A stretch of DNA of 64,000 bases, taken from positions 968,063 to 1,032,062 of the forward strand of contig CBDFKO010000002.1 of the NCBI GenBank assembly GCA_965248845.1. Direction: 5' to 3'. Shown here piece by piece: positions 1 to 64,000 of the stretch (positions are counted from its first letter, which is position 1; each line of letters opens with the position of its first letter). The notes under the pieces are model-generated. The model was not told the DNA's origin and ran no database searches. It saw only the letters and a program-made list of their open reading frames with translations. The position numbers and the translations under genes were made by a program. This DNA is from Acidobacteriota bacterium (GTDB lineage: Bacteria; Acidobacteriota; UBA890; WLXD01).

Positions 1-825
1 TCCCGATGCCAGCGCCGCGCCAAGTGCCGCCCGCCGGCCGGCGATCTCGTCGACCAGCCGGTACAGGCATATCAGGCAGAGCCCGAACAGGATGAGCTGG
101 AAGCCCCGCGCCACGACCACCGGGGCGGTCGGCGACACCATTCGGCCCAGGGTGTACGCGGGCAGCAGCAACAGCGCATAGCCCACCCCGTGCATCGAGT
201 ATCTCGATCCCTCTGCGAGACCCGGCTTGTAGTGAGGCGACAGCGCCGTCGGGTGGAAGGGACGGTACGCACCAGCCCCATACTCGTCGGCCACATCGAG
301 GTCGCCATCCTCCCAGATCGAGTGTGCGACCAGGAGGTGGTGGGGCTCGTCGCCTTGCGGCGACGGCCAGCCCGTTAGCGCCACCAGGCCCACGAGGACC
401 GCGAGCGTGGCGATCGTCAAGGCTCGGTCGCGCGCCGGGCGGCCCGTGGACTGGGCCAGCGCCGTCAAGCGCCAGGCACTCATCAGCCCGCCGATCGCCA
501 CTCCGATCCAGCCCAGAGCCGAAGTCAGCGGGCGGAACGACAGTGGGGCCAGGAGCACGGCGAGTGCGGGCAGGGCCAGCCCGATCATCACCGGGCGCAG
601 AGCCTGCGCCCGCTCCCGAACCGGGATCTCCCGAAGGCGGGTGTCAACGCATGCCGCCAGGCGGGGCAAGGCGGCGGCAAGTCCTGCGGCCACCACCAGG
701 ACCGCCCAGAATGCGCCCGCCGTCACCAGGGCAACGACGACGACGAGCGACCCGCGCGCCCCGGAGCCGGCCGGGATCCAGTGCGAACCAGCCCATACCG
801 ACGACCCGAGCGCTACGGCCGCCAC
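1..825 (-). CDS. Partial integral membrane protein, candidate GT-C fold (ArnT/PMT_2-like) glycosyltransferase; 3' end lies beyond the window start
   Basis: Stop-free minus-strand frame from 963 down to position 1 with several hydrophobic TM-like stretches. The motif GDEPHHLLVAHSIWEDGDLDVADEY follows a TM helix and resembles the ArnT/PMT_2 first-loop DE...GDW motif. Possible starts are GTG at 825 or ATG at 483. Absent from the ORF track because no stop falls inside the window. Confidence 0.35.
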   Translation of the reverse strand, partial: MAAVALGSSVWAGSHWIPAGSGARGSLVVVVALVTAGAFWAVLVVAAGLAAALPRLAACVDTRLREIPVRERAQALRPVMIGLALPALAVLLAPLSFRPLTSALGWIGVAIGGLMSAWRLTALAQSTGRPARDRALTIATLAVLVGLVALTGWPSPQGDEPHHLLVAHSIWEDGDLDVADEYGAGAYRPFHPTALSPHYKPGLAEGSRYSMHGVGYALLLLPAYTLGRMVSPTAPVVVARGFQLILFGLCLICLYRLVDEIAGRRAALGAALASG

Positions 826-902
826 GGAGGCGATCTGCGCGCGATCCGGACTTGAACGGCGTGCGGCGCTCAGCAGTACCTCGCTTCCAGCCGGCGAAAC
901 CG

Positions 903-959
903 CCGCACCAGCAGGCCGTGGTGAAATCTGACGGATCTGGCTATGCCACGGTCTCCTAG
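903..959. repeat. Micro copy (G) of the CTAG-terminated MITE family; its terminal CTAG supplies the frr stop codon
   Basis: caccagcaggccgtggtgaaatctg ... gccacggtctcctag matches the left and right terminal motifs of the other copies. Confidence 0.5.
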
Positions 960-1513
960 ATGGTCAGGAGCTCCTGACGCTTGTTTTCGGCGACCTCGTC
1001 GATCTCGGCACAGAACTTGTCGGTCAACTCCTGTACCTGCCCATGAGCCTGGCGCTCCTCGTCCTGGGAGACCTCCTTGTCGTGCTCGAGCTTCTTGACC
1101 TGCTCGTTAGAGTCACGCCGTACTTGCCTGATCGCAGTCTTGCCGTCCTCTGCGGCGACGCCGACCAAGCGGGCCAGGTCGTGGCGCCGTTCCTCGGTGA
1201 GCTCCGGGATCGGGATACGGATCACCTGGCCGTCGTTGTTCGGGTTGAGGCCGAGATCCGACTGCAGGATCGCCTTCTCGATCGCTCCGATCGAGCTCTT
1301 GTCATAGGGCTGCAGCTGCAGCAGCTGCGGCTCGGGCGCCGCCATGTTGGCAAGCTGATTCAGCGGCGTGCTGGTGCCGTAATAGTCGACGTGGATATCG
1401 TCCAGAATCGAGATGTTGGCGCGGCCGGTCCGGATGGCGCGTAGCTCACGGGCAACGGCGTCCACCGCGGCGTGCATGCGACGCTGCGCGTCGAGCAGAG
1501 TCTCGTTGAGCAT
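956..1513 (-). CDS. frr: Ribosome recycling factor
   Basis: 185-aa ORF with full-length RRF similarity; sits in conserved frr-pyrH-tsf-rpsB synteny. Confidence 0.95.
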   Translation of the reverse strand: MLNETLLDAQRRMHAAVDAVARELRAIRTGRANISILDDIHVDYYGTSTPLNQLANMAAPEPQLLQLQPYDKSSIGAIEKAILQSDLGLNPNNDGQVIRIPIPELTEERRHDLARLVGVAAEDGKTAIRQVRRDSNEQVKKLEHDKEVSQDEERQAHGQVQELTDKFCAEIDEVAENKRQELLTI

Positions 1514-1546
1514 CTCCGACCTCCTGTTCGAGTCTTATTAGTACTC

Positions 1547-2290
1547 CTATCCGACCAACTCGGGCTCCTCGTCGACGATCAGCGAACCGATCGCTTCACC
1601 CCGTACTGCGCGCACAATATTACCGGATTCGCACATGTTGAAGATCAGGATGGGAAGCCCGTTCTCCTGGCAGTGTGTGACGGCCGCCGTATCCATGACG
1701 CGCAGCCGGCGATCCAGAACTGCTTGAAAGGTAGCGCGCTCGATGTGCTGGGCGGTGGCATCGATCTCCGGGTCTGCCGTATACAGGCCGCCTACCTTGG
1801 TCCCCTTCATCACGATGTCCGCACCGATCTCGAGTGCCCGCAGCGCCGCCGCGGTGTCGGTGGAGAAATACGGATTTCCGGTTCCGGCAGCGAAGATGAC
1901 GACGCGTTGCTTGGCCAGATGACGGATCGCCCGGCGCCGAATGAACGGCTCGGCGACCTTGTCCATCCGCAGCGCCGACATGACCCGGGTTTCGAGGCCA
2001 CGCTTCTCCAGCGCATCCTGCAACGCGAGGCTGTTCATGACGGTGGCGAGCATGCCGATGTAGTCGGCGCTCACCCGGTCGATGCCCAGGTCGTCGGCGC
2101 GGATCCCGCGGAAGATGTTGCCGCCACCGATCACGATGCCGATCGTGGTGCCGGCTGCGTGCGCCTGCGCGATCTGGTCGGCAACGCCACGGGCCACCGA
2201 CACGTCGATTCCGTAACCCTGCTCGCCCATCAGGGCCTCGCCAGAGAGCTTGAGCAGGACCCGGCGATATAGAACGGTGGCCTCGGACAT
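1547..2290 (-). CDS. pyrH: Uridylate (UMP) kinase
   Basis: 247 aa with the KLSGEAL and GGGNIFRG motifs of the amino-acid kinase family. Confidence 0.95.
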   Translation of the reverse strand: MSEATVLYRRVLLKLSGEALMGEQGYGIDVSVARGVADQIAQAHAAGTTIGIVIGGGNIFRGIRADDLGIDRVSADYIGMLATVMNSLALQDALEKRGLETRVMSALRMDKVAEPFIRRRAIRHLAKQRVVIFAAGTGNPYFSTDTAAALRALEIGADIVMKGTKVGGLYTADPEIDATAQHIERATFQAVLDRRLRVMDTAAVTHCQENGLPILIFNMCESGNIVRAVRGEAIGSLIVDEEPELVG

Positions 2291-2301
2291 CGGCGCCTCG
2301 G

Positions 2302-2934
2302 CTATTCGGCGGGATCCGCCGCAGCCGCCAGGATGGTGTCGGAATCGCCGATCGCCATGCGCGCGAATCGACGCACGACGATGTTCTCGCCGATCCGGGC
2401 CATCGCCTCGGCAAGCATGTCGCCCACCTTTTGATCAGGATCCTTGACGAAGCTCTGCTCCAACAAGCAAACCTCGGAGTAATACCGCTTCACCTTGCCG
2501 TCGACGATCTTCTCGACGATATGCTCCGGCTTGCCCGCGGCGATCGCCTGCTCCCGGTAAAGCTGCCGCTCGGATTCGAGCGACGAGCCGTCGATGTCGT
2601 CGCGGGAGACGTAGCGTGGACTGGCAGCCGCCACTTGCATCGCCAGGTCCCGCGCCAGCGCAACGAAGTCCTCGTTGCGTGCCACGAAGTCGGTCTCGCA
2701 GTCGAGCTCGAGAACGACGGCGATCTTGCCGCCCATGTGCACATAGCTTTCGATCCGCCCCTCACGGGCCGCCCGGCCGGCGCGCTTGGCTGCCTTGGCC
2801 TTGCCCCTGGTGCGTAGGATCTTGATCGCCTCGTCGATGTCTCCACTGGCCTCCTTGAGGGCGCCCTTGCAATCCATGATGCCGACGCCGGTACGCTCGC
2901 GGAGCTCCTTCACTGCTGCTGCGGTGATTTCCAT
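2302..2934 (-). CDS. tsf: Elongation factor Ts
   Basis: The MEITAAAVKELRERTG...MDCKGAL N-terminus is canonical EF-Ts. Start taken at the internal ATG (2934) rather than the ORF-track start at 2946. Confidence 0.9.
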   Translation of the reverse strand: MEITAAAVKELRERTGVGIMDCKGALKEASGDIDEAIKILRTRGKAKAAKRAGRAAREGRIESYVHMGGKIAVVLELDCETDFVARNEDFVALARDLAMQVAAASPRYVSRDDIDGSSLESERQLYREQAIAAGKPEHIVEKIVDGKVKRYYSEVCLLEQSFVKDPDQKVGDMLAEAMARIGENIVVRRFARMAIGDSDTILAAAADPAE

Positions 2935-3021
2935 CCTTTTCGTCACTTGCTGGGTTTCGGATCTAGGAGGCCTTGCGGCGCGACCGTGAAAATTCTAAAT
3001 CGCGGACCCCGGAGCCAGGGA

Positions 3022-3831
3022 TCAAGCGTCGGCCTGCGCCCCGGTCTCAGGCTCGGTCTCGTTGGCCGACCCCTCGGTTGACTCGCTGTCGGCCTCGGCC
3101 TTCTTGGCCTCCTCGGCTTCACGCGCCGCGGCCTCGAGGCGATCGTCGTAGGTGGCACGACCCGCGATCACCGCGTCGGCGGCGATCCGGCAGAACAGAC
3201 GGATCGACCGGATTGCGTCGTCGTTACCCGGCACGACGTGCGCAATCCCGTCGGGATCGCAGTTGGTATCGACGACCGCTACGACAGGAATGCCCAGCTT
3301 TAGCGCCTCGTCGGCGGCGATGCGCTCGCGCCGGATATCCATTACGAACACGACGTCGGGAAGCCCTCCCATCTCCTTGATGCCTACGAGGTTGCGCTTG
3401 AGCTTGAAGAGCTCCCGCTCGAGCTTCAGCACTTCCTTCTTCGTAAGCAGATCGAAGCGCCCGTCGGCCGCCATGGCCTCGAGATCAACATACCGGTCGA
3501 TGGAGCGACGGATTGTCTGATAGTTGGTCAGCAGACCGCCCAGCCAGCGATGGTTGACGTAGTACTGGCCGCAGCGTGTGGCCTCTTCGGCGATGATGTC
3601 CTGCGCCTGACGCTTGGTGCCTACGAAGAGCACCCTGCCGCCCTGCGCGGACTCCTCCTCCAGGAACTCGAGGGCGCCTCGCCAGGCGTTCTGCGTTTTC
3701 TGCAGGTCGATGATGTAGATGCCGTTGCGCTTGCCGAAGATGAAGGGCTTCATCTTCGGGTTCCAGCGCCCGGTCTGGTGGCCGAAATGAACGCCGGCCT
3801 CAAACAGGTCTCGCAGCGTCACGCTGAGCAA
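3022..3831 (-). CDS. rpsB: 30S ribosomal protein S2
   Basis: The [15 protein letters not shown]-like N-terminus is diagnostic of S2; acidic C-terminal tail. Confidence 0.95.
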
Positions 3832-3843
3832 GTCGTCCTCCTA

Positions 3844-4236
3844 CTACCGCTTGCTGAACTGGAAGCGGGCTCGCGCGCCGCGCTGGCCATACTTCTTGCG
3901 CTCTTTCTCGCGCGCGTCGCGAGTCAGAAAGCCGTGCTCCTTGAGCTTCGGCCGAAGATCCGGGTCTGTCGCCAGCAGGGCCCGTGCCACGCCGTGGCGC
4001 ACTGCACCGGACTGGCCGCTGAGACCGCCCCCCTTGACCGTGACGAACAGATCGAACTTGTTGAGCTGGTCAACGACCTCGAGCGGTCGCATCGCGTCTG
4101 CCCGCTGCAACGCGCTCGGGAAGTAATCGTCGAACTCGCGACTATTGACCGTCACCTGCCCGGTACCCGGACGCAAGAAGACGCGGGCCACCGCGTTCTT
4201 CCGCTTGCCCGTTCCATAGAACTGCGTGTCTGCCAT
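3844..4236 (-). CDS. rpsI: 30S ribosomal protein S9
   Basis: 130 aa, GTGKRKNAVARV...GGGLSGQSGA...KKYGQRGARARFQFSKR. Confidence 0.95.
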   Translation of the reverse strand: MADTQFYGTGKRKNAVARVFLRPGTGQVTVNSREFDDYFPSALQRADAMRPLEVVDQLNKFDLFVTVKGGGLSGQSGAVRHGVARALLATDPDLRPKLKEHGFLTRDAREKERKKYGQRGARARFQFSKR

Positions 4237-4250
4237 CGATCTACTCCGGT

Positions 4251-4679
4251 CTACTCGGCGAACGGCTCGGGCTGCTGCGCCGCGTGCGGGTGGTCCGGCC
4301 CGGCGTAGACTTTCAACTTGCGGTACATCTGGCGGCCCACACGGGTCTTGGGCAGCATGCCCTTGACCGCGAGCTCCACGATGCGCTCGGGGTGCGTCTC
4401 CATCATGCGTTGGGCTCGGATCTCGGTGAGCCCACCCGGGTAGCCGCTGTACCGGTAGTACTTCTTGTCTTCCATTTTGGCGCCCGTGAGCACCACCTTG
4501 TCGGCGTTCACCACCACCACGTGATCACCCGTGTCGAGGAACGGGGTGTAGGTCGGCTTGTGCTTGCCCATGAGTAGGCGCGCCACTGTCGTGGCCAGCC
4601 GACCAAGGACCGCACCCTCGGCGTCGAGCGTCAGCCAGCGGCGCTCGATCTCCTTGGCGGAAGGGAACGGGGTACTCAT
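4251..4679 (-). CDS. rplM: 50S ribosomal protein L13
   Basis: 142 aa, [16 protein letters not shown]...YRYSGYPGG motifs; rplM-rpsI pair. Confidence 0.95.
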
Positions 4680-4746
4680 CGGTTCATCACTCTCGGTTCA
4701 TCCCCCAGCAGCGGGCCGGGGTTCGATCACGGGTCGGCCGGCCGCC

Positions 4747-6843
4747 TCAGGCTCCGGCGGCCACCTTCTCCTCTTCGGTGAGTGCCTTCAACGAGAGTCG
4801 AATTCGGTTGGGCGCCTCGATCTTCACTACCTTGACCACGATCTCGTCGCCCTCGGCAACGTGCTCGCGCATGTCCTGGACGTGCTGCTCCGAAACCTCG
4901 GAGATGTGCAGTAGGCCGTCGGTGCCCGGCAGGATCTCGACGAAGGCGCCGAAGTCCTTGATCGAGCGGACCTTGCCGCGATAGACGCGGCCGACCTCGG
5001 CCTCCTGGGTGAGATCCTCGATCATCCTCCGGGCGGCATCACAGGCATCGGTGTCGGGCGAGGCGATCTGCACGGTGCCGTCGTCCTCGACGTTGATCTT
5101 GCAGCCGGTCTCCTCCTGCATCTGCCGGATGATGCGGCCGCCGGGCCCGATGATGTCGCGGATGCGATCGACCGGGATCTTCAGGCTGATGATTTGCGGC
5201 GCCCAGCGGCTGGTCTCCGGTCGCGGCGCCGACAGAGCCTCGCTCATCTTGCGCAGGATGTGCAGCCGGTTCTCGCGCGCCTGGTTCAGCGCCGTCTCGA
5301 AGATCTCCCGGGACAGACCACTGACCTTGATGTCCATCTGCAGCGCCGTGATCCCTTGCGGCGTCCCGGCGACCTTGAAGTCCATGTCACCGTAGTGATC
5401 CTCCTCGCCGGCGATGTCCGACAGGATCGCTACCGTGTCGCCCTCCTTCATCAACCCCATGGCCACACCGGCGACCGGACCCCGGATCGGTACCCCGGCG
5501 TCCATCAGCGACAGCGTACCGCCACAGATCGTTGCCATCGACGAGGAGCCGTTCGACTCGAAGATTTCCGATACCGTGCGGATCACGTACTGCCACTCGT
5601 CCTCGGGCGGGATCACGGGCGAGAGCGCCCGCTCCGCCAGGTTCCCGTGGCCGATCTCGCGCCGGCCGGGCCCTCGCATGAAGCGCGCCTCGCCGACGCT
5701 GAAGGGCGGGAAATTGTAGTGGAGCAGGAAACGCTTCCAGTACTCCCCGTTGTACTCCTCGACCTTCTTGGCATCGTCGCTCGTGCCCAAGGTCGTGGTC
5801 ACAAAGGCCTGCGTCTCTCCGCGGGTGAACAACGCCGAGCCGTGCGCTCGGGGTGAATAGCCGACCTCGCAGGTGATCGGACGCACCTCGTCAAAGGCAC
5901 GACCGTCGAAGCGAACGCCGTCCTCGAGGGCCGACTTGCGGGTGTAGCGCTTGATCAGCTCACCGAGCGCCTCGCTCACGACTGGCCCGAGCTCCTCATC
6001 CTCGGCGACCTGCTCCTTGATGGCGGCCTTCATCTCGCCCATGCGATCGCGGCGCTCGATCTTGTCGCGGACCTGCAGCGCCTCGCTGATGGGCCCGCCG
6101 GCGAGCTCCTCGATGCGTGATACCAGAGCCGGGTCGAGCACATCGGGCACGAACTCGAACTTCTCGATGCTCGCCTGCTCGCGCAGCTTCTCCTGGACGT
6201 CGATCACGGTGTCGATAAACGGCTGTACGAACTCAAGCGCTCCGATGATCTCGTCCTCGGAGACCTCCTCGGCCCCCGCCTCCACCATCATCACGGCGTC
6301 GCGGCGGGCAGCCAGCACGAGATCGAGTCGGCTTTCCTCCATCTGGCTGCTGGTCGGGTTGAGTACGTAGTCGCCGTCGATCATGCCGATGCGAAAGGCA
6401 CCGAACGGAGTGTCGAACGGGATCCGGGACAGGTTGAGCGCGAAGGAGGCGCCCACTTTGGCCAGAACACCCGGATCGTTTTCGCCATCCGCCGACAGGA
6501 CCATGCCGATGACCTGGGTCTCGTGGCGGTATCCCTTCGGAAACAAGGGCCGGATCGTCCGGTCGATCATCCTGCAGGTCAGGATCTCCTTCTCGGAGGG
6601 CCGTCCCTCACGCTTGAAGAAGCCCCCGGGGATCTTGCCCCCCGCGTAGGTCCACTCACGGTAGTCGACAGTGAGCGGCAGGAAGGAGGCCTCACGCGGC
6701 TTGCGCGCCATCACCGCTGTCACCAGAACCTTCGTGTCGCCGCACGAGACCACAACTGCCCCGTCGGCCTGGCGGGCGATTCTGCCCATCTCGACCTCGA
6801 TGGTAATGCCGCCGAGCTCGATCGTTTCACGCACTATGCTCAT
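4747..6843 (-). CDS. pnp: Polynucleotide phosphorylase (polyribonucleotide nucleotidyltransferase)
   Basis: Two RNase PH domains, KH and S1 domains. Start taken at the internal ATG 6843 (MSIVRETIELGG); the ORF-track start at 6948 adds 35 non-conserved residues. Confidence 0.95.
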   Translation of the reverse strand: MSIVRETIELGGITIEVEMGRIARQADGAVVVSCGDTKVLVTAVMARKPREASFLPLTVDYREWTYAGGKIPGGFFKREGRPSEKEILTCRMIDRTIRPLFPKGYRHETQVIGMVLSADGENDPGVLAKVGASFALNLSRIPFDTPFGAFRIGMIDGDYVLNPTSSQMEESRLDLVLAARRDAVMMVEAGAEEVSEDEIIGALEFVQPFIDTVIDVQEKLREQASIEKFEFVPDVLDPALVSRIEELAGGPISEALQVRDKIERRDRMGEMKAAIKEQVAEDEELGPVVSEALGELIKRYTRKSALEDGVRFDGRAFDEVRPITCEVGYSPRAHGSALFTRGETQAFVTTTLGTSDDAKKVEEYNGEYWKRFLLHYNFPPFSVGEARFMRGPGRREIGHGNLAERALSPVIPPEDEWQYVIRTVSEIFESNGSSSMATICGGTLSLMDAGVPIRGPVAGVAMGLMKEGDTVAILSDIAGEEDHYGDMDFKVAGTPQGITALQMDIKVSGLSREIFETALNQARENRLHILRKMSEALSAPRPETSRWAPQIISLKIPVDRIRDIIGPGGRIIRQMQEETGCKINVEDDGTVQIASPDTDACDAARRMIEDLTQEAEVGRVYRGKVRSIKDFGAFVEILPGTDGLLHISEVSEQHVQDMREHVAEGDEIVVKVVKIEAPNRIRLSLKALTEEEKVAAGA

Positions 6844-7038
6844 TCCGCTCGTCCTTTGAGCCGCACTGGGGCTCTCGTCAGGGTCGCGCTGAAGCGCAGC
6901 TGGGTTGCCCTGGTCCGAGGTATGAATCGCTAGAGTGCGTTCCGCCAAGACCGCGTCAACCGACTAACCGCTAGTTCCCTTCGCCGCGTCCGCTTTTTCC
7001 GCTTCGGCCGGCACCAACCGGCTCTATCGATTCGTAAC

Positions 7039-7293
7039 CTACCGCCGCAGCCCGAGCTCTTGGATCAGGCCTTGATAGCGCGCCACGTCCTCGCGGCACA
7101 GGTAGTCCAGCAAGCGCCGACGCTTGCCGACCAGCATCAGGAGTCCGCGCTGCGTGGCGAAGTCCTTCTTGTGAGCTTTCATATGTTCGGTGAGGTGCTT
7201 GATCCGCGAGGTCAGCTGGGCAACCTGCACCTCTGGCGAGCCCGTGTCCGAAGGGTGTCGCCGAAAATCGTCGAATGCAGTTTCCATCATCAA
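7039..7293 (-). CDS. rpsO: 30S ribosomal protein S15
   Basis: [29 protein letters not shown]...RRRLLDYL is canonical S15; lies upstream of pnp. Confidence 0.9.
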
Positions 7294-7412
7294 TCTTCTT
7301 CTGATTTCCGTTCCGCTTGCAGATACCCGAGCGTGGACACACGAATGCCTCGGTTGAATCGGGTTAGGCTAGCATAGGCCAATGGGGCTGTAAAACGCAC
7401 TCGATTCCGTTA

Positions 7413-8390
7413 CTAGTGTGACGCGGCGGAGTTCTCTTGTCTTATGGCTTTGGCGAGGATCTGGTCGGCGGACTTGAGCCAAAGGAAGGGCTCGGAGCCG
7501 TCGTTCCAGGCTCGGATGAAGCGGTGGATGGCCTTGATCAGGACATCGACGCTGCTGAAGCTGCCGCGCCGGACGGCCTGCGAGGTGAGGATGCCGAACC
7601 AGGTCTCCACCTGATTCATCCAGGAAGCGGAAGTGGGCGTGAAGTGACGCGTGAACCGCGGGTGTTGCTCGAACCAGGCCTCGACCTTGGGCTGGGTGTG
7701 GGTGCCGTAGTTGTCCAGCACCAGGTGGATCTCGCCCTCGGGGTAGGTGCGGTCGATCAAGCGTAGGAAGCGAAGAAACTCCTGGTGGCGGTGCCGCTGC
7801 ATGCAGGTGCCCAGGATCTCGGCGGTGGCTAGGTTCAACGCCGCGAACAGCGTCGTGGTGCCGTGGCGTCTGTAATCGTGGGTGCAGCGCTCTGGATCGC
7901 CGCGGCGCATGGGCAACATCGGCTGAGTCCGGTCCAGAGCCTGGATCTGGCTCTTCTCGTCCACGCACAGCACCAGCGCCCCCTGGGGCGGGTGCAGGTA
8001 CAGCCCCACGATGTCGGTGACCTTGTCCTGCAGGAGTGGATCGGCGGAGTACTTGAAGGTCTCGGTGCGATGGGGCTGCAGGCCGTTGCGCCGCCAGATC
8101 CGCAGGATCGTCGAAGGGCTCGCATCGACCTGTTTGGCGAGCCGCTGTGCGCTCCAATGGGTTCGGCTCGGAGGCCTCTCCAGGGTTGCGGCGATGATCT
8201 TGGCTTCCCGCACGGCGTCGTAGGTGCGCACACGACCAGAGCGCGGCTCGTCACCGAGATCCTCGATGCCCTGCTTGGCTGCGCGAGCGCGCCACATGCC
8301 CACGGTCTGTCGGGAGGTCTCGAGGCGCTCGGCGATCTGCTGGTTCTGCAGCCCCTGCTCGGCAAGCAGGATGATGTGGGCTCGGAACAC
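7413..8390 (-). CDS. IS630-family DDE transposase (catalytic part; GTG start)
   Basis: 325 aa with a DDE_3-like core ([12 protein letters not shown]...[10 protein letters not shown]...WMNQVE). About 55% identical to the second IS630 transposase at 56910..58001. Confidence 0.85.
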   Translation of the reverse strand: MFRAHIILLAEQGLQNQQIAERLETSRQTVGMWRARAAKQGIEDLGDEPRSGRVRTYDAVREAKIIAATLERPPSRTHWSAQRLAKQVDASPSTILRIWRRNGLQPHRTETFKYSADPLLQDKVTDIVGLYLHPPQGALVLCVDEKSQIQALDRTQPMLPMRRGDPERCTHDYRRHGTTTLFAALNLATAEILGTCMQRHRHQEFLRFLRLIDRTYPEGEIHLVLDNYGTHTQPKVEAWFEQHPRFTRHFTPTSASWMNQVETWFGILTSQAVRRGSFSSVDVLIKAIHRFIRAWNDGSEPFLWLKSADQILAKAIRQENSAASH

Positions 8391-8573
8391 CTGCCGCTGC
8401 TGTGAGCTCGGCGCGTCGATTACTCCCTGGAGCCGCTGCCCGCTGCTGCCCGGTCAACGAAATCTCCGGTGCTACCCTGGGCATCGTGGCCTCCTGTCCC
8501 GACAAGTTTACTGTCGAGACAAGGAAGTCTTAATATGCCATATAAGTCAAGCTAATTACGACGCGTTACACTA
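7414..8573. mobile_element. IS630-family insertion sequence (copy 1, ~1.16 kb) inserted into a CTAG between truB and rpsO, with TA duplication
   Basis: Flanks are tacTAgtgtgacgcgg on the left and cgcgttacacTAgcgcc on the right. Terminal inverted repeat gtgtgacgcg / gtgtaacgcg. Reconstructed empty site is aCTAGc. Confidence 0.8.
8391..8505 (-). other. N-terminal HTH segment of the IS630 copy-1 transposase, encoded in a different frame from the catalytic part (frameshift)
   Basis: MPRVAPEISLTGQQRAAAPGSNRRAELTAAAGV aligns to the N-terminus of copy 2 ([17 protein letters not shown]...[13 protein letters not shown]). The catalytic ORF lies in the -1 frame relative to it. Confidence 0.45.
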
Positions 8574-8670
8574 GCGCCGCGTCGTCGTCGAGCCCATTCG
8601 ACCCTTTGGCGAGCCGGCGGGCGCATACGTGATCGGCCTCGAATCCCGTCGCGACGAGGCCGCGACGGCG

Positions 8671-9600
8671 TCACTGCAGCACCACCCTCGGCTGCAACAT
8701 GCCCCCCGGGCGAATCTCCGCGGCCGCGATCATGGAGCCTTGCTGGTCCAGGATCCGTACCCAGCCCCCGGCCCCGGTGCCGGTGATGATGTCGCCGTCC
8801 GCACCGGCTCTGCGCTCGACGATGTGGCGGGGCTCGATGACGCCGCCGTTCCGGAGCCGGTGCAGCCCCTCCTCGCCGACCCGGGCCACAGGCCAGGTCG
8901 GAAGCATCTCGGCGCATGGAATCACAGCCGCCAGCAGATCGTCGCGCGAGACCTGCTCCAGAGAGTCCAGCAGCATGGCGCGGTCGAGGCCGAAGCCCCC
9001 GACTCCGAGACGACGCAGTGACTCCAAGTGCGAGGGATAGCCCAAGGCCTCGCCCAGGTCGCGGGCCAGCGTACGTACGTAGGTGCCCGAGCCGCAGTGC
9101 ACCCGCAGATCGATGCGCTCCCCTTCAACGGCGAGCATCTCCAGCGCGTGGATTTCCACACGAATCAGATCGTGCACCACGCTTTCGCCGCGTCGCGCCC
9201 GCTTGTACGCAGGCTGACCACGGATCTTCTTGGCCGAGTACACCGGCGGGATCTGCTCGATCGGCCCGCGAAAGCGCTCCAGTGCCTGCTCGATGGCCGT
9301 CGCGTCGAGCGGCTCGACCGTGACCGGCCCCTCCACGATCTCCCCCTCGGCGTCGTAAGTATCTGTCGCCCAGCCGAGGCGTACGCTGCAGTCGTACACC
9401 TTGTCTTGGTGCTGCAGGAAGCGACTCAGGCGTGTCGCACCACCGACACAGACGAGCAGCACCCCGGTAGCCTGTGGGTCGAGCGTGCCGGTGTGCCCAG
9501 CCCGCGCATCCAGCTGCTTGCGAACGCGCACGACAACGTCGTGGGAGGTCAGCCCTGCCGGCTTGTCGAGAACCAGCATCCCAGCGACGGCAAGGCTCAT
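8671..9600 (-). CDS. truB: tRNA pseudouridine(55) synthase
   Basis: GMLVLDKPAGLTSHDVV...HTGTLDPQATGVL with the catalytic Asp motif. Start at ATG 9600; the ORF-track extension to 9687 is not conserved. Confidence 0.9.
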   Translation of the reverse strand: MSLAVAGMLVLDKPAGLTSHDVVVRVRKQLDARAGHTGTLDPQATGVLLVCVGGATRLSRFLQHQDKVYDCSVRLGWATDTYDAEGEIVEGPVTVEPLDATAIEQALERFRGPIEQIPPVYSAKKIRGQPAYKRARRGESVVHDLIRVEIHALEMLAVEGERIDLRVHCGSGTYVRTLARDLGEALGYPSHLESLRRLGVGGFGLDRAMLLDSLEQVSRDDLLAAVIPCAEMLPTWPVARVGEEGLHRLRNGGVIEPRHIVERRAGADGDIITGTGAGGWVRILDQQGSMIAAAEIRPGGMLQPRVVLQ

Positions 9601-10571
9601 TCGTCGGCCCCTCCCGAGTCCAACACGGCCCGAATAGCGCTCATCAAGGACGCGTAGGCGTGCTCGAACTCGCCGAGGATCTGGCACCCAGCGGCGCGCC
9701 GGTGCCCCCCGCCACCGTGTGCCGACGCCAACTCGGCCACATCGATACTGCCGTCGGAGCGAAAGGATATGCGGAACACATCCGGCTCCGGCTCCTTGAA
9801 CAGCAGGCTGACACGAACCCCGGCGATTCCCTGTGCGTGGTTGATGACACCCTCGGTATCGGTCGTCCCCCGCGCCTCGAACTGATCCCGTCCCAACCGC
9901 ATCCAGGCGATCTGACCGCCTTGCTCCAGTGTCAGTGTCGTGAGCGCATCGCCCATCAACTGGACTCGACCAGCCGGCACGTTGCCAAAAACCGACGAGG
10001 CGATCGGCTCGGGGCGAGCACCCGCGGCCACCATGTCGGCCGCGAAGTAGAGCGCCGATGCGTCGGTATTGGAGTGACGGAACGATCCGGTGTCGGTGAG
10101 CAGCGCCACATACAACTGCGCAGCCATGTCGGCGTCGATCTCGGCCCCCAGCGCGCCGATCAGCTCGCCGACCATCATTCCGACCGCCGCGACCGACGCG
10201 TCGATCCAGTTGACATGCGCGTACATCCCGTTCTTGGTGTGGTGATCGATGTTGAGCGAGGGCAGCGCCTCGAGCCCTTCGAGGCCGGTCCGCGCGAAGT
10301 CGCTACACTCGACCAGAATCGCGCTGGCACACCCCTCCGGCGGCGCGCTCGCCGTCTCGATGCGCTCGGCACCCGGAAGCCAGAAGTGGCGATCGGGCAA
10401 GGCCTGGCCGATCACGACCCGCGTTCGCTTGCCGCGCTGCTCTAACGCCGCAGCCAAGGCCAACGAGGACCCCAGGGAATCCCCGTCAGGGTTCATATGG
10501 GATCCGATCACGAAGTCGTCGTGGGCCTCGAGCCAGGTGACCACGTCGGCGACGTCCTGCACGCTAGTCAT
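9597..10571 (-). CDS. nrnA: DHH-family phosphoesterase (NrnA-like oligoribonuclease/pAp phosphatase)
   Basis: DHH motifs (GSHMNPDGDSLGS, NIDHH) and a DHHA1 C-terminus (GGGHRRAAG). Start at ATG 10571; its stop overlaps the truB start in an ATGA arrangement. Confidence 0.8.
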   Translation of the reverse strand: MTSVQDVADVVTWLEAHDDFVIGSHMNPDGDSLGSSLALAAALEQRGKRTRVVIGQALPDRHFWLPGAERIETASAPPEGCASAILVECSDFARTGLEGLEALPSLNIDHHTKNGMYAHVNWIDASVAAVGMMVGELIGALGAEIDADMAAQLYVALLTDTGSFRHSNTDASALYFAADMVAAGARPEPIASSVFGNVPAGRVQLMGDALTTLTLEQGGQIAWMRLGRDQFEARGTTDTEGVINHAQGIAGVRVSLLFKEPEPDVFRISFRSDGSIDVAELASAHGGGGHRRAAGCQILGEFEHAYASLMSAIRAVLDSGGADE

Positions 10572-10959
10572 CGTCACCCCCCGCCTGACCGGTGTCGAAC
10601 GAGTCCGGCACCTCGACCTCGCGAACCGGATTCTCCTCCAGCAGATGCTCCAGCCGTTCGCTCGCGTCGAGGGTCCGATCCTCGATGAAGTGTAGCTCTG
10701 GGGCCTCACGCAGACGCAGGCGCGCGGCCACTTGACGGCGGAGGAAGGCTCCGGCCCACCGCACGGCCTGCATCGATTCCGCGCGCGCCTCCTCGTCACC
10801 GAAAGTGCTGACCCAGACCTTGGCGTGGTGCAGGTCGTTGCTCATCCGCACCTCGGTGACCGTCACGAAGCCGAGCCGAGGATCGCCGACCTCGCGCATG
10901 AGCAGATCCGCCAGCTCTCGCCGAATCTGATCCGCCACTCTGCGAGGCCGAAATGACAT
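10564..10959 (-). CDS. rbfA: Ribosome-binding factor A
   Basis: 131 aa with the RbfA KH-like core (RVADQIRRELADLL...FVTVTEVRMSNDLHHAKVWVS). Confidence 0.9.
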   Translation of the reverse strand: MSFRPRRVADQIRRELADLLMREVGDPRLGFVTVTEVRMSNDLHHAKVWVSTFGDEEARAESMQAVRWAGAFLRRQVAARLRLREAPELHFIEDRTLDASERLEHLLEENPVREVEVPDSFDTGQAGGDDD

Positions 10960-10963
10960 GGCT

Positions 10964-11157
10964 AGCAGGCCTTCGTGAAGCGCTGATGGATCTCGCGAGT
11001 ACGTCCTGCGGGCGAGGGCAAGGAGCGCCGACGAGTCGATGCGACAACATCGTCGAGGCGGCGCGACACCGCCACCATCCCGCTCGAACCCTCCGGGCAG
11101 CCGCCTGTACTCCTTGGCGGCGCAACCCGACCCATCACACTTTCACCACGGCCTGCT
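10964..11157. repeat. MITE-like element, copy A (~194 bp), CTAG at both ends with imperfect ~25-bp terminal inverted repeats; its left end supplies the rbfA SD-like GAAGG
   Basis: Left end CTAGcaggccttcgtgaagcgctgatgg; right end ccatcacactttcaccacggcctgCTAG. Internal 40-bp block cgccaccatcccgctcgaaccctccgggcagccgcc is shared with the 18302-18469 element. Confidence 0.65.
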
Positions 11158-11198
11158 AGCGGCCTAACCAGACCCATGAGAGCCTCACCAAGATCCTG

Positions 11199-11480
11199 CT
11201 AGAGGTACTCTGTCTCGACGCGCGTCAGCAGCGCCTCGGCGCTGCGCTCGACCTCGTCGACCAGCTTTTCGAACAACCCCTCCAACCGTGGCCGGCTGTT
11301 GGAAACCGAGACCGCCGCGATACACGAGCGCTGCCACAGGTCCTGGTAGGCAACCTCTGCCACCGCCACATTGAAGCGTGACGTCAGGCGGTGCAGGAGT
11401 CTCTTGATCACGCTGCGCTTGTCCTTGAGGCTGCGACAAGCGGGCAAGTGCAACTCTAGGGTGCAGGCCCCGATAACCAT
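11199..11480 (-). CDS. DUF503 (YlxP-like) protein of the infB operon
   Basis: MVIGACTLELHLPACRSLKDKRSVIKRLL is typical of DUF503; lies between infB and rbfA. Start at ATG 11480; stop TAG lies inside a CTAG. Confidence 0.8.
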   Translation of the reverse strand: MVIGACTLELHLPACRSLKDKRSVIKRLLHRLTSRFNVAVAEVAYQDLWQRSCIAAVSVSNSRPRLEGLFEKLVDEVERSAEALLTRVETEYL

Positions 11481-11502
11481 CACACTTTCACTACGGCCTC
11501 CT
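11457..11502. repeat. Miniature copy (B, ~46 bp) of the MITE family spanning the infB stop and the DUF503 start
   Basis: CTAGggtgcaggcc..ccatcacactttcactacggcctcCTAG; 27 of 29 nt identical to the copy-A right end. It encodes the last residues (SLSRRP) and TAG stop of infB, and the ATG of DUF503. Confidence 0.6.
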
Positions 11503-13641
11503 AGAGAGGCTCGGGCGGATCTCCTTGAGGACGAAGAACTCAATCATGTCGCCGACCTTGACATCGTTGAAGTTCTCGAGCGCGATACCGCACTCGTAAC
11601 CCTGGCCCACCTCGGCGACGTCGTCCTTGAAGCGTCGCAGCGATCTGACCTGCCCCTCGTAGACGATCCTCGAGTCCCGCACCAGACGCACCTTGGCGGC
11701 GCGTGTCACCTTGCCCCCGGTCACGTAGCAGCCGGCGATGGAGCCGATCCGGGGAATGCGGAAAGTCTCGCGCACCTCGGCCTGTCCGAGCTCCTCGTCC
11801 TCGAAGGTGGGGTCGAGCTTACCCACCATCGCCTGCTTGACATCGTCGATGAGCTGGTAAATGACCGTGTAGAGCCGAAGATCGACGCCGGCGCTGGCTG
11901 CGATATCCGCCACGCCACGCTCCGGGCGCACGTTGAATCCCACGATGATCGCCTCGGACGCCGAGGCCAGCAACACATCGTGCTCCGAGACGCCACCGAC
12001 CGCCGCGCGGATGATCTGCACCTCGACTTTGTCGCCTGACAGCTTGCCCAGCGCGTCACGCAGCGTCTCGGTTGAGCCCTGGGTGTCGGCCCTGAGCACG
12101 ACCGAAAGCTTCACCCGACCACCGGCTTCGATGCGCGCGTGCAGATCGGCGAGCGTCAGGCGCGTGCCACCGGCCAATGATTCGCGCCGCTGTTTGTCCC
12201 GCCGCAGTTCGGCCACCTTGCGCGCCAACGACGCTTGCTCGACGACCTGGAAGGAGTCGCCGGCTCCCGGCACGCCGGAGAAGCCGAGCACCTCGACCGC
12301 CGTCGCCGGTCCGGCCTCCTTCACGGGGTTCCCGTAGGAGTCGAACATGGCACGGACCTTGGCGCTCTCGGCGCCCGCGACCAGGCTGTCGGCTACGGCG
12401 AGCGTTCCTGCCTGGACCAGCACCGTCGCGACCGGGCCGCGTCGCCGGTCGAGCTCGGCCTCGAGCACGACGCCATGCGCCGCGATCTTGGGGTTCGCAC
12501 GCAACTCCAAGAGCTCCGACGACAGAATGATCATCTCGAGCAGCCCATCGAGGTTCTCTTTGGTCTTGGCCGAGACCGCAACGCAGACGGTATCGCCGCC
12601 CCAATCCTCCGGCGTCAAGTCACGGTCGACCAGCTGCTGCTTGGCTCGGTCGACGTTGGCCTCGGGACGATCGATCTTGTTGACCGCCACGATGATCGGC
12701 ACGTTGGCCGCGCGGGCGTGGTCGATGGCTTCCACGGTCTGCGGCATGACTCCGTCGTCGGCGGCGAGCACCAGGACCACCAGATCGGTGACCTGTGCGC
12801 CGCGGGCTCGCATTCGCGTGAAGGCCTCGTGGCCCGGGGTATCGATGAAGACGATTCGGTTGCCGTTCCATTCCACCTCGGACGCGCCGATGTGCTGCGT
12901 GATCCCGCCCGCCTCGCGCGCCACAACGTTTGTCTGCCGGATCGAATCGAGCAGATGGGTCTTGCCATGGTCGACGTGCCCCATGATGGTCACGACGGGC
13001 GCTCGGGGTTCGAGATCGTCGCTGCTACCGGTCTCGATTTCGCCGAGCAGGACCTCGTCCCGCCCCAACAACTGCAGGGCCACTCCGTGCTCGGCAGCGA
13101 TCTCCACGGCCACATCGGCATCCAGCGCCTGGTTCACGTTGGCCATGGCACCGCGGCCCATCAATTCGCGGATGATCTCCGCGGGGCTGATTCCCATGGC
13201 CTCGGCCAGTTGCCCGACCGTAGCACCCTCCTCGACCGCTACCGCGCGAGCCGGTGCCGCGGCTGCGGCAGGCTCCGGCTCGACCTCCTGCTCCGGCTCG
13301 GGCTCGGGCTCTGCGTCGGCTGCTGCCCCGGGCTCGGCCTCGGCCTCGGCCTCGAGTTCTCCTTCGGGCTCGGGCTCGGGCTCAACTTCGGGCTCGGGCT
13401 CGGGCCCTACTTCGGGCTCGGCCTCTGCCTCAGGCTCGATCTCAATCTCAGCTTCAGGCCCGGCTACCAGGGGCTCGGGGCCTTGCCCCGATTCTCCGGC
13501 AAGCGCCTGCCGCACGCGAGCCGCTTCCTCCTCGGACACCGAGTTGGCATGGCTCTTGACCGCTACGCCCAGCTCGTTGAGGGCCTGGAGGACCACCTTG
13601 CTCTCGACGTCCAGTTCCCGGGCGATCTCGTAAACCCGCAT
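11491..13641 (-). CDS. infB: Translation initiation factor IF-2
   Basis: 716 aa with the GTPase domain ([17 protein letters not shown]) and IF2 C-terminal domains. Short N-terminal region rich in EP/EA repeats. Confidence 0.95.
13254..13445. repeat. Tandem GC-rich coding repeats (ctcggg/ctcggc units) encoding the [12 protein letters not shown] tract at the IF-2 N-terminus
   Basis: Visible tandem hexamer/dodecamer periodicity inside infB. Confidence 0.6.
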
Positions 13642-13720
13642 TCCTGTGAATCCTTCCGCTTCCTGTTGCCGCTAACTACGCGTTCCGCTCGATGTTTCAG
13701 GCTTCGATGCCGAAGCGCTC

Positions 13721-15313
13721 TCAGAATCGTCCATCGTCCGAGTCCTCACCCAGCGCCGGCTCCTGGTCAGCCGCAGCGTCGGGCTCCGCAACCTCGGCGG
13801 CCCCCGATTCATCGGCCTCGGTGACCTCGGGCTCCGCAACCTCGGTGGCTTGCGGCTCGGCGGGCTCCGGCTCGGCGACCTCGGTAACCTCCGGCTCGGC
13901 GGCCTCGGCGGGCTCCAGCTCGGCAACCTCCGTGGTCTCCGGCTCGGCAGCCTCGGTAACCTCCGGCTCAGCAGCCTCGGTGTCCTCCGGTTCCACGGGC
14001 GCGATGGCGACCTCGGGGGCCTCCTGCGTCCCCTCGATCAGGTCACGCGCTTGCTGATAGATCTTCAACGCCGACTTGGGTCCGATACCGGCCACCGCGA
14101 GGAGCGCATCCTCACCGGCCAGCACGATCGAGCGTGCCGTCTCGAAGCCGGCCTCGCGCAAGGCGGCGGCTGCGGTCGCGCCCACCGCCTCTAGCTGCTC
14201 GACACCCGGTGCCGCCGAGGTCGGCGCGGCTACCGGCTTTTTCTCCGTATCTGCGGCCGGCTGTCCGGCGCCGCCGACATCGATCTTGCAGCCGAGCAGC
14301 TTGCCGGCCAAGCGCACGTTCTGCCCGCGCTTGCCGATGGCAAGGGAAAGTTGGTCCTCGTTCACGATGACCTGAAGATGCTGTGCGGCCTCTCCGGTCA
14401 CTTCGTCGACTACGTCGACCTCCTTCACATGATTGACCCTTGCCGGCTTGAGCGCGTTGATCGCGAACTGGAAGCGATCCGGCGACCACTCAACGATGTC
14501 GATCTTCTCGCCGCGCAGCTCACGGATGATGGCCTGGACCCGAGAGCCCCGCATGCCGACGCACGCGCCGACGGGGTCGACGTCCGGCTCGTTGGACTGC
14601 ACCGCCACCTTGGCGCGGTCACCGCCTTCGCGCACGGCGCCCTTGATCACGACCGTCTGGTCGTAGATCTCGGGGACCTCCATCTCGAACAGCCGCTTGA
14701 GCAACTCGGGGCTGTTGCGCGACACTACGACCATCGGTCCGCGCGTGGCCTGCAGCACCTCGATGATGACCAGCCGAATGCGGTCGCCGATGTTGTAGTG
14801 TTCCGCCCGCGATTGCTCGCGCCGCGGCAAGATGGCCTCGGTTCGGCCCAGATCGACCATCATGTCACCGCGCTCGAAGCGCTTGACGATCCCGGTCAGG
14901 AGCTCGCCGACCCGGTCGACATACTCCACATATATATTGTCGCGCTCAGCATCGCGGACTTTCTGGAAAATGACCTGCCGGGCCGCATGGGCCGCGATGC
15001 GCCCGAGCTGATCGGTGGACATCGAGCGCCGTAGCTCGTCACCCACTTTCGGGTCGTCCATTCCCTCGGCTCGCGCCTCCTCGACGGTCAGCTCCGCAAG
15101 CGGGTCTTCGACCACTTCGACGACACGTTTCACCGCGGCCAGCTCGACCTCGCCGGTCTCAGGGTTCAGCGAAGCCTCGAGGTAGTCCTCGGTCCCATAG
15201 AACTTCTGGGCCGCTACCGCCATGGCCTCTTCGACCGCCTCGATGATGACCTGCGGCTCGATGTTTTTCTCACGACCGATCTGCTCGATCGTCTGGAGTA
15301 GCATCTGGGCCAT
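13721..15313 (-). CDS. nusA: Transcription termination/antitermination factor NusA with an acidic repeat C-terminal extension
   Basis: NusA N-terminal, S1 and two KH domains, then (EPEVTEAA)-like octapeptide repeats at the C-terminus. Confidence 0.95.
   Translation of the reverse strand: MAQMLLQTIEQIGREKNIEPQVIIEAVEEAMAVAAQKFYGTEDYLEASLNPETGEVELAAVKRVVEVVEDPLAELTVEEARAEGMDDPKVGDELRRSMSTDQLGRIAAHAARQVIFQKVRDAERDNIYVEYVDRVGELLTGIVKRFERGDMMVDLGRTEAILPRREQSRAEHYNIGDRIRLVIIEVLQATRGPMVVVSRNSPELLKRLFEMEVPEIYDQTVVIKGAVREGGDRAKVAVQSNEPDVDPVGACVGMRGSRVQAIIRELRGEKIDIVEWSPDRFQFAINALKPARVNHVKEVDVVDEVTGEAAQHLQVIVNEDQLSLAIGKRGQNVRLAGKLLGCKIDVGGAGQPAADTEKKPVAAPTSAAPGVEQLEAVGATAAAALREAGFETARSIVLAGEDALLAVAGIGPKSALKIYQQARDLIEGTQEAPEVAIAPVEPEDTEAAEPEVTEAAEPETTEVAELEPAEAAEPEVTEVAEPEPAEPQATEVAEPEVTEADESGAAEVAEPDAAADQEPALGEDSDDGRF
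13790..13995. repeat. Tandem ~24-bp coding repeats at the nusA 3' end (acidic octapeptide repeats)
   Basis: Repeating cctcggtaacctccggctcggc(a/g)g units. Confidence 0.6.
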
Positions 15314-15354
15314 CTCTTTGTTCCTATTCCTACTCGCGTCTGGGCGGACCGGAC

Positions 15355-15813
15355 TCAGATCTCGACCTCGAGCCGCGCTTCGGCGACCTGGTCCAGTAGA
15401 ATCTCGACCTGCGTACCCGCCTCGTCGTCCATCAGCACAACGCCGCGCCGGAAGCCCCGCAGGGTCCCCCGAAACAGGCTGCGCTCACCGATCGGGGCCC
15501 GGGTCTGAATACGGATTTGGCGGCCCGCGAACCGTCGATAGTCGGCCGCCACCAGCAAGAACTCGTCCAATCCAGGGGAGGAGACCTCGAGGGTGTAGGC
15601 GTGCGGAACGATGTCCTCGACGTCGAGCGTCGCCGACAACTGCCGACTCACCGAGGCGCAGTCCTCAACATCGACGCCTCCGTTCGTATCGAGGATCACC
15701 TGGAGCACCCAGCCCCGACTGCCGGTCGCGAAACGGACCTCGACCAGCTCGCAGCCCTGACGGCGCGCGGCGCGCTCGGCAAGAGGTGCGACGGCCTCCG
15801 CTACCGCCCCCAT
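15355..15813 (-). CDS. rimP: Ribosome maturation factor RimP
   Basis: LVEVRFATGSRGWVLQVILD...YTLEVSSPGLDE. Start at ATG 15813; first gene of the nusA-infB operon. Confidence 0.85.
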   Translation of the reverse strand: MGAVAEAVAPLAERAARRQGCELVEVRFATGSRGWVLQVILDTNGGVDVEDCASVSRQLSATLDVEDIVPHAYTLEVSSPGLDEFLLVAADYRRFAGRQIRIQTRAPIGERSLFRGTLRGFRRGVVLMDDEAGTQVEILLDQVAEARLEVEI

Positions 15814-16050
15814 TGATGTCGTTCTGGCCGGTGCTGGCACCGTCTTGCTCCTCTGGACAAAAAAAAGCGGGCACGAGGGCCCACTTCGCTCGCAGTACCC
15901 GAATTGCCGCAAACTCTACCAAGAACTCCGGTCCGCTTCAACGAGCCCGAGCTAGCAGGCCGTGGTAATTCTCTGACGGCGTTTGCGTCGCCGTACAGCT
16001 TCATTCAAGATCGCGGTCCGCCCCACAACCTGCCTCCTGCCGGAGTGCCT

Positions 16051-17223
16051 GTGAGTACCCTCTCCGCCCTGACCGACCTGGCCTGTAGCCGCTGCGAAAC
16101 CCCGCACGACGCCGACCGCCTACAACGCTCTTGCCTGGCGTGTGGCGGCCCCCTTTACCCTCGCTACGCGATCGACCCGCGAGCGATCCGCTGGGACACC
16201 CCAGAGTTCGCGGCACGGCCCGCCGGGTTATGGCGCTACGCCGAGCTACTGCCGGTCCGCGAGGAAAGCTACCGTCTCGACCTGGGAGAGGGGGGCACTC
16301 CCCTGCTGGCCGCCACGCGACTCGGCCCGGAGCTGGGGTTGCCGCGCCTCGAGATGAAGGATGAGGGGCTCAACCCGACCGGGTCGTTCAAGGCGCGCGG
16401 TCTGTGTCTCGCCGTTAGCCGCGCCTGGGAGCTGGGGGCCACCACGATCGCGATCCCCACAGCCGGCAACGCCGGCAGCGCCATGGCCGCCTACTGTGCC
16501 CGAGCTGGACTACGGGCGGTGATCTACCTTCCGATCGATACCCCCGGCGAGTTCCTGCAGGAGTACCGCGACCTGGGCGCCGAGGTCGTCAGCGTCGACG
16601 GCACGATTACCGACGCCGGTGCGCGAATGCTCGCCGAGGCCGAGGAGGACTGGTTCCCGGTTAGCACGCTCCAGGAGCCCTATCGGCTCGAGGGCAAAAA
16701 GACGCTGGGCTTCGAGCTTGCCGAGCAGGGCGGTTGGAGCGTGCCCGACGCCATCATCTACCCGACGGGTGGCGGCACCGGCTTGCTCGGCATGTGGAAG
16801 GCCTTCGACGAGCTCGAACGGCTCGGCCTGCTGGGCCCGGCGCGTCCCCGGATGTACGCCGTCCAGGCCGAGGGCTGCGCACCGATCGTCCGCGCCTTCG
16901 AAGCCGGCGACGCGACGGCCGAACCTTGGCACAATGCGCGTACGCTGGCCAACGGTCTGCGGGTACCGCGGGCCTTCGCCGATCGCGAGATTCTCACAGT
17001 GCTCCGCGACTCCGAGGGCGACGCCCTGATTGTCGAGGACCACGCCATGGTCGAGATGCTGCGCCGCTTGGCGCGCACCGAAGGCATCTACGCGGCCCCC
17101 GAGGCCGCGGCCACCTTGGTGGCGGCCTTGCGTCTCTGCCACAGCGGGGGGTTGCACCGCGAAGAAAGGGTGGTCTGCTTCCTCACGGGCAACGCCTACA
17201 AGTACCTCTCGTCGCTCGCCTGA
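16051..17223 (+). CDS. thrC: Threonine synthase (with N-terminal Zn-ribbon)
   Basis: PLP-dependent fold with the PTGSFKARG lysine motif; CSRCETPHD...CLACGG zinc ribbon. Start uncertain (GTG 16051 chosen; the ORF-track start at 15904 would crowd the divergent rimP promoter). Confidence 0.8.
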   Translation: MSTLSALTDLACSRCETPHDADRLQRSCLACGGPLYPRYAIDPRAIRWDTPEFAARPAGLWRYAELLPVREESYRLDLGEGGTPLLAATRLGPELGLPRLEMKDEGLNPTGSFKARGLCLAVSRAWELGATTIAIPTAGNAGSAMAAYCARAGLRAVIYLPIDTPGEFLQEYRDLGAEVVSVDGTITDAGARMLAEAEEDWFPVSTLQEPYRLEGKKTLGFELAEQGGWSVPDAIIYPTGGGTGLLGMWKAFDELERLGLLGPARPRMYAVQAEGCAPIVRAFEAGDATAEPWHNARTLANGLRVPRAFADREILTVLRDSEGDALIVEDHAMVEMLRRLARTEGIYAAPEAAATLVAALRLCHSGGLHREERVVCFLTGNAYKYLSSLA

Positions 17224-17305
17224 CAACCGGGCGGATTGCCGGGGCCATTGCCGGGGTCCTATCATGGAGCCACGTTCCGTCCGCCAACTATCACGCGAGA
17301 TTCAG

Positions 17306-17518
17306 ATGTTCGGCTCCATCGGTGGCCCTGAGCTGGTCCTGATCCTGGTTATCATCCTCCTCGTGTTCGGCCCCAAGCGCCTCCCCGAGTTCGGCCGCAC
17401 GATCGGCAAGGGGCTGGCTGAGTTCAAGCGAGCTTCCAGCGATCTGAGGCGCTCGCTCGAGGACGAGGTCCGCGTCGACGAGCCACGGCGCGACATCGGA
17501 CCGCGCGACGACAGTTGA
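17306..17518 (+). CDS. tatA: Sec-independent protein translocase TatA
   Basis: MFGSIGGPELVLILVIILLVFGPKRLPE is the canonical TatA N-terminus. Confidence 0.85.
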   Translation: MFGSIGGPELVLILVIILLVFGPKRLPEFGRTIGKGLAEFKRASSDLRRSLEDEVRVDEPRRDIGPRDDS

Positions 17519-17522
17519 CGCG

Positions 17523-18302
17523 GTGAGCACGGCCGAGCCTCCGGGCCTGCCGGAGACAGCTTCGGCTGCCGGCCGGCGAGAGAGTCTGCCCGAGATGTCC
17601 CTCATGGATCATCTCACCGAGCTGCGCGGGCGTTTGCTGGTCTCCGTGATCGCCGTCGTGCTCGGCGCCATCGGCGCCTGGTTCTACGCCGACGAGCTGT
17701 ACCGGCTGCTGACCCGACCCGTCGTGGAAATCTTGCCGGAACAGGACAATCGGCTGGCGTTCCTGTCGTTGACCGAGCCCTTCGTCCTCTACCTCAAGGT
17801 GGCCGGCCTGGCTGGGCTGTTCGCGGCCTCACCGGTCGTCATCTACCAGGGTTGGATGTTCGTGGCCCCCGGTCTGTACCGAAACGAGAAGCAGCACGCT
17901 TTGCCCGTCGTAGCTGCCTCCGCCGCGTGCTTTTTCGCCGGCGGCGCTTTCGGTTACTTCGTGCTGTTCCCGGTGATGGCCAACTTCTTCCTCGATCTCG
18001 GCTCCGACTTTCGCCAGGTTCTTACCGTGAACCGTCTCTTCGGCTTCCTCGTGCGAACGCTGCTGGGGTGCGCCCTCGTGTTCGAATGGCCCATCGTGGT
18101 CTTCTTTCTGGCACGCCTGGGGATCCTGACGGCCGGGGCAATGTGGAGCGGTCTCGGCTACGCCATCGTCGCGATCTTCGTCATTGCCGCCGTGGTCACG
18201 CCCACCCCCGACGCGCCCACACAGATTATCCTGGCCACGCCGATGCTATTGCTGTACTTGCTCGGTATCGGGATCGCCTGGTTGGTGCAGCCGCGCGACT
18301 AG
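17523..18302 (+). CDS. tatC: Sec-independent protein translocase TatC
   Basis: Six-TM TatC fold with the HLTELRGRL motif. Start is either GTG 17523 or ATG 17595; stop TAG lies inside the CTAG at 18299-18302. Confidence 0.9.
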   Translation: MSTAEPPGLPETASAAGRRESLPEMSLMDHLTELRGRLLVSVIAVVLGAIGAWFYADELYRLLTRPVVEILPEQDNRLAFLSLTEPFVLYLKVAGLAGLFAASPVVIYQGWMFVAPGLYRNEKQHALPVVAASAACFFAGGAFGYFVLFPVMANFFLDLGSDFRQVLTVNRLFGFLVRTLLGCALVFEWPIVVFFLARLGILTAGAMWSGLGYAIVAIFVIAAVVTPTPDAPTQIILATPMLLLYLLGIGIAWLVQPRD

Positions 18303-18469
18303 TGCTCCTGTACACAAGTACGGTGACGTTTGTTGGAGCGGGATGGTGGCGGATGCCAGGCGCACCGACGAGGCGATGTGAGCGCATCGTCGAGCGAGGT
18401 GCAACGCCGCAGACGCCACCATCCCGCTCCAACCCTCCGGGCAGCCGCCGTACTTGTGTACAGGAGCAC
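18302..18469. repeat. 168-bp nested-palindrome MITE with 22-bp perfect terminal inverted repeats that resemble IS630 ends
   Basis: Terminal repeats gtgctcctgtacacaagtacgg / ccgtacttgtgtacaggagcac, similar to the IS630 copy-2 end TAgtctcctgtaacag. Inner 20-bp inverted repeat gttggagcgggatggtggcg / cgccaccatcccgctccaac. Left flank is the CTAG of the tatC stop. Shares a ~65-bp internal block with MITE A. Confidence 0.65.
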
Positions 18470-18478
18470 TGGTGTAAG

Positions 18479-20200
18479 TCAGGCACAGAGATCCTGGATC
18501 TCCAGCTGTGGCACTACCCTGCCGCCCCACCGGCGTGGTTTCAGCGTTGCAACCACCGAGATCTCGTCGATTCCTGCAAGCGCGCTCGCCAGTTCGGGGC
18601 GGCGCCACGCCACGGCCTCGACGTCGCCTTCGTCGGCGCGCAACCGGAGCTTTGTGTGGGCCTCCTTCAGCAGCTGGGGCGGCCCCGCCAAGCGTGCGCC
18701 CTCACACACGAAGCGAGGACGCGGATTGCCGATGCCGAACGGAGCCAGCCGCTCGAGCTCGTGCACCAGGCTCACACTGACGTCGCGAGCCTCCAGACGA
18801 TCGTCGCAGGTCAGCACCGCGCGCAGCGAGCTCGGATCGGCGTTTCGGGCGTTGCTGCCGAGCACCTCGGCCAGGGCAGGCAGATTGGACGCGGGCAGCT
18901 CGAAGCCCGCCGCCTGCTTGTGGCCGCCGTAGCGTCCCAGTAGCTCCGCCGCCCCGTTCAGCGCCTCCACGATGTTGAAGCCGGGAACGGAGCGAGCCGA
19001 GCCATGAGCGACGCCCTCGTCGACCGACGCCACGACCGCCGGACGCCCCCAGCGCTCCACCAACCGCGAAGCTACGATGCCGATCACACCGCGATGCCAG
19101 CCCTCACCCCAGACCAACACGATCGGATCGTCGCCCGAGCCTCCCGACTCGACCGCCTGGTCATAGACGCTACGCTCGAGCTCCTGGCGCCGAGTGTTGA
19201 GCCGCTGCAGGTGGCCGGCAAGCCGTCGGGCTCTACCAGGATCGCCAGTCAGAAACAGCTCGGCTGCCTCGCCCGGATGGCCGATACGCCCCGCCGCGTT
19301 AATCCTCGGCGCCAGCCTGAAGCCCACGTCGCCGGCGGTTACCGAGCGGGCATCGACGCCCGCAACCTTCATCAGCTCGATCAACCCCGGGTTCACGGCT
19401 CCTGCGAGCGAGGCCAGACCGTGGAACGTCATGACCCGATTCTCTCCGTGCAGCGGTACTAGATCCGCAACGGTGCCGAGCGCCACCAGCTTCAGCATCG
19501 ACAGACCGCTGGAGGTGGTCACATGGCGCGCCAGAAGCGCCCGCGCCAGCTTGAAAGCCACGCCTACCGCCGCGAGGTCCTCCTCGGGATAGCCCGAACC
19601 CTCGACGCGTGGGTTGAGAATCGCGGCCGCCTCGGGCAGCTCGGTGCGCGGAATGTGGTGATCGACCACGATGACGTCGATGCCTCGCTGCTTGGCCAAC
19701 GCACAGGCCTCGTGCGCGGTAATGCCGCAGTCCACGCAGATCAGTACCTGTGCCCCGACCTCCGTGGCCTTGTCGATTCCGGACGGATTCAGCCCGTATC
19801 CGTCATCGATACGATGAGGCAGAACGAACTCGGCGTCGGCTCCGAGATGACGCAGCACCATGATCAGCAGGACGGTCGAGGTGATTCCATCGACGTCGTA
19901 GTCGCCGTGCACGACGATGCGCTCGCCGCACCGGATGGCGTACAGCAAGCGATCCACGGCAGCCTCCATGTCGGCGAAGAGAAAAGGGTCGTGCAGACCC
20001 GCGAGTGAAGGCTCCAGGAACGCCTCGGCCGCCTCGCTGGTTTCAATGCCGCGGCCGGCAAGCACCCGGGCCGCGACCGAGCTCAGCCCCAACGTGGTCC
20101 GCAGGCGATTCGCCGCCTGCTCGTCGATGGCGCGGAGCTGCCACGGCCGGCGTGCGGCAAGACGCGCGGCCGGCGCGCCGAGAGTGTCGGCGGTGCTCAC
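18479..20200 (-). CDS. recJ: Single-stranded-DNA-specific exonuclease RecJ
   Basis: 573 aa with DHH motifs (VVHGDYDVDGITS, DHH) and a DHHA1 domain. Confidence 0.9.
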   Translation of the reverse strand: MSTADTLGAPAARLAARRPWQLRAIDEQAANRLRTTLGLSSVAARVLAGRGIETSEAAEAFLEPSLAGLHDPFLFADMEAAVDRLLYAIRCGERIVVHGDYDVDGITSTVLLIMVLRHLGADAEFVLPHRIDDGYGLNPSGIDKATEVGAQVLICVDCGITAHEACALAKQRGIDVIVVDHHIPRTELPEAAAILNPRVEGSGYPEEDLAAVGVAFKLARALLARHVTTSSGLSMLKLVALGTVADLVPLHGENRVMTFHGLASLAGAVNPGLIELMKVAGVDARSVTAGDVGFRLAPRINAAGRIGHPGEAAELFLTGDPGRARRLAGHLQRLNTRRQELERSVYDQAVESGGSGDDPIVLVWGEGWHRGVIGIVASRLVERWGRPAVVASVDEGVAHGSARSVPGFNIVEALNGAAELLGRYGGHKQAAGFELPASNLPALAEVLGSNARNADPSSLRAVLTCDDRLEARDVSVSLVHELERLAPFGIGNPRPRFVCEGARLAGPPQLLKEAHTKLRLRADEGDVEAVAWRRPELASALAGIDEISVVATLKPRRWGGRVVPQLEIQDLCA

Positions 20201-21147
20201 TCGGCTGCCAAGGTACCCATGGCACGGAATTTCTCGTAGCGACCGGCCAGCAACTCGTCGATCGGCATCGATCGCAACGTGCCCAACTGTCGGCGCAGCA
20301 CGGCGCCGAGCTCCTGGAATATAGCTGCCGGGTCGGCGTGCGCTCCTCCCGGAGGCTCCGGCACGACCTCATCAACGAGGCCGAGCTCGAGCAGATCCGG
20401 TGCTGTCAATCGCAGGGCGTGCGCAGCCTCCTCGGCGTGCTCCGGATCACGCCACAGGATCGACGAGCAGCTCTCGGGAGAGATCACCGAGTACGTGGAG
20501 AATCGAAGCATGTTGACCCGGTCCCCTACCCCGATGGCGAGCGCGCCACCACTGCCGCCCTCGCCGATCACGCTGACGATGATCGGGACGCGCAGCAAGG
20601 CCATCTCCCGCAGATTGGTGGCGATCGCCTCTGCTACGCCACGTTCCTCGGAACCCGAGCCGGGGTAGGCGCCGGGCGTGTCGACGAGCGTCAGGATCGG
20701 CCGCTCGAACTTCTCGGCCAGCCGCATGACCCGAAGGGCCTTGCGGTACCCTTCCGGGTGCGGCATACCGAAGTTTCGGTGCAGCTTGGCCTTGGTGTTG
20801 CGCCCTTTCTGCTGCCCGATGACGCAAACCGACTCGCCGTCGAACTCCCCGAAGCCGGCCACCATCGCGGCATCGTCGCCATACAACCGGTCCCCGTGGA
20901 GCTCCTGGAAATTCGTGAGCATGCCGCCGACGTAGTCCAACGTATAGGGGCGACTCGGGTGACGCGCCACGAGCGTCGTCTCCCAGCGGGAGAGGTTCTC
21001 GTAGATGCCGCTTCGGGTTTCGTTGAGCTTCCGGCTGAGCTTGTCGAGGCGCGCCTCCCGCTGCATCGACTCGGGATAGCTCTCTAGCTCGGCGATCTGC
21101 TGCTCGATCTCCCGGATCGGCTTCTCGAACTCTTCGGTCTTGCGCAT
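20197..21147 (-). CDS. accA: Acetyl-CoA carboxylase carboxyltransferase subunit alpha
   Basis: ARHPSRPYTLDY...PILTLVDTPGAYPG...IGEGGSGGALAIG. Start at ATG 21147. Confidence 0.9.
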   Translation of the reverse strand: MRKTEEFEKPIREIEQQIAELESYPESMQREARLDKLSRKLNETRSGIYENLSRWETTLVARHPSRPYTLDYVGGMLTNFQELHGDRLYGDDAAMVAGFGEFDGESVCVIGQQKGRNTKAKLHRNFGMPHPEGYRKALRVMRLAEKFERPILTLVDTPGAYPGSGSEERGVAEAIATNLREMALLRVPIIVSVIGEGGSGGALAIGVGDRVNMLRFSTYSVISPESCSSILWRDPEHAEEAAHALRLTAPDLLELGLVDEVVPEPPGGAHADPAAIFQELGAVLRRQLGTLRSMPIDELLAGRYEKFRAMGTLAAE

Positions 21148-21215
21148 CGCGGCAAAGCGTAGCACGGTGCCCGGCGTTCACCCGCAACAGCAGCACGCAC
21201 CGGGAGCTCGGCCTG

Positions 21216-21776
21216 CTAGAGGGGTTCTCGATCTGGCCGGAAGACGCGGCGCAGCACGGTGACGACGCCCGCTCCCAGGACGCCCAGGACGCCCCCGACG
21301 CGGCTCGAAGGCGCGGTCGGTGGGGAAGCAAGGGCCGTCTGGGCGCGCCTCTGGGCGCGTGCGCTCAGCTCGTCCAGGAAGCTGTCGAAGACTCCGACGG
21401 CTTCGGCATCCCAACCAGGACCCCTACCCACAGGACGCGCCACCGAGCGCCATGCTGCGACCTGCTTGGCGAGCCGGCGCTGGCTACCGGGCAGATCGGC
21501 CTCGTCCTCCTGCAAAGCCCGCACCCAGGCCATCAGAGCTGCCTCGAGCTCCGTGGCCAAATTGCCGGCCAGGGCCTTGGCGCGGTGACGGTCATCGTCG
21601 AAAAGCGTGTCGAGCGAGGGCATGCTCAGGCGCCAGGCCCGGTAACGTCGGTGAATCTCTTGCCGCTTGCGCACGAAACGCTCGCGCGCCTCCGGCCTCA
21701 GAGCGCTCGGATCCGGCAACCTCGCCAGGGCTGCCTCGACCTCTGCGGCCGCGACCTCCACGTCAGACCCGCAGAC
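21216..21776 (-). CDS. Hypothetical protein with a C-terminal hydrophobic anchor
   Basis: Charged helical N-region ending in GGVLGVLGAGVVTVL. Start uncertain: GTG 21776 (overlaps the dnaE stop) or ATG 21623. No recognisable family. Confidence 0.35.
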   Translation of the reverse strand, partial: VCGSDVEVAAAEVEAALARLPDPSALRPEARERFVRKRQEIHRRYRAWRLSMPSLDTLFDDDRHRAKALAGNLATELEAALMAWVRALQEDEADLPGSQRRLAKQVAAWRSVARPVGRGPGWDAEAVGVFDSFLDELSARAQRRAQTALASPPTAPSSRVGGVLGVLGAGVVTVLRRVFRPDREPL

Positions 21777-24700
21777 GGACACACTCGCTGCCGACGAGCG
21801 CCTCCAGCTCCTGCACCAGGCTGGCCGTGGGATCGACGAAGAGGTACCGGTTCGGCGAGATGCTCGCTCGGAAGCCCTCGGGGTGAGCACGGACCAGGCT
21901 GACCCGAACGGGGATATTGCCGCGGTGCCGCTGCAGCACGTCCACAAGGCGAACCGGAAGCTCCGGGGCCGCCGTCGTCAGGTCGACGGCGATCTCGACG
22001 GTCTGCGGCGGCCGCTCCTTCTTCTGCTTCTCAGCCTGATCGAAAGGCAGAATCTCGCTGGCGACCATCCGAGCAGTATCGTCCTCGGCCTCGGCGCGAC
22101 CACGGAACAACAGTACGTCATCGGGCACGAGCAGCTCCCTGCAGGCTTCGAACACCTTCGGAAACACGACGACCTCGGCGTGACCGAACAAATCCTCGAT
22201 TACCAGCACGGCCATCGGGTCGCCCTTACGCGTCTTCAGGTTGCGGACCGACACGATCAAGCCGCCGACCGCGACCTCGGTGGGCTCCCTGGCGCTCGCC
22301 AGATCGGCGGTCGTCGTGTCGGCCAGGTGACGAAGCTTGTCCGCGTGCCGCTGCAAGGGATGACCGGTCACGTAGAAGCCCAGGGCCTCCTTCTCGGCGT
22401 TGAGGACCTGCCGGTCCGACCAGGCATCGCAGTCGGGAAGGCGCGGCATGGGCTGCGGCTCCGAGTCGTCGGCGCCGCCGCTCGCCATCGCGTCAAAGAG
22501 CCCGCCCTGCCCGGACCTGCGATCGCGCTGCAGCCGCTGCCCGCTTTCCATCGCCGGCTCCAGCTGCGCCATCAGGACGGCCCGCACGGTCCCGGCCGGC
22601 AGGTCGCCATAGGGGGACAGCAGCCCGTCCATGGCGCCCGATTTGATCAGGCTCTCGAGCGTCTTCTTGTTGATGCCGCGCGCCAGATCGACGCGCTCAC
22701 AAAAGTCGAGCAGATGCTGAAAGCGCCCCTCGGCGTTGCGCGTGTCGAGAACCGTCAGCACGGCCCCCTCGCCCACCCCCTTGATCGCGGCCAAGCCGAA
22801 GCGGATCGCCTCGCCTACCGGGGTGAAGTGTATGTTCGACTGGTTGACCGTCGGGGGTAGCACGTCGATGCCGATACCGCGGCACTCGTTGATGTACCGG
22901 ACCACCTTGTCGGTGTTGCTCTGCTCGGTGGTCAGCAGGGCCGCCATGAAGTGCACCGAGTAGTTCGCCTTCAGATAGCCGGTTTGGTAGGCGAGCAGCG
23001 CATAGGCCGCAGAGTGTGACTTGTTGAAGCCGTAGCCCGCGAACTCGACGATCTGGTCCCAGATCTGCTTCGACGGGGCCTTGGGCATCGAGTTCGCCCT
23101 GCAGCCGCCCAGGAACTGCTCCTCCATCGCGGCCATGACCTCGGGCTTCTTCTTGCCCATGGCCTGGCGCAGCACGTCGGCCTGACCCAACGAAAAGCCG
23201 GCCAGTGCCGAGGCGATCTGCATGGCCTGCTCCTGGTACACGATGATGCCGTAGGTCTCTCGAAGCATCGGCTCCAGCTCAGGGAGCACGAACTGCACGC
23301 GGGTCGGGTCGTGCTTGCGCTGGATGTACTCGTCGATCATGCCGGAGCCGATCGGTCCCGGACGATACAGGGCGTTCATCGCGATCAGGTCGTTGATACG
23401 ACTGGGGTTGAGCTTGCGCAGGTAATCACGCATCCCGGACGACTCGAACTGGAAGATCCCGGAAGTGCCGGCGGCGGCGAACAGAGCATAGGTCTGGTCA
23501 TCGTCCAGCGGGATGTCGCCGGTACCGAACGGTTCTCCGTGCTCACGCGAGATCGAAGCCAGGCAGTCGTGTACTAGCGTCAGCGTACGCAGCCCGAGGA
23601 AGTCCATCTTCAGCAGACCGATTGCCTCGACGTCGTTCATCGGGTACTGGGTCGCCACGAAGTGATCCTGGTCGGCCCCCTGGCCTGACGCGGGCTTGTA
23701 GAGCGGCACATACTCCGTAAGCGGCTCGTCGGAGATCACGATGCCGGCCGCATGAGTCGATGCATGCCGGAGCTGCCCCTCGACCTGCTCGGCCAGATCG
23801 ACAAGCCTGGCCACTTGCTCGTCGTCGCTCACCGCCGCCTTGAGCGGATCCTCGGTCTGGAGCGCCCCGCGGATTGTCGCGCCGAGGTCACTCGGGATCA
23901 TCTTGGCAATGCGGTCGACATCGCCGAACGGCATCTCCAGCGTACGGCCCACGTCGCGGATCGCCGCCTTCGCGGCCATGGTGCCGAACGTGATGATGTG
24001 AGCCACCTTGTCGCGCCCATACTTGTTGGCGACGTACTCGATGACCTCTCCGCGCCGCCGCATGCAGAAGTCGATATCGATATCCGGCATGCTGATGCGC
24101 TCGGGATTCAGGAAACGCTCGAATACGAGCCCGTACTCGAGCGGGTCGATGTCGGTGATGCCGAGCGAGTAGGCGACCAGGCTGCCGGCTGCGCTGCCAC
24201 GCCCCGGCCCAACGGGGATCGTTTGCTCGCGGGCGAAGCGGATGAAGTCCCAGACGATCAGGAAGTAGCCCGGGAACCCCATCTGCTCGATCACCGAGAT
24301 CTCGTAGTCCAGTCGCTGTTCGTACTCGGTGCGCGACACGGCGCCGCGCCAACCGTTGCCTTGCCCCAGCGCCCTCATGCGCTCCTCGAAGCCGGCCCGG
24401 ACGACGCGCTCGAAGTAGCCGCCCAGCTCGAAGCCCTTCGGTACAGGGAAGTGCGGCAAGTGGTGGCTATCAAAGTCGAGCTCGACGTCGCAGCGCTCCG
24501 CGATCTCCTCGGTGCTGGTCAACGCTTGGGGCACCTCGGCGAAGACCTGGCCCATCTCCTCCTGGCTCTTTACGTAGAACTCGTCGTTCGGGAACTTGAG
24601 CCGGTTGGGATCATTGATGCCCTTGCCCGTTTGGATGCACAGGAGTACGTCGTGCCCCTGGCTGTCTTCCCGCCGCAGGTAATGGCAGTCGTTCGTACCG

Positions 24701-25326
24701 ACCAGGCGGAGGCCAAACTCCTGCGCCAGGCGCACGAGGTGCGGGTTGATCCTCCGCTGCTCCGCGAGCCCCTGGTCCTGCAGCTCGACGTAGTAGTCGT
24801 GGCGGCCGAAGATCTCGACCATTTGGCCGACGAGAGTGCGCGCCGCAGCGTAGTCGCCGTTCATCAAGACCTGGCTGACTTCGCTCGCCAAGCAGCTGGT
24901 GGTTCCGATCAACCCATCGGCATGCGCGGCCAGCGCCTCCCGATCGATGCGCGGCCGGTGGTAGAAGCCCTCCAGATACCCGATGCTGGAGAGCCGCATC
25001 AGGTTGCGGTAGCCGCGGGCATTCTTGGCCAACAGGAGTTGGTGAAAGTTGTGCTTGCCTGCGTAGCCCGCGGTGCGCCCTGTCCGCGAGCCGGGAGCCA
25101 TATAGGCCTCCATGCCCAGAATGGGTTTGATGTCGCGGGCCTTGGCGCTCTGGTAGAACTGGATCGCGCCGAACATGTTGCCGTGGTCGGTCAGGGCCAC
25201 GGAGTGCATGCCGAGCTCGGAGCAGCGGGCCATGAGCTGATCGATCCGGGTGGCCCCGTCGAGCAGCGAAAAGTTCGTGTGGTTGTGGAGGTGGACGAAC
25301 CCGGAATGCGCGCCGTTCGAGCTCAT
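21763..25326 (-). CDS. dnaE: DNA polymerase III subunit alpha
   Basis: 1187 aa with PHP domain, polymerase core, HhH and OB-fold regions. Confidence 0.95.
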   Translation of the reverse strand: MSSNGAHSGFVHLHNHTNFSLLDGATRIDQLMARCSELGMHSVALTDHGNMFGAIQFYQSAKARDIKPILGMEAYMAPGSRTGRTAGYAGKHNFHQLLLAKNARGYRNLMRLSSIGYLEGFYHRPRIDREALAAHADGLIGTTSCLASEVSQVLMNGDYAAARTLVGQMVEIFGRHDYYVELQDQGLAEQRRINPHLVRLAQEFGLRLVGTNDCHYLRREDSQGHDVLLCIQTGKGINDPNRLKFPNDEFYVKSQEEMGQVFAEVPQALTSTEEIAERCDVELDFDSHHLPHFPVPKGFELGGYFERVVRAGFEERMRALGQGNGWRGAVSRTEYEQRLDYEISVIEQMGFPGYFLIVWDFIRFAREQTIPVGPGRGSAAGSLVAYSLGITDIDPLEYGLVFERFLNPERISMPDIDIDFCMRRRGEVIEYVANKYGRDKVAHIITFGTMAAKAAIRDVGRTLEMPFGDVDRIAKMIPSDLGATIRGALQTEDPLKAAVSDDEQVARLVDLAEQVEGQLRHASTHAAGIVISDEPLTEYVPLYKPASGQGADQDHFVATQYPMNDVEAIGLLKMDFLGLRTLTLVHDCLASISREHGEPFGTGDIPLDDDQTYALFAAAGTSGIFQFESSGMRDYLRKLNPSRINDLIAMNALYRPGPIGSGMIDEYIQRKHDPTRVQFVLPELEPMLRETYGIIVYQEQAMQIASALAGFSLGQADVLRQAMGKKKPEVMAAMEEQFLGGCRANSMPKAPSKQIWDQIVEFAGYGFNKSHSAAYALLAYQTGYLKANYSVHFMAALLTTEQSNTDKVVRYINECRGIGIDVLPPTVNQSNIHFTPVGEAIRFGLAAIKGVGEGAVLTVLDTRNAEGRFQHLLDFCERVDLARGINKKTLESLIKSGAMDGLLSPYGDLPAGTVRAVLMAQLEPAMESGQRLQRDRRSGQGGLFDAMASGGADDSEPQPMPRLPDCDAWSDRQVLNAEKEALGFYVTGHPLQRHADKLRHLADTTTADLASAREPTEVAVGGLIVSVRNLKTRKGDPMAVLVIEDLFGHAEVVVFPKVFEACRELLVPDDVLLFRGRAEAEDDTARMVASEILPFDQAEKQKKERPPQTVEIAVDLTTAAPELPVRLVDVLQRHRGNIPVRVSLVRAHPEGFRASISPNRYLFVDPTASLVQELEALVGSECVRLRV

Positions 25327-25506
25327 GCGGCGACTATAGCAGGCCGTGCTGAGGCGCTGATGCGCCTCGGCTGCCCGGCCGGGACTCAGCTGCAGACGAA
25401 TCGCTCACAACGTACATTTTCCTCTCTGGTGCGAATCCGAAACGACCCGTCACGACCCCGGCCACCCGCATTACTCGAGCGGGCGGGCCGAATTGCGGGC
25501 GGCGCC

Positions 25507-25935
25507 ATGGCGGCCGTCGCCGTCCTGAGCTGCGTGAGCCTGGCGCGCCCCGTAGCCCCCACGACGTACGCCGGCCCGCTACCGGCGCCGGTCACTGGCC
25601 GGCAGACCGGCGCCGAGGCTACGCCCGAGGCAACCGACGGGCCTCTCTACCTCGCGGCGCCCCGGTTCGAGTGGATCGACGGAACGGCCGGCAGCTACCG
25701 CTGGTCGGCGACGCTACGCAACCCGAGCCACACCGACATGGGGGTCACGGTGGTGCTGCAGATCCTCGATGCGGTAGGAACAACGTTGCACCACGAAGAC
25801 CTGTCCCGCATGCTGCGGGGCGGGCGCGCCTGGGATCTGGAGTCGGCAGGCCAGGTTCCCGGAGAGCGCCTCGCCGAGGCCCGGAGCTGGCAGATCGAGT
25901 ACTGGGTGCGGATCTCGCCGCCGCCGCACCGCTGA
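25507..25935 (+). CDS. Hypothetical small lipoprotein / secreted protein
   Basis: MAAVAVLSC with a lipobox-like VLSC; codes outside the dnaE antisense region. A longer start at GTG 25429 would add an Arg-rich n-region. Confidence 0.4.
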   Translation: MAAVAVLSCVSLARPVAPTTYAGPLPAPVTGRQTGAEATPEATDGPLYLAAPRFEWIDGTAGSYRWSATLRNPSHTDMGVTVVLQILDAVGTTLHHEDLSRMLRGGRAWDLESAGQVPGERLAEARSWQIEYWVRISPPPHR

Positions 25936-25954
25936 TCCGGGGCCGACCAGCGGG

Positions 25955-28078
25955 CTACTTCAGGCTCCGCTCGAACAGTCGGAGGATGCGGCGGTACTCG
26001 TCGGCCCACGAGGCGGCCTCGACGAAGCCATGGCTCTCGACCGGATACAGCGCCACCTCCCAGTCCTCCTTGCGCAGCTCGATCAACCGTTGCGCCAAAC
26101 GCACCACTCCCTGGAAGTGGACGTTCGTGTCGACGACCCCGTGGCAGATGAGCAGCGGGTCCTCCAGGCCCTCGGCGAAGTAGATCGGCGAGGAGCGCCA
26201 GTAGGACTCCGCGTCGTCCTGAGGCGAGTTCAAGATGTTGCTGGTGTACGGGTGGTTGTAGTGGGCCCAGTCGGTAACCGGGCGTAGGGCCGCCCCCGCC
26301 GCGAAGTGATCGGCGGCGGTGAACAACGCCATGAGCGTGATGAATCCGCCGTAGGAGCCGCCGTAAATGCCGATGCGGTCGGGATCGACCCCGTGCTGGT
26401 CCACCAGGTACCGGGCCCCGTCGATCTGATCTTCCAGGTCCTGACCGCCCATGTGCCGATAGATCGCGGTCCGCCAGGCTCTGCCGTAGCCGGCAGAGCC
26501 TCGGTAGTCGATATCGAGCACGGTGTAGCCACGCTCCATCAGCAGATGGTGGAACGTGAACTCGCGCGAGTACGAGGACCACCACCGATGCACGTTGTGC
26601 AGGTATCCGGCGCCGTGCACGAAGATCACGGCAGGACGATCCGGATGAGGGTTCTCCGGAAGGTACAGACGGGCCGGAACCTCGACACCGTCACGTGCCG
26701 TGATGTGCACGATCTCGGGGTCGATCCAGACGTAGGACTCGAACGCCGGACTCGGCGAGCTGGTGACGCGCGTCTCCTCGGCGTCGGCCGCAGCGTCTCG
26801 CACGTACAGCTCCGACGGCCGGTTCGACGAGGAGGCTACGCTCGCCAGCCGACTCCCGTCCGGCGACAGCGTCGAGTCGTGACGTCCGTGCCCGGAGGTC
26901 AGGGCGATGGGCTCGCCGCCGCCGATCGGCAGGCGATAGGTGTGGACCTCGAACGGATCGACAATCGAGGCCTCGAACACGAAGCTCTCCCTATCGGCGG
27001 AGAGCCGGGGGCCGAAGACCTCGAAGTTGCCGGCCGTCAGGGCCCGCGCCTCGCCGCCGGCAGCAGGCGCGACATACAGATGCATGCTCCCGGCGCGCTC
27101 CGAGACGAAGTAGAGAGCGTCACCCGTCGGCATCCAGCCGTAGCCACCGGCGACGCTCCAGTTGATCCAGGCCTCGTCGTGGTCATGCGCCGCAAGGACC
27201 GCCTCGGCGCGAAGCTCCTCACCGTCGCTCGCCGGCGTGATCACGGTGAACCAGCGGTCCTTGCTGTCGGTAGCGCGCGCGTGCACCAGGAAGGAGCTCG
27301 ACTCCTCGTTCCACACGGGCCCCGAGAAGGCGACGTCCCGATCGTCGAGCGCCGGTTCGGCCCACGCTATGCGCCCGGTTGCCACCTCGATCACCCCTAC
27401 CGTCGAATCGCCGAGCTCGTCGCCCACCTTGATCCGGGTCGAGATGTCCTCGGTATACCCGCTGGTCGTCACGTAGTTGGGCACGTCGGCAACTCGATCC
27501 GAGCCCGCCTCGCGGCTTGCCGTGATCGCCACCCAGCGCAGATCGGGCGATACGACGAGCGCGCCGGCCGTGAGCCCCTGCAGCCAGACCGGAGCGGGCT
27601 GGAGTCGCTCCGACCGTTCACGCGCCTCCTCGCGTCGCTGCGCGCGGCGGCTCAGCGCGTCGAATAGTGCGAGTTGCTGATCACGCAACCACCGCTGACT
27701 GTCGGTAGAAGGCTCGGTGTCCGACTCCTTCCCCGGACGGATGTCGGTGAGGCGTCGCAGCACCGACACTCCGCCAGCGGCGTCGATCGGCAGGGCCAAC
27801 AGATTGTCGCGATAGCGAACGACCGCCACACGGCCGCCGTCGGCCAGCGCCTGCGGTCGGGCCCCGTCGAGCCCGGAGATCAAAGTCCGTGTCTCGCCGC
27901 CCTCGAGCAGCATGACCGTGTCGCGAGCGGCCCACAGCGCACGTCGGTGATGCCGATCCCAGACCGCGAAGGCGGCCGGCACCAGCTCGGCCTCGTCGTC
28001 CGAAAGGCGCCGCAGCGCGCCCGCGTCGACGTCGTACTCCCACGTGCCTGTGCGCTCTTGCCCCAACGCTTCCACCAC
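25955..28078 (-). CDS. S9-family serine peptidase (prolyl oligopeptidase/DPP-IV family; propeller plus alpha/beta hydrolase), main frame
   Basis: C-terminal catalytic domain with the GGSYGG serine motif and conserved Asp/His; N-terminal beta-propeller region. Confidence 0.85.
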   Translation of the reverse strand: MVEALGQERTGTWEYDVDAGALRRLSDDEAELVPAAFAVWDRHHRRALWAARDTVMLLEGGETRTLISGLDGARPQALADGGRVAVVRYRDNLLALPIDAAGGVSVLRRLTDIRPGKESDTEPSTDSQRWLRDQQLALFDALSRRAQRREEARERSERLQPAPVWLQGLTAGALVVSPDLRWVAITASREAGSDRVADVPNYVTTSGYTEDISTRIKVGDELGDSTVGVIEVATGRIAWAEPALDDRDVAFSGPVWNEESSSFLVHARATDSKDRWFTVITPASDGEELRAEAVLAAHDHDEAWINWSVAGGYGWMPTGDALYFVSERAGSMHLYVAPAAGGEARALTAGNFEVFGPRLSADRESFVFEASIVDPFEVHTYRLPIGGGEPIALTSGHGRHDSTLSPDGSRLASVASSSNRPSELYVRDAAADAEETRVTSSPSPAFESYVWIDPEIVHITARDGVEVPARLYLPENPHPDRPAVIFVHGAGYLHNVHRWWSSYSREFTFHHLLMERGYTVLDIDYRGSAGYGRAWRTAIYRHMGGQDLEDQIDGARYLVDQHGVDPDRIGIYGGSYGGFITLMALFTAADHFAAGAALRPVTDWAHYNHPYTSNILNSPQDDAESYWRSSPIYFAEGLEDPLLICHGVVDTNVHFQGVVRLAQRLIELRKEDWEVALYPVESHGFVEAASWADEYRRILRLFERSLK

Positions 28079-28341
28079 TGGAACCAGAGCCGGTCACCGT
28101 CGGGGTGCCACCGAACCGACGACGGGCGCGAGCCGCTGAAGTCGGCGCCCTCCATGATCAGGTCCATGTCGAGCCCGGAAACCGACCCCGCGAGCCGCTG
28201 GTGGATCCCCGCATCGATCGCCCGCACCGGCTCCAGCTCGTCCTCCGCTACCGGCGGGTTGTCCTCCTGCGCTACGGCGGGCGGCACAGGTACCAGGAGC
28301 AGGAGCAGGGCAACGGGGGCGATGGTGCGCGCGAGCGGCAT
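28071..28341 (-). other. Signal peptide and first propeller segment of the S9 peptidase, in a different reading frame (apparent 1-nt frameshift near 28075)
   Basis: MPLARTIAPVALLLLLVPVPPAVAQ...SSVRWHPDGDRLWFQWW is in a +1 frame relative to the main ORF that begins VVEALGQERTGTWEYD. Confidence 0.5.
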
Positions 28342-28384
28342 GAGGGTCTCCCAGGAGGCCGTGGTGAAAGTGCGATGGGTCTGG

Positions 28385-30859
28385 CTACATGAGCGTACGG
28401 GGATCGATGTCGACGACCAGGTCGCGGGGCAACCCACGACCGGCTTCGAGCTCGGCGAGCGAGCTCCGAATGGTACCGACCAGATCATCACGATCCGGAC
28501 TCTTCAGGAGGATTTGCATGCGGTACTTGCCGCGTAACCGGGAGATCGGGGGCGACGCTGGACCGATGACCGCTACCTCGCCGACAACGTTGCGCCGCAG
28601 CGCCGCACCCAGTCGATCGGCCTGTTCCTTGACGTCGGTGGTTACCTTGGCGCGGCATAAACATGCGGCCAGACAGACGAAGGGCGGGTACCTCAGGCGA
28701 CGCCGGAACTCGATCTCACGCGCGTAGAAGGTCTCGAAGTCGTGCTCGAGCGCGGCCTCGATGGCGTAGTGCCCGGGCTGGTGAGCCTGCAGGACCACCT
28801 CGCCGGGCGTGTCTCCCCGCCCGGCGCGTCCAGCCATTTGGGTGAGCAGCTGAAAGGTCCGCTCGGCAGCGCGAAAGTCGGGCATCCCGAGCCCAGCGTC
28901 GGCGCCCACCACGCCGACCAGCGTGACCCCGGGGAAGTCGTGTCCCTTGGCGAGCATCTGGGTGCCGACCAAGACGTCGAGCTGGCGCGAGCCGAAGGCC
29001 GATAGAATCCGCGCGTGCGCTCCCTTCTGGCGTGTCTGATCGGCGTCGAACCTTCCGATTCGAGCCGCTGGGAATGCCTGGGCCAGGGCACCCTGCAACT
29101 GCTCGGTCCCGTGACCCAGCTCGTGTAGCGAATCGGCCCCACACTGCGGGCAGAGACTGACCGCCGGGCGCCGGTAGTCGCAGTAGTGACAGCGCAGGGA
29201 ACGCTCCGCCCGATGCAGCGTCAGGCTGACAGCACATTCGGGACACTCCGGCCGCGCACCGCAGACACGGCAGACCAAGGCGCTAGCATAGCCACGGCGG
29301 TTCAGCAGAATGAGCGCCTGCTCGCCATCGACCAACCGGGCCTCGATCCGTTTCTCGAGGGCGCGGGACACCAGGGTACGACCGCACTCCTTCCACTCGC
29401 GGCGCATGTCGACGAGCGCCACGCTCGGCATCGGGCGCGCCGCAACCCGCCTCGGAAGCAGAGCCGTTCTAAAGCGCCCGGCGCGGGCGCGCCAGGCAGT
29501 GCCCAGTGCGGGCGTCGCCGATCCAAGAACGACCACGGCCCCCTCGCACTCCCCGCGGATCAACGCCACGTCGCGGCCGTGGTAGCGGGGGCGTTCCTCC
29601 TGCTTGTAGGCCGCATCCTGCTCTTCGTCGACGACGACCAGACCGACGTCTGCGAGCGGCGCGAACAGCGCCGAGCGTGGGCCGACCACGACGCGTGCCT
29701 CGCCCCGGCGTAACCGCCACCAGGCGTTGGTCCGTTCGCTGGCCGACAATCCCGAATGTAGAACGGCCACCTGGCTGCCGAAGACCGCCTGCGCCCGCCC
29801 ACGCAGCTGCGGTGTCAGGCCGATCTCCGGAACCAGCAGGATCGCCGAACACCCGGCCTCCAGTGCGGTCCGGGCGGCGCGAAGATAGACCTCGGTCTTG
29901 CCGCTTCCCGTCACCCCGTGGAGCAGCACCGGCACTCGATCGCGTCTGGCCCGGTCGATGTCCCGCAGGGCGGCGCTCTGATCGCGTGTCAGCATGAACG
30001 TGCCTGCCCCGGCAGAGCCGAGGCTCCAGCCGTCGCTTCGGTCCACCGCCCGCTCGAGACGCTCGACCAGGCCCTTGGCTTCGAGCGACCGCAACACGGC
30101 GGCCGACACGCCCGCTTCGCGCATGAGCAGCATCGAGTCCACCTCGCGCTCACCGTGCGCCCGCAGCCACGCCACAGCGCGACGCTGCGCCGGAGCGTGC
30201 CGGGTCGCCTGCCCCTGCGTCGCTTCGTCGAGCCCTGCGGTCAGCCGGATCTCGGTCGCAGTCCGACCGCTGGCCTGGCCGCTCCACTCATCGCGCACCT
30301 CCAGGAGCCCGTCTGCGGCCAGGCGCTGGACCGTCGCCATCGGCGCCACGCCCGGCAGCATGCGGGCAATCTGGCTGACCCGGGTCCAGCGGGAGCCATG
30401 GCGAAGCCCGGCGAGCGCCTGCATGAACCGCCGGGGATCGTGCCCCGCAATGTGCGTCGGTGCGGTGCCAGCCAGGCGTACCCGGGCGCTCTGCTCGGGG
30501 TTGCCGGCGGGCAGCGCGAGCTGCGCCACCACGCCCCAGGATGCCATGTAGCGTTCCGACACCCGGCGCGTCAGATCGAGCATGGCGGAGGTCAGCAGCG
30601 GACGGCGGTCCAGGCAATCGTCGATGTCCCGCAGCCGATCGGCCGACACCTCTGGGGGCGGAGCCTCTACCGTCTCGACCACGAGCGCCACGAGCGAACG
30701 CCCCCCGAAACGCACCCGCACCCTGGCACCCGGGGCAACGAGCCACTCGTGCTGCGGCGGGACCCGGTAGCTGTATAGCCCTTCCGCCGGCACAGGAACC
30801 GCGACGCGGGCGAACAGCCGCCCGACCTCGGGTAGTAGCAGCGCCTGCCGGCCGCTCAC
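28385..30859 (-). CDS. priA: Primosomal protein N' (replication restart helicase PriA)
   Basis: Walker A (LLHGVTGSGKTEVYL), DEEQD box, Cys4 zinc-binding region, and the conserved N-terminal ARVAVPVP...RVRVRFGGRS. Start uncertain (GTG about 30859). Confidence 0.85.
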   Translation of the reverse strand: MSGRQALLLPEVGRLFARVAVPVPAEGLYSYRVPPQHEWLVAPGARVRVRFGGRSLVALVVETVEAPPPEVSADRLRDIDDCLDRRPLLTSAMLDLTRRVSERYMASWGVVAQLALPAGNPEQSARVRLAGTAPTHIAGHDPRRFMQALAGLRHGSRWTRVSQIARMLPGVAPMATVQRLAADGLLEVRDEWSGQASGRTATEIRLTAGLDEATQGQATRHAPAQRRAVAWLRAHGEREVDSMLLMREAGVSAAVLRSLEAKGLVERLERAVDRSDGWSLGSAGAGTFMLTRDQSAALRDIDRARRDRVPVLLHGVTGSGKTEVYLRAARTALEAGCSAILLVPEIGLTPQLRGRAQAVFGSQVAVLHSGLSASERTNAWWRLRRGEARVVVGPRSALFAPLADVGLVVVDEEQDAAYKQEERPRYHGRDVALIRGECEGAVVVLGSATPALGTAWRARAGRFRTALLPRRVAARPMPSVALVDMRREWKECGRTLVSRALEKRIEARLVDGEQALILLNRRGYASALVCRVCGARPECPECAVSLTLHRAERSLRCHYCDYRRPAVSLCPQCGADSLHELGHGTEQLQGALAQAFPAARIGRFDADQTRQKGAHARILSAFGSRQLDVLVGTQMLAKGHDFPGVTLVGVVGADAGLGMPDFRAAERTFQLLTQMAGRAGRGDTPGEVVLQAHQPGHYAIEAALEHDFETFYAREIEFRRRLRYPPFVCLAACLCRAKVTTDVKEQADRLGAALRRNVVGEVAVIGPASPPISRLRGKYRMQILLKSPDRDDLVGTIRSSLAELEAGRGLPRDLVVDIDPRTLM

Positions 30860-31635
30860 TCGTGCCCGGCGAGACGAGCCATGACCATCTGCATGTCGTC
30901 CCAGGTCTTGTGCTTTTCTGCCGGGCTCCGCAGCAGGTACGCCGGGTGGTAGGTGCACATGACCGGGATACCGTCCCACTCCATGAAGCGCCCCCGCAGA
31001 CGGCCGAGCGGAGCATCGACGTCGAGCACCGCCTGCGCCGCCACTCGGCCGAGGAGCACGATGATCTCCGGGCGGACGGCCTTCACCTGTCGCAGCAAGA
31101 AGTGGCGGCAGGCGGCGAGCTCGTCCCGCTCCGGATTCCGGTTCTTAGGTGGCCGGCACTTCACGGTATTGGCGATGTAGACCTGCGAGCGCTCGAGTCC
31201 CATAGCCACGATGATGCGGTCGAGTAGCTGACCAGCGCGCCCGACGAATGGCTCTCCCTGTAGGTCCTCGTCGCGTCCCGGGCCTTCGCCGATGAACATG
31301 AGCCGCGCGGTCGGATTGCCGACGCCGAATACGACATTCGTTCGGGTCTCACAAAGGCGGCAGAGGGTGCATGTGGCAGCCTCGGCCGCCACCGATTCCA
31401 GAGACTCATCCGCCGCCGGCTGATCGGATTCGCCACCGGTGGCAACCGGCTCGGCGGTGGGCGCCCCGCTGGTGATCGGCTGCTCGATCGCACCGACGGG
31501 AGTCGCTGCCTCGCCCGGCTGGCGCGCCGCCACGTCGGCGCGCGATCGAGTCGCCATGCCCCAAACGCCGTCGTCGCGCAGCTGCTCTAGATGCAACGCC
31601 AGTTGGTGCCGCGCCTCGAGCGTCCTATCCGCCAT
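30856..31635 (-). CDS. Uracil-DNA glycosylase, family 4 (Fe-S cluster type)
   Basis: CTLCRLC...VVFGVGNP...MFIGEGPG...HPAYLLR motifs; Ala/Glu-rich N-terminal extension. Confidence 0.85.
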
Positions 31636-32869
31636 CGCCCTCGCCTACGGCCAGGAAGCGGCTCACGGCTTGCCATATGGCTCCGGCGACGACGCGCTTC
31701 GAGGCGCGCGCGATCTCGTCGCGGCCGCCCCGGCGGTCCAGAACCACGGCGGCGTTGTCGTCGGACCCGAATCCCGTTCCAGAATGGCCCACCTGGTTTG
31801 CCACCATCAAGTCGCAGCCCTTGGCCGAGAGCTTGGCGGCGGCCCGCTGTTCGATGTCTGAGGTCTCCGCGGCAAAGCCGACCAGCAGCGGCCGCTCGTC
31901 CCGTGCGCCGAGCGCCGCCAGGATGTCCTGCGTCCGCTCGAGTCGCAGCTCCAGGTGGTCGTGGCCCGCCTTCTTGATCTTCTCGTCCCGCGTCGCGTCG
32001 GGTCGATAGTCGCATACCGCCGCCGACAACAGCGCAATGTCCCAGCGCCGGTCGAGGTCGAGCACGGCAGCCGCCATCTCGGCCGCGCTCTCGACATCGA
32101 CCCGCTCGACGCGGGCCGGCGCCGCAAGCTCAGTCGGACCGCTGACGAGAATGACCTCGGCGCCGAGCAACGAAGCCTCTGCCGCCAGTGCATAACCCAT
32201 CTTCCCGGTCGATCGATTAGTGAGCATGCGGACCGGGTCGATGCGCTCGCGCGTCGGACCAGCGGTCACGAGCACGCGGCGGCCCCGGAGCCAAGCGTGC
32301 TCGGGCGGGTCGTGGAGCAACCGTTCTATCGTGCCGGCGATCTCGGCCGGCTCGGCCATGCGCCCGGGTCCCGATCGGCCGGAGGCCAGGGAGCCGGTTC
32401 CGGGACCGACGAGCCACGCGCCCCGATCCACCAGGGACGCGAGGTTACGCTGCACGGCCGGGTGCGCGTACATCTCGTCTTCCATAGCCGGAGCCAGCAG
32501 CAGCGGGGCCGGACTGGCAAGCGCCAGCGTGGACGCAAAGTCGTCGGCGATCCCGTGCGACAGCTTGGCAATGAAGTCTGCGGTCGCGGGGGCGACGCAG
32601 AGAAGATCAGCCTCCTCGGCCCAGCGAACATGCGCGATGCACTCAGGCCGTGGATCGTCGAACAGACTGTCGATGACCCGTTCGCCCGACAGCGCGGCGA
32701 AGGTTGTCGGGCTGACGAACCGAGTCGCGCCGCGTGTCATCGCGACCCGGACCCGCAGCTGCCGCTCGCGCAGCCGGCGTACCAGCTCGCACACCTTGTA
32801 GGCGGCGATCCCGCCGGTCACCGCCAGCACGACGGTCGTCCGGGCCTGTGGCTCGGCGATTCCGGTCAT
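31625..32869 (-). CDS. coaBC: Bifunctional phosphopantothenoylcysteine decarboxylase/phosphopantothenate-cysteine ligase
   Basis: N-terminal flavoprotein domain (VTGGIAAYK) and C-terminal DFP/CoaB domain. Start at ATG 32869. Confidence 0.9.
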   Translation of the reverse strand: MTGIAEPQARTTVVLAVTGGIAAYKVCELVRRLRERQLRVRVAMTRGATRFVSPTTFAALSGERVIDSLFDDPRPECIAHVRWAEEADLLCVAPATADFIAKLSHGIADDFASTLALASPAPLLLAPAMEDEMYAHPAVQRNLASLVDRGAWLVGPGTGSLASGRSGPGRMAEPAEIAGTIERLLHDPPEHAWLRGRRVLVTAGPTRERIDPVRMLTNRSTGKMGYALAAEASLLGAEVILVSGPTELAAPARVERVDVESAAEMAAAVLDLDRRWDIALLSAAVCDYRPDATRDEKIKKAGHDHLELRLERTQDILAALGARDERPLLVGFAAETSDIEQRAAAKLSAKGCDLMVANQVGHSGTGFGSDDNAAVVLDRRGGRDEIARASKRVVAGAIWQAVSRFLAVGEGDGG

Positions 32870-32903
32870 GATCGCTTCCTGTCGCGGCAGCGGCCGCGGT
32901 GGC

Positions 32904-33134
32904 CTACTCTTCGCCGGCCGCGTCGTCGCTAGGTTCCTGCATCGCGGTGGCAACGAGATCGAGCTCGCCCTCCTCGCGTAAACGCCAAGGAACGGTCCCT
33001 TGGTCGACCTCGCGAACGGCCAGGGTCGTGTACTTGCGCACGGTGGCCTCGATCTTGGGCCGGGCGCCGCGCATGAGCTGGAGGCAGCGCTGCGCCGCCA
33101 CCTCTACGAACAGATACTCACTTTCTGGCTTCAC
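32904..33134 (-). CDS. rpoZ: DNA-directed RNA polymerase subunit omega
   Basis: 76-aa ORF not in the ORF track; GTG start preceded by GGAGGA. Lies between gmk and coaBC as in the conserved arrangement. KYTTLAVREV resembles the omega core. Confidence 0.7.
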   Translation of the reverse strand: MKPESEYLFVEVAAQRCLQLMRGARPKIEATVRKYTTLAVREVDQGTVPWRLREEGELDLVATAMQEPSDDAAGEE

Positions 33135-33148
33135 GAGAATCCTCCGAT

Positions 33149-33820
33149 TCAGTGGCCCACGATAGAGCCGGGCGGCGGCGTACGCTCCCCACCGAAGGAG
33201 CGGCTGATCCGCTCCGCCAGAGACGTTCGCCGCGTACGTCGGCAGCGCTCCGCGCGCACGATAGCCTCGAGCTCCGCGGCTGCCGTGTCGAGTTCGTCGT
33301 TGACGACCACGTAATCGTAGCCCACATAGTGGGCGATTTCGCTCGCCGCGATGCCCAGCCGACGCTCGATCGTCGATCGGTTCGCGTCGTTGAGCCCATC
33401 GCGCCCCACCAGACGGCTCTCGAGCTCGTCCCGGGAGGGCGGCAAGACGAAGATCGTCACGGCGGAGGCCATACGCCGAAGCACGGACTCGGCCCCCTGC
33501 ACGTCGATCACAAGAACGGCATCGGCTCCAGCGGAATGGATGCGCTCGATCTCCGAATGCAATGTGCCGTAGAGGTAGCCGTGCACCTGCGCCCACTCGA
33601 GGAAATTGCCGGCAGCACGGCGTGCTTCGAACTCCTCGGCGCCGACGAAGAAATAGTCGCGGCCGTGGTGCTCGTTGTCCCGGGCGACCCGCGTCGTGCA
33701 AGAGATCGTACGAACGAGCCGGTCGGCCCGGGCCAGCAGCGTGTTCGCCAGCGTCGTTTTGCCAGCCCCCGAGGGAGCCGATATCACGAAGCACACGGAG
33801 GGCGCGGCCGCGTCACTCAA
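33149..33820 (-). CDS. gmk: Guanylate kinase
   Basis: P-loop ISAPSGAGKTTL and the GMP-binding region. Confidence 0.9.
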   Translation of the reverse strand: MSDAAAPSVCFVISAPSGAGKTTLANTLLARADRLVRTISCTTRVARDNEHHGRDYFFVGAEEFEARRAAGNFLEWAQVHGYLYGTLHSEIERIHSAGADAVLVIDVQGAESVLRRMASAVTIFVLPPSRDELESRLVGRDGLNDANRSTIERRLGIAASEIAHYVGYDYVVVNDELDTAAAELEAIVRAERCRRTRRTSLAERISRSFGGERTPPPGSIVGH

Positions 33821-34694
33821 TGTTCTGCACCTGCTCCCGGATCTTCTCGAGCTCCGACTTCAGGCCGAGCACCTCGTCGGCCACCGCCAGGTCTTTGGTC
33901 TTGGCCCCGATCGTGGTCAGCTCCCGGTGGATCTCCTGGGCGACGAACTCCAGCGCGCGCCCCACCGAGTCCGACGACTGCAGCAGATCGCGCGTCTTGT
34001 CGAGATGCGACCGAAGGCGCACGGTCTCCTCGGTGACGTCAGCGCGCTCGGCATAGTAGGCGGCCTCCTGGATGAGCCGAGATTCGTCGACCGGTGCCCC
34101 GACCTCTGCAAGCAGCTCTCCGACCCGCTCGCGGAGCTGGTCGCGGATCCGCGCCGGCAGCTCAGCGGCCGCGTTCTCGATACGGCGAAGGCCGCCGTCA
34201 AGCAGGTCGACCCGGGCGCCGAGATCCTGCGCAAGATGGGTCCCCTCGTGGGCACGCATCGCACCGAGCCCCTCGAGGGCCGTGCGGAGCGCCTTCTCGA
34301 TCACCGGCGTGTCCTCCTCAGGATCGACGGAGGCCTCATCCCCGACGCTCATGACGCCTGGCAACGGCAGCAGATCTGCCACGCCGAGATCACTCCGAAT
34401 CCCCAGATCGCCAGCCATCTCGTCGAGCTCGCGGGCCCAGGCGCTGGCGGCTTCCCGGTCGATGCGCGATGTGCCGCCGGCCCTTGCCGCCACCGATAGT
34501 GTCATGTCTACCTTGCCGCGCTGGACATGTTCCTGGATCATTCGCCGCGCCCGGCCCTCAAAGAACGCCAGCTCCGACGGCAGCCGCATCGCGACCCGGC
34601 AAAATCGATGGTTGACGCTGCGAACCTCGGCAACTGCCCGCAACCGCTCCGAGCTGGCCTCGCCCCGCCCGTGCCCGCTCATGCTTCGAATCAT
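33813..34694 (-). CDS. YicC-family stress-induced protein (YicC_N/DUF1732)
   Basis: MIRSMSGHGRGE N-terminus and DUF1732 C-terminus; conserved yicC-gmk-rpoZ-coaBC order. Confidence 0.8.
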   Translation of the reverse strand: MIRSMSGHGRGEASSERLRAVAEVRSVNHRFCRVAMRLPSELAFFEGRARRMIQEHVQRGKVDMTLSVAARAGGTSRIDREAASAWARELDEMAGDLGIRSDLGVADLLPLPGVMSVGDEASVDPEEDTPVIEKALRTALEGLGAMRAHEGTHLAQDLGARVDLLDGGLRRIENAAAELPARIRDQLRERVGELLAEVGAPVDESRLIQEAAYYAERADVTEETVRLRSHLDKTRDLLQSSDSVGRALEFVAQEIHRELTTIGAKTKDLAVADEVLGLKSELEKIREQVQNIE

Positions 34695-34758
34695 GGCGCG
34701 CAATGTTAGCAGCCCGTCTGGATTCGGTTCGCCCACCCGAGCTGCCGTGTCAGCGGCT

Positions 34759-35421
34759 TCAGCCGATCTCGCGTCCGGCCTGCTCGGAGAGCTTCGCAAG
34801 GCGCGCCGCCACCTCCGAATCGGCCTTCCGGAGCGCAGCGTCACCACCGTCCCGCGGCACCCACAGGTGCGGCCCGTAAACGAACACGCCACGGCTGAAC
34901 GGCAGCGGGAAGATCATGCGGTCCCAGGTGCCGAGCCGTAGCTCGCGGCTACACGCGAAAGCCACGGGCAGTAAAGGCCTTCCGGTAGCCCGCGCCACCC
35001 AGGTTGCCCCAGGCTGCACCTTCTCGGCCGGGCCGCGGGGACCATCGGGCGTGATTCCCATGTCGCGGCCGCGCCGAGCCGCGGCAACCATGCCCCGTGC
35101 GGCGGCCACGCCGCCGCGCGAGCTCGACCCACGGGTGGCCTCCACACCGAGCCACCCAAAGAGCGTGGCGGTCATCGCGCCGTCGTCCGAACGTGAGATC
35201 GGTACAACGGTGGGAGGCCGGAACTGCACCCAGGGCATCATCGCCAGCTGGGAATGCCAGAAGCAGTAGATCACCGGACCGCCGTCCTCGGGTAGGGCGT
35301 TCTCCGCGCCCACGCGGTGCAGCCGCATGGTGCGGCGAACCATCGCCAGGTACCCCGCCCCGAGGGTGCCGGCCCCGCTCAGCATCGACCGGCGCAGACC
35401 GGCGCGGAGTCGAGACGGCAT
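34759..35421 (-). CDS. DUF374 / lysophospholipid acyltransferase-like protein
   Basis: The IYCFWHSQL motif is typical of DUF374 proteins that sit upstream of msbA/lpxB/kdtA in diderm bacteria. Confidence 0.7.
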   Translation of the reverse strand: MPSRLRAGLRRSMLSGAGTLGAGYLAMVRRTMRLHRVGAENALPEDGGPVIYCFWHSQLAMMPWVQFRPPTVVPISRSDDGAMTATLFGWLGVEATRGSSSRGGVAAARGMVAAARRGRDMGITPDGPRGPAEKVQPGATWVARATGRPLLPVAFACSRELRLGTWDRMIFPLPFSRGVFVYGPHLWVPRDGGDAALRKADSEVAARLAKLSEQAGREIG

Positions 35422-35430
35422 CGTAGACGC

Positions 35431-37245
35431 TCAGCCCTCCAACGCGAACCCTGGCTCCACCGCGGCGGCGAAGTGCAGCGCGTACAGACGCTGGTACGCA
35501 CCCATGCGCGACAGCAACTGCTCGTGGGTCCCCTGCTCGACGACACGGCCGCCCTCGATCACGACGATCAGGTCGACGTTGCGGATCGTCGACAGACGGT
35601 GCGCGATGATGACGGTCGTACGTCCTTCCATCAGATTGACCAACGCCTCCTGCACCAGGCGGTCGGAGCGTACGTCGAGGTTGCTCGTCGCCTCGTCCAG
35701 GATCAGGATCGGCGCGTTCTTGAGCAGCGCGCGGGCGATCGCGATGCGCTGACGCTGCCCCCCCGACAGGCGCAGCCCGCGCTCGCCCAGCACGGTTTCG
35801 TAGCCCTGTGGCAACTTGCTGATGAATTCGTGCGCGAAGGCCGCGCGGGCGGCCGACTCGACCGCTTCAGCAGAAACATTCGGCTGGCAATAGCCGATAT
35901 TAGCGCGCACCGAATCATTGAACAGGATGGTTTCCTGGGTGACCATGGCGATCTGCGCGCGCAGCTCGTCGAGACGGATGCCCTTCAGATCTACATCGTC
36001 GATCGCTACGCGGCCCGAGCTCGGCTCGTAGAAGCGCGGAATCAGGTTGGCCAGCGTCGATTTGCCGGACCCGGAGGGACCGACGAACGCAACCGCGGAG
36101 CCGGCCCGAATCTCCAGATCGATATCGTGCAGCACTTGCTCGCCGCCGCCGTCGGCGTACTCGAAAGCGACGGACTCGAAGCGCAAACCATGAACAAGAG
36201 CCGGCATCGGGACCGTCGGCTCGAACCCGGCGACAGGTTCTGAAAGCGAACCGCCGATCAACCGCAAACGATCGGCCGCCGGCAATGGTTCGACCGGCTC
36301 GTCGAGCACCTCGAACAGACGATCTGCTGCCGATGCCGCGGCCTGCACCCGCACGTTCGCCGAGCTGAGGCGCCGCAGCGGCGCGTAGGTCAGCAGGGCC
36401 GATGCGAGAAACGAGGTGAGCTCACCCGGCGTCAGTTGCGCCTGCGCGATCTGCCACGACCCGTAGATCACCACCAGCGCGCCGCCGCACGCGCCGATGA
36501 ACTCCATCAAAGGCGAGCCGATCGCGGACAGGCGCTCGGCGTGCAATGAATGCCGGTACAGCCGCTCGGCCGCGCGCCGGAACTTCTCCGACTCCGGCTG
36601 CTCCATGCCGAACGCCTTCACCACGCGGATCCCGGTAAGCGTCTCCTGCAGCAGTGCCGAGATCTCGCCAAGCCCCTGCTGTGCGGCGCGGCTGACCCGG
36701 CGTAGACGCTTACCGAGCGCGCCGATGACGGTCGCCACGACCGGTCCGACGGTGAGCACCAGGAGCGCCAAGACCCAGTCGGTGTAGAGCATCAGCGCGA
36801 TCAATCCGACCAGCGTCATGCTCTCGCGCAGCAGATCGACGAAGACTCGCGTCAGCGCCTCCTGGATGGCCAGCACGTCGGAGGTAACCCGTGACATCAA
36901 GCTGCCGGTGGAGCGTCGCGCGTGAAACCCGAGAGGCAGGAACTGCAGGTGCCGGTAGACGTGGACGCGCAGATCACGAACGACCGCGAAGCCGACGCTG
37001 CCCATGAGGTAGCTCGACAGGTAGCGCGCGATTCCCAGCGTCAAGTACAGCAGCACGATGGCCGCGGCGAGCATGCGGACATCGGTAGCGACGGCGCTCG
37101 TAACAAAGGCCTCGTCGACTACGAAGCGCAGCATGTAGATGATCGCCGCGTTCGCCGTCGCCAGGGCGGCCATGGCGGCGATCGCACCCAGCATCCTGGA
37201 CACGTAGGGCCGAACGAAGGGGCTGAGGCGGCGGAGATTGGTCAT
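35431..37245 (-). CDS. ABC transporter permease/ATPase, MsbA-like lipid A exporter
   Basis: Six-TM domain plus NBD with Walker A GPSGSGKST, signature LSGGQRQR and Walker B ILILDEATS. Confidence 0.85.
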   Translation of the reverse strand: MTNLRRLSPFVRPYVSRMLGAIAAMAALATANAAIIYMLRFVVDEAFVTSAVATDVRMLAAAIVLLYLTLGIARYLSSYLMGSVGFAVVRDLRVHVYRHLQFLPLGFHARRSTGSLMSRVTSDVLAIQEALTRVFVDLLRESMTLVGLIALMLYTDWVLALLVLTVGPVVATVIGALGKRLRRVSRAAQQGLGEISALLQETLTGIRVVKAFGMEQPESEKFRRAAERLYRHSLHAERLSAIGSPLMEFIGACGGALVVIYGSWQIAQAQLTPGELTSFLASALLTYAPLRRLSSANVRVQAAASAADRLFEVLDEPVEPLPAADRLRLIGGSLSEPVAGFEPTVPMPALVHGLRFESVAFEYADGGGEQVLHDIDLEIRAGSAVAFVGPSGSGKSTLANLIPRFYEPSSGRVAIDDVDLKGIRLDELRAQIAMVTQETILFNDSVRANIGYCQPNVSAEAVESAARAAFAHEFISKLPQGYETVLGERGLRLSGGQRQRIAIARALLKNAPILILDEATSNLDVRSDRLVQEALVNLMEGRTTVIIAHRLSTIRNVDLIVVIEGGRVVEQGTHEQLLSRMGAYQRLYALHFAAAVEPGFALEG

Positions 37246-38465
37246 GATGCCAGCGCGTCGTCTGCGGTGCGGACGCTCGGTGGAACGATCGTCTCAGCTA
37301 CGGCACGCGCGGCCCGCCGGGAAGCGCCCGGTTCGCCGAGCCGCATCCGAACCTCCTGCAGGAATTCGAGGCACCGACGACGTGGAGCACCGTCCTGCAA
37401 CAACGGGACGAGCTCCTCAACGATCCGTGTTGGAGTGACCTGCTCCTGGAGCAGCTCTGGCACCCCACGGCGAGCCGCAACCACATTTACCAATGCGATG
37501 TCACGAATGCGCACCAGTAACTTTCCGAGATTATAGGTAAGCCAGGATGTTCTGTAAACGACCACTTCGGGCGTCCCGAGAAGCGCTGCCTCGAGCGTCG
37601 CGGTTCCCGAACAGACCACGGCTGCCCGACACTGGCGAAGCAGATCGTAGTAGTCGCCGTCCAGGAGGTGTACGCGCTCGCGGAGCTCGGGCTGCAGCCC
37701 GGCCAACGGGATCTCGTATTCCGAGCGATCGACGCCGGATGCACGCGGGATCAGAAAGTGGAGCGCGCCCTCCAGGGCCGCCAACCGGCTGGCAGCCCCG
37801 AGCAGCGGGTCCAGCAGCCGCGATACCTCGCTCTTGCGGCTCCCAGGCAACAGGCCGACCCACGACGCCGACGCTGGCAGGCTGTGCCGCGCGGCAAGCT
37901 GCTCACGCGGGCAGCGCGGCTCCGCCGGGATGACGTCGAGCAGCGGGTGGCCGACGAAGTCGACCGCGACCCCGAGGTCCTCGTAGAGCGCTTTCTCGAA
38001 CAAGAGAATCACCAGCACCCGGTCGGCCAGGCGCGCAATGTCACGCACTCTGCCCGCCCGCCAGGCCCACACCTGCGGGCTGATGTAGTAGACGATTGGC
38101 ATCTCCGGACGCACCCTGCGCAGGCGGCGCGCCAACGCCATGTTGAAGTCCGGATAATCGACCAGGATGACACCGTCGATGTCGAGATCTTGAACCGCTG
38201 CCACCAGCCCGTTCATGGCCCGGCGTACGTCGCCCAGGTGCGCCAGCACCTCGGTGAAGCCGACCACGGCCAAATGCCGATAGTGGTAGAGGAGCTCGAC
38301 CCCCTGCGCCGCCAGGCAATCCCCACCCACGCCCCAGACCTCGAGCGGCTCGGGATCGTGGCGCAGTTGGTGCACCAGGCTCGACGCGTGGAGGTCCCCC
38401 GAAGCTTCGCCGGCCACGATCAAGAGGCGGCGACCGCCGCGCTGGTCCAGCCCGCCAGGCGCCAA
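37242..38465 (-). CDS. lpxB: Lipid-A-disaccharide synthase
   Basis: LLIVAGEASGDLHAS...GVGG...DYPDFN...YISPQVWAWR are canonical LpxB motifs. Confidence 0.9.
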   Translation of the reverse strand: MAPGGLDQRGGRRLLIVAGEASGDLHASSLVHQLRHDPEPLEVWGVGGDCLAAQGVELLYHYRHLAVVGFTEVLAHLGDVRRAMNGLVAAVQDLDIDGVILVDYPDFNMALARRLRRVRPEMPIVYYISPQVWAWRAGRVRDIARLADRVLVILLFEKALYEDLGVAVDFVGHPLLDVIPAEPRCPREQLAARHSLPASASWVGLLPGSRKSEVSRLLDPLLGAASRLAALEGALHFLIPRASGVDRSEYEIPLAGLQPELRERVHLLDGDYYDLLRQCRAAVVCSGTATLEAALLGTPEVVVYRTSWLTYNLGKLLVRIRDIALVNVVAARRGVPELLQEQVTPTRIVEELVPLLQDGAPRRRCLEFLQEVRMRLGEPGASRRAARAVAETIVPPSVRTADDALAS

Positions 38466-38468
38466 GCC

Positions 38469-40328
38469 TCAGCCCTCCAGGGCAGCGCCCCGGACCCCCG
38501 TGATGTCGAGAGCCTCGAGCACCTCGAGCACCCGCTCCTCCTTTCGGTAGGGCGGTATGACGTGTACTCCGGCGACGCGGCCCGGCAGGGCAGCAAGGAG
38601 ATCTCGCGCCAGCCGACGACCCGTGGCCTCCGGATCCGCCGCGGCCGACAGGGTACCCCGCATGGACTCGGGAATGTCGACTCCTGGAACCTCGTTGTGG
38701 AGGTATTCCGCATGCGCGCTCGTGCGCAGGGGCAGGAGGCCGACGATCACCGGGACCGACAGCTCTCCGATCCGGGCCAGGAAGCGATCTAATAGATCCA
38801 GGCTGAAGATCGGGGGCGTGACTACCGCCACAGCTCCGGCCTCTGCCTGGGCGCTCAGGCGACGTACCTCGTCGTCCAGGTCGGCCGCGGTCGGGTCTCC
38901 CGCCACCAGCGGTACAAAGGCGGTCGGCTCACCGATGGTATTGCCCGCCAGGTCGAGCCCCCGGTTCATCGAGTCCAGAATGCGGACCAGGCCGAGCGGG
39001 CCGACGTCGGCCAGGGTGGTGGCATTCGGATAGTCACCGAAGTTGGCCGGATCGGCGACCGAGATCAACAGGTTGCGCACTCCGAGCACGTGGGCTGCCA
39101 ACATGTCCGATTGAATCCCGAGCATGTTCTTGTCGCGACTCGCGTACGCCTGCACGCACTCGACCCCGAGCTCAGACTGCAGCCGATAGGCTACGACCGT
39201 CGGATGCACGACCAGGCGCGCCCGCAGCGACTCGGACAGGATCAGGGTGTCGACGTCTGCTTGCATCAGCCTGCGACCTTGCCGCACCGTCGGAGCCAGG
39301 TCATGGGAACGCGGGAGCTCCAGGTCGACCGCCACCACGAAGCTCCGACCCAGCCGTGCGGCTAAACCCGTGCGCTGAGGCGCGGGAACGGGCTCACGCG
39401 CGCCCTTGACCGCCGGCTCGTCCTGCAAGCCGTCGCGTCGCACCTCGACTACCTGACGCCGGATCTCGGCGGCCATGGCAGCGACGTGCTCCGGCGTTGA
39501 GCCGCAGCAAGCACCGACGATCGAAGCCCCGGCCTCAGCAAGCAGGCGCGCGTATCGCGCCATGTACTGCGGCTCGGCGTGGTAGTCGATGCGCCCATCG
39601 ACCAGGCGCGGCAGACCGGCTGTCGGCAGAGCCGACAGTGGCAATTCGCTCCGCTGGGCCATGCGCAGGATGATGTCGAGCATGCGCTGCGGTCCAACAG
39701 TGCAGTTGGCGCCGACGACGTCGGCACCGCCGGCCTCCGCCCGTGCCACGACCTCATGTGGTAGCTCGCCCATCAGGGTACGGCCGTCCTCGGTGAAGGT
39801 CTTGTGAACTACGATCGGCAGGTCCGAGGTGTCGCGTGCGGCCCCAAGGGCCACGTCGAACTCCTCGAGATCCGAGATGGTCTCGATTACGAGCAGGTCG
39901 ACACCGCCGTCCACAAGCGCCGCGATCTGCTCGCGGAAGGCCTCGATGGCAGCTGCGCGGGGAACGGATCCGAGCGGTTCCATCGCCAGCCCCAGCGGCC
40001 CTACGACCCCGGCGACGTAGGCCCGCCCCCGACTGGCCTGTCGCGCCAGCCGAGCGGCGTGCACGTTGATCTTCTGCACCTGGCCGGCAAGCCCGAAGTG
40101 CTCCAGTTGCAGTCTGTGCGCACCGTAGGTGTTGGTGCCGACGATCTCCGCTCCCGCCGCGACGTACTCCCGGTGGATGCGCTCCACCAGACCCGGGGCC
40201 AGCAGACACTGCTCCGGAAAGCAACGGTCCATAGGAACGCCCAGGGTATGCAGGTAGGTCCCCATGGCGCCGTCGGACACGATGACCCCCTGCGTCAGGC
40301 GCTCGCGGAAATCGGGCGTCTTTCGCAT
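38469..40328 (-). CDS. Bifunctional homocysteine S-methyltransferase / 5,10-methylenetetrahydrofolate reductase fusion
   Basis: N-terminal Hcy-binding S-methyltransferase domain (zinc cysteines in the GACCG region) fused to a C-terminal MetF/MTHFR domain. Confidence 0.85.
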   Translation of the reverse strand: MRKTPDFRERLTQGVIVSDGAMGTYLHTLGVPMDRCFPEQCLLAPGLVERIHREYVAAGAEIVGTNTYGAHRLQLEHFGLAGQVQKINVHAARLARQASRGRAYVAGVVGPLGLAMEPLGSVPRAAAIEAFREQIAALVDGGVDLLVIETISDLEEFDVALGAARDTSDLPIVVHKTFTEDGRTLMGELPHEVVARAEAGGADVVGANCTVGPQRMLDIILRMAQRSELPLSALPTAGLPRLVDGRIDYHAEPQYMARYARLLAEAGASIVGACCGSTPEHVAAMAAEIRRQVVEVRRDGLQDEPAVKGAREPVPAPQRTGLAARLGRSFVVAVDLELPRSHDLAPTVRQGRRLMQADVDTLILSESLRARLVVHPTVVAYRLQSELGVECVQAYASRDKNMLGIQSDMLAAHVLGVRNLLISVADPANFGDYPNATTLADVGPLGLVRILDSMNRGLDLAGNTIGEPTAFVPLVAGDPTAADLDDEVRRLSAQAEAGAVAVVTPPIFSLDLLDRFLARIGELSVPVIVGLLPLRTSAHAEYLHNEVPGVDIPESMRGTLSAAADPEATGRRLARDLLAALPGRVAGVHVIPPYRKEERVLEVLEALDITGVRGAALEG

Positions 40329-40372
40329 CCCGCTAGAGTACCCGATCGTCAGCGCACGAAACGGCCGGGTAC

Positions 40373-40534
40373 GAGCAGGCCATGGCGAGGTGTGATGCGT
40401 CGGGGCAAGTAGGTTCTACGGCCGAGGGCAAGGCTCGGCAGAGCCGGCGCAGGCACATCGTCGAGAGCGTGCCGCGAGGCATCTGCGCCCCTGGCGGCGT
40501 AACCAGCCCATCACACTTTCACCACGGCCTGGTA
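40373..40534. repeat. MITE-like element, copy C (~160 bp), in the divergent promoter region between the methyltransferase gene and the glycosyltransferase cluster
   Basis: Left end gagcaggccatggcgaggtgtgatgcg; right end cccatcacactttcaccacggcctggTAG; interior homologous to copy A (cggccgagggcaagg, acatcgtcgag). Confidence 0.6.
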
Positions 40535-40600
40535 GGAGACCGTGCTAGAGTTCAGCCTTCTTGGGGCGCCCCTGCTCCGCCTCCCATCTGCCCGCTCCCG

Positions 40601-41707
40601 ATGCGAATCTGTATCGACTACCGGCCGGCGCTGCACGAGTCCACTGGGGTCGGCACCTACGTAAAAGGGCTGCTGTACGGGCTGCTGGAGTGCTACCCCG
40701 ACGAACGGATCACAGCTTTCTCGGCCTCGTGGCGACACCGTCCGGACCCACCCAAGGAACTCGAAGGCGCCCGGTTCGTCGACGCACGCTTCCCGGTCCG
40801 GCTCCTGGATCTGCTCTGGAACCGCGGCGCTTGGCCGGCCATCGAACGCTGGGTCGGTCCGCAGGACCTGGTCCATTCGCCGTCGCCGTTGCCGCTGCCG
40901 ACGCGCACTGCCCGACAGGTCGTCACGGTCCACGACTGCTACTTTCTGCGCCATCCCGAGGACGTCGATGGACCGATGCGACGCGACTTCGCACCCATGT
41001 TGAAGCGAGCACTCGAGTCGGCCGATGGCATCATCACCAACACCGAGACGACCCGACGCGAGTTGCTCGAGCTCGTCGACATTCCCGAGCAGCGCGTGCA
41101 CGTGACCTTGCTCGGGCTGGACCCGGCCTTCGAAGGCCACGAGGCTCCGGTCGCTCGGATCGCCGGCTTGCCTGCGCGCTACCTGCTGTTCGTCGGACGC
41201 CGGGAACCGCGCAAGGACCCGCGCACACTCCTGCAGGCGTTCGACCTGATCTTGGACCACGACCCCGACCAGCATCTCGTTCTAGTCGGTCCGGACGGCC
41301 TGCGCTGGGACCAGACCTGGGCGGCCGCAAGCGAACGCGCGCGGGCCCGGACCATCCGTATGCCGCACGAGTCCACCGAACGACTTGCCGGTATCTACGC
41401 CGGCGCCGAAGGATTGCTGCTGCCATCGCGGTGGGAGGGGTTCGGGCTTACTGCGATCGAGGCCATGGCCATGGGAACACCGGTGATCGCGACGCGGTGT
41501 GGAGCCCTGCCGGAGGTGCTGGGTAACGCCGCGATCTGGTTCGATGTCGGGGACGCACGCGCCCTGGCCGATGCTTGTCTCGGTCTCGCCGACGATCCCG
41601 AGAGGCGACGACGTCTGGTGGCACGGGGCACCGAACGGGCGCGCCGCTATCGCTGGCAGAACACCGCGCGCCGCACCCACGAGCTGTACCGACAGCTCGC
41701 CGCATGA
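40601..41707 (+). CDS. Glycosyltransferase family 4
   Basis: GT-B fold with the EGFGL(T/P)..EAMA motif; ATG 40601. Confidence 0.85.
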   Translation: MRICIDYRPALHESTGVGTYVKGLLYGLLECYPDERITAFSASWRHRPDPPKELEGARFVDARFPVRLLDLLWNRGAWPAIERWVGPQDLVHSPSPLPLPTRTARQVVTVHDCYFLRHPEDVDGPMRRDFAPMLKRALESADGIITNTETTRRELLELVDIPEQRVHVTLLGLDPAFEGHEAPVARIAGLPARYLLFVGRREPRKDPRTLLQAFDLILDHDPDQHLVLVGPDGLRWDQTWAAASERARARTIRMPHESTERLAGIYAGAEGLLLPSRWEGFGLTAIEAMAMGTPVIATRCGALPEVLGNAAIWFDVGDARALADACLGLADDPERRRRLVARGTERARRYRWQNTARRTHELYRQLAA

Positions 41708-42804
41708 GTTCCGGCAAGCCGCTGCGGATCGCCGTCGACGCTCGTGAGCTCGAGGGTCGCCCCACGGGGGTCGGCCGTGTAGTCGCCGGCCTCCTGGCGT
41801 CCTGGCCCAGAACCGACGACCGAATCGAGCTAATCTGTCGCTCCGCCATCCGCCCCCCCTGGCTGCGCGAGGGATGGGCCGTGCGCACGGCAAGCGGCGC
41901 CCCCCGACTCCCGGGGGCCCTGTGGGAGCAGACGGTATTGCCAATGGCGCTTGGCGACGCGGAGGTCCTAGTTGCGCCCAACTACGGTATGCCGCGGTTC
42001 GCCCCAATCCCGACAGCCGTGTGTATGCACGACTGCGCTCCGTTCGCCTTACCTGAGACGTTCGCCGCTCGAGAGCGGGCCCGCCGACGCTGGTCGGCGC
42101 GCGTTGCTGCCCGCCGAGCCGCAGTGATCTTCATGGGCTCGGAGTTCGCCGCGCGTGAATGCCATCGGTGGCTCGGCGTTTCGGACCAGCGGCTCCTCGT
42201 TATCCCGTGGGGATGCACGCCGGAGTTCCGGCCCGCTTCCCGCGAGCGGGTGGCGACGGTGCGTTCACGCTACCGACTGCGCGACCGCGTCGTGCTGTTC
42301 GTCGGCTCGCAGCTGCAGCGGCGGGACATCGATGCCCTCGGCCGTCACGTAGCACAGCTACGGGCCGGTCGCGATGACCTGGAGCTATGCATCGTCGGCG
42401 GCAATCCGGAGGCCGCCGAGCACACCGATCAAGACCGGCACGTACGACGACTGGGCTATGTTCCCGACGAGGACCTCCCTGCCCTCTACAGCGCCGCTAC
42501 GGTGGTGGCCTACCCGTCGCGCTACGAAGGGTTCGGCCTACCGGTGCTCGAGGCCCTGGCATGCGGAACGCCCGTCGTGGCCTCGGCTACCAGTGCACTC
42601 CTCGACGTCTTCTCCGGCCGGGCGCGGCTCGTGGACCACGACGACGACGTGGCCTGGCTCGAAGCGCTGGCTCGCCTGCTCGACAGTCAGGAGGTCCGCG
42701 ACCAGGAGATCGCACGGGGTCACGGCTGGGCCGTCGGTCGTGACTGGGACGCGAGCGCCGCCCGTCTGCGAGCCCGACTCGCTGACATCGGATCGACGCC
42801 ATGA
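41704..42804 (+). CDS. Glycosyltransferase family 4
   Basis: The EGFGLPVLEALACGTPVV motif; start overlaps the upstream stop (ATGA). Confidence 0.85.
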   Translation: MSSGKPLRIAVDARELEGRPTGVGRVVAGLLASWPRTDDRIELICRSAIRPPWLREGWAVRTASGAPRLPGALWEQTVLPMALGDAEVLVAPNYGMPRFAPIPTAVCMHDCAPFALPETFAARERARRRWSARVAARRAAVIFMGSEFAARECHRWLGVSDQRLLVIPWGCTPEFRPASRERVATVRSRYRLRDRVVLFVGSQLQRRDIDALGRHVAQLRAGRDDLELCIVGGNPEAAEHTDQDRHVRRLGYVPDEDLPALYSAATVVAYPSRYEGFGLPVLEALACGTPVVASATSALLDVFSGRARLVDHDDDVAWLEALARLLDSQEVRDQEIARGHGWAVGRDWDASAARLRARLADIGSTP

Positions 42805-43697
42805 CGCCGATCGACATCGTCGTCGTCAGCTACAATCGCCGCGATCTTCTGCTGCAGTGCTGTGCTGCCGTAGGACGGCTCGAGCAGGCAACCCGCCTTT
42901 TCGTCGTCGACAACGCCTCCGATGACGGTAGCGCTGCGGCGGTTCGCGAACGCGTTCCGGCGGCGCACGTCATCGACATGGGCTCCAACCGCGGCTTCGC
43001 CGCGGCCGTGAATCGTGGCGTGGGCGAGGGCTCGGCGCCGCTCGTGCTGTTGCTCAACAGCGACGCGTCGATCCAGAGCGCGGCGCTGGGCCGGCTGGCT
43101 GAGGTTCTCGAGCGCGACCCCGAGGTGGCCGGCGCGGGGCCGCGGATCCGCGGTGCCGGTGGTCAACTCGAGCTATCGACAGGGCGCACCATGAGCGTGT
43201 TGAACGACATCGGGTTCCTGGTCGCCGGTCTCCTGCATCGGGGTGGCAACGGCCCCCTGACGCCGCTACTGGAGCGACACGCTTCACGCCCGCGGATCGC
43301 GGGATCGCTCACCGGCGCCTGCCTGTTACTGCGGCGCACGGCCCTGGAGTCGGTGGGCGGGCTCGACGAGCGCTTCTTCCTCTACGCCGAGGACGTCGAC
43401 TTGTGCCTCCGCTTGCGCCAAGCAGGTTGGCGCCTCCGATACGTTCCGGAAGCCACGGCCTGTCACCTGCGCGGTGGCTCAGCGGCGACAGCACCGGCGG
43501 CAACGGCGCTCGCCTACCGACGCAGCCAGCTCGCCTTCTACGACAAGCACCGTGGGTCGGTGCAGCGCACCATGCTCCGCGGCTGGCTACTGGCCCGCTT
43601 CGGTGTCGCCGCCCTCCTGGCCGGTGGCGCGCGCGGAACCAGGGCCCGGCAGGTGGTCGCCATGGCACTCGGGCGTGGAGCGGGAGCGGGCAGCTGA
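42801..43697 (+). CDS. Glycosyltransferase family 2
   Basis: IVVVSYNRRDLL...VVDNASDDGS...DAS motifs of the GT-A fold; ATGA overlap with the upstream gene. Confidence 0.85.
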   Translation: MTPIDIVVVSYNRRDLLLQCCAAVGRLEQATRLFVVDNASDDGSAAAVRERVPAAHVIDMGSNRGFAAAVNRGVGEGSAPLVLLLNSDASIQSAALGRLAEVLERDPEVAGAGPRIRGAGGQLELSTGRTMSVLNDIGFLVAGLLHRGGNGPLTPLLERHASRPRIAGSLTGACLLLRRTALESVGGLDERFFLYAEDVDLCLRLRQAGWRLRYVPEATACHLRGGSAATAPAATALAYRRSQLAFYDKHRGSVQRTMLRGWLLARFGVAALLAGGARGTRARQVVAMALGRGAGAGS

Positions 43698-44845
43698 TGC
43701 GGGTGCTGATCGACGCGCGCAAGCTCGGCGACTTCGGCATCGGCAGGTACATCCGAGGACTCGTGGGGGCCGCGGCCGCGCTACGACCGAGCTGGGAGTT
43801 CTGCGTGATGTCGCGACCCGAGAACAGCGACATCGCCACCTGGGCTGCCGGGAACGTACGCGTCGTTCTCGACTCCACCGGCGACTACTCGCTGGGCGAG
43901 ATGGTGGCCGGGAGTCGTTGCGCCCGGAGGATCGGAGCGGACCTGTTTCACGCGCCGCACTATGTCTTCCCGCGGCGCCTCCCCTGCCCCGGCATCGTGA
44001 CGATCCACGACTGCATCCACCTACGGTACCCTGGCCATCTGCCGCGTCCGCTCGGCCTGCTACCTCGCCGCCTCAGCCTGCTGTATGCGCAGCGCATGAT
44101 GCGCTTCGCAACGCGCACGGCGAGCCACGTGATCGCCGTGTCGGAAGCCACGCGAGCCGATATCGTCGATCGGCTTGGCGTCGGCGCCACCCGGGTCACG
44201 GCAATCCTCAACGGAGGTGGGACGGACGCGCTGGCGGCGCATGTAGCCGACCGGGCCGACTCCGACGACAGGAACGCGGCTCTGCCCGGTCTCTACGTGC
44301 TGTTCGTGGGCAACCCGAAGCCGCACAAGAACCTATCGGGTCTGCTGAGTGCCTTCGCCGGCCTGGCCGCGGACTATCCGGTTCTGCAGCTCGTGTTGGT
44401 CGGGCCTCTGGGGGCGCTCGCCGATGCGGTGGCAGCGCATCCGGCATCGACCGACCTGGCCGCTCGGATCCACAACTTGGGCCTCCTGTCCGAGCACGAG
44501 CTGCGTTGCGTCTACCGACAGGCGACACTGCAGTGCATGCCGTCGCTGTACGAGGGTTTCGGTCTGCCGGCGCTAGAGGCCATGGCTGCGGGGACGCCGG
44601 TAGTCGCATCCGATGCTGGTGGTCTGCCCGAGGTCGTCGGCGACGCCGGCGTCTTGGTCGAGCCGGGTAGTGTGGAGGCACTGACCGAGGCCCTGGCTCA
44701 CCTCCTGAGCGACGAGACCCGCCGCCGAGAGCTGGCCCGTCGGGGGCGGGAGCGCGCCTCCCGATTCAGCTGGCAACGCGCCGCCGAAGCAACCCTCGAC
44801 ATCTACGAGCTGGTCACCCTCCAGAAGGTCGCGGTGAAAATCTGA
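43697..44845 (+). CDS. Glycosyltransferase family 4
   Basis: YEGFGLPALEAMAAGTPVVAS; start overlaps the upstream stop. Confidence 0.85.
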   Translation: MRVLIDARKLGDFGIGRYIRGLVGAAAALRPSWEFCVMSRPENSDIATWAAGNVRVVLDSTGDYSLGEMVAGSRCARRIGADLFHAPHYVFPRRLPCPGIVTIHDCIHLRYPGHLPRPLGLLPRRLSLLYAQRMMRFATRTASHVIAVSEATRADIVDRLGVGATRVTAILNGGGTDALAAHVADRADSDDRNAALPGLYVLFVGNPKPHKNLSGLLSAFAGLAADYPVLQLVLVGPLGALADAVAAHPASTDLAARIHNLGLLSEHELRCVYRQATLQCMPSLYEGFGLPALEAMAAGTPVVASDAGGLPEVVGDAGVLVEPGSVEALTEALAHLLSDETRRRELARRGRERASRFSWQRAAEATLDIYELVTLQKVAVKI

Positions 44846-44861
44846 TGGGTCTGATCGGGCT

Positions 44862-45992
44862 GTGAGAGTCGCACTCGTCCACGACTGGCTCACCGGTATG
44901 CGCGGTGGCGAGAAGGTACTCGAGGAGCTCGTCCGGCTGTTCCCCGAGGCCTCCATCCATACGCTAGTGCATGAGCTCGGCTCGGTGAGCGACCTGTTGG
45001 AATCGCGGCCGATCCATACCTCGTTCATCCAGCGGCTGCCGACGCGCTCGGCCTTCCGCTGGTACCTGCCTTTATTCCCGGCCGCCGTACGCGGGTTGGA
45101 CCCGGGCGAGGTCGACCTGGTGTTTTCCAGCAGTCACTGCGCTGCCAAGGCGATCATCGCGCCGCCGGGGGCACGTCACCTGTGCTACTGCCACACCCCC
45201 ATGCGCTACGCCTGGGACCAGTTCGACGCCTACTTCTCACCTGAACGGTCGGGCCGCCTACGCTACCCGATCATCCGTGCGGTCATCGCCTGGCTGCGGC
45301 ACTGGGATCGCGCGACAGCTCATCGCGTGCACGCCTTCGCCGCCAACTCTGCCTACGTTGCCGGGCGGATCCGCCGTTACTACGACCGCGAGGCGGTCGT
45401 CATCCCGCCACCGGTCGACACGGAGCGTCTCACTCCCGGCGAGACAGCCCCCGAGCCATTCTGGCTGATGGTCTCGGCCCTCACCCCGTACAAGCGCATC
45501 GAGCTGGCGATCGAGGCCTTCAACCGCACGCGACGAGCGCTGGTGATCGCGGGGTGGGGGCCCGAGCGTGAGCGGCTAGAAGATCTCGCCGGACCGACCG
45601 TCCGTCTCGTCGGCAAGGTGACCGACACGGAGCTCCTCGACCTGTATCGTCGATGTCGCGGCTTCCTGCTTCCGGGCGTCGAAGACGCCGGCATCGCGCC
45701 GCTCGAGGCCATGGCCTGCGGACGGCCGGCGCTGGTGCTCAACCAGGGCGGAGCCGCGGAGGCCATCGTACCTGGCGAAACGGGTCTGCTTATCGAATCA
45801 CCGACTTCCGAGGCCATGAACGCAGCTATTGACACCGCCGAAGGCCTCTCCTTCAATACTGAGACGATCCGTACGCATGCGGAGCGCTACTCCCGGGCCG
45901 CGTTCAGGCGTCGTATCGAGCGCTTCGTCGAGCAAAACTTCAGCGGGTCGCAGATGGCTGCCCACCCGCCCTCCGACCCCGCACCTTCCTGA
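44862..45992 (+). CDS. Glycosyltransferase family 4
   Basis: GT4-like with a GTG start and MRVALVHDWLTGMRGGEKV N-terminus. Confidence 0.85.
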   Translation: MRVALVHDWLTGMRGGEKVLEELVRLFPEASIHTLVHELGSVSDLLESRPIHTSFIQRLPTRSAFRWYLPLFPAAVRGLDPGEVDLVFSSSHCAAKAIIAPPGARHLCYCHTPMRYAWDQFDAYFSPERSGRLRYPIIRAVIAWLRHWDRATAHRVHAFAANSAYVAGRIRRYYDREAVVIPPPVDTERLTPGETAPEPFWLMVSALTPYKRIELAIEAFNRTRRALVIAGWGPERERLEDLAGPTVRLVGKVTDTELLDLYRRCRGFLLPGVEDAGIAPLEAMACGRPALVLNQGGAAEAIVPGETGLLIESPTSEAMNAAIDTAEGLSFNTETIRTHAERYSRAAFRRRIERFVEQNFSGSQMAAHPPSDPAPS

Positions 45993-46006
45993 CCCGAGGC
46001 CACGGA

Positions 46007-47476
46007 TTGATCGCACGCCAGCGCACTCAGCAAGCGGTCGCGCTCTTCATATCCGACCTCGTCGCTATCGGGGTGGCTTTCTGGTTCGCCTACTGGCTGC
46101 GCTTCGTCGCCCAGGTGATCGAGGTCCGCGATCGACCCGAGGACATCCCGACCCTGGGCAGCTACTGGCCCGTATTGGCCGCGGCGCTGATCGTGGTTCC
46201 GCTGATCCTGGCATCGGCGCGGCTGTACCGGGTCGGGCGCACGAACGCCCGGATCGAGGGCTACATCCGGGTGGCCGGCGCCGTCAGCTTCGGCCTGCTG
46301 CTCGTCGCCGCCCTGGTGGCCGCGCTGTACCGACCGGAGCAGCTAGTGCCGGTGAACGTCGGCGACGGGCAGACCGAGCTCGTGCGTGTCATCAGCTTCC
46401 AGATCTCCCGCTGGTTCCTGATTTTCTTTTGGGCCGAGACGGTGTTCGCGGCAGTGGCAGGGCGCGTGCTGATTCAGCGTTTTATCGACCGCGCCCGGCG
46501 ATCCGGCAGCAACCTCAAGAGCATTCTCATTGCCGGCACTGGGCCTCTCGCGGAAACCGTGATCAACAAGATCCGCCTGCACGAGGAATTCGGCCTCAGA
46601 GTGGTCGGTATGCTCGAAGCCGAGCCGGAGGCGGCCGAGTACCGCGGCGTGCCAGTGGTCGGATCCCTGGCCGACGCGGCGCGCCTGGTCCGCAAGCGTA
46701 AGGTCGACCAGGTCTACGTCGCCCTGCCGCTGTCGGCCCACGAGCAGATCCTGCAGCTGCTCCGCGACCTGGCCCACGAGATCGTCGAGGTCAAGGTGGT
46801 CCCGGATCTGCTGCAGTACATTACCCTGGGTGCAGGAGTAGAGGACCTCGACGGTGTGCCCATCGTCAACCTCTCGCGTATCCCGCTCGAGGGCTTCCCC
46901 GCCGTCGTCAAGCGGACCTTCGACATCCTCTTCGCCGGGGCGTGTCTGCTGCTGTTTGCCCCGTTGTTCCCCATCATCGCGCTGGCCGTGCGCCTCACCT
47001 CACCCGGCCCGATCCTGTACCGGCAGCAGCGCATGGGTCTCGACGGGCGCCCCTTCGACTTGCTGAAGTTCCGCTCGATGGTCGTCGATGCCGAGGCCCA
47101 CACCGGCCCGGTGTGGGCCGATGAAAAGGACCGGCGCTGTACCCCGATCGGCTCGGCGCTGCGCAAGTTGAGCCTCGACGAGCTACCACAGTTCTGGAAC
47201 GTGCTGCGCGGCGACATGAGCCTGGTCGGCCCGCGGCCGGAGCGCCCCTACTTCGTCGACCAGTTCCGCGAGCACATCCCTCACTACATGCTTCGCCATC
47301 GCGTGCGAGCCGGGCTTACCGGCTGGGCCCAGGTACACGGATGGCGGGGGAATACGTCGCTCGAGAAGCGCATAGAATACGACCTCTATTACATCGAGAA
47401 CTGGTCGCTGGCGCTTGACTTCAAGATCCTCTGGATGACCGTAACCAACGGCATGGTCCACGAGCACGCCTACTGA
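46007..47476 (+). CDS. Priming sugar transferase (undecaprenyl-phosphate hexose-1-phosphate transferase, WcaJ/WbaP-like)
   Basis: N-terminal TM region plus the bacterial sugar transferase domain (PRPE..., DELPQFWNVLRGDMSLVGPRP). Confidence 0.9.
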   Translation: MIARQRTQQAVALFISDLVAIGVAFWFAYWLRFVAQVIEVRDRPEDIPTLGSYWPVLAAALIVVPLILASARLYRVGRTNARIEGYIRVAGAVSFGLLLVAALVAALYRPEQLVPVNVGDGQTELVRVISFQISRWFLIFFWAETVFAAVAGRVLIQRFIDRARRSGSNLKSILIAGTGPLAETVINKIRLHEEFGLRVVGMLEAEPEAAEYRGVPVVGSLADAARLVRKRKVDQVYVALPLSAHEQILQLLRDLAHEIVEVKVVPDLLQYITLGAGVEDLDGVPIVNLSRIPLEGFPAVVKRTFDILFAGACLLLFAPLFPIIALAVRLTSPGPILYRQQRMGLDGRPFDLLKFRSMVVDAEAHTGPVWADEKDRRCTPIGSALRKLSLDELPQFWNVLRGDMSLVGPRPERPYFVDQFREHIPHYMLRHRVRAGLTGWAQVHGWRGNTSLEKRIEYDLYYIENWSLALDFKILWMTVTNGMVHEHAY

Positions 47477-47515
47477 GCAAGCCCCGCCGGCTCGCTGGGA
47501 GGCGGGAGTGCGATC

Positions 47516-48475
47516 ATGAGTGAACGCACAGAGACAGTGCTGATCACAGGTGGTGCCGGATTCATCGGCTCGCACCTCGCCGAGCATCTGCTGGGCCAGG
47601 GTGCCCGCGTGATCGTCATGGACAACTTGCTCACCGGCACCGCGAGCAACGTAGCGCGTTTCGCCAACCGCGACTACCTGTTCATCCAGCACGACGTCAC
47701 CAACTACATGTTCATCGATGAGCCGGTCGACTACGTCCTCCATTTCGCCTCGCCGGCGTCCCCGATCGACTATCTCCGCTACCCGATCCAGACGCTCAAG
47801 GTCGGTGCGCTGGGGACGCACAAGGCACTCGGCCTGGCGCGCCACAAGAACGCGGTCTTCATGTTGGCCTCGACCTCCGAGGTGTACGGCGACCCCCAGA
47901 TCAACCCGCAGCCCGAGTCCTACTGGGGGCACGTGAATCCGATCGGCCCGCGCGGCGTCTACGACGAGGCCAAGCGCTTTGGCGAGGCGATCACCATGGC
48001 CTACCACCGCAGCCACGGGCTGCGGACACGGATCGCGCGAATCTTCAACACCTACGGGCCTCGAATGCGGGTCGACGATGGACGGGCGGTGCCCAACTTC
48101 CTCATGCAGGCGCTTACGGCCGAGCCGATCACGGTGTACGGGGACGGCTCCCAGACGCGTTCCTTCTGCTACGTCGAGGACACGGTGCGTGGCCTCGTGG
48201 CACTGATGTGCTCGGCGGTCAGCGAACCGGTGAACGTCGGAAACCCGGCCGAGATCTCCATTCTGGACATCGCCCGGTTGATCGTCGACAAGACCGAGTC
48301 GAACAGCGAGATCGTGTTTCACGATCTTCCGGTCGACGATCCCAAGGTGCGACGCCCCGACATCGGCCGCGCGCACGCGGAGCTGGGTTGGGACCCGCAG
48401 ATCGACCTCGCCGAAGGTCTCGAGCTCACGATTCCCTGGTTCCGCCAGCAGCTCGCCAAGCGCCAGACCGCCTAG
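47516..48475 (+). CDS. UDP-glucuronate decarboxylase (UDP-xylose synthase), SDR family
   Basis: [10 protein letters not shown] Rossmann motif, catalytic YDEAKR and UXS-type conservation. Stop TAG lies within the CTAG that was targeted by IS5. Confidence 0.9.
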
Positions 48476-49780
48476 CAGGCTGCTGAAAAACGGCTCGAGC
48501 GCGCCATTTTGGGCTGGATCGTCTCGATCACGGTGAGTTAGCGGGGCGGCGAGTGCGAGTGCGAGGCTCTGGTTGCCGGCCGCGCCGGTATTTCTTGGGC
48601 GGTTAGTCCCGATATCGTCACGTCGCCCCCTGGAGGTTGCGCATTCTGACCAGGTTGAAGGCAGCGGCGGTGAAGGTGAACATCCAATCGACGCGTTCGG
48701 TGCCTCGGTGCCGCGTCTTGCGCATCAGCCCGACCGTCTTGGCCCATCCGAACATCTGCTCGACGAGCTTGCGTTTCCTTTGACTGACCTGGTAGCCGGG
48801 GTGGCGGGTTGTGCGCCGGTCGATGGCGCTGCGCCGATTGGTGTCGTTCTGTGCGACGTGCGGGGTGATGTTCCGATCTCGAAGCTTACGGACGCACTCG
48901 CGTGTGTCGTAGCCCTTGTCGGCCGCCAAGGTCACCCTGCGGTTACCGGAAATCTTGTCCGCCATTTGCACCGCCGCCTCTCGTTCCGCTGTCCCGGAAG
49001 CGATCGTTACGCATGCCTTGGTTGCTAACCCGTGGCGGTTGTCGATCATCAGGTGCCCCATGTAGCAGAGCTTCGACTCGGCTCCCCTACTTTTCTTGTA
49101 CAGGCGTGCGTCCGGATCGGTCCTGGAGGCGTGAGTATCGTTTGTGCGCCGTTGTTTGCGAAAATCGACGCTCGGGTTGCTGCCGCCCTCATCGGAGTCG
49201 CTCTGATCCTTCGGCTTGAAGCTCTTGTGTGAGGCCCACGCCTCGATCAGCGTACCGTCCACCGTGAAGTGCTCATCCGATAGCAGGCTGCGGCGCCGTG
49301 CCTCCGCCAGCACTTCCTGGAAGAACACCTCGGCGACCTCGCCTCCCAACACTCGATCCCGGTTCTTCGTGAACACCGTCGCATCCCACACCAGATCGTC
49401 CATGTTCAGGCCCACAAACCACCGGAACAGCAGGTTGTAGTCGAGCTGCTCCATCAGCATGCGCTCGGAGCGAATCGTGTACAGCACCTGCAGCAGCAGC
49501 GCCCGCAGCAGTTTCTCCGGCGGGATCGACGGTCGCCCCGTGTGCGAGTACAGCTTCTCGAACAGCGGCGACATCCGCCCCAGCACATCGTTGACGATCC
49601 TCAGCAGCGGCCGCAGCGGATGCTCTTTCGGTACTCGCTGCTCCGGAGATACGTAACTAAAGGCGGCCACCTGTCCCGCGTCCTCACCACGCATCTGCTC
49701 ACCTCGTTGATGCTTCGGTTTTTGCCGCGGGCTGCGTGGTTCAGAATCTACTCGAACAAGGGGAGTTTTTCAGCAGCCTG
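48476..49780. mobile_element. IS5-family insertion sequence (1305 bp) with 16-bp perfect terminal inverted repeats and a 4-bp CTAG target duplication
   Basis: Terminal repeats caggctgctgaaaaac / gtttttcagcagcctg; CTAG at 48472-48475 and 49781-49784. Confidence 0.85.
48618..49694 (-). CDS. IS5-family DDE transposase
   Basis: 358 aa with DDE_Tnp_1-like motifs (HPLRPLLRIVND..., DKGYD). Confidence 0.9.
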   Translation of the reverse strand: MRGEDAGQVAAFSYVSPEQRVPKEHPLRPLLRIVNDVLGRMSPLFEKLYSHTGRPSIPPEKLLRALLLQVLYTIRSERMLMEQLDYNLLFRWFVGLNMDDLVWDATVFTKNRDRVLGGEVAEVFFQEVLAEARRRSLLSDEHFTVDGTLIEAWASHKSFKPKDQSDSDEGGSNPSVDFRKQRRTNDTHASRTDPDARLYKKSRGAESKLCYMGHLMIDNRHGLATKACVTIASGTAEREAAVQMADKISGNRRVTLAADKGYDTRECVRKLRDRNITPHVAQNDTNRRSAIDRRTTRHPGYQVSQRKRKLVEQMFGWAKTVGLMRKTRHRGTERVDWMFTFTAAAFNLVRMRNLQGAT

Positions 49781-49804
49781 CTAGGAGACCGTGCTTCGGC
49801 CCCT

Positions 49805-50923
49805 TCAGCGCTCCAGAGCCCGCACGAGATCCTCCGGCCCCACGTCGATCGCCCAAGCGCCGTCGGCCGCCGCCATCTCGCCGAGTGCGAGCGGCAGCGC
49901 GCAGCGAGTCACGCCCTTGCGGGACTTCTTGTCGTGACGCGTTGCGGCCACGACGTCCTGTGCGGCCATCCCGGCCGGCAGGGCGGTGGGTAGGCCGGCA
50001 CGGGCGCAGAGCGACTCGATGCGCTCCGGCAGATCCGCAGGGGCGCGCAACAGGCGACAGGCCAGCCGGGCCTCAGCGACCATGCCGATGGCGACCGCCT
50101 TGCCGTGGCTGACGCTCAGGCCACTGGCCGCCTCGACCCCGTGGCCGAGCGTATGCCCGAAGTTCAGGATCGTCCGTCGCCCAGCCTCCCGCTCGTCATC
50201 GGCAACAACTCCAGCTTTCAGCTGCACACTGCGCTCGACGACGTTCTCGAGGGCGCCCGCGACCCTGCCCCGGCACGACTCGAGCAGGCCGTCCTCAAGA
50301 TCGACAAAGAGCTGCGCATCGAGGATGACGCCGTACTTGATGACCTCCGCCAAGCCGGCGCCGAGCTCGGAATCCGGCAGGCTGGCAAGCAGCTCCACGT
50401 CGGCAATCACGCCAGCCGGTTGGTGGAACGCGCCAACCAGGTTCTTGCCCGCCGCCGTGTCGATGCCCGTCTTGCCTCCCACCGAGCTGTCGACCATCGC
50501 CAGCAGGGTGCTCGGCAGCTGCACGAAAGGCAACCCGCGATAGAGTGTCGCCGCGACGAAGCCCGCCAGGTCACCGACCACGCCGCCGCCGAGCGCAACC
50601 ACGGCCGCATCGCGCCCGAAACCCGACTCGATGATCGCGTCCTGGAGTGCGCCTACCGTCTGGCGCGATTTCGCCGCCTCGCCGGCGGGAAAGGTAAACG
50701 TCCGGACCGGCGTGCCGGAGCGCGCGAAGCTCGCTTGCGTAACGGCGCTGTAGAGCTCGGCGACCGTCGTATCGCTGATCAACGCCCAGCCGGCCGGCTG
50801 CAGCCATGCAGCCGTATGCTCGGCGGCTCCTTCGAGCAGGCCGCTGCCAACTATGACCTCGTAGCTGCGATCCTCACCTGCGGGGAGCTCGACCCGTACG
50901 CGGGAGCCGGGCACCGTCCTCAA
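49805..50923 (-). CDS. aroB: 3-dehydroquinate synthase
   Basis: GGGVVGDLAGFVAATLYRGLPFVQLPSTLLAMVDSSVGGKTGI. Confidence 0.9.
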   Translation of the reverse strand: MRTVPGSRVRVELPAGEDRSYEVIVGSGLLEGAAEHTAAWLQPAGWALISDTTVAELYSAVTQASFARSGTPVRTFTFPAGEAAKSRQTVGALQDAIIESGFGRDAAVVALGGGVVGDLAGFVAATLYRGLPFVQLPSTLLAMVDSSVGGKTGIDTAAGKNLVGAFHQPAGVIADVELLASLPDSELGAGLAEVIKYGVILDAQLFVDLEDGLLESCRGRVAGALENVVERSVQLKAGVVADDEREAGRRTILNFGHTLGHGVEAASGLSVSHGKAVAIGMVAEARLACRLLRAPADLPERIESLCARAGLPTALPAGMAAQDVVAATRHDKKSRKGVTRCALPLALGEMAAADGAWAIDVGPEDLVRALER

Positions 50924-51618
50924 GCCGCCGCGAGCCGACAGTCAGCTTGCTGCAGCGCCGTCCGCGCCAGAACTTCGGAGGCGTCGATGACCGGCAGCGG
51001 CACAGCCTGCGGATCGACCGCGAGAGGCAGCTCGGTGCAACCCAGAACCAATGCCTGAGCGCCCGCCGCAACGAGCGCCTCGATAGAATCCATGAGACGC
51101 GGATCGCGCCCCGTTCGCCCGCCCTTGATGGCACGAATCGCCGCCATGACGTTGGCCTGGGGCTCCGCGGCGAGGGCAACCGGAACCAACCCCTGCGCCT
51201 CCAGGCAACGATCGTACAGCCCGAGATGGACTGTCCCGGTCGCCGCCAGGATCGCTACGTGCGTGCCCGGAGCCACCCGTCGGGCCACCTCGCGTGCGGC
51301 CAGGTCGATCATGTCGAGTACTGGGATGCCAACTGCTTCGCGCACCGCCTCCAGGTAGGCATGTGCCGAATTGCAAGGGATCGTGATCAGATCGGCTCCG
51401 GCACCCTCGAGCACCCGCGCCGCCGCGCCTAGCGCGGGTGCCGGATCGGCCCCGTCGCCCGTCAGATGACCCGTCCGGTCGGGCGTCTGTGTGGCGTTGT
51501 ACACCACGCACGGAGGATGGTCCTGGTCCTTCCCGGCACCCACCATGCGTACCAGCCGTGCGAAGAAGTCGACCGTTGCTACCGGCCCCATGCCGCCCAG
51601 AACTCCGATCGTCTTCAC
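50920..51618 (-). CDS. Aspartate/glutamate racemase family protein
   Basis: MKTIGVLGGMGP...IPCNSAH...LGCTE motifs of Asp/Glu racemases. Confidence 0.8.
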   Translation of the reverse strand: MKTIGVLGGMGPVATVDFFARLVRMVGAGKDQDHPPCVVYNATQTPDRTGHLTGDGADPAPALGAAARVLEGAGADLITIPCNSAHAYLEAVREAVGIPVLDMIDLAAREVARRVAPGTHVAILAATGTVHLGLYDRCLEAQGLVPVALAAEPQANVMAAIRAIKGGRTGRDPRLMDSIEALVAAGAQALVLGCTELPLAVDPQAVPLPVIDASEVLARTALQQADCRLAAA

Positions 51619-51619
51619 G

Positions 51620-53134
51620 TCAGGCGCTCTGTTCGTCGGCCGGTTCCGGCACCCAACGCAATACCGGCCTGCGAGCCGCGGCGGTCTCGTCGAGCCGGCG
51701 ATGATAGGTCGAGTGGGGCGCCCCGGTTACCTTCTCTGGCTCGCTCTCGGTCTCTCCCGCGATGGCGATCAGTGCCTCGGCGAACTGGTCCAGCTCCTGC
51801 AGCGAGACAGTCTCCGTCGGCTCGATCATCAGGGCGCCGGACACTACCAGCGGGAAGTAGACGGTCGGCGGGTGAAAGCCGTAGTCCATCAGACGCTTGC
51901 AGATGTCCATCGCGCTCACGCCGAGCGCCTTCTGGCGGGCGTCCGAGAACACGACCTCGTGCATACAGACCCGGTTGTGCGGCAGCTCGTAGTGGTTGCG
52001 AAGCCGCTCCTTCAGGTAGTTCGCCGCCAGTACCGCATCCTCGGCGACTCGGCGCAGGCCCGAGGGTCCGAGGGCCCGGATGTAGGTATAAGCCCGGACC
52101 ATCATGCCAAAGTTGCCGTAGAAGCCGTGGATCTTGCCGATGCTGTCGGGACGGTTGCCCTCCATACTGAAGCGGCCGTCAGTGTCGCGCGCCACAATCG
52201 GCCGTGGCCGGAACGGCTCGAGATGCTCGGCCAGCGCCACTGGGCCACACCCCGGACCCCCGCCGCCGTGCGGCGTCGTGAAGGTCTTGTGCAGGTTGAT
52301 ATGGAAGACGTCGGCGCCGAAGTCCCCGGGCCGGGATTTGCCCAGAATGGCGTTCAGGTTGGCGCCATCGCAGTAGACCAGGCCACCCGCGCCATGGACG
52401 ATCCCGATGATCTCGACGATCTGCTCCTCGAACAGCCCCAGCGTGTTGGGGTTGGTCAGCATGAGGGCCGCGGTCTCGGCGTCGGCGGCAGCCCGCAGCG
52501 CCTCAAGATCGATCATTCCCGACGCGTTGCTGGGGATCTCCACTGGCCGCAGCCCGCAGAGACTGGCCGTTGCCGGGTTCGTGCCGTGGGCCGCATCGGG
52601 AATCAGTACCTTCTTGCGGGCACGATCGCCGCGCTTCCGATGGTACGCGTCGATCATCATGATCCCGGTCAGCTCGCCCTGGGCGCCGGCCGCCGGCTGC
52701 AGCGACACATGGGGCAGGCCGGTGATCTCCGACAGCGTCCGCTCGAGCCGCCACATGAGCTCCAGGCATCCCTGCATGCACTCGTAGGGCATGTAGGGAT
52801 GCGCGCCGCCGAACCCCGCTAACCTGGCCACCCGCTCGTGCAGCCGCGGGTTGTACTTCATCGTGCACGAGCCCAGTGGGTGCAATCCCATGTCGATGCC
52901 GTAGTTGTGCTGCGAGATGCGTGTGAAATGACGTACGACGTCGACCTCGGAGACCTCCGGGAACCCTTCGATCCCGTCGCGCACCTGATCCTGCCCCCAG
53001 GCTTCGGCGGCCACGACCGCCGGCACGTCGAGCTCGGGCAGCGAATACCCAACCCGCCCGAACCCGCTACGCTCGAAGATCAGCCCTTCCGACTTGAGCT
53101 GCCCCTGCTCGGTGGCAGCTATCGGTCGGCTCAT
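51620..53134 (-). CDS. gcvPB: Glycine dehydrogenase (decarboxylating) subunit 2
   Basis: PLP fold with the NLHKTF lysine motif. Start at ATG 53134; ATGA overlap with gcvPA. Confidence 0.9.
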   Translation of the reverse strand: MSRPIAATEQGQLKSEGLIFERSGFGRVGYSLPELDVPAVVAAEAWGQDQVRDGIEGFPEVSEVDVVRHFTRISQHNYGIDMGLHPLGSCTMKYNPRLHERVARLAGFGGAHPYMPYECMQGCLELMWRLERTLSEITGLPHVSLQPAAGAQGELTGIMMIDAYHRKRGDRARKKVLIPDAAHGTNPATASLCGLRPVEIPSNASGMIDLEALRAAADAETAALMLTNPNTLGLFEEQIVEIIGIVHGAGGLVYCDGANLNAILGKSRPGDFGADVFHINLHKTFTTPHGGGGPGCGPVALAEHLEPFRPRPIVARDTDGRFSMEGNRPDSIGKIHGFYGNFGMMVRAYTYIRALGPSGLRRVAEDAVLAANYLKERLRNHYELPHNRVCMHEVVFSDARQKALGVSAMDICKRLMDYGFHPPTVYFPLVVSGALMIEPTETVSLQELDQFAEALIAIAGETESEPEKVTGAPHSTYHRRLDETAAARRPVLRWVPEPADEQSA

Positions 53135-54516
53135 CGCGACACCTCGCTCAAGACCTCGGTCAAGCGATCGATTTGCTCGCGCGTGTGGACCTCGGTTACG
53201 CAGACCAGCAGCTGGTCGCCACGCTCCGTATCGAAGCGCTCGAGCGGCACTCCAGGGACGACCCCGCGCTCGGCGGCCGCGAGGCACACCTCGCTGGCCG
53301 AGCCGGGTACGCGGACGACGAACTCGTTGAAGTGCGGACCGCCATACAGCGGCTCGAATCCGGCCGCCGCCAGCGCCTCTCGCGCATAGCTGGCCTTGGC
53401 CAGGTTGTGGCTCGCAAGCTCGGCGACGCCTCCGCGCCCCAGCGTGCACATGTGAATACACGCAGCCAGCGCGCACAGCGCCTCGTTGGTGCAGATGTTG
53501 GAGGTCGCCTTGCCGCGGCGGATATGCTGCTCGCGCGTCGACAACGTCAGCACATAACCGCGCTTCCCGGCCGCGTCGACGGTCTCGCCCGCCAGCCGGC
53601 CCGGGAGGTTCCGCTTGTCACGGTCGCGGCACGCCACGAAGCCGACCAAGGGGCCCCCGTAGTTCATCCCGTTGCCGAAGCTCTGGAGCTCGCCCACGAC
53701 CAGGTCGGCGCCGGCATCGCCCGGCGGATAGGCAAGGCCGAGTGCCAGCGGCTCGGTGGTGGCCACTACGAACTTCGCAGCACTCTCGGCGATGAGCGCT
53801 CCGGCAGCGCGCAGATCCTCCATGACGCCGAAGAAGTTGGGTTGCTGCAGGACTACGGCGATCACCTCGTCGTCGACCGCCTCGAGCCGCGTGCGCCCGC
53901 TCTCATCGACCGGCAACGTCACGAACTCGATGTCGAGATGGGTGGCGTAGGTGTGGGTGACCTCGACGTAGCCCGGGTGCACACCCTCTGAAAGCAGCAC
54001 CCTGCCGCCTCGCCGCACCAGGCGGCGAGCCATCAGAACCGCCTCCGCCACCGAGCTGGCCCCATCGTAGACCGAGGCGTTGCACACCTCCATGCCGGTC
54101 AGCAGACAGACCAAGCTCTGGAACTCGAAGATGGCCTGCAGCGTTCCCTGCCCAACCTCCGCCTGGTAGGGCGTGTAGGCGGTGAGGAACTCTTGGCGCT
54201 GGATCAGCGCGTCGACATGGGACGGGACGAAGTGCGGATTGCAGCCCGCCCCCAGGAAGCTGAGGGCGCCCTGCCCCGGAGCAGTACGCGCCGCCAGCGA
54301 TTCCATCAGCGACACCAACTCCTGTTCGGCCATGGTGCACTCGACGGCCAACTCGCCCGTGAAGCGGACGGACGCCGGGATGGATTCGAACAGCTGGTCG
54401 ATGTGGTCGACGCCGACCGTCCGCATCATCGCGTCTCGATCGCCATGGCCCTGCGACAGCAGCCGGCCCGACCCACGGGCGTCGTTGCCCCGTGACTGGC
54501 TCGCATCGATCGTCAC
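53131..54516 (-). CDS. gcvPA: Glycine dehydrogenase (decarboxylating) subunit 1
   Basis: GcvP N-terminal half; MLAAIG-like N-terminus. Confidence 0.9.
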   Translation of the reverse strand: MTIDASQSRGNDARGSGRLLSQGHGDRDAMMRTVGVDHIDQLFESIPASVRFTGELAVECTMAEQELVSLMESLAARTAPGQGALSFLGAGCNPHFVPSHVDALIQRQEFLTAYTPYQAEVGQGTLQAIFEFQSLVCLLTGMEVCNASVYDGASSVAEAVLMARRLVRRGGRVLLSEGVHPGYVEVTHTYATHLDIEFVTLPVDESGRTRLEAVDDEVIAVVLQQPNFFGVMEDLRAAGALIAESAAKFVVATTEPLALGLAYPPGDAGADLVVGELQSFGNGMNYGGPLVGFVACRDRDKRNLPGRLAGETVDAAGKRGYVLTLSTREQHIRRGKATSNICTNEALCALAACIHMCTLGRGGVAELASHNLAKASYAREALAAAGFEPLYGGPHFNEFVVRVPGSASEVCLAAAERGVVPGVPLERFDTERGDQLLVCVTEVHTREQIDRLTEVLSEVSR

Positions 54517-54523
54517 TGCGATC

Positions 54524-54907
54524 TCACTCCTCGATGTGTGAGCGGTAGGCGTCGGCGCTCATCAACGCGGCCACCTCGGCAGCGTCGTCCATCTTGATGC
54601 GCACCATCCAGCCGGCCCCGTGTGGATCGTCGTTGACGGTCTCGGGCGCATCTACGAGCTCCTCGTTGACGACAACGATCTCGCCGGCGACCGGCGCGTA
54701 CAGGTCGGAGACCGCCTTGACGGACTCGATCGTCCCGAAAGGGTCTCCCCTGCCAAAGCGGCTCCCGGGCTCGGGGAGCTCGACAAAAACTACGTCGCCG
54801 AGCTCGTCCTGGGCGTGGTGCGTGATCCCTACCGTGCACACCTCGCCGTCGACGGAGATCCACTCGTGCTCATTGGAATAGACGTAACTGTCGGGGTAGT
54901 CGGCCAT
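54524..54907 (-). CDS. gcvH: Glycine cleavage system H protein
   Basis: Lipoyl-lysine motif ESVKAVSDLYAP; start at ATG 54907. Confidence 0.9.
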   Translation of the reverse strand: MADYPDSYVYSNEHEWISVDGEVCTVGITHHAQDELGDVVFVELPEPGSRFGRGDPFGTIESVKAVSDLYAPVAGEIVVVNEELVDAPETVNDDPHGAGWMVRIKMDDAAEVAALMSADAYRSHIEE

Positions 54908-54966
54908 GAGCTCCTCCGCTGCGCCGGCCCGGCCACGATCGCGTGTCACGAACTGGGCGCGGCCAC

Positions 54967-56064
<1,098 letters not shown>

Positions 56065-56137
56065 GGGACCTCCCGCGGGACGGAGCAGGAATGGGCGAAC
56101 AGACGGGCGTCGGGCCGACGCGACGCCTCAAGTTACC

Positions 56138-56174
56138 ATAGCAGGCTGTGGTGCAAGTGTGATGGGCCTGGTAG
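56138..56174. repeat. Micro copy (~37 bp) of the MITE family in the gcvT leader
   Basis: aTAGcaggctgtggtgcaagtgtgatgggcctggTAG, i.e. left terminal motif plus the right tip. Confidence 0.5.
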
Positions 56175-56231
56175 TTCTGCCAACGGCGCCTCACGGCGCC
56201 TTCCACCGCGCGGAAGAGGCCGCAGAAAAGC

Positions 56232-56870
56232 CTACCGGACCCGCTCCCAGCCGCTGGTAGCGGCGCGGAATCGCCACACGGCGACACGGCCGGTCGCCCC
56301 ATACAAGCGCACCGCCGCAGCGTCCCCGTAAGCGTTGTGGAGATAGACCGTACCGCTACTCGTCGACCCTTCAGGGGCAACGCTCAGCCGATCGAGACGG
56401 CCGAACGCGACGCCATCCGCGGGCCGGGCGCCGGCCAGCGACGGCACCCCGGCCGGTAGACCCGCCACGATCCCGGGAAAGTCGCGTTCGAGACGAAACA
56501 CTCGACCCGTCGGCCTATCGATGTTCCGACGCAGGTCGTCCGATCGGAGGCCGTCCCCATCGCCATCCTCGAGCTCGTGCCATTCCAGACCGTCCACCGT
56601 GTAGAACTGAAGGCCGAAGTGCCGGCCGTGGGCGCTCGCTCTCGCTTGCAAGACGGCGACCTGCGTCGCAATCGCGCCGCAGGCCGACAGGAGCTGTTGG
56701 CTCTGGCGCCATCGGACCCAGGCGGGAGCAGCCGTCTGCACGAGTAGCCCTACGATCGCGAGGCACACGGTCAACTCGAGCAGTGAGACGCCCGCTGCCC
56801 GGAAGGCTACGCCGCCAGCGGCGCGTCCTTGACGGTGGCACCGTAACCAGACCCACCACACTTTCACCAC
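56232..56870 (-). CDS. Orphan prepilin-type N-terminal cleavage/methylation domain protein (GspH/FimT-like minor pseudopilin); 5' end lies within a MITE copy
   Basis: AAG|VSLLELTVCLAIVGLL prepilin motif with Glu at +5; GspH-like C-terminus. No other T2SS/T4P genes nearby. The GTG start falls inside the repeat caccacactttcacc. Confidence 0.55.
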   Translation of the reverse strand: MVKVWWVWLRCHRQGRAAGGVAFRAAGVSLLELTVCLAIVGLLVQTAAPAWVRWRQSQQLLSACGAIATQVAVLQARASAHGRHFGLQFYTVDGLEWHELEDGDGDGLRSDDLRRNIDRPTGRVFRLERDFPGIVAGLPAGVPSLAGARPADGVAFGRLDRLSVAPEGSTSSGTVYLHNAYGDAAAVRLYGATGRVAVWRFRAATSGWERVR

Positions 56871-56879
56871 GGTCTCCTA
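56850..56879. repeat. MITE-family right-end copy (D) immediately left of IS630 copy 2
   Basis: gacccaccacactttcaccacggtctccTA. Confidence 0.6.
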
Positions 56880-58080
56880 GTCTCCTGTAACAGTGGTTCG
56901 CAGCATAAGTCATGAGGCGTGTTGGTCGAGAGTGCGCTGTGCGAACCGGGCGATGGGAGCCAGGATCTCGTCGGCACTCTTGCACCACACGAACGGCTCG
57001 GGGGTCTCGTTGTGCGCATCGATGAACTCCCAGATAGCTGCCACCAGCGCTGCGACACTGCAATGAGATCCGCGGCGGATCTGCTTGTTGGTCAGCTCGG
57101 CGAACCAGCGCTCGACCTGGTTGAGCCACGAGGCATAGGTAGGGGTGAAGTGCAGGTGGAAGCGTGGCCGTTTGGCCAGCCAGGTGTGGATCATCGGGCT
57201 CTTGTGGGTGCCGTAGTTGTCCAGGACCAGATGCACCTGCAGTTGGGCAGGCACCTGCTCATCGATCATGTCCAGGAACTTGCGGAACTCCACCGAGCGA
57301 TGCCGGCGGTGAGTCTGAGCCAGAACGGTTCCCGTCTTGATGTCCAAGGCGGCGAACAACGATGTCGTTCCATGGCGTTGGTAGTCATGCGTGCGCCGCT
57401 CCATCTGGCCGGGCCGCATGGGTAGCAACGGCTGTGTCCGATCCAGTGCCTGGATCTGGCTCTTTTCGTCCACGCACAGCACCACCGCGTGCTCGGGCGG
57501 GTTGACATACAACCCGACGACGTCGCGCACCTTGTCCACCAGTAACGGGTCGGGCGAGAGCTTGAACGTCTCGGTGCGGTGTGGCTTGAGACCAAAGGCA
57601 CGCCAGATCCGGCTGATTGTGGCGTGGCTCAAGCCGGTCGCCTTGGCCATCGACCGGGTGGACCAGTGGGTGGCCCCACGCGGGGTACTCTCCAAGGTGC
57701 GGATGATCACCTGTTCGACCTGGGCGTCCGTGATCTTGCGCGGCGCTCCGGGTCGCGGTTCGTCGTACAGGCCATCGAGACGATCCGACACGAAGCGTGC
57801 CCGCCATTTGCCCACGGTGCTCGGTGACAGCTGCAAGCGCTTGGCCACGGCCTTGTTGTCGTGTCCCTGCGCGCAGGCCAGGACGATGCGCGCGCGGCGT
57901 GCCGGGGCGGGGGCGGTGCGGGATCGATGCGCCAACGAGTTCAGGTGTGCCTCCTCCTGTGGCGTCAGCGTTAAGGGAGCCTTGGGTCGACCGGTGCGCA
58001 TGCGACAATCTCCTGTGCTCAGCTACAGGTTCAACATATGCACACTATAACTTATATCAGTTATTTCTGATACAGGAGAC
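56880..58080. mobile_element. IS630-family insertion sequence (copy 2, 1201 bp) inserted at the TA of a CTAG between two MITE arms
   Basis: TA duplications at 56878-56879 and 58081-58082. Terminal inverted repeat gtctcctgtaacag / gtctcctgtatcag with AT-rich subterminal sequence. Confidence 0.85.
56910..58001 (-). CDS. IS630-family DDE transposase (full length, N-terminal HTH plus DDE core)
   Basis: 363 aa; aligns with the copy-1 transposase over its whole length. Confidence 0.9.
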
Positions 58081-58127
58081 TAGCGGCCCGTGGTGAAAGT
58101 GTGATTAAGCGGCCCGCCGCTTGGTAG
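58081..58127. repeat. MITE-family left-end/micro copy (E) immediately right of IS630 copy 2
   Basis: TAgcggcccgtggtgaaagtgtgatt...cttggTAG. Together with D it forms a 16-bp perfect palindrome, cacactttcaccacgg / ccgtggtgaaagtgtg, centred on the TA that was duplicated. Confidence 0.6.
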
Positions 58128-58158
58128 GCCGACGATCTGGCGCTACCCTGAAGCCGGC

Positions 58159-59820
58159 ATGAAATGCGGAACCAGGCTCATGGCGTGGCGCACCCTTCCG
58201 GCGATCGGGGCCTGCCTTCCCCAGCTGGTTGCGGTCGCCGCCTGCGCGTCCCCTGCCCCCATGACCGTGATCGGACTAGTCCCGGCCCCCGCCTCCATGA
58301 CCCTGGGTTCCGGGCTCTTTCGCCTGACGGTCGCGACGGAAGTAGCGCAGCCTCCGCCCGAGCTCGCGAGCGTCGTCGCGCGACAGATCGAGGCGCTGCG
58401 CCGTAGCACCGGGCTGCCACTCGCCGATGCGGCGAACGACGCCTTGGGCATCCGTGTGGTAGCTGACGCGACGCTCCCGGCGGAGGGATACCGACTGCGC
58501 GTGGTGCCGGGCGAGCTGAGCATCGAGGCCTCGACCGAAGCCGGCGTCTTCTACGCCTTCCAGACGCTGCGTCAGCTGCTGCCGCCCGAGATCGAGTCGG
58601 ACACCCCGGTGCAAGGCGTCGACTGGACGATCCCCACGCTCGAGATCGAGGATGCGCCGCGCTTCCCCTACCGGGGCATGCACCTCGACGTTGGCCGCCA
58701 CTTCTTCCCGGTCGAGGTCGTCAAGAAGTACATCGACACCATCGCGCGCTTCAAGTTCAACCGCTTGCACTGGCACCTGACCGAGGATCAGGGCTGGCGT
58801 GTCCAGATCGACGCCTACCCCAGGCTCACCGAAGTCGGCGCCTGGCGCGCTGAGAGTCCCGCCGACGGAAACCGCGAAATCTACACCGGCGACGGCACCC
58901 CGCACGGAGGCTTCTACACCAAGCAGCAGATCCGCGAGGTCGTCGTCTACGCCCAGGAGCGCTTCGTTACCGTGGTCCCCGAGATCGAGATGCCCGGCCA
59001 CGCCACCGCCGCGATCGCTGCCTACCCCGAGCTCGGCTGCACCGACGAGCAGCTCGAGGTCTCCACCATCTGGGGCATCCACGACACCATCTACTGCCCC
59101 CAGGAGGAGACCTTCGAGTTCCTCGAGACCGTGCTCTCGGAGGTCATGGAGCTGTTCCCCTCCGAGTACCTGCACATCGGCGGCGACGAGGTTCCCAAGC
59201 GCCAATGGCAGGAGAGCGAGCTGGCCCAGGAGGTCATTCGCCGCGAGGGCCTGGCCGACGAGGACGAGCTGCAAAGCTGGTTCATCCGCCGCATCGAGCG
59301 CCACCTGCGCGCCAACGGCCGCCGCCTGATCGGCTGGGACGAGATCCTCGAGGGAGGGCTAGCGCCCGACGCCACCGTCATGTCCTGGCGCGGCAACGAG
59401 GGTGGCATCGAGGCCGCCCACCAGGGCCACAACGTCATCATGACCCCCATCGAGCACGCCTACTTCGACTTCTACCAGGGCGACGAGGCCACCGAGCCCC
59501 TGGCCATGGACTGGGCCGGCTTCCCGATCACCCTGCAGACAGTCTACGAGTTCGAGCCGGTTCCGGAGGTCCTGACCGAGCAGCAGGCCGAGCATATCCT
59601 CGGAGCCCAGGGCAACGTCTGGACCGAGTACATCAGCACGCCGGAGTACCTCGAGTACATGGCCTTCCCGCGGGCGCTGCCCATGGCAGAGGTGGTCTGG
59701 AGCCCGCGCGTGAGCCGCGACTGGCCGGGCTTCGTGGAACGGCTTGCAAGCGTGCTGCCGCACCTGGATGCCCTGGAGGTCAGCTACCGCTTTCCTGCGG
59801 AGGTGATCCACGACCGCTGA
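58159..59820 (+). CDS. Beta-N-acetylhexosaminidase, GH20 family, probable lipoprotein
   Basis: GH20 catalytic motifs (HLDVGRHFF, HWHLTEDQGWR, D-E catalytic pair); N-terminal signal with a cysteine. Confidence 0.9.
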   Translation: MKCGTRLMAWRTLPAIGACLPQLVAVAACASPAPMTVIGLVPAPASMTLGSGLFRLTVATEVAQPPPELASVVARQIEALRRSTGLPLADAANDALGIRVVADATLPAEGYRLRVVPGELSIEASTEAGVFYAFQTLRQLLPPEIESDTPVQGVDWTIPTLEIEDAPRFPYRGMHLDVGRHFFPVEVVKKYIDTIARFKFNRLHWHLTEDQGWRVQIDAYPRLTEVGAWRAESPADGNREIYTGDGTPHGGFYTKQQIREVVVYAQERFVTVVPEIEMPGHATAAIAAYPELGCTDEQLEVSTIWGIHDTIYCPQEETFEFLETVLSEVMELFPSEYLHIGGDEVPKRQWQESELAQEVIRREGLADEDELQSWFIRRIERHLRANGRRLIGWDEILEGGLAPDATVMSWRGNEGGIEAAHQGHNVIMTPIEHAYFDFYQGDEATEPLAMDWAGFPITLQTVYEFEPVPEVLTEQQAEHILGAQGNVWTEYISTPEYLEYMAFPRALPMAEVVWSPRVSRDWPGFVERLASVLPHLDALEVSYRFPAEVIHDR

Positions 59821-59821
59821 C

Positions 59822-59840
59822 AGTAGTGCTCTGTAACAGA
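59822..59840. repeat. Solo IS630-like terminal inverted repeat (TAgtgctctgtaacag) at the hexosaminidase stop
   Basis: Resembles the IS630 copy-2 end and the 18302 MITE end. A weak AT-rich match (cactatatcagtt) to the IS630 subterminal sequence lies near 60425. Confidence 0.35.
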
Positions 59841-59873
59841 TGTTGATGGACCCGTGCCCACTGGCGGCCTCGC

Positions 59874-60185
59874 TTACCGAGCCATTGCCCGTGCGATGTC
59901 CTTCTTCGAGGCTCCCAGCGCCAGCATCGACCGCGTCAGCAGATCCAGCGACACGGACGGATCTCCAACCTCGATCTTCGCTACACGCGATTGGCTCGAG
60001 CCGAGTCGTTCGGCCAGCTGAACCTGCGTCAGCTTGCTCTGGCGCCGCAGCGACCTCACGGCTTCGCTGAGCTGTAGCTTGAGCTCGACGTAGGCCGCGT
60101 CTTCAGGGCCGAGGTCGAGAAACTCGGCGACGCTTCCCTCCTCCCAGCCTTTGTCTCGCAGCCGATTCCACTTAGCTCTATCCAT
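59874..60185 (-). CDS. HTH XRE-family antitoxin (HigA-like)
   Basis: KLTQVQLAERLGSSQSRVAKIEVGDPSVSLDLL helix-turn-helix; its start overlaps the toxin fragment. Confidence 0.75.
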   Translation of the reverse strand: MDRAKWNRLRDKGWEEGSVAEFLDLGPEDAAYVELKLQLSEAVRSLRRQSKLTQVQLAERLGSSQSRVAKIEVGDPSVSLDLLTRSMLALGASKKDIARAMAR

Positions 60186-60424
60186 CGTCGTACTCCCGGA
60201 GACGGCGCCGGCAGTTCCGGATCACGCGTGATGCGCAGCTCGTGGCAGTTGCGCCCGACCCTGGGAATGGGCCGCGACCACGGCATCGAGAGACGCTCAC
60301 CCTTCTGCAGCTTCCGCAACAAGACGCCCGCCTCGATGCGTCCTGCAGCGGGAAACGGCGGCGTCTTGATCTCGCCCGCGAGCCACCGGAGCAGCCTTTC
60401 ATTAGGCACTGCAAACCTCGACAC
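60185..60424 (-). pseudogene. Truncated HigB-like (RelE/ParE-superfamily) toxin; N-terminal ~75 aa only
   Basis: FPAAGRIEAGVLLRKLQKGERLSMPWSRPIPRVGRNCHELRI matches the HigB-type toxin N-terminal half. The conserved C-terminal catalytic half is absent in all frames; the reading frame runs on into higA. Confidence 0.5.
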
Positions 60425-60447
60425 TATATCAGTTTCGACATATCACG

Positions 60448-60811
60448 GTGAATCACGCAGGACGCGGCCCGACCGGCCTCCTACTTCATGAGACGGCCAT
60501 GGTCACTAGGATTGCCGCCCGTGCCCCGCTGGTTCGCTTGCACCTCGAGGACGGTCTGAAACGCGGAGAGCCCGTCTACGAGGAGGTTAGGACCACCACG
60601 GTCCGCGTCGCGGTCTGGTGCCCCGCGTCTGCCGACGATCTCGGCAGCCAAGCTCCTGAGGATCCTCCGGACGCACGGCTTCGACGTCACTCGTCAGAGT
60701 GGCAGCCATCTCGTGCTCCGGCACGCGGACGGGCGCCGACCGCTGACTACGACTCCGCCGAGAAGAAGATCTCGACGACCGACTTGGGAGGCCGCGGGGT
60801 GCGTCGGCTGA
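60448..60811 (+). pseudogene. Remnants of a hicB-hicA-like toxin-antitoxin pair (HicB C-terminal fragment, then a HicA-like mRNA interferase lacking a start codon)
   Basis: HicB-like LHLEDGLKRGEPV (frame of 60448). HicA-like LLRILRTHGFDVTRQSGSHLVLRHADGRR (frame +1, 60629-60811) with no ATG/GTG/TTG start; its 3' end overlaps the transporter gene. Confidence 0.4.
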
Positions 60812-62219
60812 CAGTCACCACGAGCGCCAGGGACACGAACGGGCCCACGAGCGCCGGCCAGATGCCGGCGATCCAGTTGTCGAGCGTCCCGTGCGTCAGG
60901 TAGCCGGCCAGGTACCAGAGCACGCACGCGGCGGCGCCACCGAGCATTCCGGCGAGCGCCCCTTCGCGGGTGGCGCGCGGCCACCACAATCCGAGCAGGA
61001 ACGGGAAGGTGAACGCCGAGGCCATCAGGCTGAACGACATCGTGACGATCCACAGGATCGCCGCCGGCGGATCGACCGCCACCAGCATGGCCAGCGCGCC
61101 GATACCCAGCGTCGTCCACCGGGCGATCCGCATGCCGGTGGCCTCGTCGATCTGGCCGCCGTGGCGTGGCAGGTAGAGATTCTCGACGACCAGCGAGCCG
61201 GCCAGCAGCAGAATCGAGTCGATCGTCGACATGGTAGCGCCGAGCACCGCGGCCACGATGATGCCGCCGAGAGCCGGGGGCAGTAGATTCGCGACCAGCG
61301 TGGGCAAGGCCAGGTCGGGCCGATCCAGGGTCGGTAGCAACACACCGGAGGCAATAGCGATGAGCGTCGCGCAAACGTAGATGAAGGCCGAGAAGGTCAC
61401 CGAATAGACCATCGCCGTCTTCAGCGTACGATCGTCCTCGGGAATCAGGAAACGGGTCACTGCTGCCGGCGCGCCGCCGATCTGGAAGAACCCCCAGACC
61501 AGGAACGAGGAAACCACCCAGAGCGCCGGCATCTCGCCCACGAAGCGGAGCCCCTCCGGGTTGATCTCGCCGTATTGACGGTGCATCTCGGCGAAGCCAC
61601 CCGCGGCACCGATCGCGGTCGGCGCCAGCACCGCGAAGCCGACGATCATGATCGTCCCCTGGATCAGGTCGGTCCAGGCCACCGCGTGCATGCCGCCGAT
61701 CACGGTGTACAGGATGACGATGCCGCCGAAGAGCGCGAGCGCCGCCAGGTACGGCATCCCCAGCAGCACCTCGAAGGCGTTGGCAGCGGCCTTGAGCTGA
61801 GCGCCGATGAGCGGAACGAAGGCGACCAGCATGATCGTCGCCGCGACGCGTCCGGGCCCTCTGCCGTAGTAGCGCGCCTCGAACACGTCGACCAGCGTGG
61901 TGCACTCGATCTTGGCCGCGACCCGTCGCAGCCGATCGCCCAGCAGGACGTAGGCGAACCAGGGCGCCGCCGCCGAGGCCACGCCGCCGGGCGAGAAGTT
62001 GTAGCCGAGCAGTCGCTCCGTCCCCACCGCGCCCATGTAGGAGCTGCCGCTCATCTGGGTCGCCGAGTAGGAAAACCCGATGGTGCCGGGGCCGAGCTTG
62101 CCACGGGCCAGGAAGTAGTCGGCGCGGCTGCGCTGCCGGCGGTTGAACCAGATCGCCAGCCCCATCAGCGCACCGAAGTAGAGCACGAGGATGACGGTGT
62201 ACTGCCCGGTGGCGCCCAC
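60747..62219 (-). CDS. Sodium:solute symporter family (SSF) transporter
   Basis: 490 aa, about 13 TM segments, SSF signature region. Confidence 0.85.
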   Translation of the reverse strand: MGATGQYTVILVLYFGALMGLAIWFNRRQRSRADYFLARGKLGPGTIGFSYSATQMSGSSYMGAVGTERLLGYNFSPGGVASAAAPWFAYVLLGDRLRRVAAKIECTTLVDVFEARYYGRGPGRVAATIMLVAFVPLIGAQLKAAANAFEVLLGMPYLAALALFGGIVILYTVIGGMHAVAWTDLIQGTIMIVGFAVLAPTAIGAAGGFAEMHRQYGEINPEGLRFVGEMPALWVVSSFLVWGFFQIGGAPAAVTRFLIPEDDRTLKTAMVYSVTFSAFIYVCATLIAIASGVLLPTLDRPDLALPTLVANLLPPALGGIIVAAVLGATMSTIDSILLLAGSLVVENLYLPRHGGQIDEATGMRIARWTTLGIGALAMLVAVDPPAAILWIVTMSFSLMASAFTFPFLLGLWWPRATREGALAGMLGGAAACVLWYLAGYLTHGTLDNWIAGIWPALVGPFVSLALVVTVSRRTPRPPKSVVEIFFSAES

Positions 62220-62228
62220 GCCGCGGCG

Positions 62229-62429
62229 CTACTTCCCGGTCTTCACGTGTACGAGCGCCGCCGCCACCACGTAGACGTAGCCGCCGTAGACCAGCAGCCA
62301 GACCCCCCAATCCAGGTTCGCGGGCCCTGCCGGCCAGTCGAGCAGCAACCCGAGGCTGCCGCCTACCAAGAACAGCGCCATCAGCAGCAGCGAGACGCGC
62401 GGAACTCCGGGCCCGTCGCTAGGCTCCAC
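62229..62429 (-). CDS. Small two-TM membrane protein (DUF3311-like) partnered with the SSF transporter
   Basis: 66 aa, two hydrophobic helices, immediately upstream of the symporter on the same strand. Confidence 0.55.
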   Translation of the reverse strand: MEPSDGPGVPRVSLLLMALFLVGGSLGLLLDWPAGPANLDWGVWLLVYGGYVYVVAAALVHVKTGK

Positions 62430-63649
62430 TACCAGACCTCCTCGAGCACGCGCAGGATGGTGCCCCCCATGACCGTGGCGATCTGTTCGTCCGAGTACTC
62501 GTGCTTCACGAGCCAGCGCAGGATGTTCTTGGAAGCCTCGGTCGGGTTCTCGACGCCGCGCACGTATTCCACCGGCTCGAATCCCGGGATCGCCTCCGAC
62601 GGATCGCCACCGGCATGCGAGGCGTCGATCGACAGGGCATCGGCGTAGACCTTGTGCAGACCCACGTGGTCGCCGTAGAGCGTGTCGGGCCCGAAGGCGA
62701 CGTGGTCGATCCCCACCAGCTCCTTGATGTACTCGAAGTGCTCCATGAACGACTCGAGATCGTGGCGCGGGTGCCGCGCCGTGACCGTGGTGTGCGGCGC
62801 CGCCTCGATGCCGATCACGCCGCCCTTACCGGCCACCGCACGAATGACCTCGTCGGGCGCCAGGCGCTTGATACTCCAGAGCGCCCGCGCCCCCGTGTGG
62901 GTCAGAAAGATCGGCTTGCTGCTGACCTCGACCACATCGAGCGTGGTCTGGTCGCTGGCATGGGCGCAGTCGATCGCCATGCCGACCTCGTTCATGCGCC
63001 GCACGGCCCGCCGGCCGAAGTCGGTGAGACCACCGTCGCGGACCTCCTTGAGCCCGGTGCCGAGCGCGTTCGACTCGCTGTAGGTGATCCCCAGTACCCG
63101 CAGGCCGATGCCGTAGAGGATCTCGATACGGTCGAGCTCGTTCTCGATCATCGCGGCGCCTTCCTGCGCCGCCACCAGCGCGATGCGGCCCTCCCGGTGA
63201 GCCCGCTGGAAGTCGTCCACCGATTCGCAGCGGATCAGGAAGTCCTGGTGCGCCAGATCGCAGAGCCGCATACCCATGTCGTAGACGATGTCGTCGAACT
63301 TCCAGCCGCTCTTGGAGGTGATGAAAGTTGTGCCGTTCTGGAAGTTGTCGAACACGCCGTCCCAGTACGAGTCGGCAAGCGCGGCGTAGGCAGTGGAGAT
63401 CCGCGCCTCCTTGTCGTACGACTCCATCTCCGCCAGATCGGCGGGAAACAGGTGCGGGTGCTCGTGCAGCGAGATCATCACCAGGCGGGCGGCGAGATCC
63501 TCGACGCGACGTTCTTGCTCGGCATCGAGCGGCAGTAAGTAGGGCTCGAAGGACGAGTGTCCCTCGATCAGCTCGAACTGCCGGAAGTCGCGCGTGGCTC
63601 GTAGGTAGTCGAAGGATCGGTAGCCGGAGTACTTCTTGTTGACGCCCAT
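62429..63649 (-). CDS. Membrane dipeptidase, peptidase family M19
   Basis: The HEH...DH...E metal ligand pattern of renal dipeptidase homologs; start at ATG 63649. Confidence 0.85.
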   Translation of the reverse strand: MGVNKKYSGYRSFDYLRATRDFRQFELIEGHSSFEPYLLPLDAEQERRVEDLAARLVMISLHEHPHLFPADLAEMESYDKEARISTAYAALADSYWDGVFDNFQNGTTFITSKSGWKFDDIVYDMGMRLCDLAHQDFLIRCESVDDFQRAHREGRIALVAAQEGAAMIENELDRIEILYGIGLRVLGITYSESNALGTGLKEVRDGGLTDFGRRAVRRMNEVGMAIDCAHASDQTTLDVVEVSSKPIFLTHTGARALWSIKRLAPDEVIRAVAGKGGVIGIEAAPHTTVTARHPRHDLESFMEHFEYIKELVGIDHVAFGPDTLYGDHVGLHKVYADALSIDASHAGGDPSEAIPGFEPVEYVRGVENPTEASKNILRWLVKHEYSDEQIATVMGGTILRVLEEVW

Positions 63650-63722
63650 CGCTCGTGCCTCCATCGAGTGTCGGGGCGGCAACCTAGATCAGGCTCGAGC
63701 CGGTGTCAAAGCGACTCCGCGA

Positions 63723-63980
63723 TCAAACCGTAGCCTTCCTGATCTTGCGCTTGAGACCGTGAATCTGACGGCGGATCCGCTTGAGCTCGCGCGAGTCGTG
63801 CGCCTGCAGGGCAGCGTCGCGCTCCACCTTGAGCGCGCGGATCTGCCGCTTGGTCCTCGCCTTGTTGATGCCGACGACATCGTGGTGCACGTGCTCCTCG
63901 AGTCCGAAGGCCAGGCACAAGGCGTGCAGCAACGGCTCCTTGTGCATGGTCGTGTGGCCGTGCACCGCCTCGTGTTCCAC
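63723..63980 (-). CDS. C-terminal part of an unidentified protein with a basic tail; the gene continues beyond the window end
   Basis: Open frame reaches the window edge; the Lys/Arg-rich C-terminus suggests nucleic-acid binding. No family assigned. Confidence 0.35.
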   Translation of the reverse strand: MEHEAVHGHTTMHKEPLLHALCLAFGLEEHVHHDVVGINKARTKRQIRALKVERDAALQAHDSRELKRIRRQIHGLKRKIRKATV

Positions 63981-64000
63981 ACCCGCCGCGATCTCTCTGA

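Follow-up and report, generated by a model that had tools for sequence, protein, structure and literature searches.

A CTAG-bordered MITE family, probably of IS630/Tc1 style, in Acidobacteriota

In the window, a 64,000-nucleotide stretch of DNA from an Acidobacteriota bacterium, it was found that a set of short repeats represents a genuine, previously undescribed MITE family of IS630/Tc1 style (family 1). The repeats are probably the copies and decay products of a non-autonomous IS630/Tc1-style MITE served in trans by a DDE transposase. As copies and decayed fragments of a small non-coding transposon residing at the TA in CTAG, they would make up a new family within a common and familiar class of mobile DNA. 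The unusual points are the compensatory pairing of the arms, an interior that recurs in families whose TIRs differ, and the lack of a parent element. The features of the window are as follows; those marked new had been missed by the sequence-only reading, an earlier description of the same DNA.

908..959, plus strand: mini copy; left, CCAG then CAGGCCGTGGTGAAA; right, CCACGGTCTC then CTAG
7417..8570, minus strand: IS-B, IS630-family insertion sequence (new)
10962..11159, plus strand: 198-bp copy bordered by CTAG at either end and lacking about 86 central bases
11160..11202, plus strand: probable remnant of a decayed right end, tandem to the preceding copy, ending CCTGCTAG; weak
11475..11504, plus strand: single right end, CCATCACACTTTCACTACGGCCTCCTAG
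15952..15968, plus strand: left-end stub, CTAG then CAGGCCGTGGTAA (new)
18299..18472, plus strand: family-2 MITE, 22-bp perfect TIR GTGCTCCTGTACACAAGTACGG, flanks CTAG and CTGG (new)
25336..25363, plus strand: possible decayed left end, ATAG then CAGGCCGTGCTGAGGCGCTGATGC; weak (new)
28351..28384, minus strand: single end, CCAG then GAGGCCGTGGTGAAAGTGCGATGGGTCTGG (new)
40372..40535, plus strand: 164-bp copy, flanks decayed to CGAG and GTAG, about 117 central bases deleted
44821..44856, plus strand: doubtful TIR1-like stretch, profile E = 0.002 (new)
56138..56174, plus strand: 37-bp mini copy upstream of gcvT, ATAG then CAGGCTGTGGTGCAAGTGTGATGGGCCTG then GTAG
56837..56880, plus strand: right-end fragment, terminal CTAG at 56877-56880
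56881..58079, minus strand: IS-A, IS630-family insertion sequence (new)
58080..58127, plus strand: mini copy, CTAG then CGGCCCGTGGTGAAAGTGTGAT...GCTTG then GTAG

The repeat family first proposed from the letters of the window does exist. A terminal-motif 20-mer, CCATCACACTTTCACCACGG, has seven matches in the window with up to three mismatches (11132+, 11477+, 28359-, 40508+, 56146-, 56853+ and 58088-), against a chance expectation of zero: none of 100 dinucleotide-preserving shuffles contained any match. A profile made from full-length relatives recovers these places and weaker ones, and the window holds nine firm and three weak pieces, all of one family. The coordinates given earlier were correct within a few bases. 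The supposed two-ended mini copy at 11457-11502 has a TIR only at about 11475-11504, its left part being the 5′ end of the DUF503 gene. At 56850-56879, a family-1 piece was rightly seen, but it is a right-end fragment with the wider extent listed above. The remnant reported at 11159-11202 is plausible but weak, agreeing with the consensus end in 22 of 37 positions.

Family-1 termini occur at more than 200 loci, in at least 12 Acidobacteriota genomes and in metagenomes (more than 101 loci in 12 species genomes, a lower bound, and 108 metagenome loci). The family is multi-copy, at non-homologous loci. Copies within a genome are 95-97% identical, with a maximum of 99.6%, against about 73% between distant genomes, and the TIR is nearly invariant. 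By this comparison, family 1 has amplified recently.

In the relatives, the intact element is 279-281 bp long (23 of 43 pairs measure 279 bp, and in a further count 18 of 22 measure 279-280 bp). The copies of 165-195 bp once regarded as full length are internal-deletion derivatives of 198 and 164 bp; both have a decayed left TIR and a perfect right one. The two terminal motifs were correctly described as inverted repeats, and the element has inverted termini of about 34 bp (TIR1), 5′-(G)CAGGCCGTGGTGAAAGTGTG(G/A)TGGGTCTGG. The interior consists of two palindromic modules of about 105 bp, with no ORF and no coding capacity. The complementarity of the arms is kept by compensatory changes in 26 of 94 pairs, which none of 500 shuffles reached; a plain parasite model does not predict this. 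A single TIR1 makes a poor hairpin, its stem being limited to 6 bp and its loop measuring 17 nt. Folding has no strand bias, the forward strand being stabler in 14 of 35 copies, and an Rfam search of the repeat gave no match.

Several pieces touch the ends of genes. The stop codon of frr (minus strand) is the CTA at 956-958, within the first mini copy. The 198-bp copy has the DUF503 gene on one side and rbfA on the other; the rbfA ATG begins 2 nt past the CTAG, and the stop codon of the DUF503 gene is the CTA at 11199-11201, inside the tandem remnant. The infB ORF ends in the 11475..11504 piece (stop codon 11491-11493), the inner edge of which also contains the DUF503 ATG (11480-11478). The 25336..25363 stub is located just upstream of the start of a 1187-aa gene. 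The 28351..28384 end fills the gap from the priA stop codon (28385-28387) to the ribosome-binding site of the next gene. The 164-bp copy separates two divergently oriented genes, one for a homocysteine methyltransferase and the other for a GT4 glycosyltransferase, and the doubtful 44821..44856 stretch is at the 3′ end of a coding region. The family-2 MITE lies between the tatC and recJ stop codons, and the stop codon of the IS-B transposase is the flanking TAG.

The intact element is bordered by (C)TA(G) at either end. Among 164 ends, the flank is C in 91%, T in 90%, A in 98% and G in 96%; conservation ends exactly at the CTAG, and one base beyond it the composition is random. CTAG is present on both sides in 32 of 43 element pairs. 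Twelve pairs are asymmetric only at the outermost flank base, with a constant TA (TTAG/CTAG, GTAG/CTAG, CTAG/CTAA, CTAG/CTAT, ATAG/CTAG three times, CTAG/CTAC twice, CTAG/CTAA twice, and TTAG/CTAA), and no element pair has matching non-CTAG 4-mers on both sides. These statistics fit the duplication of TA in an nTAn target, usually CTAG, and not a 4-bp duplication. TA was presumably duplicated at insertion, and a TAG...CTA belonging to the element may also fit; since no clean empty site for family 1 was found among the loci compared, sequence alone cannot separate the two. As had been remarked, CTAG is depleted: the window has 42 sites, where base composition predicts 196 and a Markov estimate 91. 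Twelve to thirteen of the 42 are at the ends of these elements, bearing out the remark that the elements mark and create these scarce sites. In 37% of cases an end lies directly next to a TAG that terminates an ORF of 100 codons or more; for other CTAG sites the figure is 22%.

The two IS630-family elements have the same flanks. IS-B has CTAG at 7413-7416 and 8571-8574, imperfect TIRs of about 34 bp (TGTGACGCGG...) and a minus-strand transposase ORF at 7413-8390. IS-A, with the TIR TCTCCTGTA(A/T)CAG, sits exactly in a CTAG made by the two family-1 ends that enclose it, has CTAG on both sides, and encodes a 363-aa transposase on the minus strand (56910-58001). Both transposases have DDE_3 and HTH domains, and the source genome contains at least 7 variants of the IS-A and at least 23 of the IS-B transposase. 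With the twelve pairs that vary only outside a constant TA, these CTAG flanks support the Tc1/IS630-type nonautonomous reading made at the outset. IS-A and IS-B thus resemble family 1 in their identical CTAG flanks, in TIRs of about 30-35 bp and in sharing its genome. However, their TIR sequences show no resemblance to TIR1, so neither is an evident partner of family 1. The IS-A TIR (TCTCCTGTAACAG) rather resembles those of MITE families 2 and 3. These two families have TIRs unrelated to TIR1 and an interior common with family 1; for family 2, positions 18414-18449 are 97% identical to 11070-11105.

Family-1 copies are also seen within other repeats, nested or as tandems. They lie within the internal-loop CTAG of another copy at two loci (L054 and L063) and inside a family-3 MITE at L019. 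The proposed check for empty sites in relatives succeeded for the sister family, not for family 1: the family-3 element of L019, with its nested family-1 copy, is absent from the orthologous L099 site, which has one CTAG followed by the same right flank. Insertion/absence polymorphism is suggested at the pyrH-tsf spacer, where L169 and L033 differ from the window. L003 and L077 are one orthologous insertion, differently truncated. Many mini copies retain both tips. The gcvT mini copy is orthologous to a longer truncated copy at the metagenome locus L204, which has the same ATAG flank and flanking genes only 68% identical to those around gcvT. A TIR well conserved in such an old orthologous remnant is likewise not predicted by a plain parasite model.

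An autonomous parent was sought in several ways. No inverted TIR1 pair 450-4000 bp apart encloses a transposase; the sole such pair (L077, 1282-2652) has a three-domain L-PSP (RidA-like) gene between a left and a right TIR1 end, both bordered by CTAG. No IS630 homologue was found in about 1.6 Mb around 209 TIR1 loci, and a targeted search of metagenomes for TIR1 suitably spaced from the DNYGTH motif of the clade gave nothing. Neither an IS5-type or other transposase nor a recurrent small ORF (open frames of at least 150 codons) was seen beside TIR1 ends. Because no autonomous TIR1 element was found, I infer, and do not demonstrate, the identity of the transposase.

Could the repeats be REP/REPIN-like or TIRtron-type, moved as single-stranded hairpins by a tyrosine (HUH/Y1, RAYT or TIRYT) transposase with nTAG as the cleavage tetranucleotide? 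RAYT-like genes flanked by long TIRs, and small families of those TIRs, have been described in Acidobacteria (PMC3733652). GTAG is the tag of REPs and also the final tetranucleotide of several window copies; the strong palindrome with its compensatory pairing, a separate subfamily in each genome and the lack of a visible multi-copy parent also favour this idea. It is nevertheless unlikely. The two outer ends carry the nTAG tag as mirror images, as DDE elements that duplicate TA do, and the IS630 elements of the window have exactly the same flanks. The poor single-TIR hairpin, the balanced folding of the two strands and the absence of a recurrent small ORF argue against it too, and the GGGGWSAS motif reported for many such TIRs (PMC3733652) is absent from family-1 TIRs. 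If the MITE belonged instead to a DDE family like the IS5 group, with a 4-bp CTAG (YTAR) target duplication, the pairs with CTAG on both sides would be explained equally well, and no IS630 element with TIR1 was found. This reading is about as unlikely, since a 4-bp duplication predicts identical 4-mers, but the outermost base differs in 12 of 12 clean non-CTAG cases, and no transposase of that kind accompanies the TIR1 ends. It is very improbable that the motif belongs to the host, as a conserved structured RNA or a site for regulation or protein binding that is kept near genes: several window copies are just upstream of start codons or ribosome-binding sites, the gcvT copy is kept in a diverged relative and the pairing is conserved, but orientation to the neighbouring genes is inconsistent, these genes are functionally unrelated, positions are non-orthologous in different genomes, near-identity within a genome spans 279 bp, some copies lie inside other repeats, folding favours neither strand, and neither an Rfam match nor a promoter-like site at the gcvT copy was found. 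Multi-copy, non-coding repeats with inverted termini, sharp CTAG borders, near-identical copies and nesting speak for mobile DNA, as first supposed.

For the non-autonomous IS630/Tc1-style MITE, the following course is proposed. A Tc1/IS630-family DDE transposase supplied in trans would move family 1 by cut-and-paste, binding both TIRs and then excising the element, which would integrate at TA, with a strong preference for CTAG, and duplicate the TA. Each insertion would leave CTAG at both borders, and these rare sites may become targets in turn; thus tandem and nested copies, and IS-A between two family-1 ends, may have arisen. Many insertions would hit the C-TAG stop codon of a gene and regenerate it. 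Copies would then decay by internal deletions at short repeats, caused perhaps by interrupted gap repair after excision or by slippage across the hairpin, into copies of 164-199 bp with one module, mini copies of 37-57 bp with both tips, and single ends.

Like REPIN/REP-RAYT and TIRtron/TIRYT systems (PMC3733652), family 1 is palindromic and intergenic, carries an nTAG tag, forms genome-specific subfamilies, and has single units and doublets with no multi-copy autonomous parent. Unlike them, its tag is mirrored at both outer ends, its single unit makes no hairpin, its flanks match those of the DDE (IS630) elements in the window, and no Y1 transposase gene was seen beside it. The L077 arrangement of TIR1 ends and CTAG around the L-PSP gene is a single case that recalls another class of element. 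Mobile insertion cassettes are passenger genes bounded by TIRs without a transposase. In L077, a resident gene may simply have two end fragments of independent origin next to it; its orthologue L088 is without the right end, and synteny breaks at that point. Known bacterial MITEs derived from IS630/Tc1-mariner elements include the IS630-Spn1-related RUP, the cyanobacterial Nezha and the TA-duplicating Correia elements. Family 1 differs from these in its host, an uncultured Acidobacteriota, in its two palindromic modules with compensatory pairing, in an interior common to families 1, 2 and 3 despite unrelated TIRs, and in that no IS630 member with matching TIRs was found. Like them, it is short and non-coding, with long TIRs and TA at both borders, is present in high copy number in intergenic spacers, can form a hairpin over the whole element, and shares its genome with IS630-family elements. 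Its preference for CTAG is that of IS630 itself, which, according to Tenzen & Ohtsubo 1991 as cited in PMC2170065, inserts at the TA within CTAG; ISY100 duplicates TA (PMC2170065).

The sequence-only reading had described two terminal motifs for family 1, the CTAG-flanked MITE-like repeat, and reading every position confirmed them. The left end is CTAG-CAGGCC-GTGGTGAAAGTGTGATGG, and the right end reads as the reverse complement of the left, then CTAG. In the window, whose G+C content is 63-71%, the 20-mer CCATCACACTTTCACCACGG has seven matches with up to three mismatches, both strands together. None of 100 dinucleotide-preserving shuffles of the window gave any match to this 20-mer. The terminal inverted repeat (TIR) of family 1 is called TIR1 here. 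A profile made from full-length relatives finds all the claimed window copies and also the following pieces.

28351-28384, minus strand: single end of family 1
15952-15968: stub of family 1
25336-25363: stub of family 1
44821-44856: doubtful piece of family 1

The window holds 9-12 family-1 pieces, and the derivatives of the element in it are 37-198 bp long. Parts of the earlier description had to be corrected. Copies of 165-195 bp had been regarded as full-length; however, the 198-bp copy (10962-11159) and the 164-bp copy (40372-40535) are short of full length, lacking about 86 and about 117 central positions, respectively, when aligned to the profile. The left motif assigned to 11457-11474 was rejected, as it is coding sequence of the DUF503 gene. 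In both long copies, the right TIR is perfect over 20 nt, and the left TIR (10962-10995 and 40376-40405) is far more decayed, with about 75% identity. One of these decayed ends immediately precedes the start codon of rbfA, where a weakening of the hairpin may have been favoured. The whole window contains no Rfam 15 family at the gathering threshold, and a tRNA search was negative too. Separately, coding DNA at 13240-14020 contains extended arrays of imperfect repeats of 12 and 24 nt (GGCTCGGGCTC...). These cover 5′ sequence of infB and 3′ sequence of the gene next upstream, and probably code for low-complexity linkers.

How widespread is family 1, and what does an intact copy look like? I scanned one GTDB genome per species in 8-kb blocks with a degenerate 20-mer. 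At least 101 blocks match, and the matches listed are all from 12 Acidobacteriota (or unclassified) MAGs. A metagenome scan added 108 further TIR1 loci, and TIR1 was absent from viral contigs. Inverted end pairs are mostly 279-281 bp apart from CTAG to CTAG (exactly 279 bp in 23 of 43 end pairs at the GTDB loci, and 279-280 bp in 18 of 22 at the metagenome loci). At 164 ends, the flank is C in 91%, T in 90%, A in 98%, and G in 96%, and the next base outward is random. Thus, the element border is sharp. The conserved end of about 34 bp reads CAGGCCGTGGTGAAAGTGTG(G/A)TGGGTCTGG, and subfamilies diverge further in. In 35 full-length copies from six genomes, this TIR is nearly invariant and its helix is 98% paired. 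The element is small and has no coding capacity, its interior being palindromic and not an ORF. Above the TIR stem stand two hairpins of about 105 bp (modules A and B), or one long hairpin in some subfamilies. Folding energies are -160 to -207 kcal/mol. The 37-bp mini copy gives -11.8 kcal/mol, and the fold of a single TIR is limited to a stem of 6 bp and a loop of 17 nt. I found neither a paper with this TIR sequence nor one linking MITEs, IS630, and Acidobacteria.

The pairing is kept by compensatory changes. In the 35 full-length copies, 97.7% of the cells are paired, and 26 of 94 pairs have changes on both sides, versus 9.9 ± 1.9 in shuffles; none of 500 shuffles reaches 26. When the partners were slid as a control, the count of two-sided changes was 4-9. 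As an example, both TIRs switch together between subfamilies at columns 25 and 265 of alignment A3 (G:C in 27 copies and A:T in five). The interior arms have 24 further compensatory pairs. Such changes may come from selection, gene conversion, or fold-back resynthesis. Neither strand of family 1 folds better than the other. Thus, the palindrome is a DNA-level property, or at least not that of a strand-specific RNA, and a strand-specific RNA function is ruled against by the absence of folding asymmetry.

The window has two insertion sequences (IS) of the IS630 family.

7417-8570, minus strand: IS-B, with imperfect TIRs of about 34 bp (TGTGACGCGG...) and CTAG on each side
56881-58079, minus strand: IS-A, with the TIR TCTCCTGTAACAG... 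and CTAG on each side

Their two ORFs have DDE_3 and HTH domains and are 55% identical to each other. On the source 4.36-Mb contig, transposase variants number at least seven for IS-A and at least 23 for IS-B (at least 30 together). Thus, the host genome has both the enzyme family and the target habit. On its two sides, IS-A directly adjoins family-1 ends, a right one at 56837-56880 and a left one at 58080-58127. Neither IS-A nor IS-B has TIRs like TIR1. In the IS-B region (7413-8574), the transposase ORF is open through the whole right TIR and stops at the TAG within the flanking CTAG. Since this TAG consists of the target TA plus G, the CTAG preference also supplies the stop codon.

A parent element was sought in several ways. 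Among 209 loci, there was no inverted TIR1 pair at an IS-like distance with a transposase. The only locus with a TIR1 pair at such a distance, L077, encloses an L-PSP gene. This three-domain L-PSP/RidA-like gene (1282-2652) lies between a family-1 left end and a family-1 right end, with CTAG at each. It looks like a cassette, but may instead be flanked by two separate end fragments. By tblastn with both window transposases at all loci, no IS630 homologue was found in about 1.6 Mb around the TIR1 copies. None of 140 IS630 homologues has a TIR1-encoded C-terminus. The DNYGTH motif of the clade is conserved in 126 of 133 homologues, and the metagenome collection was scanned for TIR1 at 256-316 nt from DNYGTH codons, a geometry calibrated on IS-A and IS-B; this parent scan found nothing. 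The ORFs beside single TIR1 ends are those of ordinary genes (histidine kinases, LipB, sulfatase, and others). The solo ends of L057 and L094 are alike for a few bases and not homologous further in. In summary, no autonomous element with these TIRs turned up in the window, in about 1.6 Mb of related loci, or in the targeted metagenome scan; a matching autonomous element is the one piece missing from a derivation from IS630, on limited sampling.

I consider it improbable that family 1 represents long-lived, vertically inherited repeats kept by a dedicated low-copy transposase in at least 12 Acidobacteriota species. The enzyme would perhaps be domesticated and not IS-borne, the repeats would be a Tc1/IS630-type counterpart of REPIN-RAYT, and the modules would have been selected for hairpin or cruciform formation. 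If this were true, family 1 would be something other than a side product of a multi-copy insertion sequence. A minor rival is that the copies are repeats of the REP/RAYT or TIRtron-TIRYT kind (PMC3733652). However, the tag stands as a mirror image at both outer ends and not at one, and a TIR on its own does not make a hairpin. A Y1 gene was not seen: among ORFs of at least 150 codons, none recurs beside TIR1 ends, and no Y1 gene is enclosed by a TIR1 pair.

The flanks bear on the class of the enzyme. Nearly all family-1 copies have TA, within CTAG, on both sides. A CTAG on both sides is compatible with a 4-bp duplication or with a TA duplication plus G...C element tips. In all 12 clean non-CTAG pairs, the outermost base alone differs, on one or both sides; 12 is the upper count of independent cases, since some metagenome loci may be resamplings of one locus.

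GTDB loci, asymmetric pairs: TTAG/CTAG, GTAG/CTAG, CTAG/CTAA, CTAG/CTAT
Metagenome loci, asymmetric pairs: ATAG/CTAG (three), CTAG/CTAC (two), CTAG/CTAA (two), TTAG/CTAA (one)

No pair has an identical non-CTAG 4-mer on both sides. This, together with the asymmetry of the pairs, contradicts an IS5-like duplication of 4 bp (YTAR). Judged by these flanks, the pattern would fit an nTAn target in which TA is repeated, as in IS630 and its relatives. The TA in CTAG is preferred by IS630, according to a passage of PMC2170065 that cites Tenzen & Ohtsubo (1991). The Tc1/IS630-type reading made from the sequence was essentially right, with TA invariant at the borders and the outermost base variable and asymmetric; the parent element is missing.

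In every genome, the loci of family-1 copies are unrelated, as are the genes beside them, and the flanks have nothing in common beyond CTAG. The full-length copies within a genome are 95-97% identical (99.6% at most). That family 1 is a fixed regulatory site is contradicted by this placement, the inconsistent orientation, and the within-genome identity. Copies from distant genomes agree at about 73% over the whole element, and their TIR is almost invariant. A near-invariant TIR on a diverged element is what selection for recognition by a transposase would produce. In L054 and L063, the CTAG in the internal loop of one copy is followed by a second, full family-1 copy. Upstream of pyrH, the spacer holds a family-1 copy in L169 and a mosaic of about 900 bp in L033; in the window it is empty. 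Searches with joined flanks for an empty site of family 1 gave nested cases only, and the syntenic pairs L003/L067, L070/L087, and L077/L088 showed truncations or synteny breaks and no clean empty site.

Two sister MITE families have other TIRs.

18299-18472: family 2, between the convergent tatC and recJ, on the tatC stop codon, with the perfect 22-bp TIR GTGCTCCTGTACACAAGTACGG
L019, 6744-7306: family 3
L049, 7697-8000: family 3
L033, 3500-3570: family 3
L099, 7750-7770: empty site

Family 3 also occurs in L076, and its TIR (TGGCCTGTAACAGATGATCG...) is close to that of IS-A. The flanks of family 2 are CTAG and CTGG. Its TIR is unrelated to TIR1 and resembles the IS-A TIR. The interior of family 2 shows homology to family 1 (for instance, 97% identity to 11070-11105 over 36 nt; profile E-value, 9e-12), and the family-3 interior is common to families 1 and 2. 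The central block GGCGATG-loop-CATCGTCGAGGAGG..AACGCCGC is found in all three families. Recombination between nested copies is the only explanation offered for one interior under unrelated heads. A full family-1 copy lies within the loop CTAG of the family-3 MITE in L019. This composite is absent at the orthologous L099 site, which has one CTAG and then the same right flank, with 10 left bases unmatched. By this comparison, L099 is an empty site for family 3, not for family 1. Other neighbours were also seen. At L033 3828-4310 (minus strand), a truncated IS110-family transposase with only the Transposase_20 domain is fused to a family-1 right arm, and a 99.4% identical copy exists in L049 (6933-7745), a separate block from the same genome. 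A large paralogous family of proteins of 800-980 amino acids recurs near family-1 copies in several genomes (L005, L012, L032, L059, L072, L075, L084, L090, and L096).

Many short copies consist of a complete TIR and the last 0-6 bases of the other tip, followed by CTAG (L007, L061, L100, and window 56138-56174). In the commonest short form, the junction is in GG(T/C)CTG, which one TIR has at its inner edge and the other at its outer tip. In L003 and L077, whose adjacent gene is 96% identical, one insertion has been truncated in two different ways, and each junction has a short repeat. Short copies may arise by deletion at short repeats, either while the gap left by excision is repaired or through slippage across the hairpin. 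The 56138-56174 mini copy, upstream of gcvT, shares an unusual ATAG flank with a longer truncated copy in L204 (about 5863-5960). The TIR of this orthologous insertion is about 92% conserved, and the flanking genes are only 68% identical. Since the ATAG flank is shared despite this gene identity, some insertions are old. Neither a promoter-like site nor a riboswitch was detected at the gcvT copy, and the idea of a hybrid promoter was dropped, there being no promoter-like site.

CTAG had been said to be scarce and marked by these elements. Indeed, the window has 42 CTAG sites versus 91-196 expected, and about 30% of them are at ends of these elements. A sizeable part of the rare CTAG sites is due to family 1. 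A TAG closing an ORF of at least 100 codons abuts 37% of the ends, versus 22% of other CTAG sites. Three window genes, frr, the DUF503 gene, and tatC, have the flanking CTA/TAG as their stop codon. The infB ORF runs four codons into a single TIR (11475-11504) and stops at a TAG that results from a C-to-T change. The terminal residues SRRP of IF-2 and the stop codon come from this TIR. The inner edge of this TIR also holds the ATG of the DUF503 gene, 11 nt past the infB stop codon. The elements reshape tight operon junctions, as with this TIR fragment at the end of the IF-2 gene, abutting the next start codon.

Family-1 repeats break assemblies and create false ORFs, and a defined repeat family (consensus, 34-bp TIR, and TA/CTAG target) is useful for annotating Acidobacteriota genomes and MAGs. 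The missing partner transposase, the co-evolving arms, and the one interior under different TIRs are worth following. Family 1 has the structure that defines a MITE. It is a real repeat and a new family of a familiar kind, which leaves the picture of bacterial MITEs unchanged.

Follow-up and report, generated by a model that had tools for sequence, protein, structure and literature searches.

Genuine repeats mark the ends of infB, frr, the DUF503 gene and rbfA. They are the terminal inverted repeats (TIRs) of a non-autonomous transposon (MITE), and we give a probability of about 0.85 to the reading in which this element targets CTAG and the apparent rewriting of gene ends is mostly a side effect of the landing site. 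The causal arrow is then largely reversed.

A CTAG-flanked element in and beyond the window

The window is the whole 64,000-nt stretch of DNA analysed. Its genes and element copies concerned here are the following.

908..959, minus strand: 52-nt internally deleted MITE remnant directly after frr (nhmmer E = 7.5e-06; independent profile E = 4e-4)
956..1513, minus strand: frr, ribosome recycling factor (Pfam RRF 1.3e-64), protein end ancestral
10564..10959, minus strand: rbfA (Pfam RBFA 1.9e-32), N-terminus MSFRPRRVADQ as in orthologues, start 2 nt after the terminal CTAG of a MITE
10962..11159, minus strand: MITE copy of 198 nt in which an internal deletion has fused consensus positions 2-50 to 158-280, CTAG on both sides
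11160..11202, minus strand: degenerate solo left-TIR remnant of 43 nt (score reached by 0/5000 shuffles when aligned locally to the TIR consensus; nhmmer alone E = 2.6)
11199..11480, minus strand: DUF503 (YlxP-like) gene, 93 aa (Pfam DUF503 1e-28), start ATGGTTATCGGG ancestral
11477..11504, minus strand: 28-nt left-TIR fragment CTAGGAGGCCGTAGTGAAAGTGTGATGG ("copy B"), the entire infB-DUF503 junction (independent profile E = 4.8e-4)
11491..13641, minus strand: infB, encoding IF-2 (Pfam IF-2 and GTP_EFTU), with four residues more at its end than is most common in orthologues
18299..18470, plus strand: second MITE type with an IS630-like TIR, TAGTGCTCCTGTACACAAGTACGG, abutting the CTAG stop of tatC

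With one genome scanned per species, at least 106 loci of the MITE were found, mostly in a handful of Acidobacteriota MAGs. The full-length consensus measures 279 bp, with TIRs of ~45 nt and two internal hairpins, and variants of 160-190 bp were also found; such a size rules out transposase coding. The terminal ~45 nt were inverted in 47 pairs, 33 spaced by ~279 bp and 14 by ~160-190 bp, in unrelated flanks. MITE termini are flanked by CTAG: this tetranucleotide preceded 129 of 169 termini in several Acidobacteriota genomes (YTAR in 142 of 169) and was present at both ends in 32 of 48 pairs.

In the window, we observed the four copies at the places given by the sequence-only reading, in numbers that greatly exceed chance: when up to three mismatches are allowed, the core CACACTTTCACCACGGCCT is present 7 times against 0.02 expected, and nhmmer returned 9 significant MITE copies. 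Termini were aligned to a TIR consensus built from other genomes only, with 5000 shuffles each. No shuffle reached the score of the infB copy (11504->11477), the DUF503-stop remnant (11202->11160), the rbfA copy (10962-10993) or the right TIR at frr (908-944), and 23 of 5000 reached that of the 14-nt left stub at frr (959->946). At rbfA, the profile from other genomes matched 10962-11085 (nhmmer E = 7.8e-15, right half of the element) and 11111-11159 (E = 9.3e-10). The second MITE type at 18299..18470, whose neighbour was identified as TatC by Pfam, has its interior in common with the 279-bp element (nhmmer E = 1.6e-12 to consensus positions 20-147).

Ends kept and ends changed

The frr stop (TAG, 958-956) lies within CTAG 956-959, at which the 52-nt remnant begins (959->908). 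In this remnant, the left TIR contributes its first 14 nt, CTAGGAGACCGTGG, which are joined to ~37 nt of the right TIR; the remnant ends in CTGG, a mutated CTAG. The stop had been credited to the repeat, but RRF ends at the same residue in 16 orthologues (...ELLTI* in the window vs ...ELLTL* or ...ELLTI*), and four repeat-free orthologues end in GTC TAG, which also forms CTAG. Since both the end residue and the GTC TAG are found where the repeat is not, the frr stop is ancestral and served as the insertion target.

The DUF503 gene presents a similar case at its 3′ end. Its TAG (11201-11199) is part of CTAG 11202-11199 and is followed by the 43-nt degenerate TIR, as had been noticed beforehand; the element was inserted into the stop-codon CTAG with the protein end unaltered. 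The length of 93 aa is standard for the family (homologues are nearly all 92-93 aa). At the 5′ end, the proposal that copy B supplies the ATG was not borne out. This codon (11480-11478) overlaps only the final 4 nt of the TIR similarity (ATGG), and the start, ATG(GTNATCGG), has the form ATGGT(G/T)ATCGG, which is identical in L001 and L111, both repeat-free, and recurs internally in L113; because the same start sequence is present without the repeat, the ATG is taken as ancestral. The copy B similarity that reaches codons 2-9 (GGCCTGCACCCTAG) is likewise ancestral coding sequence, present in repeat-free L001.

The predicted IF-2 protein, by contrast, is really changed, its tail and TAG (11493-11491) lying within the 28-nt TIR fragment, which differs from the family consensus at 3 of 28 positions (25/28 identity). 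The window protein ends in ...PSLSRRP* vs ...PTL*, ...PKL*, ...GTL*, ...ATL*, ...PTLS* and ...PTLTS* in six orthologues. The fragment encodes (S)RRP and the stop: of the six residues formerly assigned to it, only three complete codons (Arg-Arg-Pro) and two bases of the Ser codon are its own, while the TAG and the tail stand. The IF-2 frame runs into the TIR out of phase with the TAG of CTAG (CTC TCT AGG AGG CCG TAG), thereby adding Ser-Arg-Arg-Pro; the stop stems from a G->A change in the TIR, the consensus stopping one codon later at TGA. The CTC TCT AGG junction could have arisen by a 2-nt gain, a 1-nt loss or from an ancestral ...LS tail. Deletion of the remaining element, by microhomology, probably joined the ATGG of the TIR to the ATGG of the DUF503 start.

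The leader of rbfA has also, by comparison with relatives, really been replaced, here by a MITE-derived spacer. Between the DUF503 gene and rbfA we counted 239 nt in the window vs 3, 11, 1, -1 and -4 nt in relatives and 74 nt in L110, and the two genes thus no longer stand close together as in relatives, where translational coupling would be possible. The right TIR at 10962-10993 ("copy A") has its final CTAG at 10962-10965, separated from the downstream ATG by 2 nt, and contains at 10974-10970 the only SD-like sequence, GAAGG. The sequence-only reading had described this correctly, and in fact the whole upstream region is element DNA. As RNA, the TIRs of 10962..11159 are predicted to pair (11159/10962) with an MFE of -132.5 kcal/mol (z = -4.26). 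The gene now stands behind 239 nt of hairpin-forming element RNA, which may affect its expression.

Alignment with orthologues, the check proposed earlier, thus separated the IF-2 tail and the rbfA leader, which differ, from the RRF end and the DUF503 start, which are unchanged. MITE similarity was absent from six orthologous infB-DUF503-rbfA loci (L001, L003, L110, L111, L113 and L114) and from 22 frr loci. The orthologous sites are thus empty as far as comparison at this distance tells; the MAG with the repeat-free locus L110 has copies of this MITE family at other places. Removal of the insertion from the window leaves GAGTACCTCTAGCCATGTCATTTCGG vs GAGTTCTTGTAGGCGATGTCTTTCCG in L001; with orthologues as distant as these (identity of 57-72% for DUF503 and 46-69% for RRF), both the empty site and the infB stop of the ancestor are reconstructed. 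The view of the insertions as ancient and fixed is not supported, given these absences and an infB fragment only 3/28 from the consensus. They are lineage-specific and not demonstrably ancient, one genome standing for the lineage. Internal deletions probably came later as decay, leaving the 52-nt stub at frr, the 43-nt solo TIR and the 198-nt copy at rbfA, and the 28-nt TIR fragment between infB and the DUF503 gene.

Stop codons and target choice

CTAG is scarce in the window, with 42 occurrences against 115 ± 10 expected (2.7-fold depletion), and 12 of the 42 (~30%) contain the stop codon of a coding-like ORF. Because the tetranucleotide is rare and so many of its copies hold a stop, an element targeting CTAG often lands on stop codons. 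The association of MITE ends with stop codons is general in relatives: a coding-like ORF runs into 38 of 166 MITE termini and ends at the flanking TAG in 32 of these, while six ORFs read into the TIR, two of which end in ...SRPW* and use the frame that IF-2 has in the window.

A simple scheme would account for this. The MITE would insert at CTAG and leave the tetranucleotide at each end. With CTAG regenerated on both sides, the upstream gene would keep its TAG and its protein unchanged, as at frr and the DUF503 gene, and the downstream gene would lose its native leader, as at rbfA. Many of the remaining CTAGs may be present only where a gene ends in C-TAG; insertions into coding sequence would be purged, and the survivors would accumulate exactly on stop codons and in the short spacers between genes.

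It was also considered that element-derived termini were recruited by essential translation genes as needed stops, start, ribosome-binding site and coupling signals, and that selection has retained these ancient, fixed insertions. The tail and stop of IF-2 are indeed TIR-encoded, the infB stop is separated from the DUF503 start by 10 nt, and the GAAGG before rbfA results from two TIR substitutions relative to the consensus (CCACGG -> CGAAGG) that could be compensatory. We nevertheless regard recruitment as unlikely: the DUF503 start and both stops, of frr and of the DUF503 gene, are ancestral in position and sequence, and the insertions are missing at all orthologous loci examined. End-on-stop geometry at 32 of 166 termini, beside unrelated genes elsewhere, is explained by target choice. 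Moreover, 16 nt separate the AGGAGG of the TIR from the DUF503 ATG, too great a distance for a canonical SD, and pairing in the predicted TIR stem would mask the GAAGG before rbfA instead of exposing it. A later domestication of decayed pieces in the nusA-infB-rbfA operon is about as doubtful, both for the TIR-fragment junction and for the 198-nt switch. Were it true, the 28-nt fragment would be a working infB/DUF503 junction (IF-2 tail, stop and 10-nt re-initiation spacer), the 198-nt hairpin copy would be a processing or occlusion switch uncoupling RbfA synthesis from DUF503 and IF-2, and the two substitutions creating GAAGG would be a selected compensatory ribosome-binding site.

Less probable still is an RNA or DNA motif that belongs to the operon itself and does not move, be it REP-like or regulatory (operator, processing site, terminator hairpin). 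The copies are predicted to form hairpins as RNA and occupy transcribed intergenic positions of one operon, as such a motif would. However, 279-bp TIR copies with CTAG flanks stand beside unrelated genes in many genomes, orthologous operons are without the repeats, and the unit is far longer than REP. No Rfam match at the gathering threshold was obtained in the whole window, and no promoter- or terminator-like site was found on the copies. REP/BIME are imperfect palindromes of 20-40 nt that usually have a GTAG/CGTC head and a RAYT transposase (PMC3733652, PMC2817692); this identity was rejected from the unit itself, a 279-bp TIR element bounded by CTAG.

Presumed mobilising transposase and comparable systems

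A DDE transposase acting in trans presumably moves the MITE. Two resident IS types are relevant to its nature.

7413..8574, minus strand: IS630-family IS between truB and rpsO (Pfam DDE_3 and HTH domains), TIR TAGTGT(A/G)ACGCG(T/G)CG, inserted at CTAG
48472..49784, minus strand: IS5-family IS (Pfam DUF772 and DDE_Tnp_1), CTAG on both sides, outside the present finding

The more likely source, we infer, is an IS5-family enzyme with a 4-bp YTAR/CTAG duplication, and the IS at 48472..49784 is a candidate for the type. Its TIR, CAGGCTGCTGAAAAAC, resembles that of the MITE, CAGGCCGTGGTGAAAG, with CAGGC..TG.TGAAA common to both, a likeness limited to the terminal bases, where ~12 of 14 aligned positions agree if a 2-nt gap is placed. 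A relative's copy of this IS has CTAA flanks. An autonomous IS with TIRs identical to those of the MITE was found neither in the window nor at the 106 loci, and the sole long-range TIR pair (L098, 1.37 kb) encloses an ORF that, judged by eye, is unlike a transposase.

The same MITE could instead have been moved by an IS630/Tc1-mariner-type transposase, with a TA duplication within CTAG and ends G...C, a possibility we find tentative and rather less likely. The window holds two IS630-family ISs, both at CTAG, one of them in a CTAG between two inverted MITE termini, and IS630 is stated to prefer TA within CTAG (PMC2170065, which cites Tenzen and Ohtsubo 1991). An N-TA-N target also predicts the discordant flank pairs observed, TTAG/CTAG (n=3) and GTAG/CTAG (n=1), which a TA duplication or simple mutation fits better than a 4-bp duplication. 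On the other hand, comparison of the MITE TIR with the two resident IS630 TIRs gave no similarity; it begins with CAGGC, like the CTAG-flanked IS5-family IS, and the non-CTAG flanks are mostly YTAR (TTAG 9, CTAA 3, TTAA 1), the IS5 target consensus (PMC3189936). IS630/Tc1-mariner elements and their MITEs (PMC2170065) share with the window MITE the preference for TA in CTAG and the regeneration of the target at the ends, whereas the TIRs of the resident IS630 elements are unrelated.

A parallel for an IS5-type origin is MITEPsy1/ISPsy2 (IS5 family) of Pseudomonas syringae, which inserts at and duplicates CTAG or YTAA (PMC3189936). The MITEPsy1 TIR contains ...CTGAAAAAG, like the IS5-family IS of the window; it is a 100-nt element with 18-nt TIRs and a clear parent IS, in contrast to 279 bp, ~45-nt TIRs and no parent found here. 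Neisseria Correia elements and enterobacterial ERIC are small TIR elements with long hairpins, co-transcribed within operons, whose hairpins can affect mRNA processing and flanking-gene expression (PMC3184786, PMC10969869). They differ in sequence, in hosts and, for Correia, in a TA target, and their effects are demonstrated, those of the window MITE predicted only. Rickettsia palindromic elements are also mobile palindromic repeats contributing codons to host proteins (PMC10969869), but they sit in-frame inside genes and add tens of residues, against a 4-residue C-terminal tail here.

MITEs overlapping gene 3′ ends are already documented, and the present element is a further case. In Coxiella burnetii, copies of QMITE1 and QMITE2 reach 1-50 bp into functional genes at the 3′ end and confer a stop codon alone or a short new C-terminal tail, at loci that are IS insertion hot-spots (PMC5896051). 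They are unrelated to the window MITE in sequence and host. For these elements no CTAG target is reported and the 3′-end preference is left unexplained (PMC5896051), whereas CTAG targeting gives a simple reason for it in the window MITE.

A CTAG-flanked MITE family

With no more than 3 mismatches allowed, the 19-mer CACACTTTCACCACGGCCT is found seven times in the window (0.02 occurrences expected), and a profile built on the window copies returned nine significant copies there, including 11457-11504 and 908-950. The sequence-only reading, which had placed miniature repeats at the ends of translation-operon genes, was largely correct as an observation. Copy A, the repeat preceding rbfA, was weak against the ~45-nt core alone (E = 0.76) and unambiguous with the full-element profile (E = 7.8e-15, 10962-11085).

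A scan with CACACTTTCACCACGGNCT, using one genome per species, gave at least 106 loci, most of them in a handful of Acidobacteriota MAGs. Inverted copy pairs lay ~279 bp apart in 33 cases and ~160-190 bp apart in 14. Nearly all copies pass directly from CTAG into CAGGCCGTGGTGAAAGTGTGGTGGGTCTGG and, at the other end, from CCAGACCCACCACACTTTCACCACGGCCTG into CTAG, with unrelated flanks. The consensus element measures 279 bp and carries terminal inverted repeats (TIRs) of ~45 nt and two internal hairpins. Its termini were preceded by CTAG in 129/169 instances (YTAR in 142/169), and 32 of the 48 pairs had CTAG on both sides. We identify the repeat as a MITE that targets CTAG. The core repeat was also considered as a CTAG-centred REP-like palindrome, an idea dropped when full-length copies revealed abutting MITE ends. 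An Rfam scan of the whole window matched no family, BLAST of the consensus against plasmids gave no match, and we found no published description of this Acidobacteriota MITE family.

Remnants at the gene ends of the translation operon

The window has a G+C content of 66.8%, and the genes concerned span positions 900-15300.

Minus-strand genes, assigned from Pfam and the ORF list; pnp and rpsO were instead placed by position and synteny with annotated genes of relatives, not by Pfam
956-1513, minus, frr
1547-2290, minus, pyrH
2302-2946, minus, tsf
3022-3831, minus, rpsB
4251-4679, minus, rplM
4747-6948, minus, pnp
about 7040-7293, minus, rpsO
8671-9687, minus, truB
about 9597-10560, minus, DHH phosphoesterase
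10564-10959, minus, rbfA
11199-11480, minus, DUF503
11491-13641, minus, infB
13721-15313, minus, nusA

Imperfect tandem repeats, with periods of 12 and 24 nt, lie at 13240-13455 and 13745-14017; the acidic Glu/Pro-rich low-complexity sequence that they encode belongs to the N-terminal region of IF-2 (EPEPE...) and the C-terminus of NusA (AEPEVTEAAEPE...).

3′ of frr, the opening nucleotides of the left TIR, CTAGGAGACCGTGG, are joined to ~37 nt of right TIR and the remnant ends in CTGG, making it a 52-nt internally deleted copy (959 to 908). The DUF503-rbfA gap opens with the stop-codon CTAG (11202-11199) and a 43-nt degenerate solo TIR reaching 11160, and continues with a 198-nt copy (11159 to 10962) devoid of consensus positions 51-157; CC separates this copy from the rbfA ATG. 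The infB-DUF503 junction holds solely a 28-nt left-TIR fragment, CTAGGAGGCCGTAGTGAAAGTGTGATGG (11504 to 11477), identical to the family consensus at 25 of 28 positions. Its reading as a complete mini-element between the CTAGs at 11504 and 11456 was rejected, because GGCGCCTGCAC represents DUF503 codons in the repeat-free relative L001 too. A 13-14-nt stub, CTAGGAGACCGTG, a left-TIR start with two subfamily-specific substitutions, was seen at 946-959, 40536-40548 and 49781-49793, each time beside other element ends; the three stubs may represent footprints of excision or the outcome of recurrent deletions.

The DUF503 protein has its closest homologues in Acidobacteriota and Vicinamibacterales metagenome bins, and six orthologous infB-DUF503-rbfA loci were retrieved through DUF503 homologues of 57-72% identity. 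No MITE similarity was detected in any of the six; the infB-DUF503 spacer of L001, tried as a decayed TIR, gave no nhmmer match. Before their stop codons the six IF-2 orthologues end in ...EIRPTL, ...GTL, ...PKL, ...PTLTS, ...ATL and ...PTLS, whereas the IF-2 of the window ends differently, in the frame CTC TCT AGG AGG CCG TAG. From this difference the tail and its TAG are repeat-encoded. The TAG arises from a TGG of the TIR consensus, which itself would stop one codon further on, at TGA. The DUF503-rbfA spacer measures 239 nt in the window; five orthologues have 3, 11, 1, -1 and -4 nt here, and L110 has 74 nt. When the CTAG-to-CTAG block is taken out of the window, ...TACCTCTAGCCATG... remains, a close match to ...TTCTTGTAGGCGATG... 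of L001.

The DUF503 start reads ATGGTTATCGG in the window; the L001 and L111 starts read ATGGTGATCGG, a sequence that L113 carries internally, and the ATG is thus ancestral. It coincides with the ATGG of the TIR, and a deletion junction at this 4-nt microhomology is suggested. For frr, 80 orthologous loci were fetched and 3′ ends were read in 16, where the last RRF residue always occupied the same position; four of the 16 end in GTC TAG without any element.

Hence two proposals of the sequence-only reading stand, namely a repeat-encoded IF-2 tail with its stop and an element-derived rbfA leader. According to the orthologue comparison the repeat is not the source of the stop codons of frr and DUF503 or of the DUF503 start, contrary to what had been proposed for the frr stop and the DUF503 start: these signals predate the MITE, which inserted into them or was cut back as far as them. 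Nor does the claim hold that the insertions are ancient.

Folded as RNA, the 198-nt copy is predicted to pair its TIRs from 11160 to 10961 (MFE -132.5 kcal/mol, z = -4.26), a structure in which the rbfA ribosome-binding region (GAAGG) would be buried in the TIR stem. Two substitutions separate this GAAGG from CCACGG in the TIR consensus. Folding of the frr stub is weak (z = -2.3), and a promoter and terminator scan of 850-11600 placed nothing on the repeats. The TIR AGGAGG was discarded as Shine-Dalgarno sequence of DUF503, lying 16 nt from the ATG. Physiological consequences are possible for the 4-residue IF-2 tail and for rbfA, which no longer tightly adjoins DUF503. For Correia, ERIC and RPE elements, co-transcription, hairpin effects and coding contributions are described (PMC3184786, PMC10969869).

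Other mobile elements and the candidate transposase

An IS5-family IS at 48472-49784 encodes DUF772 and DDE_Tnp_1 domains and is bounded by a perfect 16-nt TIR, CAGGCTGCTGAAAAAC, with CTAG at either end; its transposase maps to 48618-49694. The CTAG on the left contains the stop codon of the gene at 47516-48475, and on the right the IS borders the 13-nt MITE stub CTAGGAGACCGTG. A copy of 92% identity in MAG B66T1B5 (L078) has CTAA flanks, in agreement with the YTAR pattern. Aligned with a 2-nt gap, the MITE TIR CAGGCCGTGGTGAAAG and the IS5-family TIR CAGGCTGCTGAAAAAC agree in 12 of 14 positions, and an IS5-derived MITE duplicating CTAG has been documented (PMC3189936). We favour mobilisation of the MITE by an IS5-family enzyme, with a probability of roughly 0.6, over mobilisation by an IS630-family enzyme. 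The latter is rather unlikely; it is supported by the known preference of IS630 for TA within CTAG (cited in PMC2170065), and also by MITE copies whose flanks form discordant TTAG/CTAG pairs.

IS630-family elements are present in the window. A complete one (7413-8574; DDE_3 and HTH, TIR TAGTGT(A/G)ACGCG), with its transposase at 7413-8390, occupies a CTAG in the truB-rpsO interval, where related loci carry no such insertion. A second, at about 56880-58083 (region 56838-58161; TIR TAGTCTCCTGTAACAG) and with its transposase at 56910-58022, lies in the CTAG that separates two truncated MITE termini in inverted orientation, and in the relative L096 a similar IS end (TGGCCTGTAACAG) directly follows the terminal CTAG of a MITE; MITE ends thus act as IS landing sites. 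A second MITE type (18299-18470, ~170 bp) has IS630-like TIRs (TAGTGCTCCTGTACACAAGTACGG) and an interior that shares homology with the 279-bp MITE (positions 20-147) and with window 11010-11110. Since the interiors are homologous and the TIRs differ, the two MITE families share a common core with different ends.

A parent IS was sought through long-range TIR pairs, giving one pair (L098, 1371 bp) whose enclosed ORF was unlike a transposase by eye. Here, at 1282-2652 of L098 from a related MAG, left and right MITE termini bracket a single ordinary 428-aa ORF; the pair could represent two truncated copies or a MITE-bounded composite.

CTAG scarcity and stop codons

With 42 occurrences in the window where 115 +/- 10 would be expected, CTAG is 2.7-fold under-represented; 12 of these sites are the stops of coding-like ORFs. 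Overall, stop codons and mobile-element ends make up a large share of the CTAGs still present. Among relatives, a coding-like ORF runs into the MITE terminus in 38/166 cases; 32 of these ORFs end exactly on the flanking TAG and 6 continue into the TIR, two of them with the tail ...SRPW before the stop, in the same frame as the IF-2 of the window. We propose that, CTAG being depleted in this genome, the specificity of the element for CTAG steers it to stop codons, and that the upstream protein stays intact because CTAG is regenerated.

Coxiella QMITEs resemble the Acidobacteriota MITE in that their ends coincide with gene 3′ ends: they overlap those of ubiB, pntAA, mutT, recN, ruvB and others, contributing only the stop codon or else a short tail (PMC5896051). 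CTAG steering provides a reason for the frequent coincidence of MITE ends with gene 3′ ends, which was noted without explanation in Coxiella. For annotation, ...SRRP or ...SRPW tails, and likewise long structured spacers in conserved operons, should be read as insertion scars and not as lineage-specific features. Within the window, other users of CTAG follow this pattern: the second MITE type adjoins the tatC stop at 18299, the IS5-family IS adjoins a stop codon, and the two IS630-family ISs are located in CTAGs.

Follow-up and report, generated by a model that had tools for sequence, protein, structure and literature searches.

Insertion sequences of the IS630 family are known to generate a 2-bp target site duplication and to use CTAG as the target (PMC2577343, Table 1); the preference of IS630 for CTAG is attributed to Tenzen and Ohtsubo (1991), as cited in PMC2170065. 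IS5 duplicates the four bases Py-T-A-Pu (YTAR), most often CTAG (PMC5493358). Among the MITEs, mobilization by IS630-Spn1 at TA has been proposed for RUP (PMC2229807), and MITEPsy1 of Pseudomonas syringae, a derivative of ISPsy2 (IS5 family), targets CTAG or YTAA and duplicates 4 nt (PMC3189936). The REPs are palindromes of 20–40 bp with GTAG or CGTC tags and without the TIRs and target site duplications of transposons (PMC3733652).

In the stretch of Acidobacteriota DNA analyzed here (64,000 nucleotides, hereafter the window), two IS630 elements, an IS5 element, and a number of MITE pieces were delimited (Table 1). According to an earlier note on this DNA, three transposable-element families use CTAG in the window. 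The docking of IS630, IS5, and MITEs at CTAG was confirmed, and it is ordinary in principle: given that IS630 is known to duplicate the TA of CTAG, and IS5 to duplicate YTAR with CTAG as the most frequent form, the target preferences found are those expected from the cited literature. The elements represent, however, two transposase families plus non-autonomous derivatives and not three independent families. The colonization of an Acidobacteriota chromosome by cut-and-paste DDE transposons that prefer the palindrome CTAG would explain the whole pattern; the probability of this reading is estimated at roughly 85%.

The tetranucleotide CTAG occurs 42 times in the window versus 90.7 expected under a second-order Markov model (ratio 0.46). 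This is the strongest depletion of any palindromic 4-mer in the window, followed by TTAA (0.71) and GTAC (0.79), and the ratio in related loci (713 kb) is 0.57; the supposed rarity of CTAG was thus borne out. Transposon junctions (IS or MITE ends) make up 11–15 of the 42 occurrences. As only 4.1% of TA dinucleotides lie within CTAG, the junctions in the window are not due to chance. The CTAG at 11456 is located within the DUF503 coding sequence and does not bound an element.

Table 1. Mobile elements and associated genes located in the window (positions counted from its first nucleotide).
Feature	Position	Strand	Characteristics
Mini-MITE, two TIR halves	911-956	.	left junction CCAG (908-911), decayed; right junction CTAG (956-959)
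IS630, copy 1	7416-8571 (1156 bp)	-	TIRs GTGTGACGCGGCGG / GTGTAACGCGTCGT
Transposase frame of IS630 copy 1	7413-8484	-	three-frame translation, ORF list
MITE-A, one-arm derivative of main MITE family	10965-11156	.	nhmmer E=1e-13
Degenerate MITE right-end fragment	11160-11199	.	repeat family D8, 68-74% identity
Solo MITE TIR between infB and DUF503	11475-11500	.	23/26 match to TIR consensus; nhmmer E=0.003
TIR-start remnant, weak (14 nt only)	15955-15968	.	GCAGGCCGTGGTAA; repeat family D5, inverted repeat I16
MITE-B	18302-18469	.	TIRs like those of IS630 copy 2 (GTGCTCCTGTACAC); inverted repeat I11
Solo MITE TIR at priA 3' end	28354-28391	.	nhmmer E=5e-7
Decayed one-arm MITE copy	40375-40532	.	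nhmmer E=9e-8; junctions CGAG, GTAG
UDP-glucuronate decarboxylase (UDP-xylose synthase, UXS) family gene	47516-48475	+	Pfam Epimerase, GDP_Man_Dehyd
IS5-family element	48476-49780 (1305 bp)	-	TIR CAGGCTGCTGAAAAAC at both ends
IS5 transposase gene	48618-49694	-	Pfam DUF772 (PF05598) + DDE_Tnp_1 (PF01609)
Solo MITE TIR between gcvT and pseudopilin gene	56141-56174	.	nhmmer E=3e-5; junction ATAG
MITE right-end TIR	56838-56877	.	nhmmer E=2e-7; abuts left TA of IS630 copy 2, CTAG
IS630, copy 2	56880-58080 (1201 bp)	-	TIR GTCTCCTGTA(A/T)CAG
Transposase gene of IS630 copy 2	56910-58001	-	NF033545, 292.5 bits (cut-off 100)
MITE left-end TIR	58083-58105	.	nhmmer E=0.014; inverted repeats I3, I12; abuts right TA of IS630 copy 2, CTAG

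Each of the two IS630 copies has TA on either side and C and G as the outer bases, which gives CTAG as the reconstructed target, in agreement with the earlier note. For the first copy these are TA 7414–7415 and 8572–8573 with C7413 and G8574 (target aCTAGc), and for the second copy TA 56878–56879 and 58081–58082 with C56877 and G58083. Both copies belong to the IS630 family: the transposases carry the Pfam domains DDE_3, HTH_32, HTH_29, and HTH_23 (NF033545 score of the first copy 278.5 bits, cut-off 100), the TIRs are imperfect and 15–21 nt long, and the TA is located in CTAG. The length of the duplication, presumably 2 bp and not 4 bp, was taken from the family literature, both lengths giving the same sequence at a palindromic site.

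A single DDE_3 transposase with N-terminal HTH domains and short TIRs are shared with IS630 of Shigella sonnei and the IS630/Tc1-mariner family, as are the duplication of TA and a strong preference for TA inside 5'-CTAG-3'. Unlike these, the window copies come from environmental Acidobacteriota clades, their transposases being 55% identical to each other. The transposase frame of the first copy requires a frameshift near 8420–8440, and its TAG stop codon (7415–7413) is composed of the TA duplication and the flanking base, that is, the G of the target. The second copy is located between two inverted MITE ends, and it and its relatives often abut MITE ends, which also distinguishes them from these known elements. 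The first copy is not at a gene end and lies downstream of truB, ~100 bp past its stop codon.

At a junction of the IS630 type, only the outer base of CTAG informs on the target, the other three being contributed by the TA duplication and the element's own end. The window by itself provides only four such bases (two IS630 copies), and from these alone the link to CTAG could be taken for a coincidence, or for an artefact of the G...C ends with no true target preference. The flanks of independent copies already refute this explanation. In the clade of the first copy (51–62% identity), C-TA-G was found at 49 of 51 left and 49 of 51 right junctions against a background of ~25%, and relatives of the second copy (76% identity) show it at 20 of 20 junctions. 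Chimerism is suspected for several of the metagenome contigs surrounding the IS elements. Outer C/G bases occur at 96% of the junctions of the first clade and at 76% of MITE ends, with a background of 25–35% (p < 1e-26), and all eight IS5 sites (8/8) show CTAG, for which a random 4-mer has a probability below 1e-3. Coincidence is therefore left with almost no credibility.

The IS5 element is located between two CTAG copies (48472–48475 and 49781–49784), and the TAG stop codon of the UXS gene (48473–48475) falls within the left one, as was proposed earlier. The encoded protein has a C terminus of normal length, its close homologues bear the name UDP-glucuronic acid decarboxylase, and a syntenic UXS-aroB locus without IS5 was found in GCA_966190425.1. 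The element is a member of the IS5 family, IS5 group, according to its transposase (NF033581, 284 bits, cut-off 140), and shares with IS5 of E. coli the DUF772 + DDE_Tnp_1 architecture and 16-nt TIRs, whereas its TIR differs in sequence (CAGGCTGCTGAAAAAC versus GGAAGGTGCGAA). Close relatives (at least 88% identity) showed CTAG flanks at 6/6 distinct sites and at 1/1 site in OZ244217.1, a MITE-rich genome with an 88%-identical IS5. With the window copy included, all eight copies (at least 88% identity) have CTAG on both sides, unlike the Py-T-A-Pu target of E. coli IS5. The known IS5 makes a 4-bp duplication; these flanks fit it, but in them it would look identical to a TA duplication with G...C termini. 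The left flanks of remoter relatives are CTAA and TTAG, on apparently chimeric contigs. In the source genome, this element has undergone a large expansion.

The MITEs of the window were said to abut CTAG, and their junctions indeed show CTAG or a form decayed from it by one base; in MITE-B, CTAG is found on the left side only. MITE-A is located in the gap that separates the DUF503 stop from the rbfA start; it has TA at 10963–10964 and 11157–11158 and CTAG at both junctions. In the neighboring right-end fragment, the junction CTAG (11199–11202) provides the DUF503 TAG stop (11201–11199), and the frr stop (958–956) consists of TA and the final base of the mini-MITE. The solo TIR between infB and DUF503 has its junction CTAG at 11501–11504, and the TIR at the priA 3' end, with a junction decayed to CCAG (28351–28354), contains the priA stop (28387–28385). 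After the decayed copy, which lies upstream of the glycosyltransferase cluster, come the 11-mer GGAGACCGTGC and CTAG 40545. The TIR-start remnant adjoins CTAG 15952 in the rimP-PALP divergent region.

The junctions of MITE-B are CTAG on the left (TA 18300–18301) and CTGG on the right (TG 18470–18471, a decayed TA), and the tatC stop (18300–18302) is composed of TA and the first base of the element. Its TIR GTGCTCCTGTACAC matches that of the second IS630 copy, GTCTCCTGTAACAG, at 12/14 positions with one indel. From the TIR and the TA flank of this single copy, MITE-B may, with modest confidence, be considered an IS630-derived MITE. It has one hairpin arm in common with the main MITE family.

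The main MITE family comprises elements of 48–277 bp with TIRs of 29–31 nt, found at more than 98 loci in MAGs of Acidobacteriota; the canonical copy (275 bp) is Y-shaped, with two covarying hairpin arms. Covarying arms were also noted as common to MITE families with different TIRs. The small size, TIRs, target duplication, multiple copies, and non-coding nature identify it as a MITE family, as does its presence/absence polymorphism: the site occupied by a MITE in one locus (L082) is vacant in the orthologous region of another (L094). It is a new family of a familiar sort, apparently undescribed. As in RUP of Streptococcus pneumoniae and plant Stowaway MITEs, the elements are non-coding, at most a few hundred bp long, have TIRs and a TA duplication, and occur in many copies with a tendency to land beside or inside other mobile elements (PMC2229807). 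Unlike RUP and Stowaway, the canonical element is Y-shaped, and C/G is strongly preferred as the outer base. In contrast to RUP with its IS630-Spn1, the search for an autonomous partner bearing the TIR of the main family (GCAGGCCGTGGTGAAAG) gave none, and the 98 MITE loci contained no transposase gene. The TIR matched none of the IS630 TIRs seen in this analysis (GCAGGCC versus GTGT.., GTCTCC.., or GTGTCC..).

The flanks of the family were analyzed at 158 ends from 98 Acidobacteriota loci among the matches listed. Exact CTAG is abutted by 95 of the 158 ends; together with the IS630 relatives and the seven IS5 sites outside the window (7/7), this bears out the expectation that copies elsewhere also sit at CTAG. 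The junction positions are C in 94%, T in 94%, A in 85%, and G in 76% of ends, and the sequence beyond is random. The outer base G (120/158, background 25–35%) is less conserved than the inner C (148/158, p = 1.5e-5), and inner T versus outer A gives 4 versus 19 (p = 0.003). In about ten of the 38 paired ends, the two flanks disagree at the first or the last junction base, and every such pair keeps the canonical inner base (G on the left, C on the right) and departs at an outer base only. These statistics indicate that the main MITE probably duplicates TA and not CTAG, with G...C termini and IS630-like behavior. Since duplications of 2 and 4 bp are identical at CTAG, the basis of this assignment is the smaller set of sites that are not CTAG.

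The termini of the family may also be read differently, namely, as those of an IS5 derivative moved by IS5 transposase with a 4-bp CTAG duplication, the TA mechanism then applying to the IS630 copies and MITE-B only. The terminal 10 nt of the main MITE TIR are closer to the IS5-type TIR than to any IS630 TIR: the MITE starts with CAGGCCGTGG..TGAAAG, the IS5 TIR starts with CAGGCTGCTGAAAAAC in the window copy and with CAGGCTGCGGAAAAAC in OZ244217.1, and the tips show 8/10 identity, both differences being transitions. The likeness ends by ~15 nt, however, and needs a 2-nt gap. MITEs derived from IS5 that insert at CTAG or YTAA are known (MITEPsy1, PMC3189936), and the TIR of MITEPsy1 has the ...CTGAAAAAG.. 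motif, as does that of the window IS5. In addition, the MITE-rich genome OZ244217.1 has the 88%-identical IS5, and a further locus (L200) contains another palindromic element with an IS5-like TIR. A 4-bp duplication, as in MITEPsy1, predicts equal conservation of inner and outer bases and concordant flanks, whereas the MITE ends are unequal and the discordant pairs depart at the outer base alone, indicating 2 nt (TA). Derivation from IS5 thus appears unlikely, though it is the most serious of the alternatives. By the flank statistics, the main MITE was placed among the IS630-type elements, with a presumed transposase moving it.

Many MITE copies are located directly downstream of genes, and the full copies of the main family form very stable hairpins (−195 kcal/mol, z = −15; z = −12.7 for MITE-B) whose arm pairing is kept by compensatory changes at 32 of 99 pairs. 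Such features would suit host-selected REP-like or terminator elements that act in mRNA stability or termination, the CTAG borders being incidental. We consider this explanation of the gene-end pieces improbable. The MITE copies have TIRs of 29–31 bp, TA flanks, and presence/absence polymorphism, and their contexts are many, including 5' regions (15955, 25339, 56141, upstream of rbfA, and upstream of the glycosyltransferase cluster). The short pieces in the window fold no better than shuffled sequences (z = −0.9, −0.4, and +1.0) and show no U tract and no Rfam match. Assignment of the MITE to REP/RAYT palindromes was likewise rejected, as it reaches 277 bp and has TIRs and TA flanks but no GTAG tag.

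The insertions at gene ends had been explained by the coincidence of CTAG with TAG stops preceded by C. The C-TAG stops of frr, DUF503, tatC, and UXS are located exactly on element junctions, that is, 4/5 host C-TAG stops of the window are occupied; the sole other one, that of rbfA, overlaps the ATG of the next gene and is unoccupied. The infB stop, which had been included in this group, does not belong there: it lies (11491–11493) 10 nt inside the solo TIR. Of the 56 MITE ends opposite a convergent gene 3' end in related loci, 23 have offset 0, the TAG of the junction being the stop codon itself. A MITE is carried by 18/93 putative C-TAG stops (19%) versus 3/122 G-TAG stops (2.5%; Fisher p ~4e-5), the genes being crude ORF and GC3 calls and the absolute occupancy rates biased, because these loci were chosen for the presence of MITEs. 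All eight scanned ORFs at MITE-bearing C-TAG stops (8/8) are real genes whose C termini are intact, and in four of them the gap between the Pfam match and the C terminus is 4 (MttB), 6 (DUF418), 10 (FtsX), and 14 residues (Peptidase_S9). These data support the C-TAG stop coincidence as the explanation of gene-end insertions.

Taking the strand-transfer chemistry from the known families, the IS630-type elements (two IS630 elements, MITE-B, and the main 275-bp MITE) would insert into the TA in the middle of C-TA-G and duplicate this TA. As their first base is G and their last base C, both new junctions would again be CTAG; one target would become two, and elements could come to lie end to end, as does the second IS630 copy between two MITE ends. 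IS5 would cut YTAR, which is CTAG in this case, with a 4-bp stagger and duplicate all four bases. Insertions within genes would be purged by purifying selection in a genome where CTAG is rare, and an insertion at a C-TAG gene end would leave the reading frame intact, the TAG being rebuilt from the retained TA and the element's own G or, for IS5, preserved as the whole left CTAG copy. Insertions could accumulate exactly on stop codons because C-TAG ends are harmless targets while intragenic insertions are removed. The Y-shaped MITE may possibly carry a structure that is needed for its spread or used by the host at gene 3' ends.

As a joint reading, G...C elements that duplicate TA may use C-TAG stops as safe docks and double the CTAG targets; this remains tentative, at slightly less than even odds. 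If it is true, transposon junctions would serve as landing pads for further IS630, IS5, and MITE insertions, and CTAG made by transposons would constitute a quarter to a third of all CTAG in the window (11–15/42) and a fifth in the related loci.

The CTAG tetranucleotide occurs 42 times in the window (G+C content 66.8%) against 90.7 occurrences expected from trinucleotides; the ratio of 0.46 is the lowest among the palindromic 4-mers, and only 4.1% of TA dinucleotides are located in CTAG. In 713 kb of related Acidobacteriota loci the ratio was 0.57. The depletion of CTAG, on which the earlier note had made its explanation depend, was thus found in both data sets, and its claim that several transposon families share this target was confirmed by element junctions at CTAG in the window and in IS630, IS5 and MITE copies elsewhere. 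Transposon junctions account for 11 of the window CTAG sites, or for 15 when weak remnants are included, so a quarter to a third of these sites owe their existence to TA duplication by elements with G...C ends. In the related loci, MITE junctions make up 92 of 446 CTAG sites.

Several decayed junctions read CCAG or CTGG, for example, at 908-911, 18469-18472 and 28351-28354 in the window. Such sequences constitute 10 of the 63 non-CTAG MITE junctions in the related loci (158 ends, L001-L098). Very-short-patch repair of T:G mismatches in CTAG toward CC(A/T)GG would yield these sequences, which is suggestive only.

Mobile elements and their remnants in the window
Feature	Positions	Description
IS630#1	7416-8571	DDE_3/HTH transposase matching the curated IS630 model
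IS630#2	56880-58080	Junction architecture same as in IS630#1
IS5 element	48476-49780	DUF772 and DDE_Tnp_1 transposase matching the IS5 model
MITE-B	18302-18469	TIRs GTGCTCCTGTACAC, unlike the main family and resembling IS630#2 TIRs
Main MITE family, pieces	911-956, 10965-11156 (one-arm copy MITE-A), 11475-11500, 28354-28391, 40375-40532, 56141-56174, 56838-56877, 58083-58105	Found with a profile from full-length copies elsewhere
Main MITE family, weaker remnants	11160-11199, 15955-15968	
TIR-derived 11-mers	25337-25349, 40533-40548, 49782-49796	First 10 nt of the MITE TIR followed by C (GCAGGCCGTGC or GGAGACCGTGC)

IS630/Tc1-mariner transposases move by cut-and-paste into TA, which is duplicated, and the preferred IS630 target is TA within CTAG (PMC2170065; PMC2577343). 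IS630#1 has imperfect TIRs and TA on both flanks, with an outer C on the left and an outer G on the right. Its transposase frame (7413-8484, minus strand) is split near 8420-8440 by a frameshift that could be programmed or reflect decay. It continues across the terminal repeat to a TAG formed by the TA duplication (7414-7415) and base 7413 of the flanking target; the insertion site therefore determines how long the transposase C-terminus is. The IS630#1 clade was represented by 80 metagenome loci with transposases 51-62% identical. In 65 of them, TIRs were recovered by an unbiased search that took the best inverted repeat; among scorable junctions, C-TA-G was present in 49 of 51 on the left and in 49 of 51 on the right. 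The IS630#2 transposase shares 55% protein identity with that of IS630#1. At ten loci with relatives of IS630#2 (76% identical), all 20 junctions read C-TA-[GTGTCCTGGAACAG...CTGTTACAGGACAC]-TA-G, and approximately half of the distinct junctions adjoin a MITE TIR, as IS630#2 does in the window.

According to protein clusters, at least seven variants of the IS630#2 type, some of them truncated, are present on the 4.36-Mb contig of the source genome. In addition, IS630 copies (L099-L108, L200, L205, L162, L183) often abut or nest in palindromic elements with ends starting in GCAG(G/C)C: the L205 copy is flanked by two inverted GCAGGCTGTTGAAATT ends, and the L200 copy lies inside an element with the IS5-like TIR GCAGCCCGTTGAAAAACTCC. 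Loci L101 and L107 carry the same host flank beside opposite ends of the IS.

The main MITE family has the TIR signature GCAGGCCGTGGTGAAAGTGTGATGGGTCTGG. A canonical copy is ~275 bp long; derivatives of 48-71 bp consist of two TIRs back to back, and those of 138-195 bp of one arm. When its terminal repeat was searched in one genome per species, the matches listed were almost only Acidobacteriota MAGs, and the family is apparently undescribed and widespread in them. It is mobile, as a copy at L082 (...AAACGC-TA-[MITE]-TA-GACTT...) corresponds to an empty site in the orthologous locus L094 (...AAACGG-TA-GAATT...). At a palindromic (N)TAG, duplications of 2 bp and 4 bp would leave identical sequence, and this pair was therefore discarded as a measure of duplication size.

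The tip of the main MITE TIR resembles an IS5-type TIR, which would agree with an origin of the family from IS5 with a 4-bp CTAG duplication; its insertion behaviour is IS630-like. At 158 MITE ends, the first base following ...CACGGCCTG is C in 94%, the next T in 94%, the third A in 85% and the fourth G in 76%, with random sequence farther out, and exact CTAG adjoins 95 of these ends. The inner base is better conserved than the outer one (p=1.5e-5). Among 38 paired ends, approximately ten pairs are discordant in either the first or the last base of the junction (CTAG...CTAT and GTAG...CTAG are examples), and in every one only an outer base is off. This asymmetry and the discordant pairs are predicted by a TA duplication with G...C termini and not by a 4-bp duplication. 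The elements have the features that define MITEs, and the main family shows all but one of those of an IS630-derived family, as no autonomous element with a matching TIR was found; tblastn of the three window transposases against 98 MITE loci gave no autonomous partner. On the junction sequences, the main family is described as behaving like IS630 and not as a proven IS630 derivative.

The predicted fold of a canonical 275-bp copy (L057:5583-5857) is a Y in which the TIRs form a stem of 29 bp and each of two hairpin arms measures ~100 nt (-195 kcal/mol, z=-15). Across 18 aligned copies, compensatory double changes affect 32 of the 99 predicted pairs; nearly all of these belong to the arms, and one to the TIR stem. 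An internal hairpin module is common to the main family and MITE-B; it is the arm module of the canonical copy, present in MITE-B despite unrelated TIRs.

The IS5 element has a perfect 16-nt TIR (CAGGCTGCTGAAAAAC) with CTAG on both flanks. IS5 duplicates Py-T-A-Pu, most often CTAG, which has been called an under-represented tetranucleotide (PMC5493358). A 94%-identical relative has CTAG on both sides at six distinct sites, and an 88%-identical one in OZ244217.1 at its one site. For an 81%-identical relative, CTAA and TTAG flanks were also seen; they would fit YTAR and occur on contigs that look chimeric, because one flank is joined to different partners across samples. Pairing of left and right flanks in these relatives was unworkable for determining the duplication size for the same reason. 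Apart from the 4-bp size of the IS5 duplication, for which a 2-bp reading fits equally, all membership features tested for IS630 and IS5 were found. The element is greatly expanded in the source genome, with dozens of distinct transposase variants (94-100% identical; clusters P0131-P0220) mapping to the same 4.36-Mb and 0.735-Mb contigs. Proteins 100% identical to the window transposase and UDP-xylose synthase are encoded on the 4.36-Mb contig.

TAG terminates 18-19 of the 47 window genes and ~42% of genes in the related loci (crude ORF calls), mostly as G-TAG. This unusually common use of TAG as a stop provides a larger pool of TA-G targets at gene ends. Five host genes of the window end in C-TAG, and a transposon junction lies exactly on the stop in four of these genes, namely frr, DUF503, tatC and the UDP-glucuronate decarboxylase (UDP-xylose synthase) gene UXS; the stop of the fifth, rbfA, overlaps the start of the next gene (ATGACTAG) and is unoccupied. 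An occupied stop consists of the retained TA and the terminal base of the element or, for IS5, of the left CTAG copy. The earlier note had placed insertions exactly at five gene ends; this holds for the same four genes and fails for infB, whose stop lies 10 nt inside a solo TIR. The priA stop is also inside a TIR, and the last codons of infB and priA are supplied by MITE sequence.

In the related loci, 56 MITE ends face a gene 3' end (-30 to +300 nt), 23 of them at offset 0. A MITE occupies 18 of 93 putative C-TAG stops, 3 of 122 G-TAG stops and 0 of 42 A-TAG stops (p about 4e-5). Eight ORFs with a MITE at the stop were scanned, and each proved to be a real gene; among them are gyrA and genes for an FtsX/MacB permease, MttB and biotin carboxylase. 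Four of the eight have a Pfam match that ends no more than 14 residues before the C terminus (the match reported for gyrA covers the best-scoring repeat only). The UXS product has a C terminus of normal length, and UXS followed by convergent aroB has the same arrangement without the IS in a relative. Together, these observations indicate insertion at natural stops, not truncation.

The window encodes core genes (frr, pyrH, tsf, rpsB, rpsI, rplM, pnp, rpsO, truB, DHH phosphoesterase, rbfA, DUF503, infB, nusA, rimP, tatC, recJ, accA, dnaE, priA, coaBC, gmk and lpxB, the last indicating a Gram-negative organism), a glycosyltransferase cluster, aroB, gcvPHT and others; Rfam and tRNA scans of the window gave no match. 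The DNA of pnp and nusA is ~76% identical to two of the MITE-bearing related loci. In the essential operon nusA-infB-DUF503-rbfA-DHH-truB-rpsO-pnp (7416-15912), mobile DNA occupies three intergenic junctions: a solo TIR at infB/DUF503, MITE-A and a fragment at DUF503/rbfA, and IS630#1 at truB/rpsO. The end of MITE-A is 3 nt from the rbfA ATG, and in place of the consensus CACGG its TIR there reads GAAGG, which resembles a Shine-Dalgarno sequence. Two blocks of short tandem GC-rich repeats with periods of 12 and ~24 nt were noted in the regions encoding the infB N-terminus and nusA C-terminus (13240-13450 and 13745-14017).

Two further interpretations of the MITE pieces were rejected. The 737-bp segment 56141-56877, bounded by MITE ends, is not a single element with cargo; the MITE remnants on its two sides are separate, and a host pseudopilin gene lies between them. 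Its ORF (56232-56870, minus strand) has a prepilin-type N-terminal segment LLELTVCLAIVGLL and weak matches to GspH and prepilin-dependent protein models, with no Pfam match above threshold. As terminators, the short pieces at gene ends are predicted to fold no better than shuffled controls. Each of the three TIR-derived 11-mers is preceded by TA, one also being followed by it; these three instances may be extreme deletion derivatives or repair (excision) footprints.

The finding is real, and the explanation in the earlier note was right in substance, restating known target preferences. IS630-type chemistry, as carried over from the families, would insert into TA, preferably within CTAG, and duplicate it, and selection would remove intragenic insertions. 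In the data, the G...C termini regenerate CTAG at both junctions and likewise a TAG stop. With CTAG regenerated at both junctions, elements stack side by side, as seen for MITE beside MITE, for IS630#2 between two MITE ends and for the IS5 element beside a short MITE-end-like remnant, GAGACCGTG (49785-49793).

No principle is changed, as IS630 and IS5 were already known to target CTAG, and its depletion was likewise established; what is new is the MITE family itself, which can be annotated by its TIR signature, and the magnitude measured for the stop-codon effect. The results explain why IS and MITE ends lie exactly on stop codons and adjoin each other in this lineage. When a rare palindromic target is shared and element termini are G...C, several transposon families can be directed to common sites where insertion is harmless; in the window, these sites lie inside the essential translation operon nusA-infB-rbfA-truB-rpsO-pnp.

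Follow-up and report, generated by a model that had tools for sequence, protein, structure and literature searches.

The spacer between truB and rpsO in the Acidobacteriota DNA analysed here, a window of 64,000 nucleotides, is occupied by an insertion sequence, copy 1, whose transposase gene lies in two reading frames one nucleotide apart, one opened by the ATG at 8484 and the other containing an ORF at 7413-8390. This arrangement, recognized in the first-pass annotation and borne out here, raises the question of whether the transposase is expressed by programmed frameshifting or has been inactivated by mutation, and whether rpsO has come to depend on a promoter brought in by the element. The position of the element was likewise correctly described, with truB at 8671-9600 on its upstream side, rpsO at 7039-7293 on its downstream side and pnp following rpsO. 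The two questions are treated in turn, starting from the boundaries of the element and the exact nature of the lesion.

Boundaries, target site and family of the element

Copy 1 is 1156 bp long and extends on the minus strand from 7416 to 8571, as delimited by the inverted repeats, the TA duplication and the alignment to the related elements L081, L163, L164 and L165. The terminal inverted repeats are imperfect and span ~30 bp, the left one (8542-8571, GTGTAACGCGTCG...) having been recognized by its match to the other end, and the right one (7416-7445, reverse complement GTGTGACGCGGCG...) overlapping the last transposase codons. Between the two ends, GTGTAACGCGTCG... and ...CGCCGCGTCACAC, 11 of 13 positions are matched, and ~22 of 30 across the first 30 nucleotides, while the exact terminal 13-mer is found nowhere else in the window. 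Duplicated TA dinucleotides flank the element at 8572-8573, inside a regenerated CTAG, and at 7414-7415, and in silico reconstruction of the empty site gives ...GCGCTAGTAAC..., with CTAG as the target. The same C-TA-G flanks surround L081, L163, L164 and L165. IS630-family elements are usually ~1.0-1.4 kb long, and copy 1, with its inverted repeats, its length and its TA duplication within CTAG, conforms to the family in these respects.

The transposase gene does not possess a stop codon of its own. The TAG at 7415-7413 is composed of the duplicated TA and G7413 of the CTAG target, and the right ends of the relatives L081, L162, L163 and L165 read ...CACAC followed by TAG as in copy 1. As the stop codon is supplied by the target, insertion at a TA outside a CTAG context would lengthen the protein into the flanking DNA. 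A precedent is IS870 of Agrobacterium vitis, the transposase stop codon of which is derived from the target site (PMC13630536, citing Fournier et al. 1993). Copy 1 resembles the IS630 family and IS870, within the IS630/Tc1/mariner superfamily, in its inverted repeats and in the TA target within CTAG, and resembles IS870 in obtaining its TAG from the target, while, unlike IS870 and the intact IS630 members, its gene is disabled by a one-base insertion in codon 16/17.

When the two frames are joined, the rebuilt protein has the composition of an IS630-family enzyme, a single transposase of ~350 residues with N-terminal helix-turn-helix (HTH) domains and a DDE_3 domain, in which 35 residues lead from the second D to the E. 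Pfam assigns DDE_3 to residues 171-315 (82 bits against a cutoff of 28.6), HTH_23/28/29 to residues 33-87 and HTH_32 to residues 60-130. The 325-aa ORF of the downstream frame matches on its own the NCBIfam IS630 model NF033545 over positions 2-298 of 299 (278.5 bits against a cutoff of 100, E 7e-83), and it holds all the Pfam HTH domain matches. The catalytic triad consists of D175 (VDEKS), D257 (LDNYG) and E293 (NQVETW), which are invariant in the ten closest relatives. With a profile match above the curated cutoff and a DDE triad on the one hand, and an ORF split by a one-base insertion at 8437 in place of an uninterrupted functional transposase on the other, copy 1 is a defective member of the IS630 family. 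Among GTDB species-representative genomes the best matches listed reach only ~58% identity to copy 1. The element is probably an unnamed member of this family. Scans of genome contigs and metagenomes returned, among the matches listed, no copy closer than ~60% identity; the scan of viral contigs gave no match to either junction allele, and megablast of the element against plasmids only distant IS630 matches.

A single inserted base separates the two frames

The native reading frame starts with the ATG at 8484, 5 nucleotides downstream of a putative Shine-Dalgarno sequence (AGGAGG, 8490-8495, minus strand). From there the native N-terminal coding part (8438-8484), encoding MPRVAPEISLTGQQR and reaching two bases into codon 16, is read in the ATG frame, while the rest of the transposase, native codons 17-356 and the stop with the HTH domains and D175/D257/E293, is read at 8436-7413 in the +1 frame. 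The two parts are separated by one extra A at 8437, in the context GGGC[A]GCGG on the minus strand, as located by alignment to L164, L081, L162, L163 and L165. At this point the intact allele reads CAG CAG CGG GCG CGG CTC, encoding QQRARL. L164, a near-identical copy on an ENA metagenome contig, is 99.6% identical to copy 1 over the first 800 nucleotides and differs by three substitutions (8530, 8230 and 7792) and the A8437 indel. The extra A is also missing in L165, L081, L162 and L163, four relatives of lower identity whose coding regions are otherwise free of indels relative to copy 1, and its removal in silico yields an ORF of 356 aa.

These alignments shift the position and the sign of the lesion in comparison with the first-pass annotation, where the split had been placed at 8391/8390 and labelled a candidate -1 frameshift or inactivation, with the HTH assigned to the N-terminal piece (8484-8391). 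The lesion resides in codon 16/17, 47 nucleotides upstream of 8391/8390, and the supposed junction is merely where the downstream frame has its first GTG, from which the 325-aa ORF (7413-8390, P0121 in the public annotation) has been called. With 8484-8390 equalling 94, or 3x31+1, the downstream frame is offset by +1 from that of the ATG. Since the DNA is one base too long, a -1 slip cannot rescue the gene; a +1 or -2 event, or an mRNA one base short, would be needed. The upstream piece contains 16 native codons, and the Pfam HTH domains belong to the downstream frame.

Two other descriptions of the lesion, a 7-nucleotide tandem duplication of GCAGCGG and an extra G, were considered and rejected, as the alignment to L164 shows a single extra A that completes the second GCAGCGG. 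The inserted A converts the sequence GCAGCGG-GCGCGG into the perfect tandem GCAGCGG-GCAGCGG (8437-8450). This tandem is compatible with an origin of the mutation by templated misalignment between quasi-repeats, which is offered as speculation.

The ATG at 8484 opens a frame which ends at the TGA at 8253-8251, and since the bulk of the gene is read in another frame, ribosomes initiating at this start codon should produce a nonsense peptide, predicted at 77 aa with 16 native and 61 out-of-frame residues (8251-8484). The frame for the HTH and DDE domains, deprived of the conserved N-terminal ~31 residues and of a proper initiation signal, would not be expected to give a functional transposase. 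Among close relatives M1, V4, A5, R15, L18, Q29 and R30 are invariant, and as these residues all fall within the N-terminal ~31, their loss should matter. The ten closest protein clusters (one at 99% and nine at 72-86% identity) all have lengths of 354-356 aa and align without gaps to the rebuilt protein. The 356-aa protein with 99% identity sits on a contig of 4,360,038 bp, and the 325-aa ORF of the window belongs to the same 99% cluster.

The first-pass annotation had pointed to a second copy in the window, encoding the same regions in one frame, as the reference for locating the indel. This element (56880-58080, minus strand) comprises 1201 bp, with the inverted repeat GTCTCCTGTA... and a TA in CTAG, and its gene at 56910-58001 indeed encodes an intact 363-aa transposase in one frame with its own stop codon. 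Nevertheless, it has different inverted repeats from copy 1 and shares only 53% amino acid identity with it, and 72% over a DNA stretch of 300 nucleotides. By its sequence it is thus a different IS630-family element rather than a copy of the same insertion sequence, and is too distant to serve for locating the indel by alignment.

The reading frame of the relatives and the case for recoding

Whether the split is a conserved feature was assessed in 165 fetched relatives, of which 155 show one tblastn HSP extending from residue 20 or before to residue 340 or beyond. In six further relatives the match starts at residue ~29, as it would if they were naturally shorter or shared the frameshift. Both readings were rejected, since the N-terminus of these relatives has diverged but stays in frame with an ATG ~30 codons upstream. 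A single frame across the lesion point is consequently kept in 161 of the 165. As to the other four, L164 and L029 are intact across the lesion point, L164 being interrupted at a later point by a nested element and L029 ending with its contig, while in L130 the match is short at the C-terminal end and in L033 the frame changes elsewhere. The single-frame arrangement of the 161 relatives identifies the split as an inactivating indel, as the first-pass annotation had favoured, and the absence of the extra base from L164, from the four close relatives and from the 161 marks it as a derived and not a conserved state.

Sporadic frame changes are observed elsewhere in the group, near residue 90 in L033 (3001-4039) and near residue 310, in the C-terminal part, in L022 (3001-4025); these two sequences illustrate that random frameshift decay may well be common in this IS group. 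The L164 copy (2912-6813) is broken after ~800 nucleotides by a nested IS21-like element encoding IstB-like and Mu-type transposase proteins, and the remainder of its IS630 gene resumes ~2.9 kb further along the contig.

A precedent for recoding exists within the family. The transposase of an IS630 element of Roseiflexus is produced from transcripts which are one C short at a T5C5 motif following a nascent-RNA hairpin (Atkins et al. 2016 review, PMC5009743), and as this correction has the same direction as the one needed here, recoding signals were looked for in copy 1. Between the ATG at 8484 and the stop of its frame, the sequence contains no XXXYYYZ heptamer, whichever the phase, in agreement with the first-pass annotation, which had seen no obvious slippery heptamer at the junction; nor was a conserved slippery site with a downstream structure found. 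The only homopolymer run of at least 4 in this interval is the GGGG at 8355, 82 nucleotides downstream of the lesion and thus not near it, and a shift at this run would garble ~27 residues. In the vicinity of the lesion there is neither a stop codon nor any other obvious site of pausing, the first stop in the ATG frame being 186 nucleotides downstream. RNA folds of three segments around the lesion gave minimum free energy z-scores of +0.58 to +0.93 against dinucleotide shuffles, that is, slightly less stable than the shuffled sequences. At the lesion, accordingly, neither a shift-prone motif nor a stimulatory RNA structure nor a conserved two-frame arrangement is present.

The likeness to known recoded elements is therefore limited to the layout. 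As in the Roseiflexus element the transposase is split between frames and would need an mRNA one base short, but whereas there the T5C5 motif comes right after a GC-rich nascent-RNA hairpin, copy 1 lacks both a homopolymer motif and a significant hairpin, and its split is not conserved. As in the orfA-orfB arrangement of IS3 and IS1 a short upstream ORF overlaps a longer catalytic ORF, but these elements use programmed -1 frameshifting, while the offset in copy 1 is +1 and its upstream piece consists of 16 native codons without a DNA-binding domain. Copy 1 also differs from IS3 and IS1 in having no A AAA AAG-type heptamer or downstream structure, and in the presence of intact single-frame paralogues in the genome. 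Low-level production of full-length transposase by a +1 ribosomal frameshift or by transcriptional slippage that drops one base would have in its favour the use of frameshift events in the IS630 family, with the Roseiflexus correction in the required direction (PMC5009743), and the coexistence of several 325-aa variants in the genome. Set against a lesion without a T/C or A run or a slippery motif at or near 8437, without a stable local RNA structure, and with an extra base that is missing from a 99.6%-identical copy, four close relatives and 161 of 165 more distant ones, this explanation is extremely improbable, the least probable of those considered here.

Other copies in the genome and alternative explanations

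The same 4.36-Mb contig encodes at least seven distinct intact 356-aa variants of the transposase, which read QQRARLQGV at the lesion point. It also encodes three distinct 325-aa variants, all starting from the same GTG, which are P0121 (copy 1), P0122 and P0126. Further derivatives are P0134, an in-frame internal deletion in which the 5'UTR ATGGCATATTATGACTT is fused to ...TSRQTVGMW, and the two 68-aa transposase fragments P0124 and P0132. The IS population of the genome is, judging from these proteins, a mix of intact and decaying copies. The call of a 325-aa ORF implies a lesion between ~codon 10 and codon 32, and as three independent lesions within this interval are unlikely, a shared lesion that was spread by trans-mobilisation or gene conversion would be more economical. 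The substitution A85V, common to P0121 and P0126, is found in none of the listed intact variants. These observations hint that the broken allele may have spread to several loci. The 77-aa and 84-aa out-of-frame peptides were absent from the protein collection that was searched for copies sharing the lesion.

That the coding defect belongs to the assembly rather than to the genome, so that the copy would be intact and the extra A would have arisen during consensus building or polishing of a multicopy repeat, is the least improbable of the alternatives, although its chance is small. The lesion is a single-base indel in an element with more than ten near-identical copies, where mis-mapped reads can corrupt polishing, and copy 1 is otherwise only a few substitutions away from intact versions. 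Indel sequencing errors are, however, usually expected in homopolymer runs, and the extra A stands outside any such run (GGGC[A]GCGG). Moreover, the genome contains two more distinct 325-aa ORF variants, and the presence of A85V in one of them, P0126, as in copy 1, fits an inherited lesion.

If the lesion is real, the downstream frame might still be used. N-terminally truncated transposases can be regulators, as in the case of the Tn5 Inh protein, a truncated product which acts as an inhibitor in trans. Translation of the 325-aa ORF from the internal GTG at 8390 would give a truncated transposase, either a weak enzyme or such a trans-acting inhibitor, and the ORF does retain every Pfam HTH match together with the DDE triad and covers the NCBIfam IS630 profile in full, with three distinct variants of exactly this ORF in the genome. 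Yet no Shine-Dalgarno sequence is present at a workable distance, since GGCAGG directly abuts the GTG; the codon is GTT in L163 and is therefore no conserved start; ribosomes from the ATG at 8484 traverse the GTG in the other frame and continue to 8251; and the N-terminal ~31 residues which the product would lack are kept in frame across the family. An Inh-like product from the GTG at 8390 is unlikely, and the wider proposal of a truncated product, weak enzyme or inhibitor, ranks in probability above recoding alone. Judged very doubtful as well, with a probability between those of the truncated product and of the assembly error, is the notion that the frameshifted allele forms a sub-lineage at three or more loci, which would be kept because the GTG-started truncated protein damps the intact copies in the manner of Tn5 Inh, or which would merely behave as a non-autonomous element and be propagated in trans. 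The three 325-aa variants are more than would be expected from unrelated random lesions, which counts against a plain inactivation account, and the allele could be maintained or spreading for some other reason.

With high probability, copy 1 is an ordinary case of a defective copy within a multicopy IS630-family element, which the extra base at 8437 has inactivated and whose insertion into the truB-rpsO spacer was harmless. According to this preferred reading, an IS630-family element that is multicopy in a 4.36-Mb Acidobacteriota-like genome would recently have inserted in operon orientation into a CTAG site in a non-conserved part of the spacer, with duplication of the TA, and would recently have been inactivated by A8437, through which the start codon and the leading 16 codons would no longer share a frame with what follows. 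As both inverted repeats and the TA flanks have been kept, copy 1 could move in trans with the transposase of its intact paralogues.

The truB-rpsO spacer and the putative rpsO promoter

The 309-aa TruB (8671-9600, minus strand) is recognized by TIGR00431 with 231 bits and matches P0135 at 100%, S15 (rpsO, 7039-7293, minus strand) by TIGR00952 with 114 bits, and the pnp product (4747-6948, minus strand) by TIGR03591 with 972 bits. Upstream of truB are located genes for an NrnA-like protein, rbfA and infB, all on the minus strand like the transposase. The closest relatives of TruB are metagenomic, and the named ones are Acidobacteriota.

With the element removed, the window spacer was aligned with the uninterrupted spacers of the acidobacterial sequences L166, L169, L170 and L172. 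Without the insertion the truB-rpsO spacer measures ~220 bp in the window, as compared to 200 bp in L166, and the alignment shows no conservation around the insertion site. Conservation is found further downstream, where a promoter-like block shared with the four relatives (7366-7394 of the window, minus strand) starts 20 bp downstream of the target TA and consists of a -35 TTTACA (7394-7389), a 17-nucleotide spacer ending in TGc, as in an extended -10, and a -10 TAGCCT (7371-7366). From its conservation and position we infer that this block is the native rpsO promoter. In L169 it begins just 4 nucleotides after the truB stop codon, so that nothing upstream of the block appears to be required. 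A generic scan of 6900-8800 for sigma-70 promoters and terminators returned nothing and did not list the block, the -10 of which agrees with TATAAT at three of six positions and thus lies under the four of six demanded by the scan.

The first-pass annotation had suggested that the rpsO promoter may now be derived from the element or that rpsO may be read through from it. As the promoter-like block survives 20 bp downstream of the element, an IS-derived promoter is unnecessary, and this part of the suggestion finds no support. Transcript read-through from the co-oriented element into rpsO is possible; rpsO would nevertheless most likely still be transcribed from its own promoter, to which read-through would add without replacing it.

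Several further features surround the insertion. Within 7294-7394 (minus strand) the promoter-like block is followed, in the ~70-nucleotide rpsO 5'UTR, by the motif CGTGTG(T/C)CC, conserved in the four relatives, and this conserved stretch could be an autoregulatory leader for S15. Rfam gave no match in 6800-8800, and RNAalifold found no convincing consensus structure for the rpsO 5'UTR in five sequences. On the other side of the element, 3 nucleotides after the truB stop codon, there is a hairpin with a perfectly paired stem of 8 bp, CCGTCGCG-gcctcgt-CGCGACGG (8646-8668, minus strand), which is not followed by a T-run and could be a terminator-like or RNA-stabilising element closing the infB-truB unit. 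At 13240-14017 long degenerate arrays with a period of 12/24 nucleotides, rich in GGCTC/GGCCTC, occupy the 5' end of infB and the sequence just upstream; read on the minus strand, they specify repeats rich in Glu, Pro and Ala within the N-terminal region of IF-2.

Significance

With respect to annotation, copy 1 is to be entered as a pseudogene of an IS630-family transposase, frameshifted at 8437, and neither as a programmed-frameshift gene nor as a 325-aa transposase. The essential operon tolerates the insertion, the element having landed in a non-conserved part of the spacer 20 bp upstream of the conserved promoter-like block. Beyond annotation the case matters little, and nothing unusual is needed to explain copy 1. 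A mildly interesting question that it raises for the biology of this IS population is whether the broken allele may have spread in the genome by trans-mobilisation or gene conversion.
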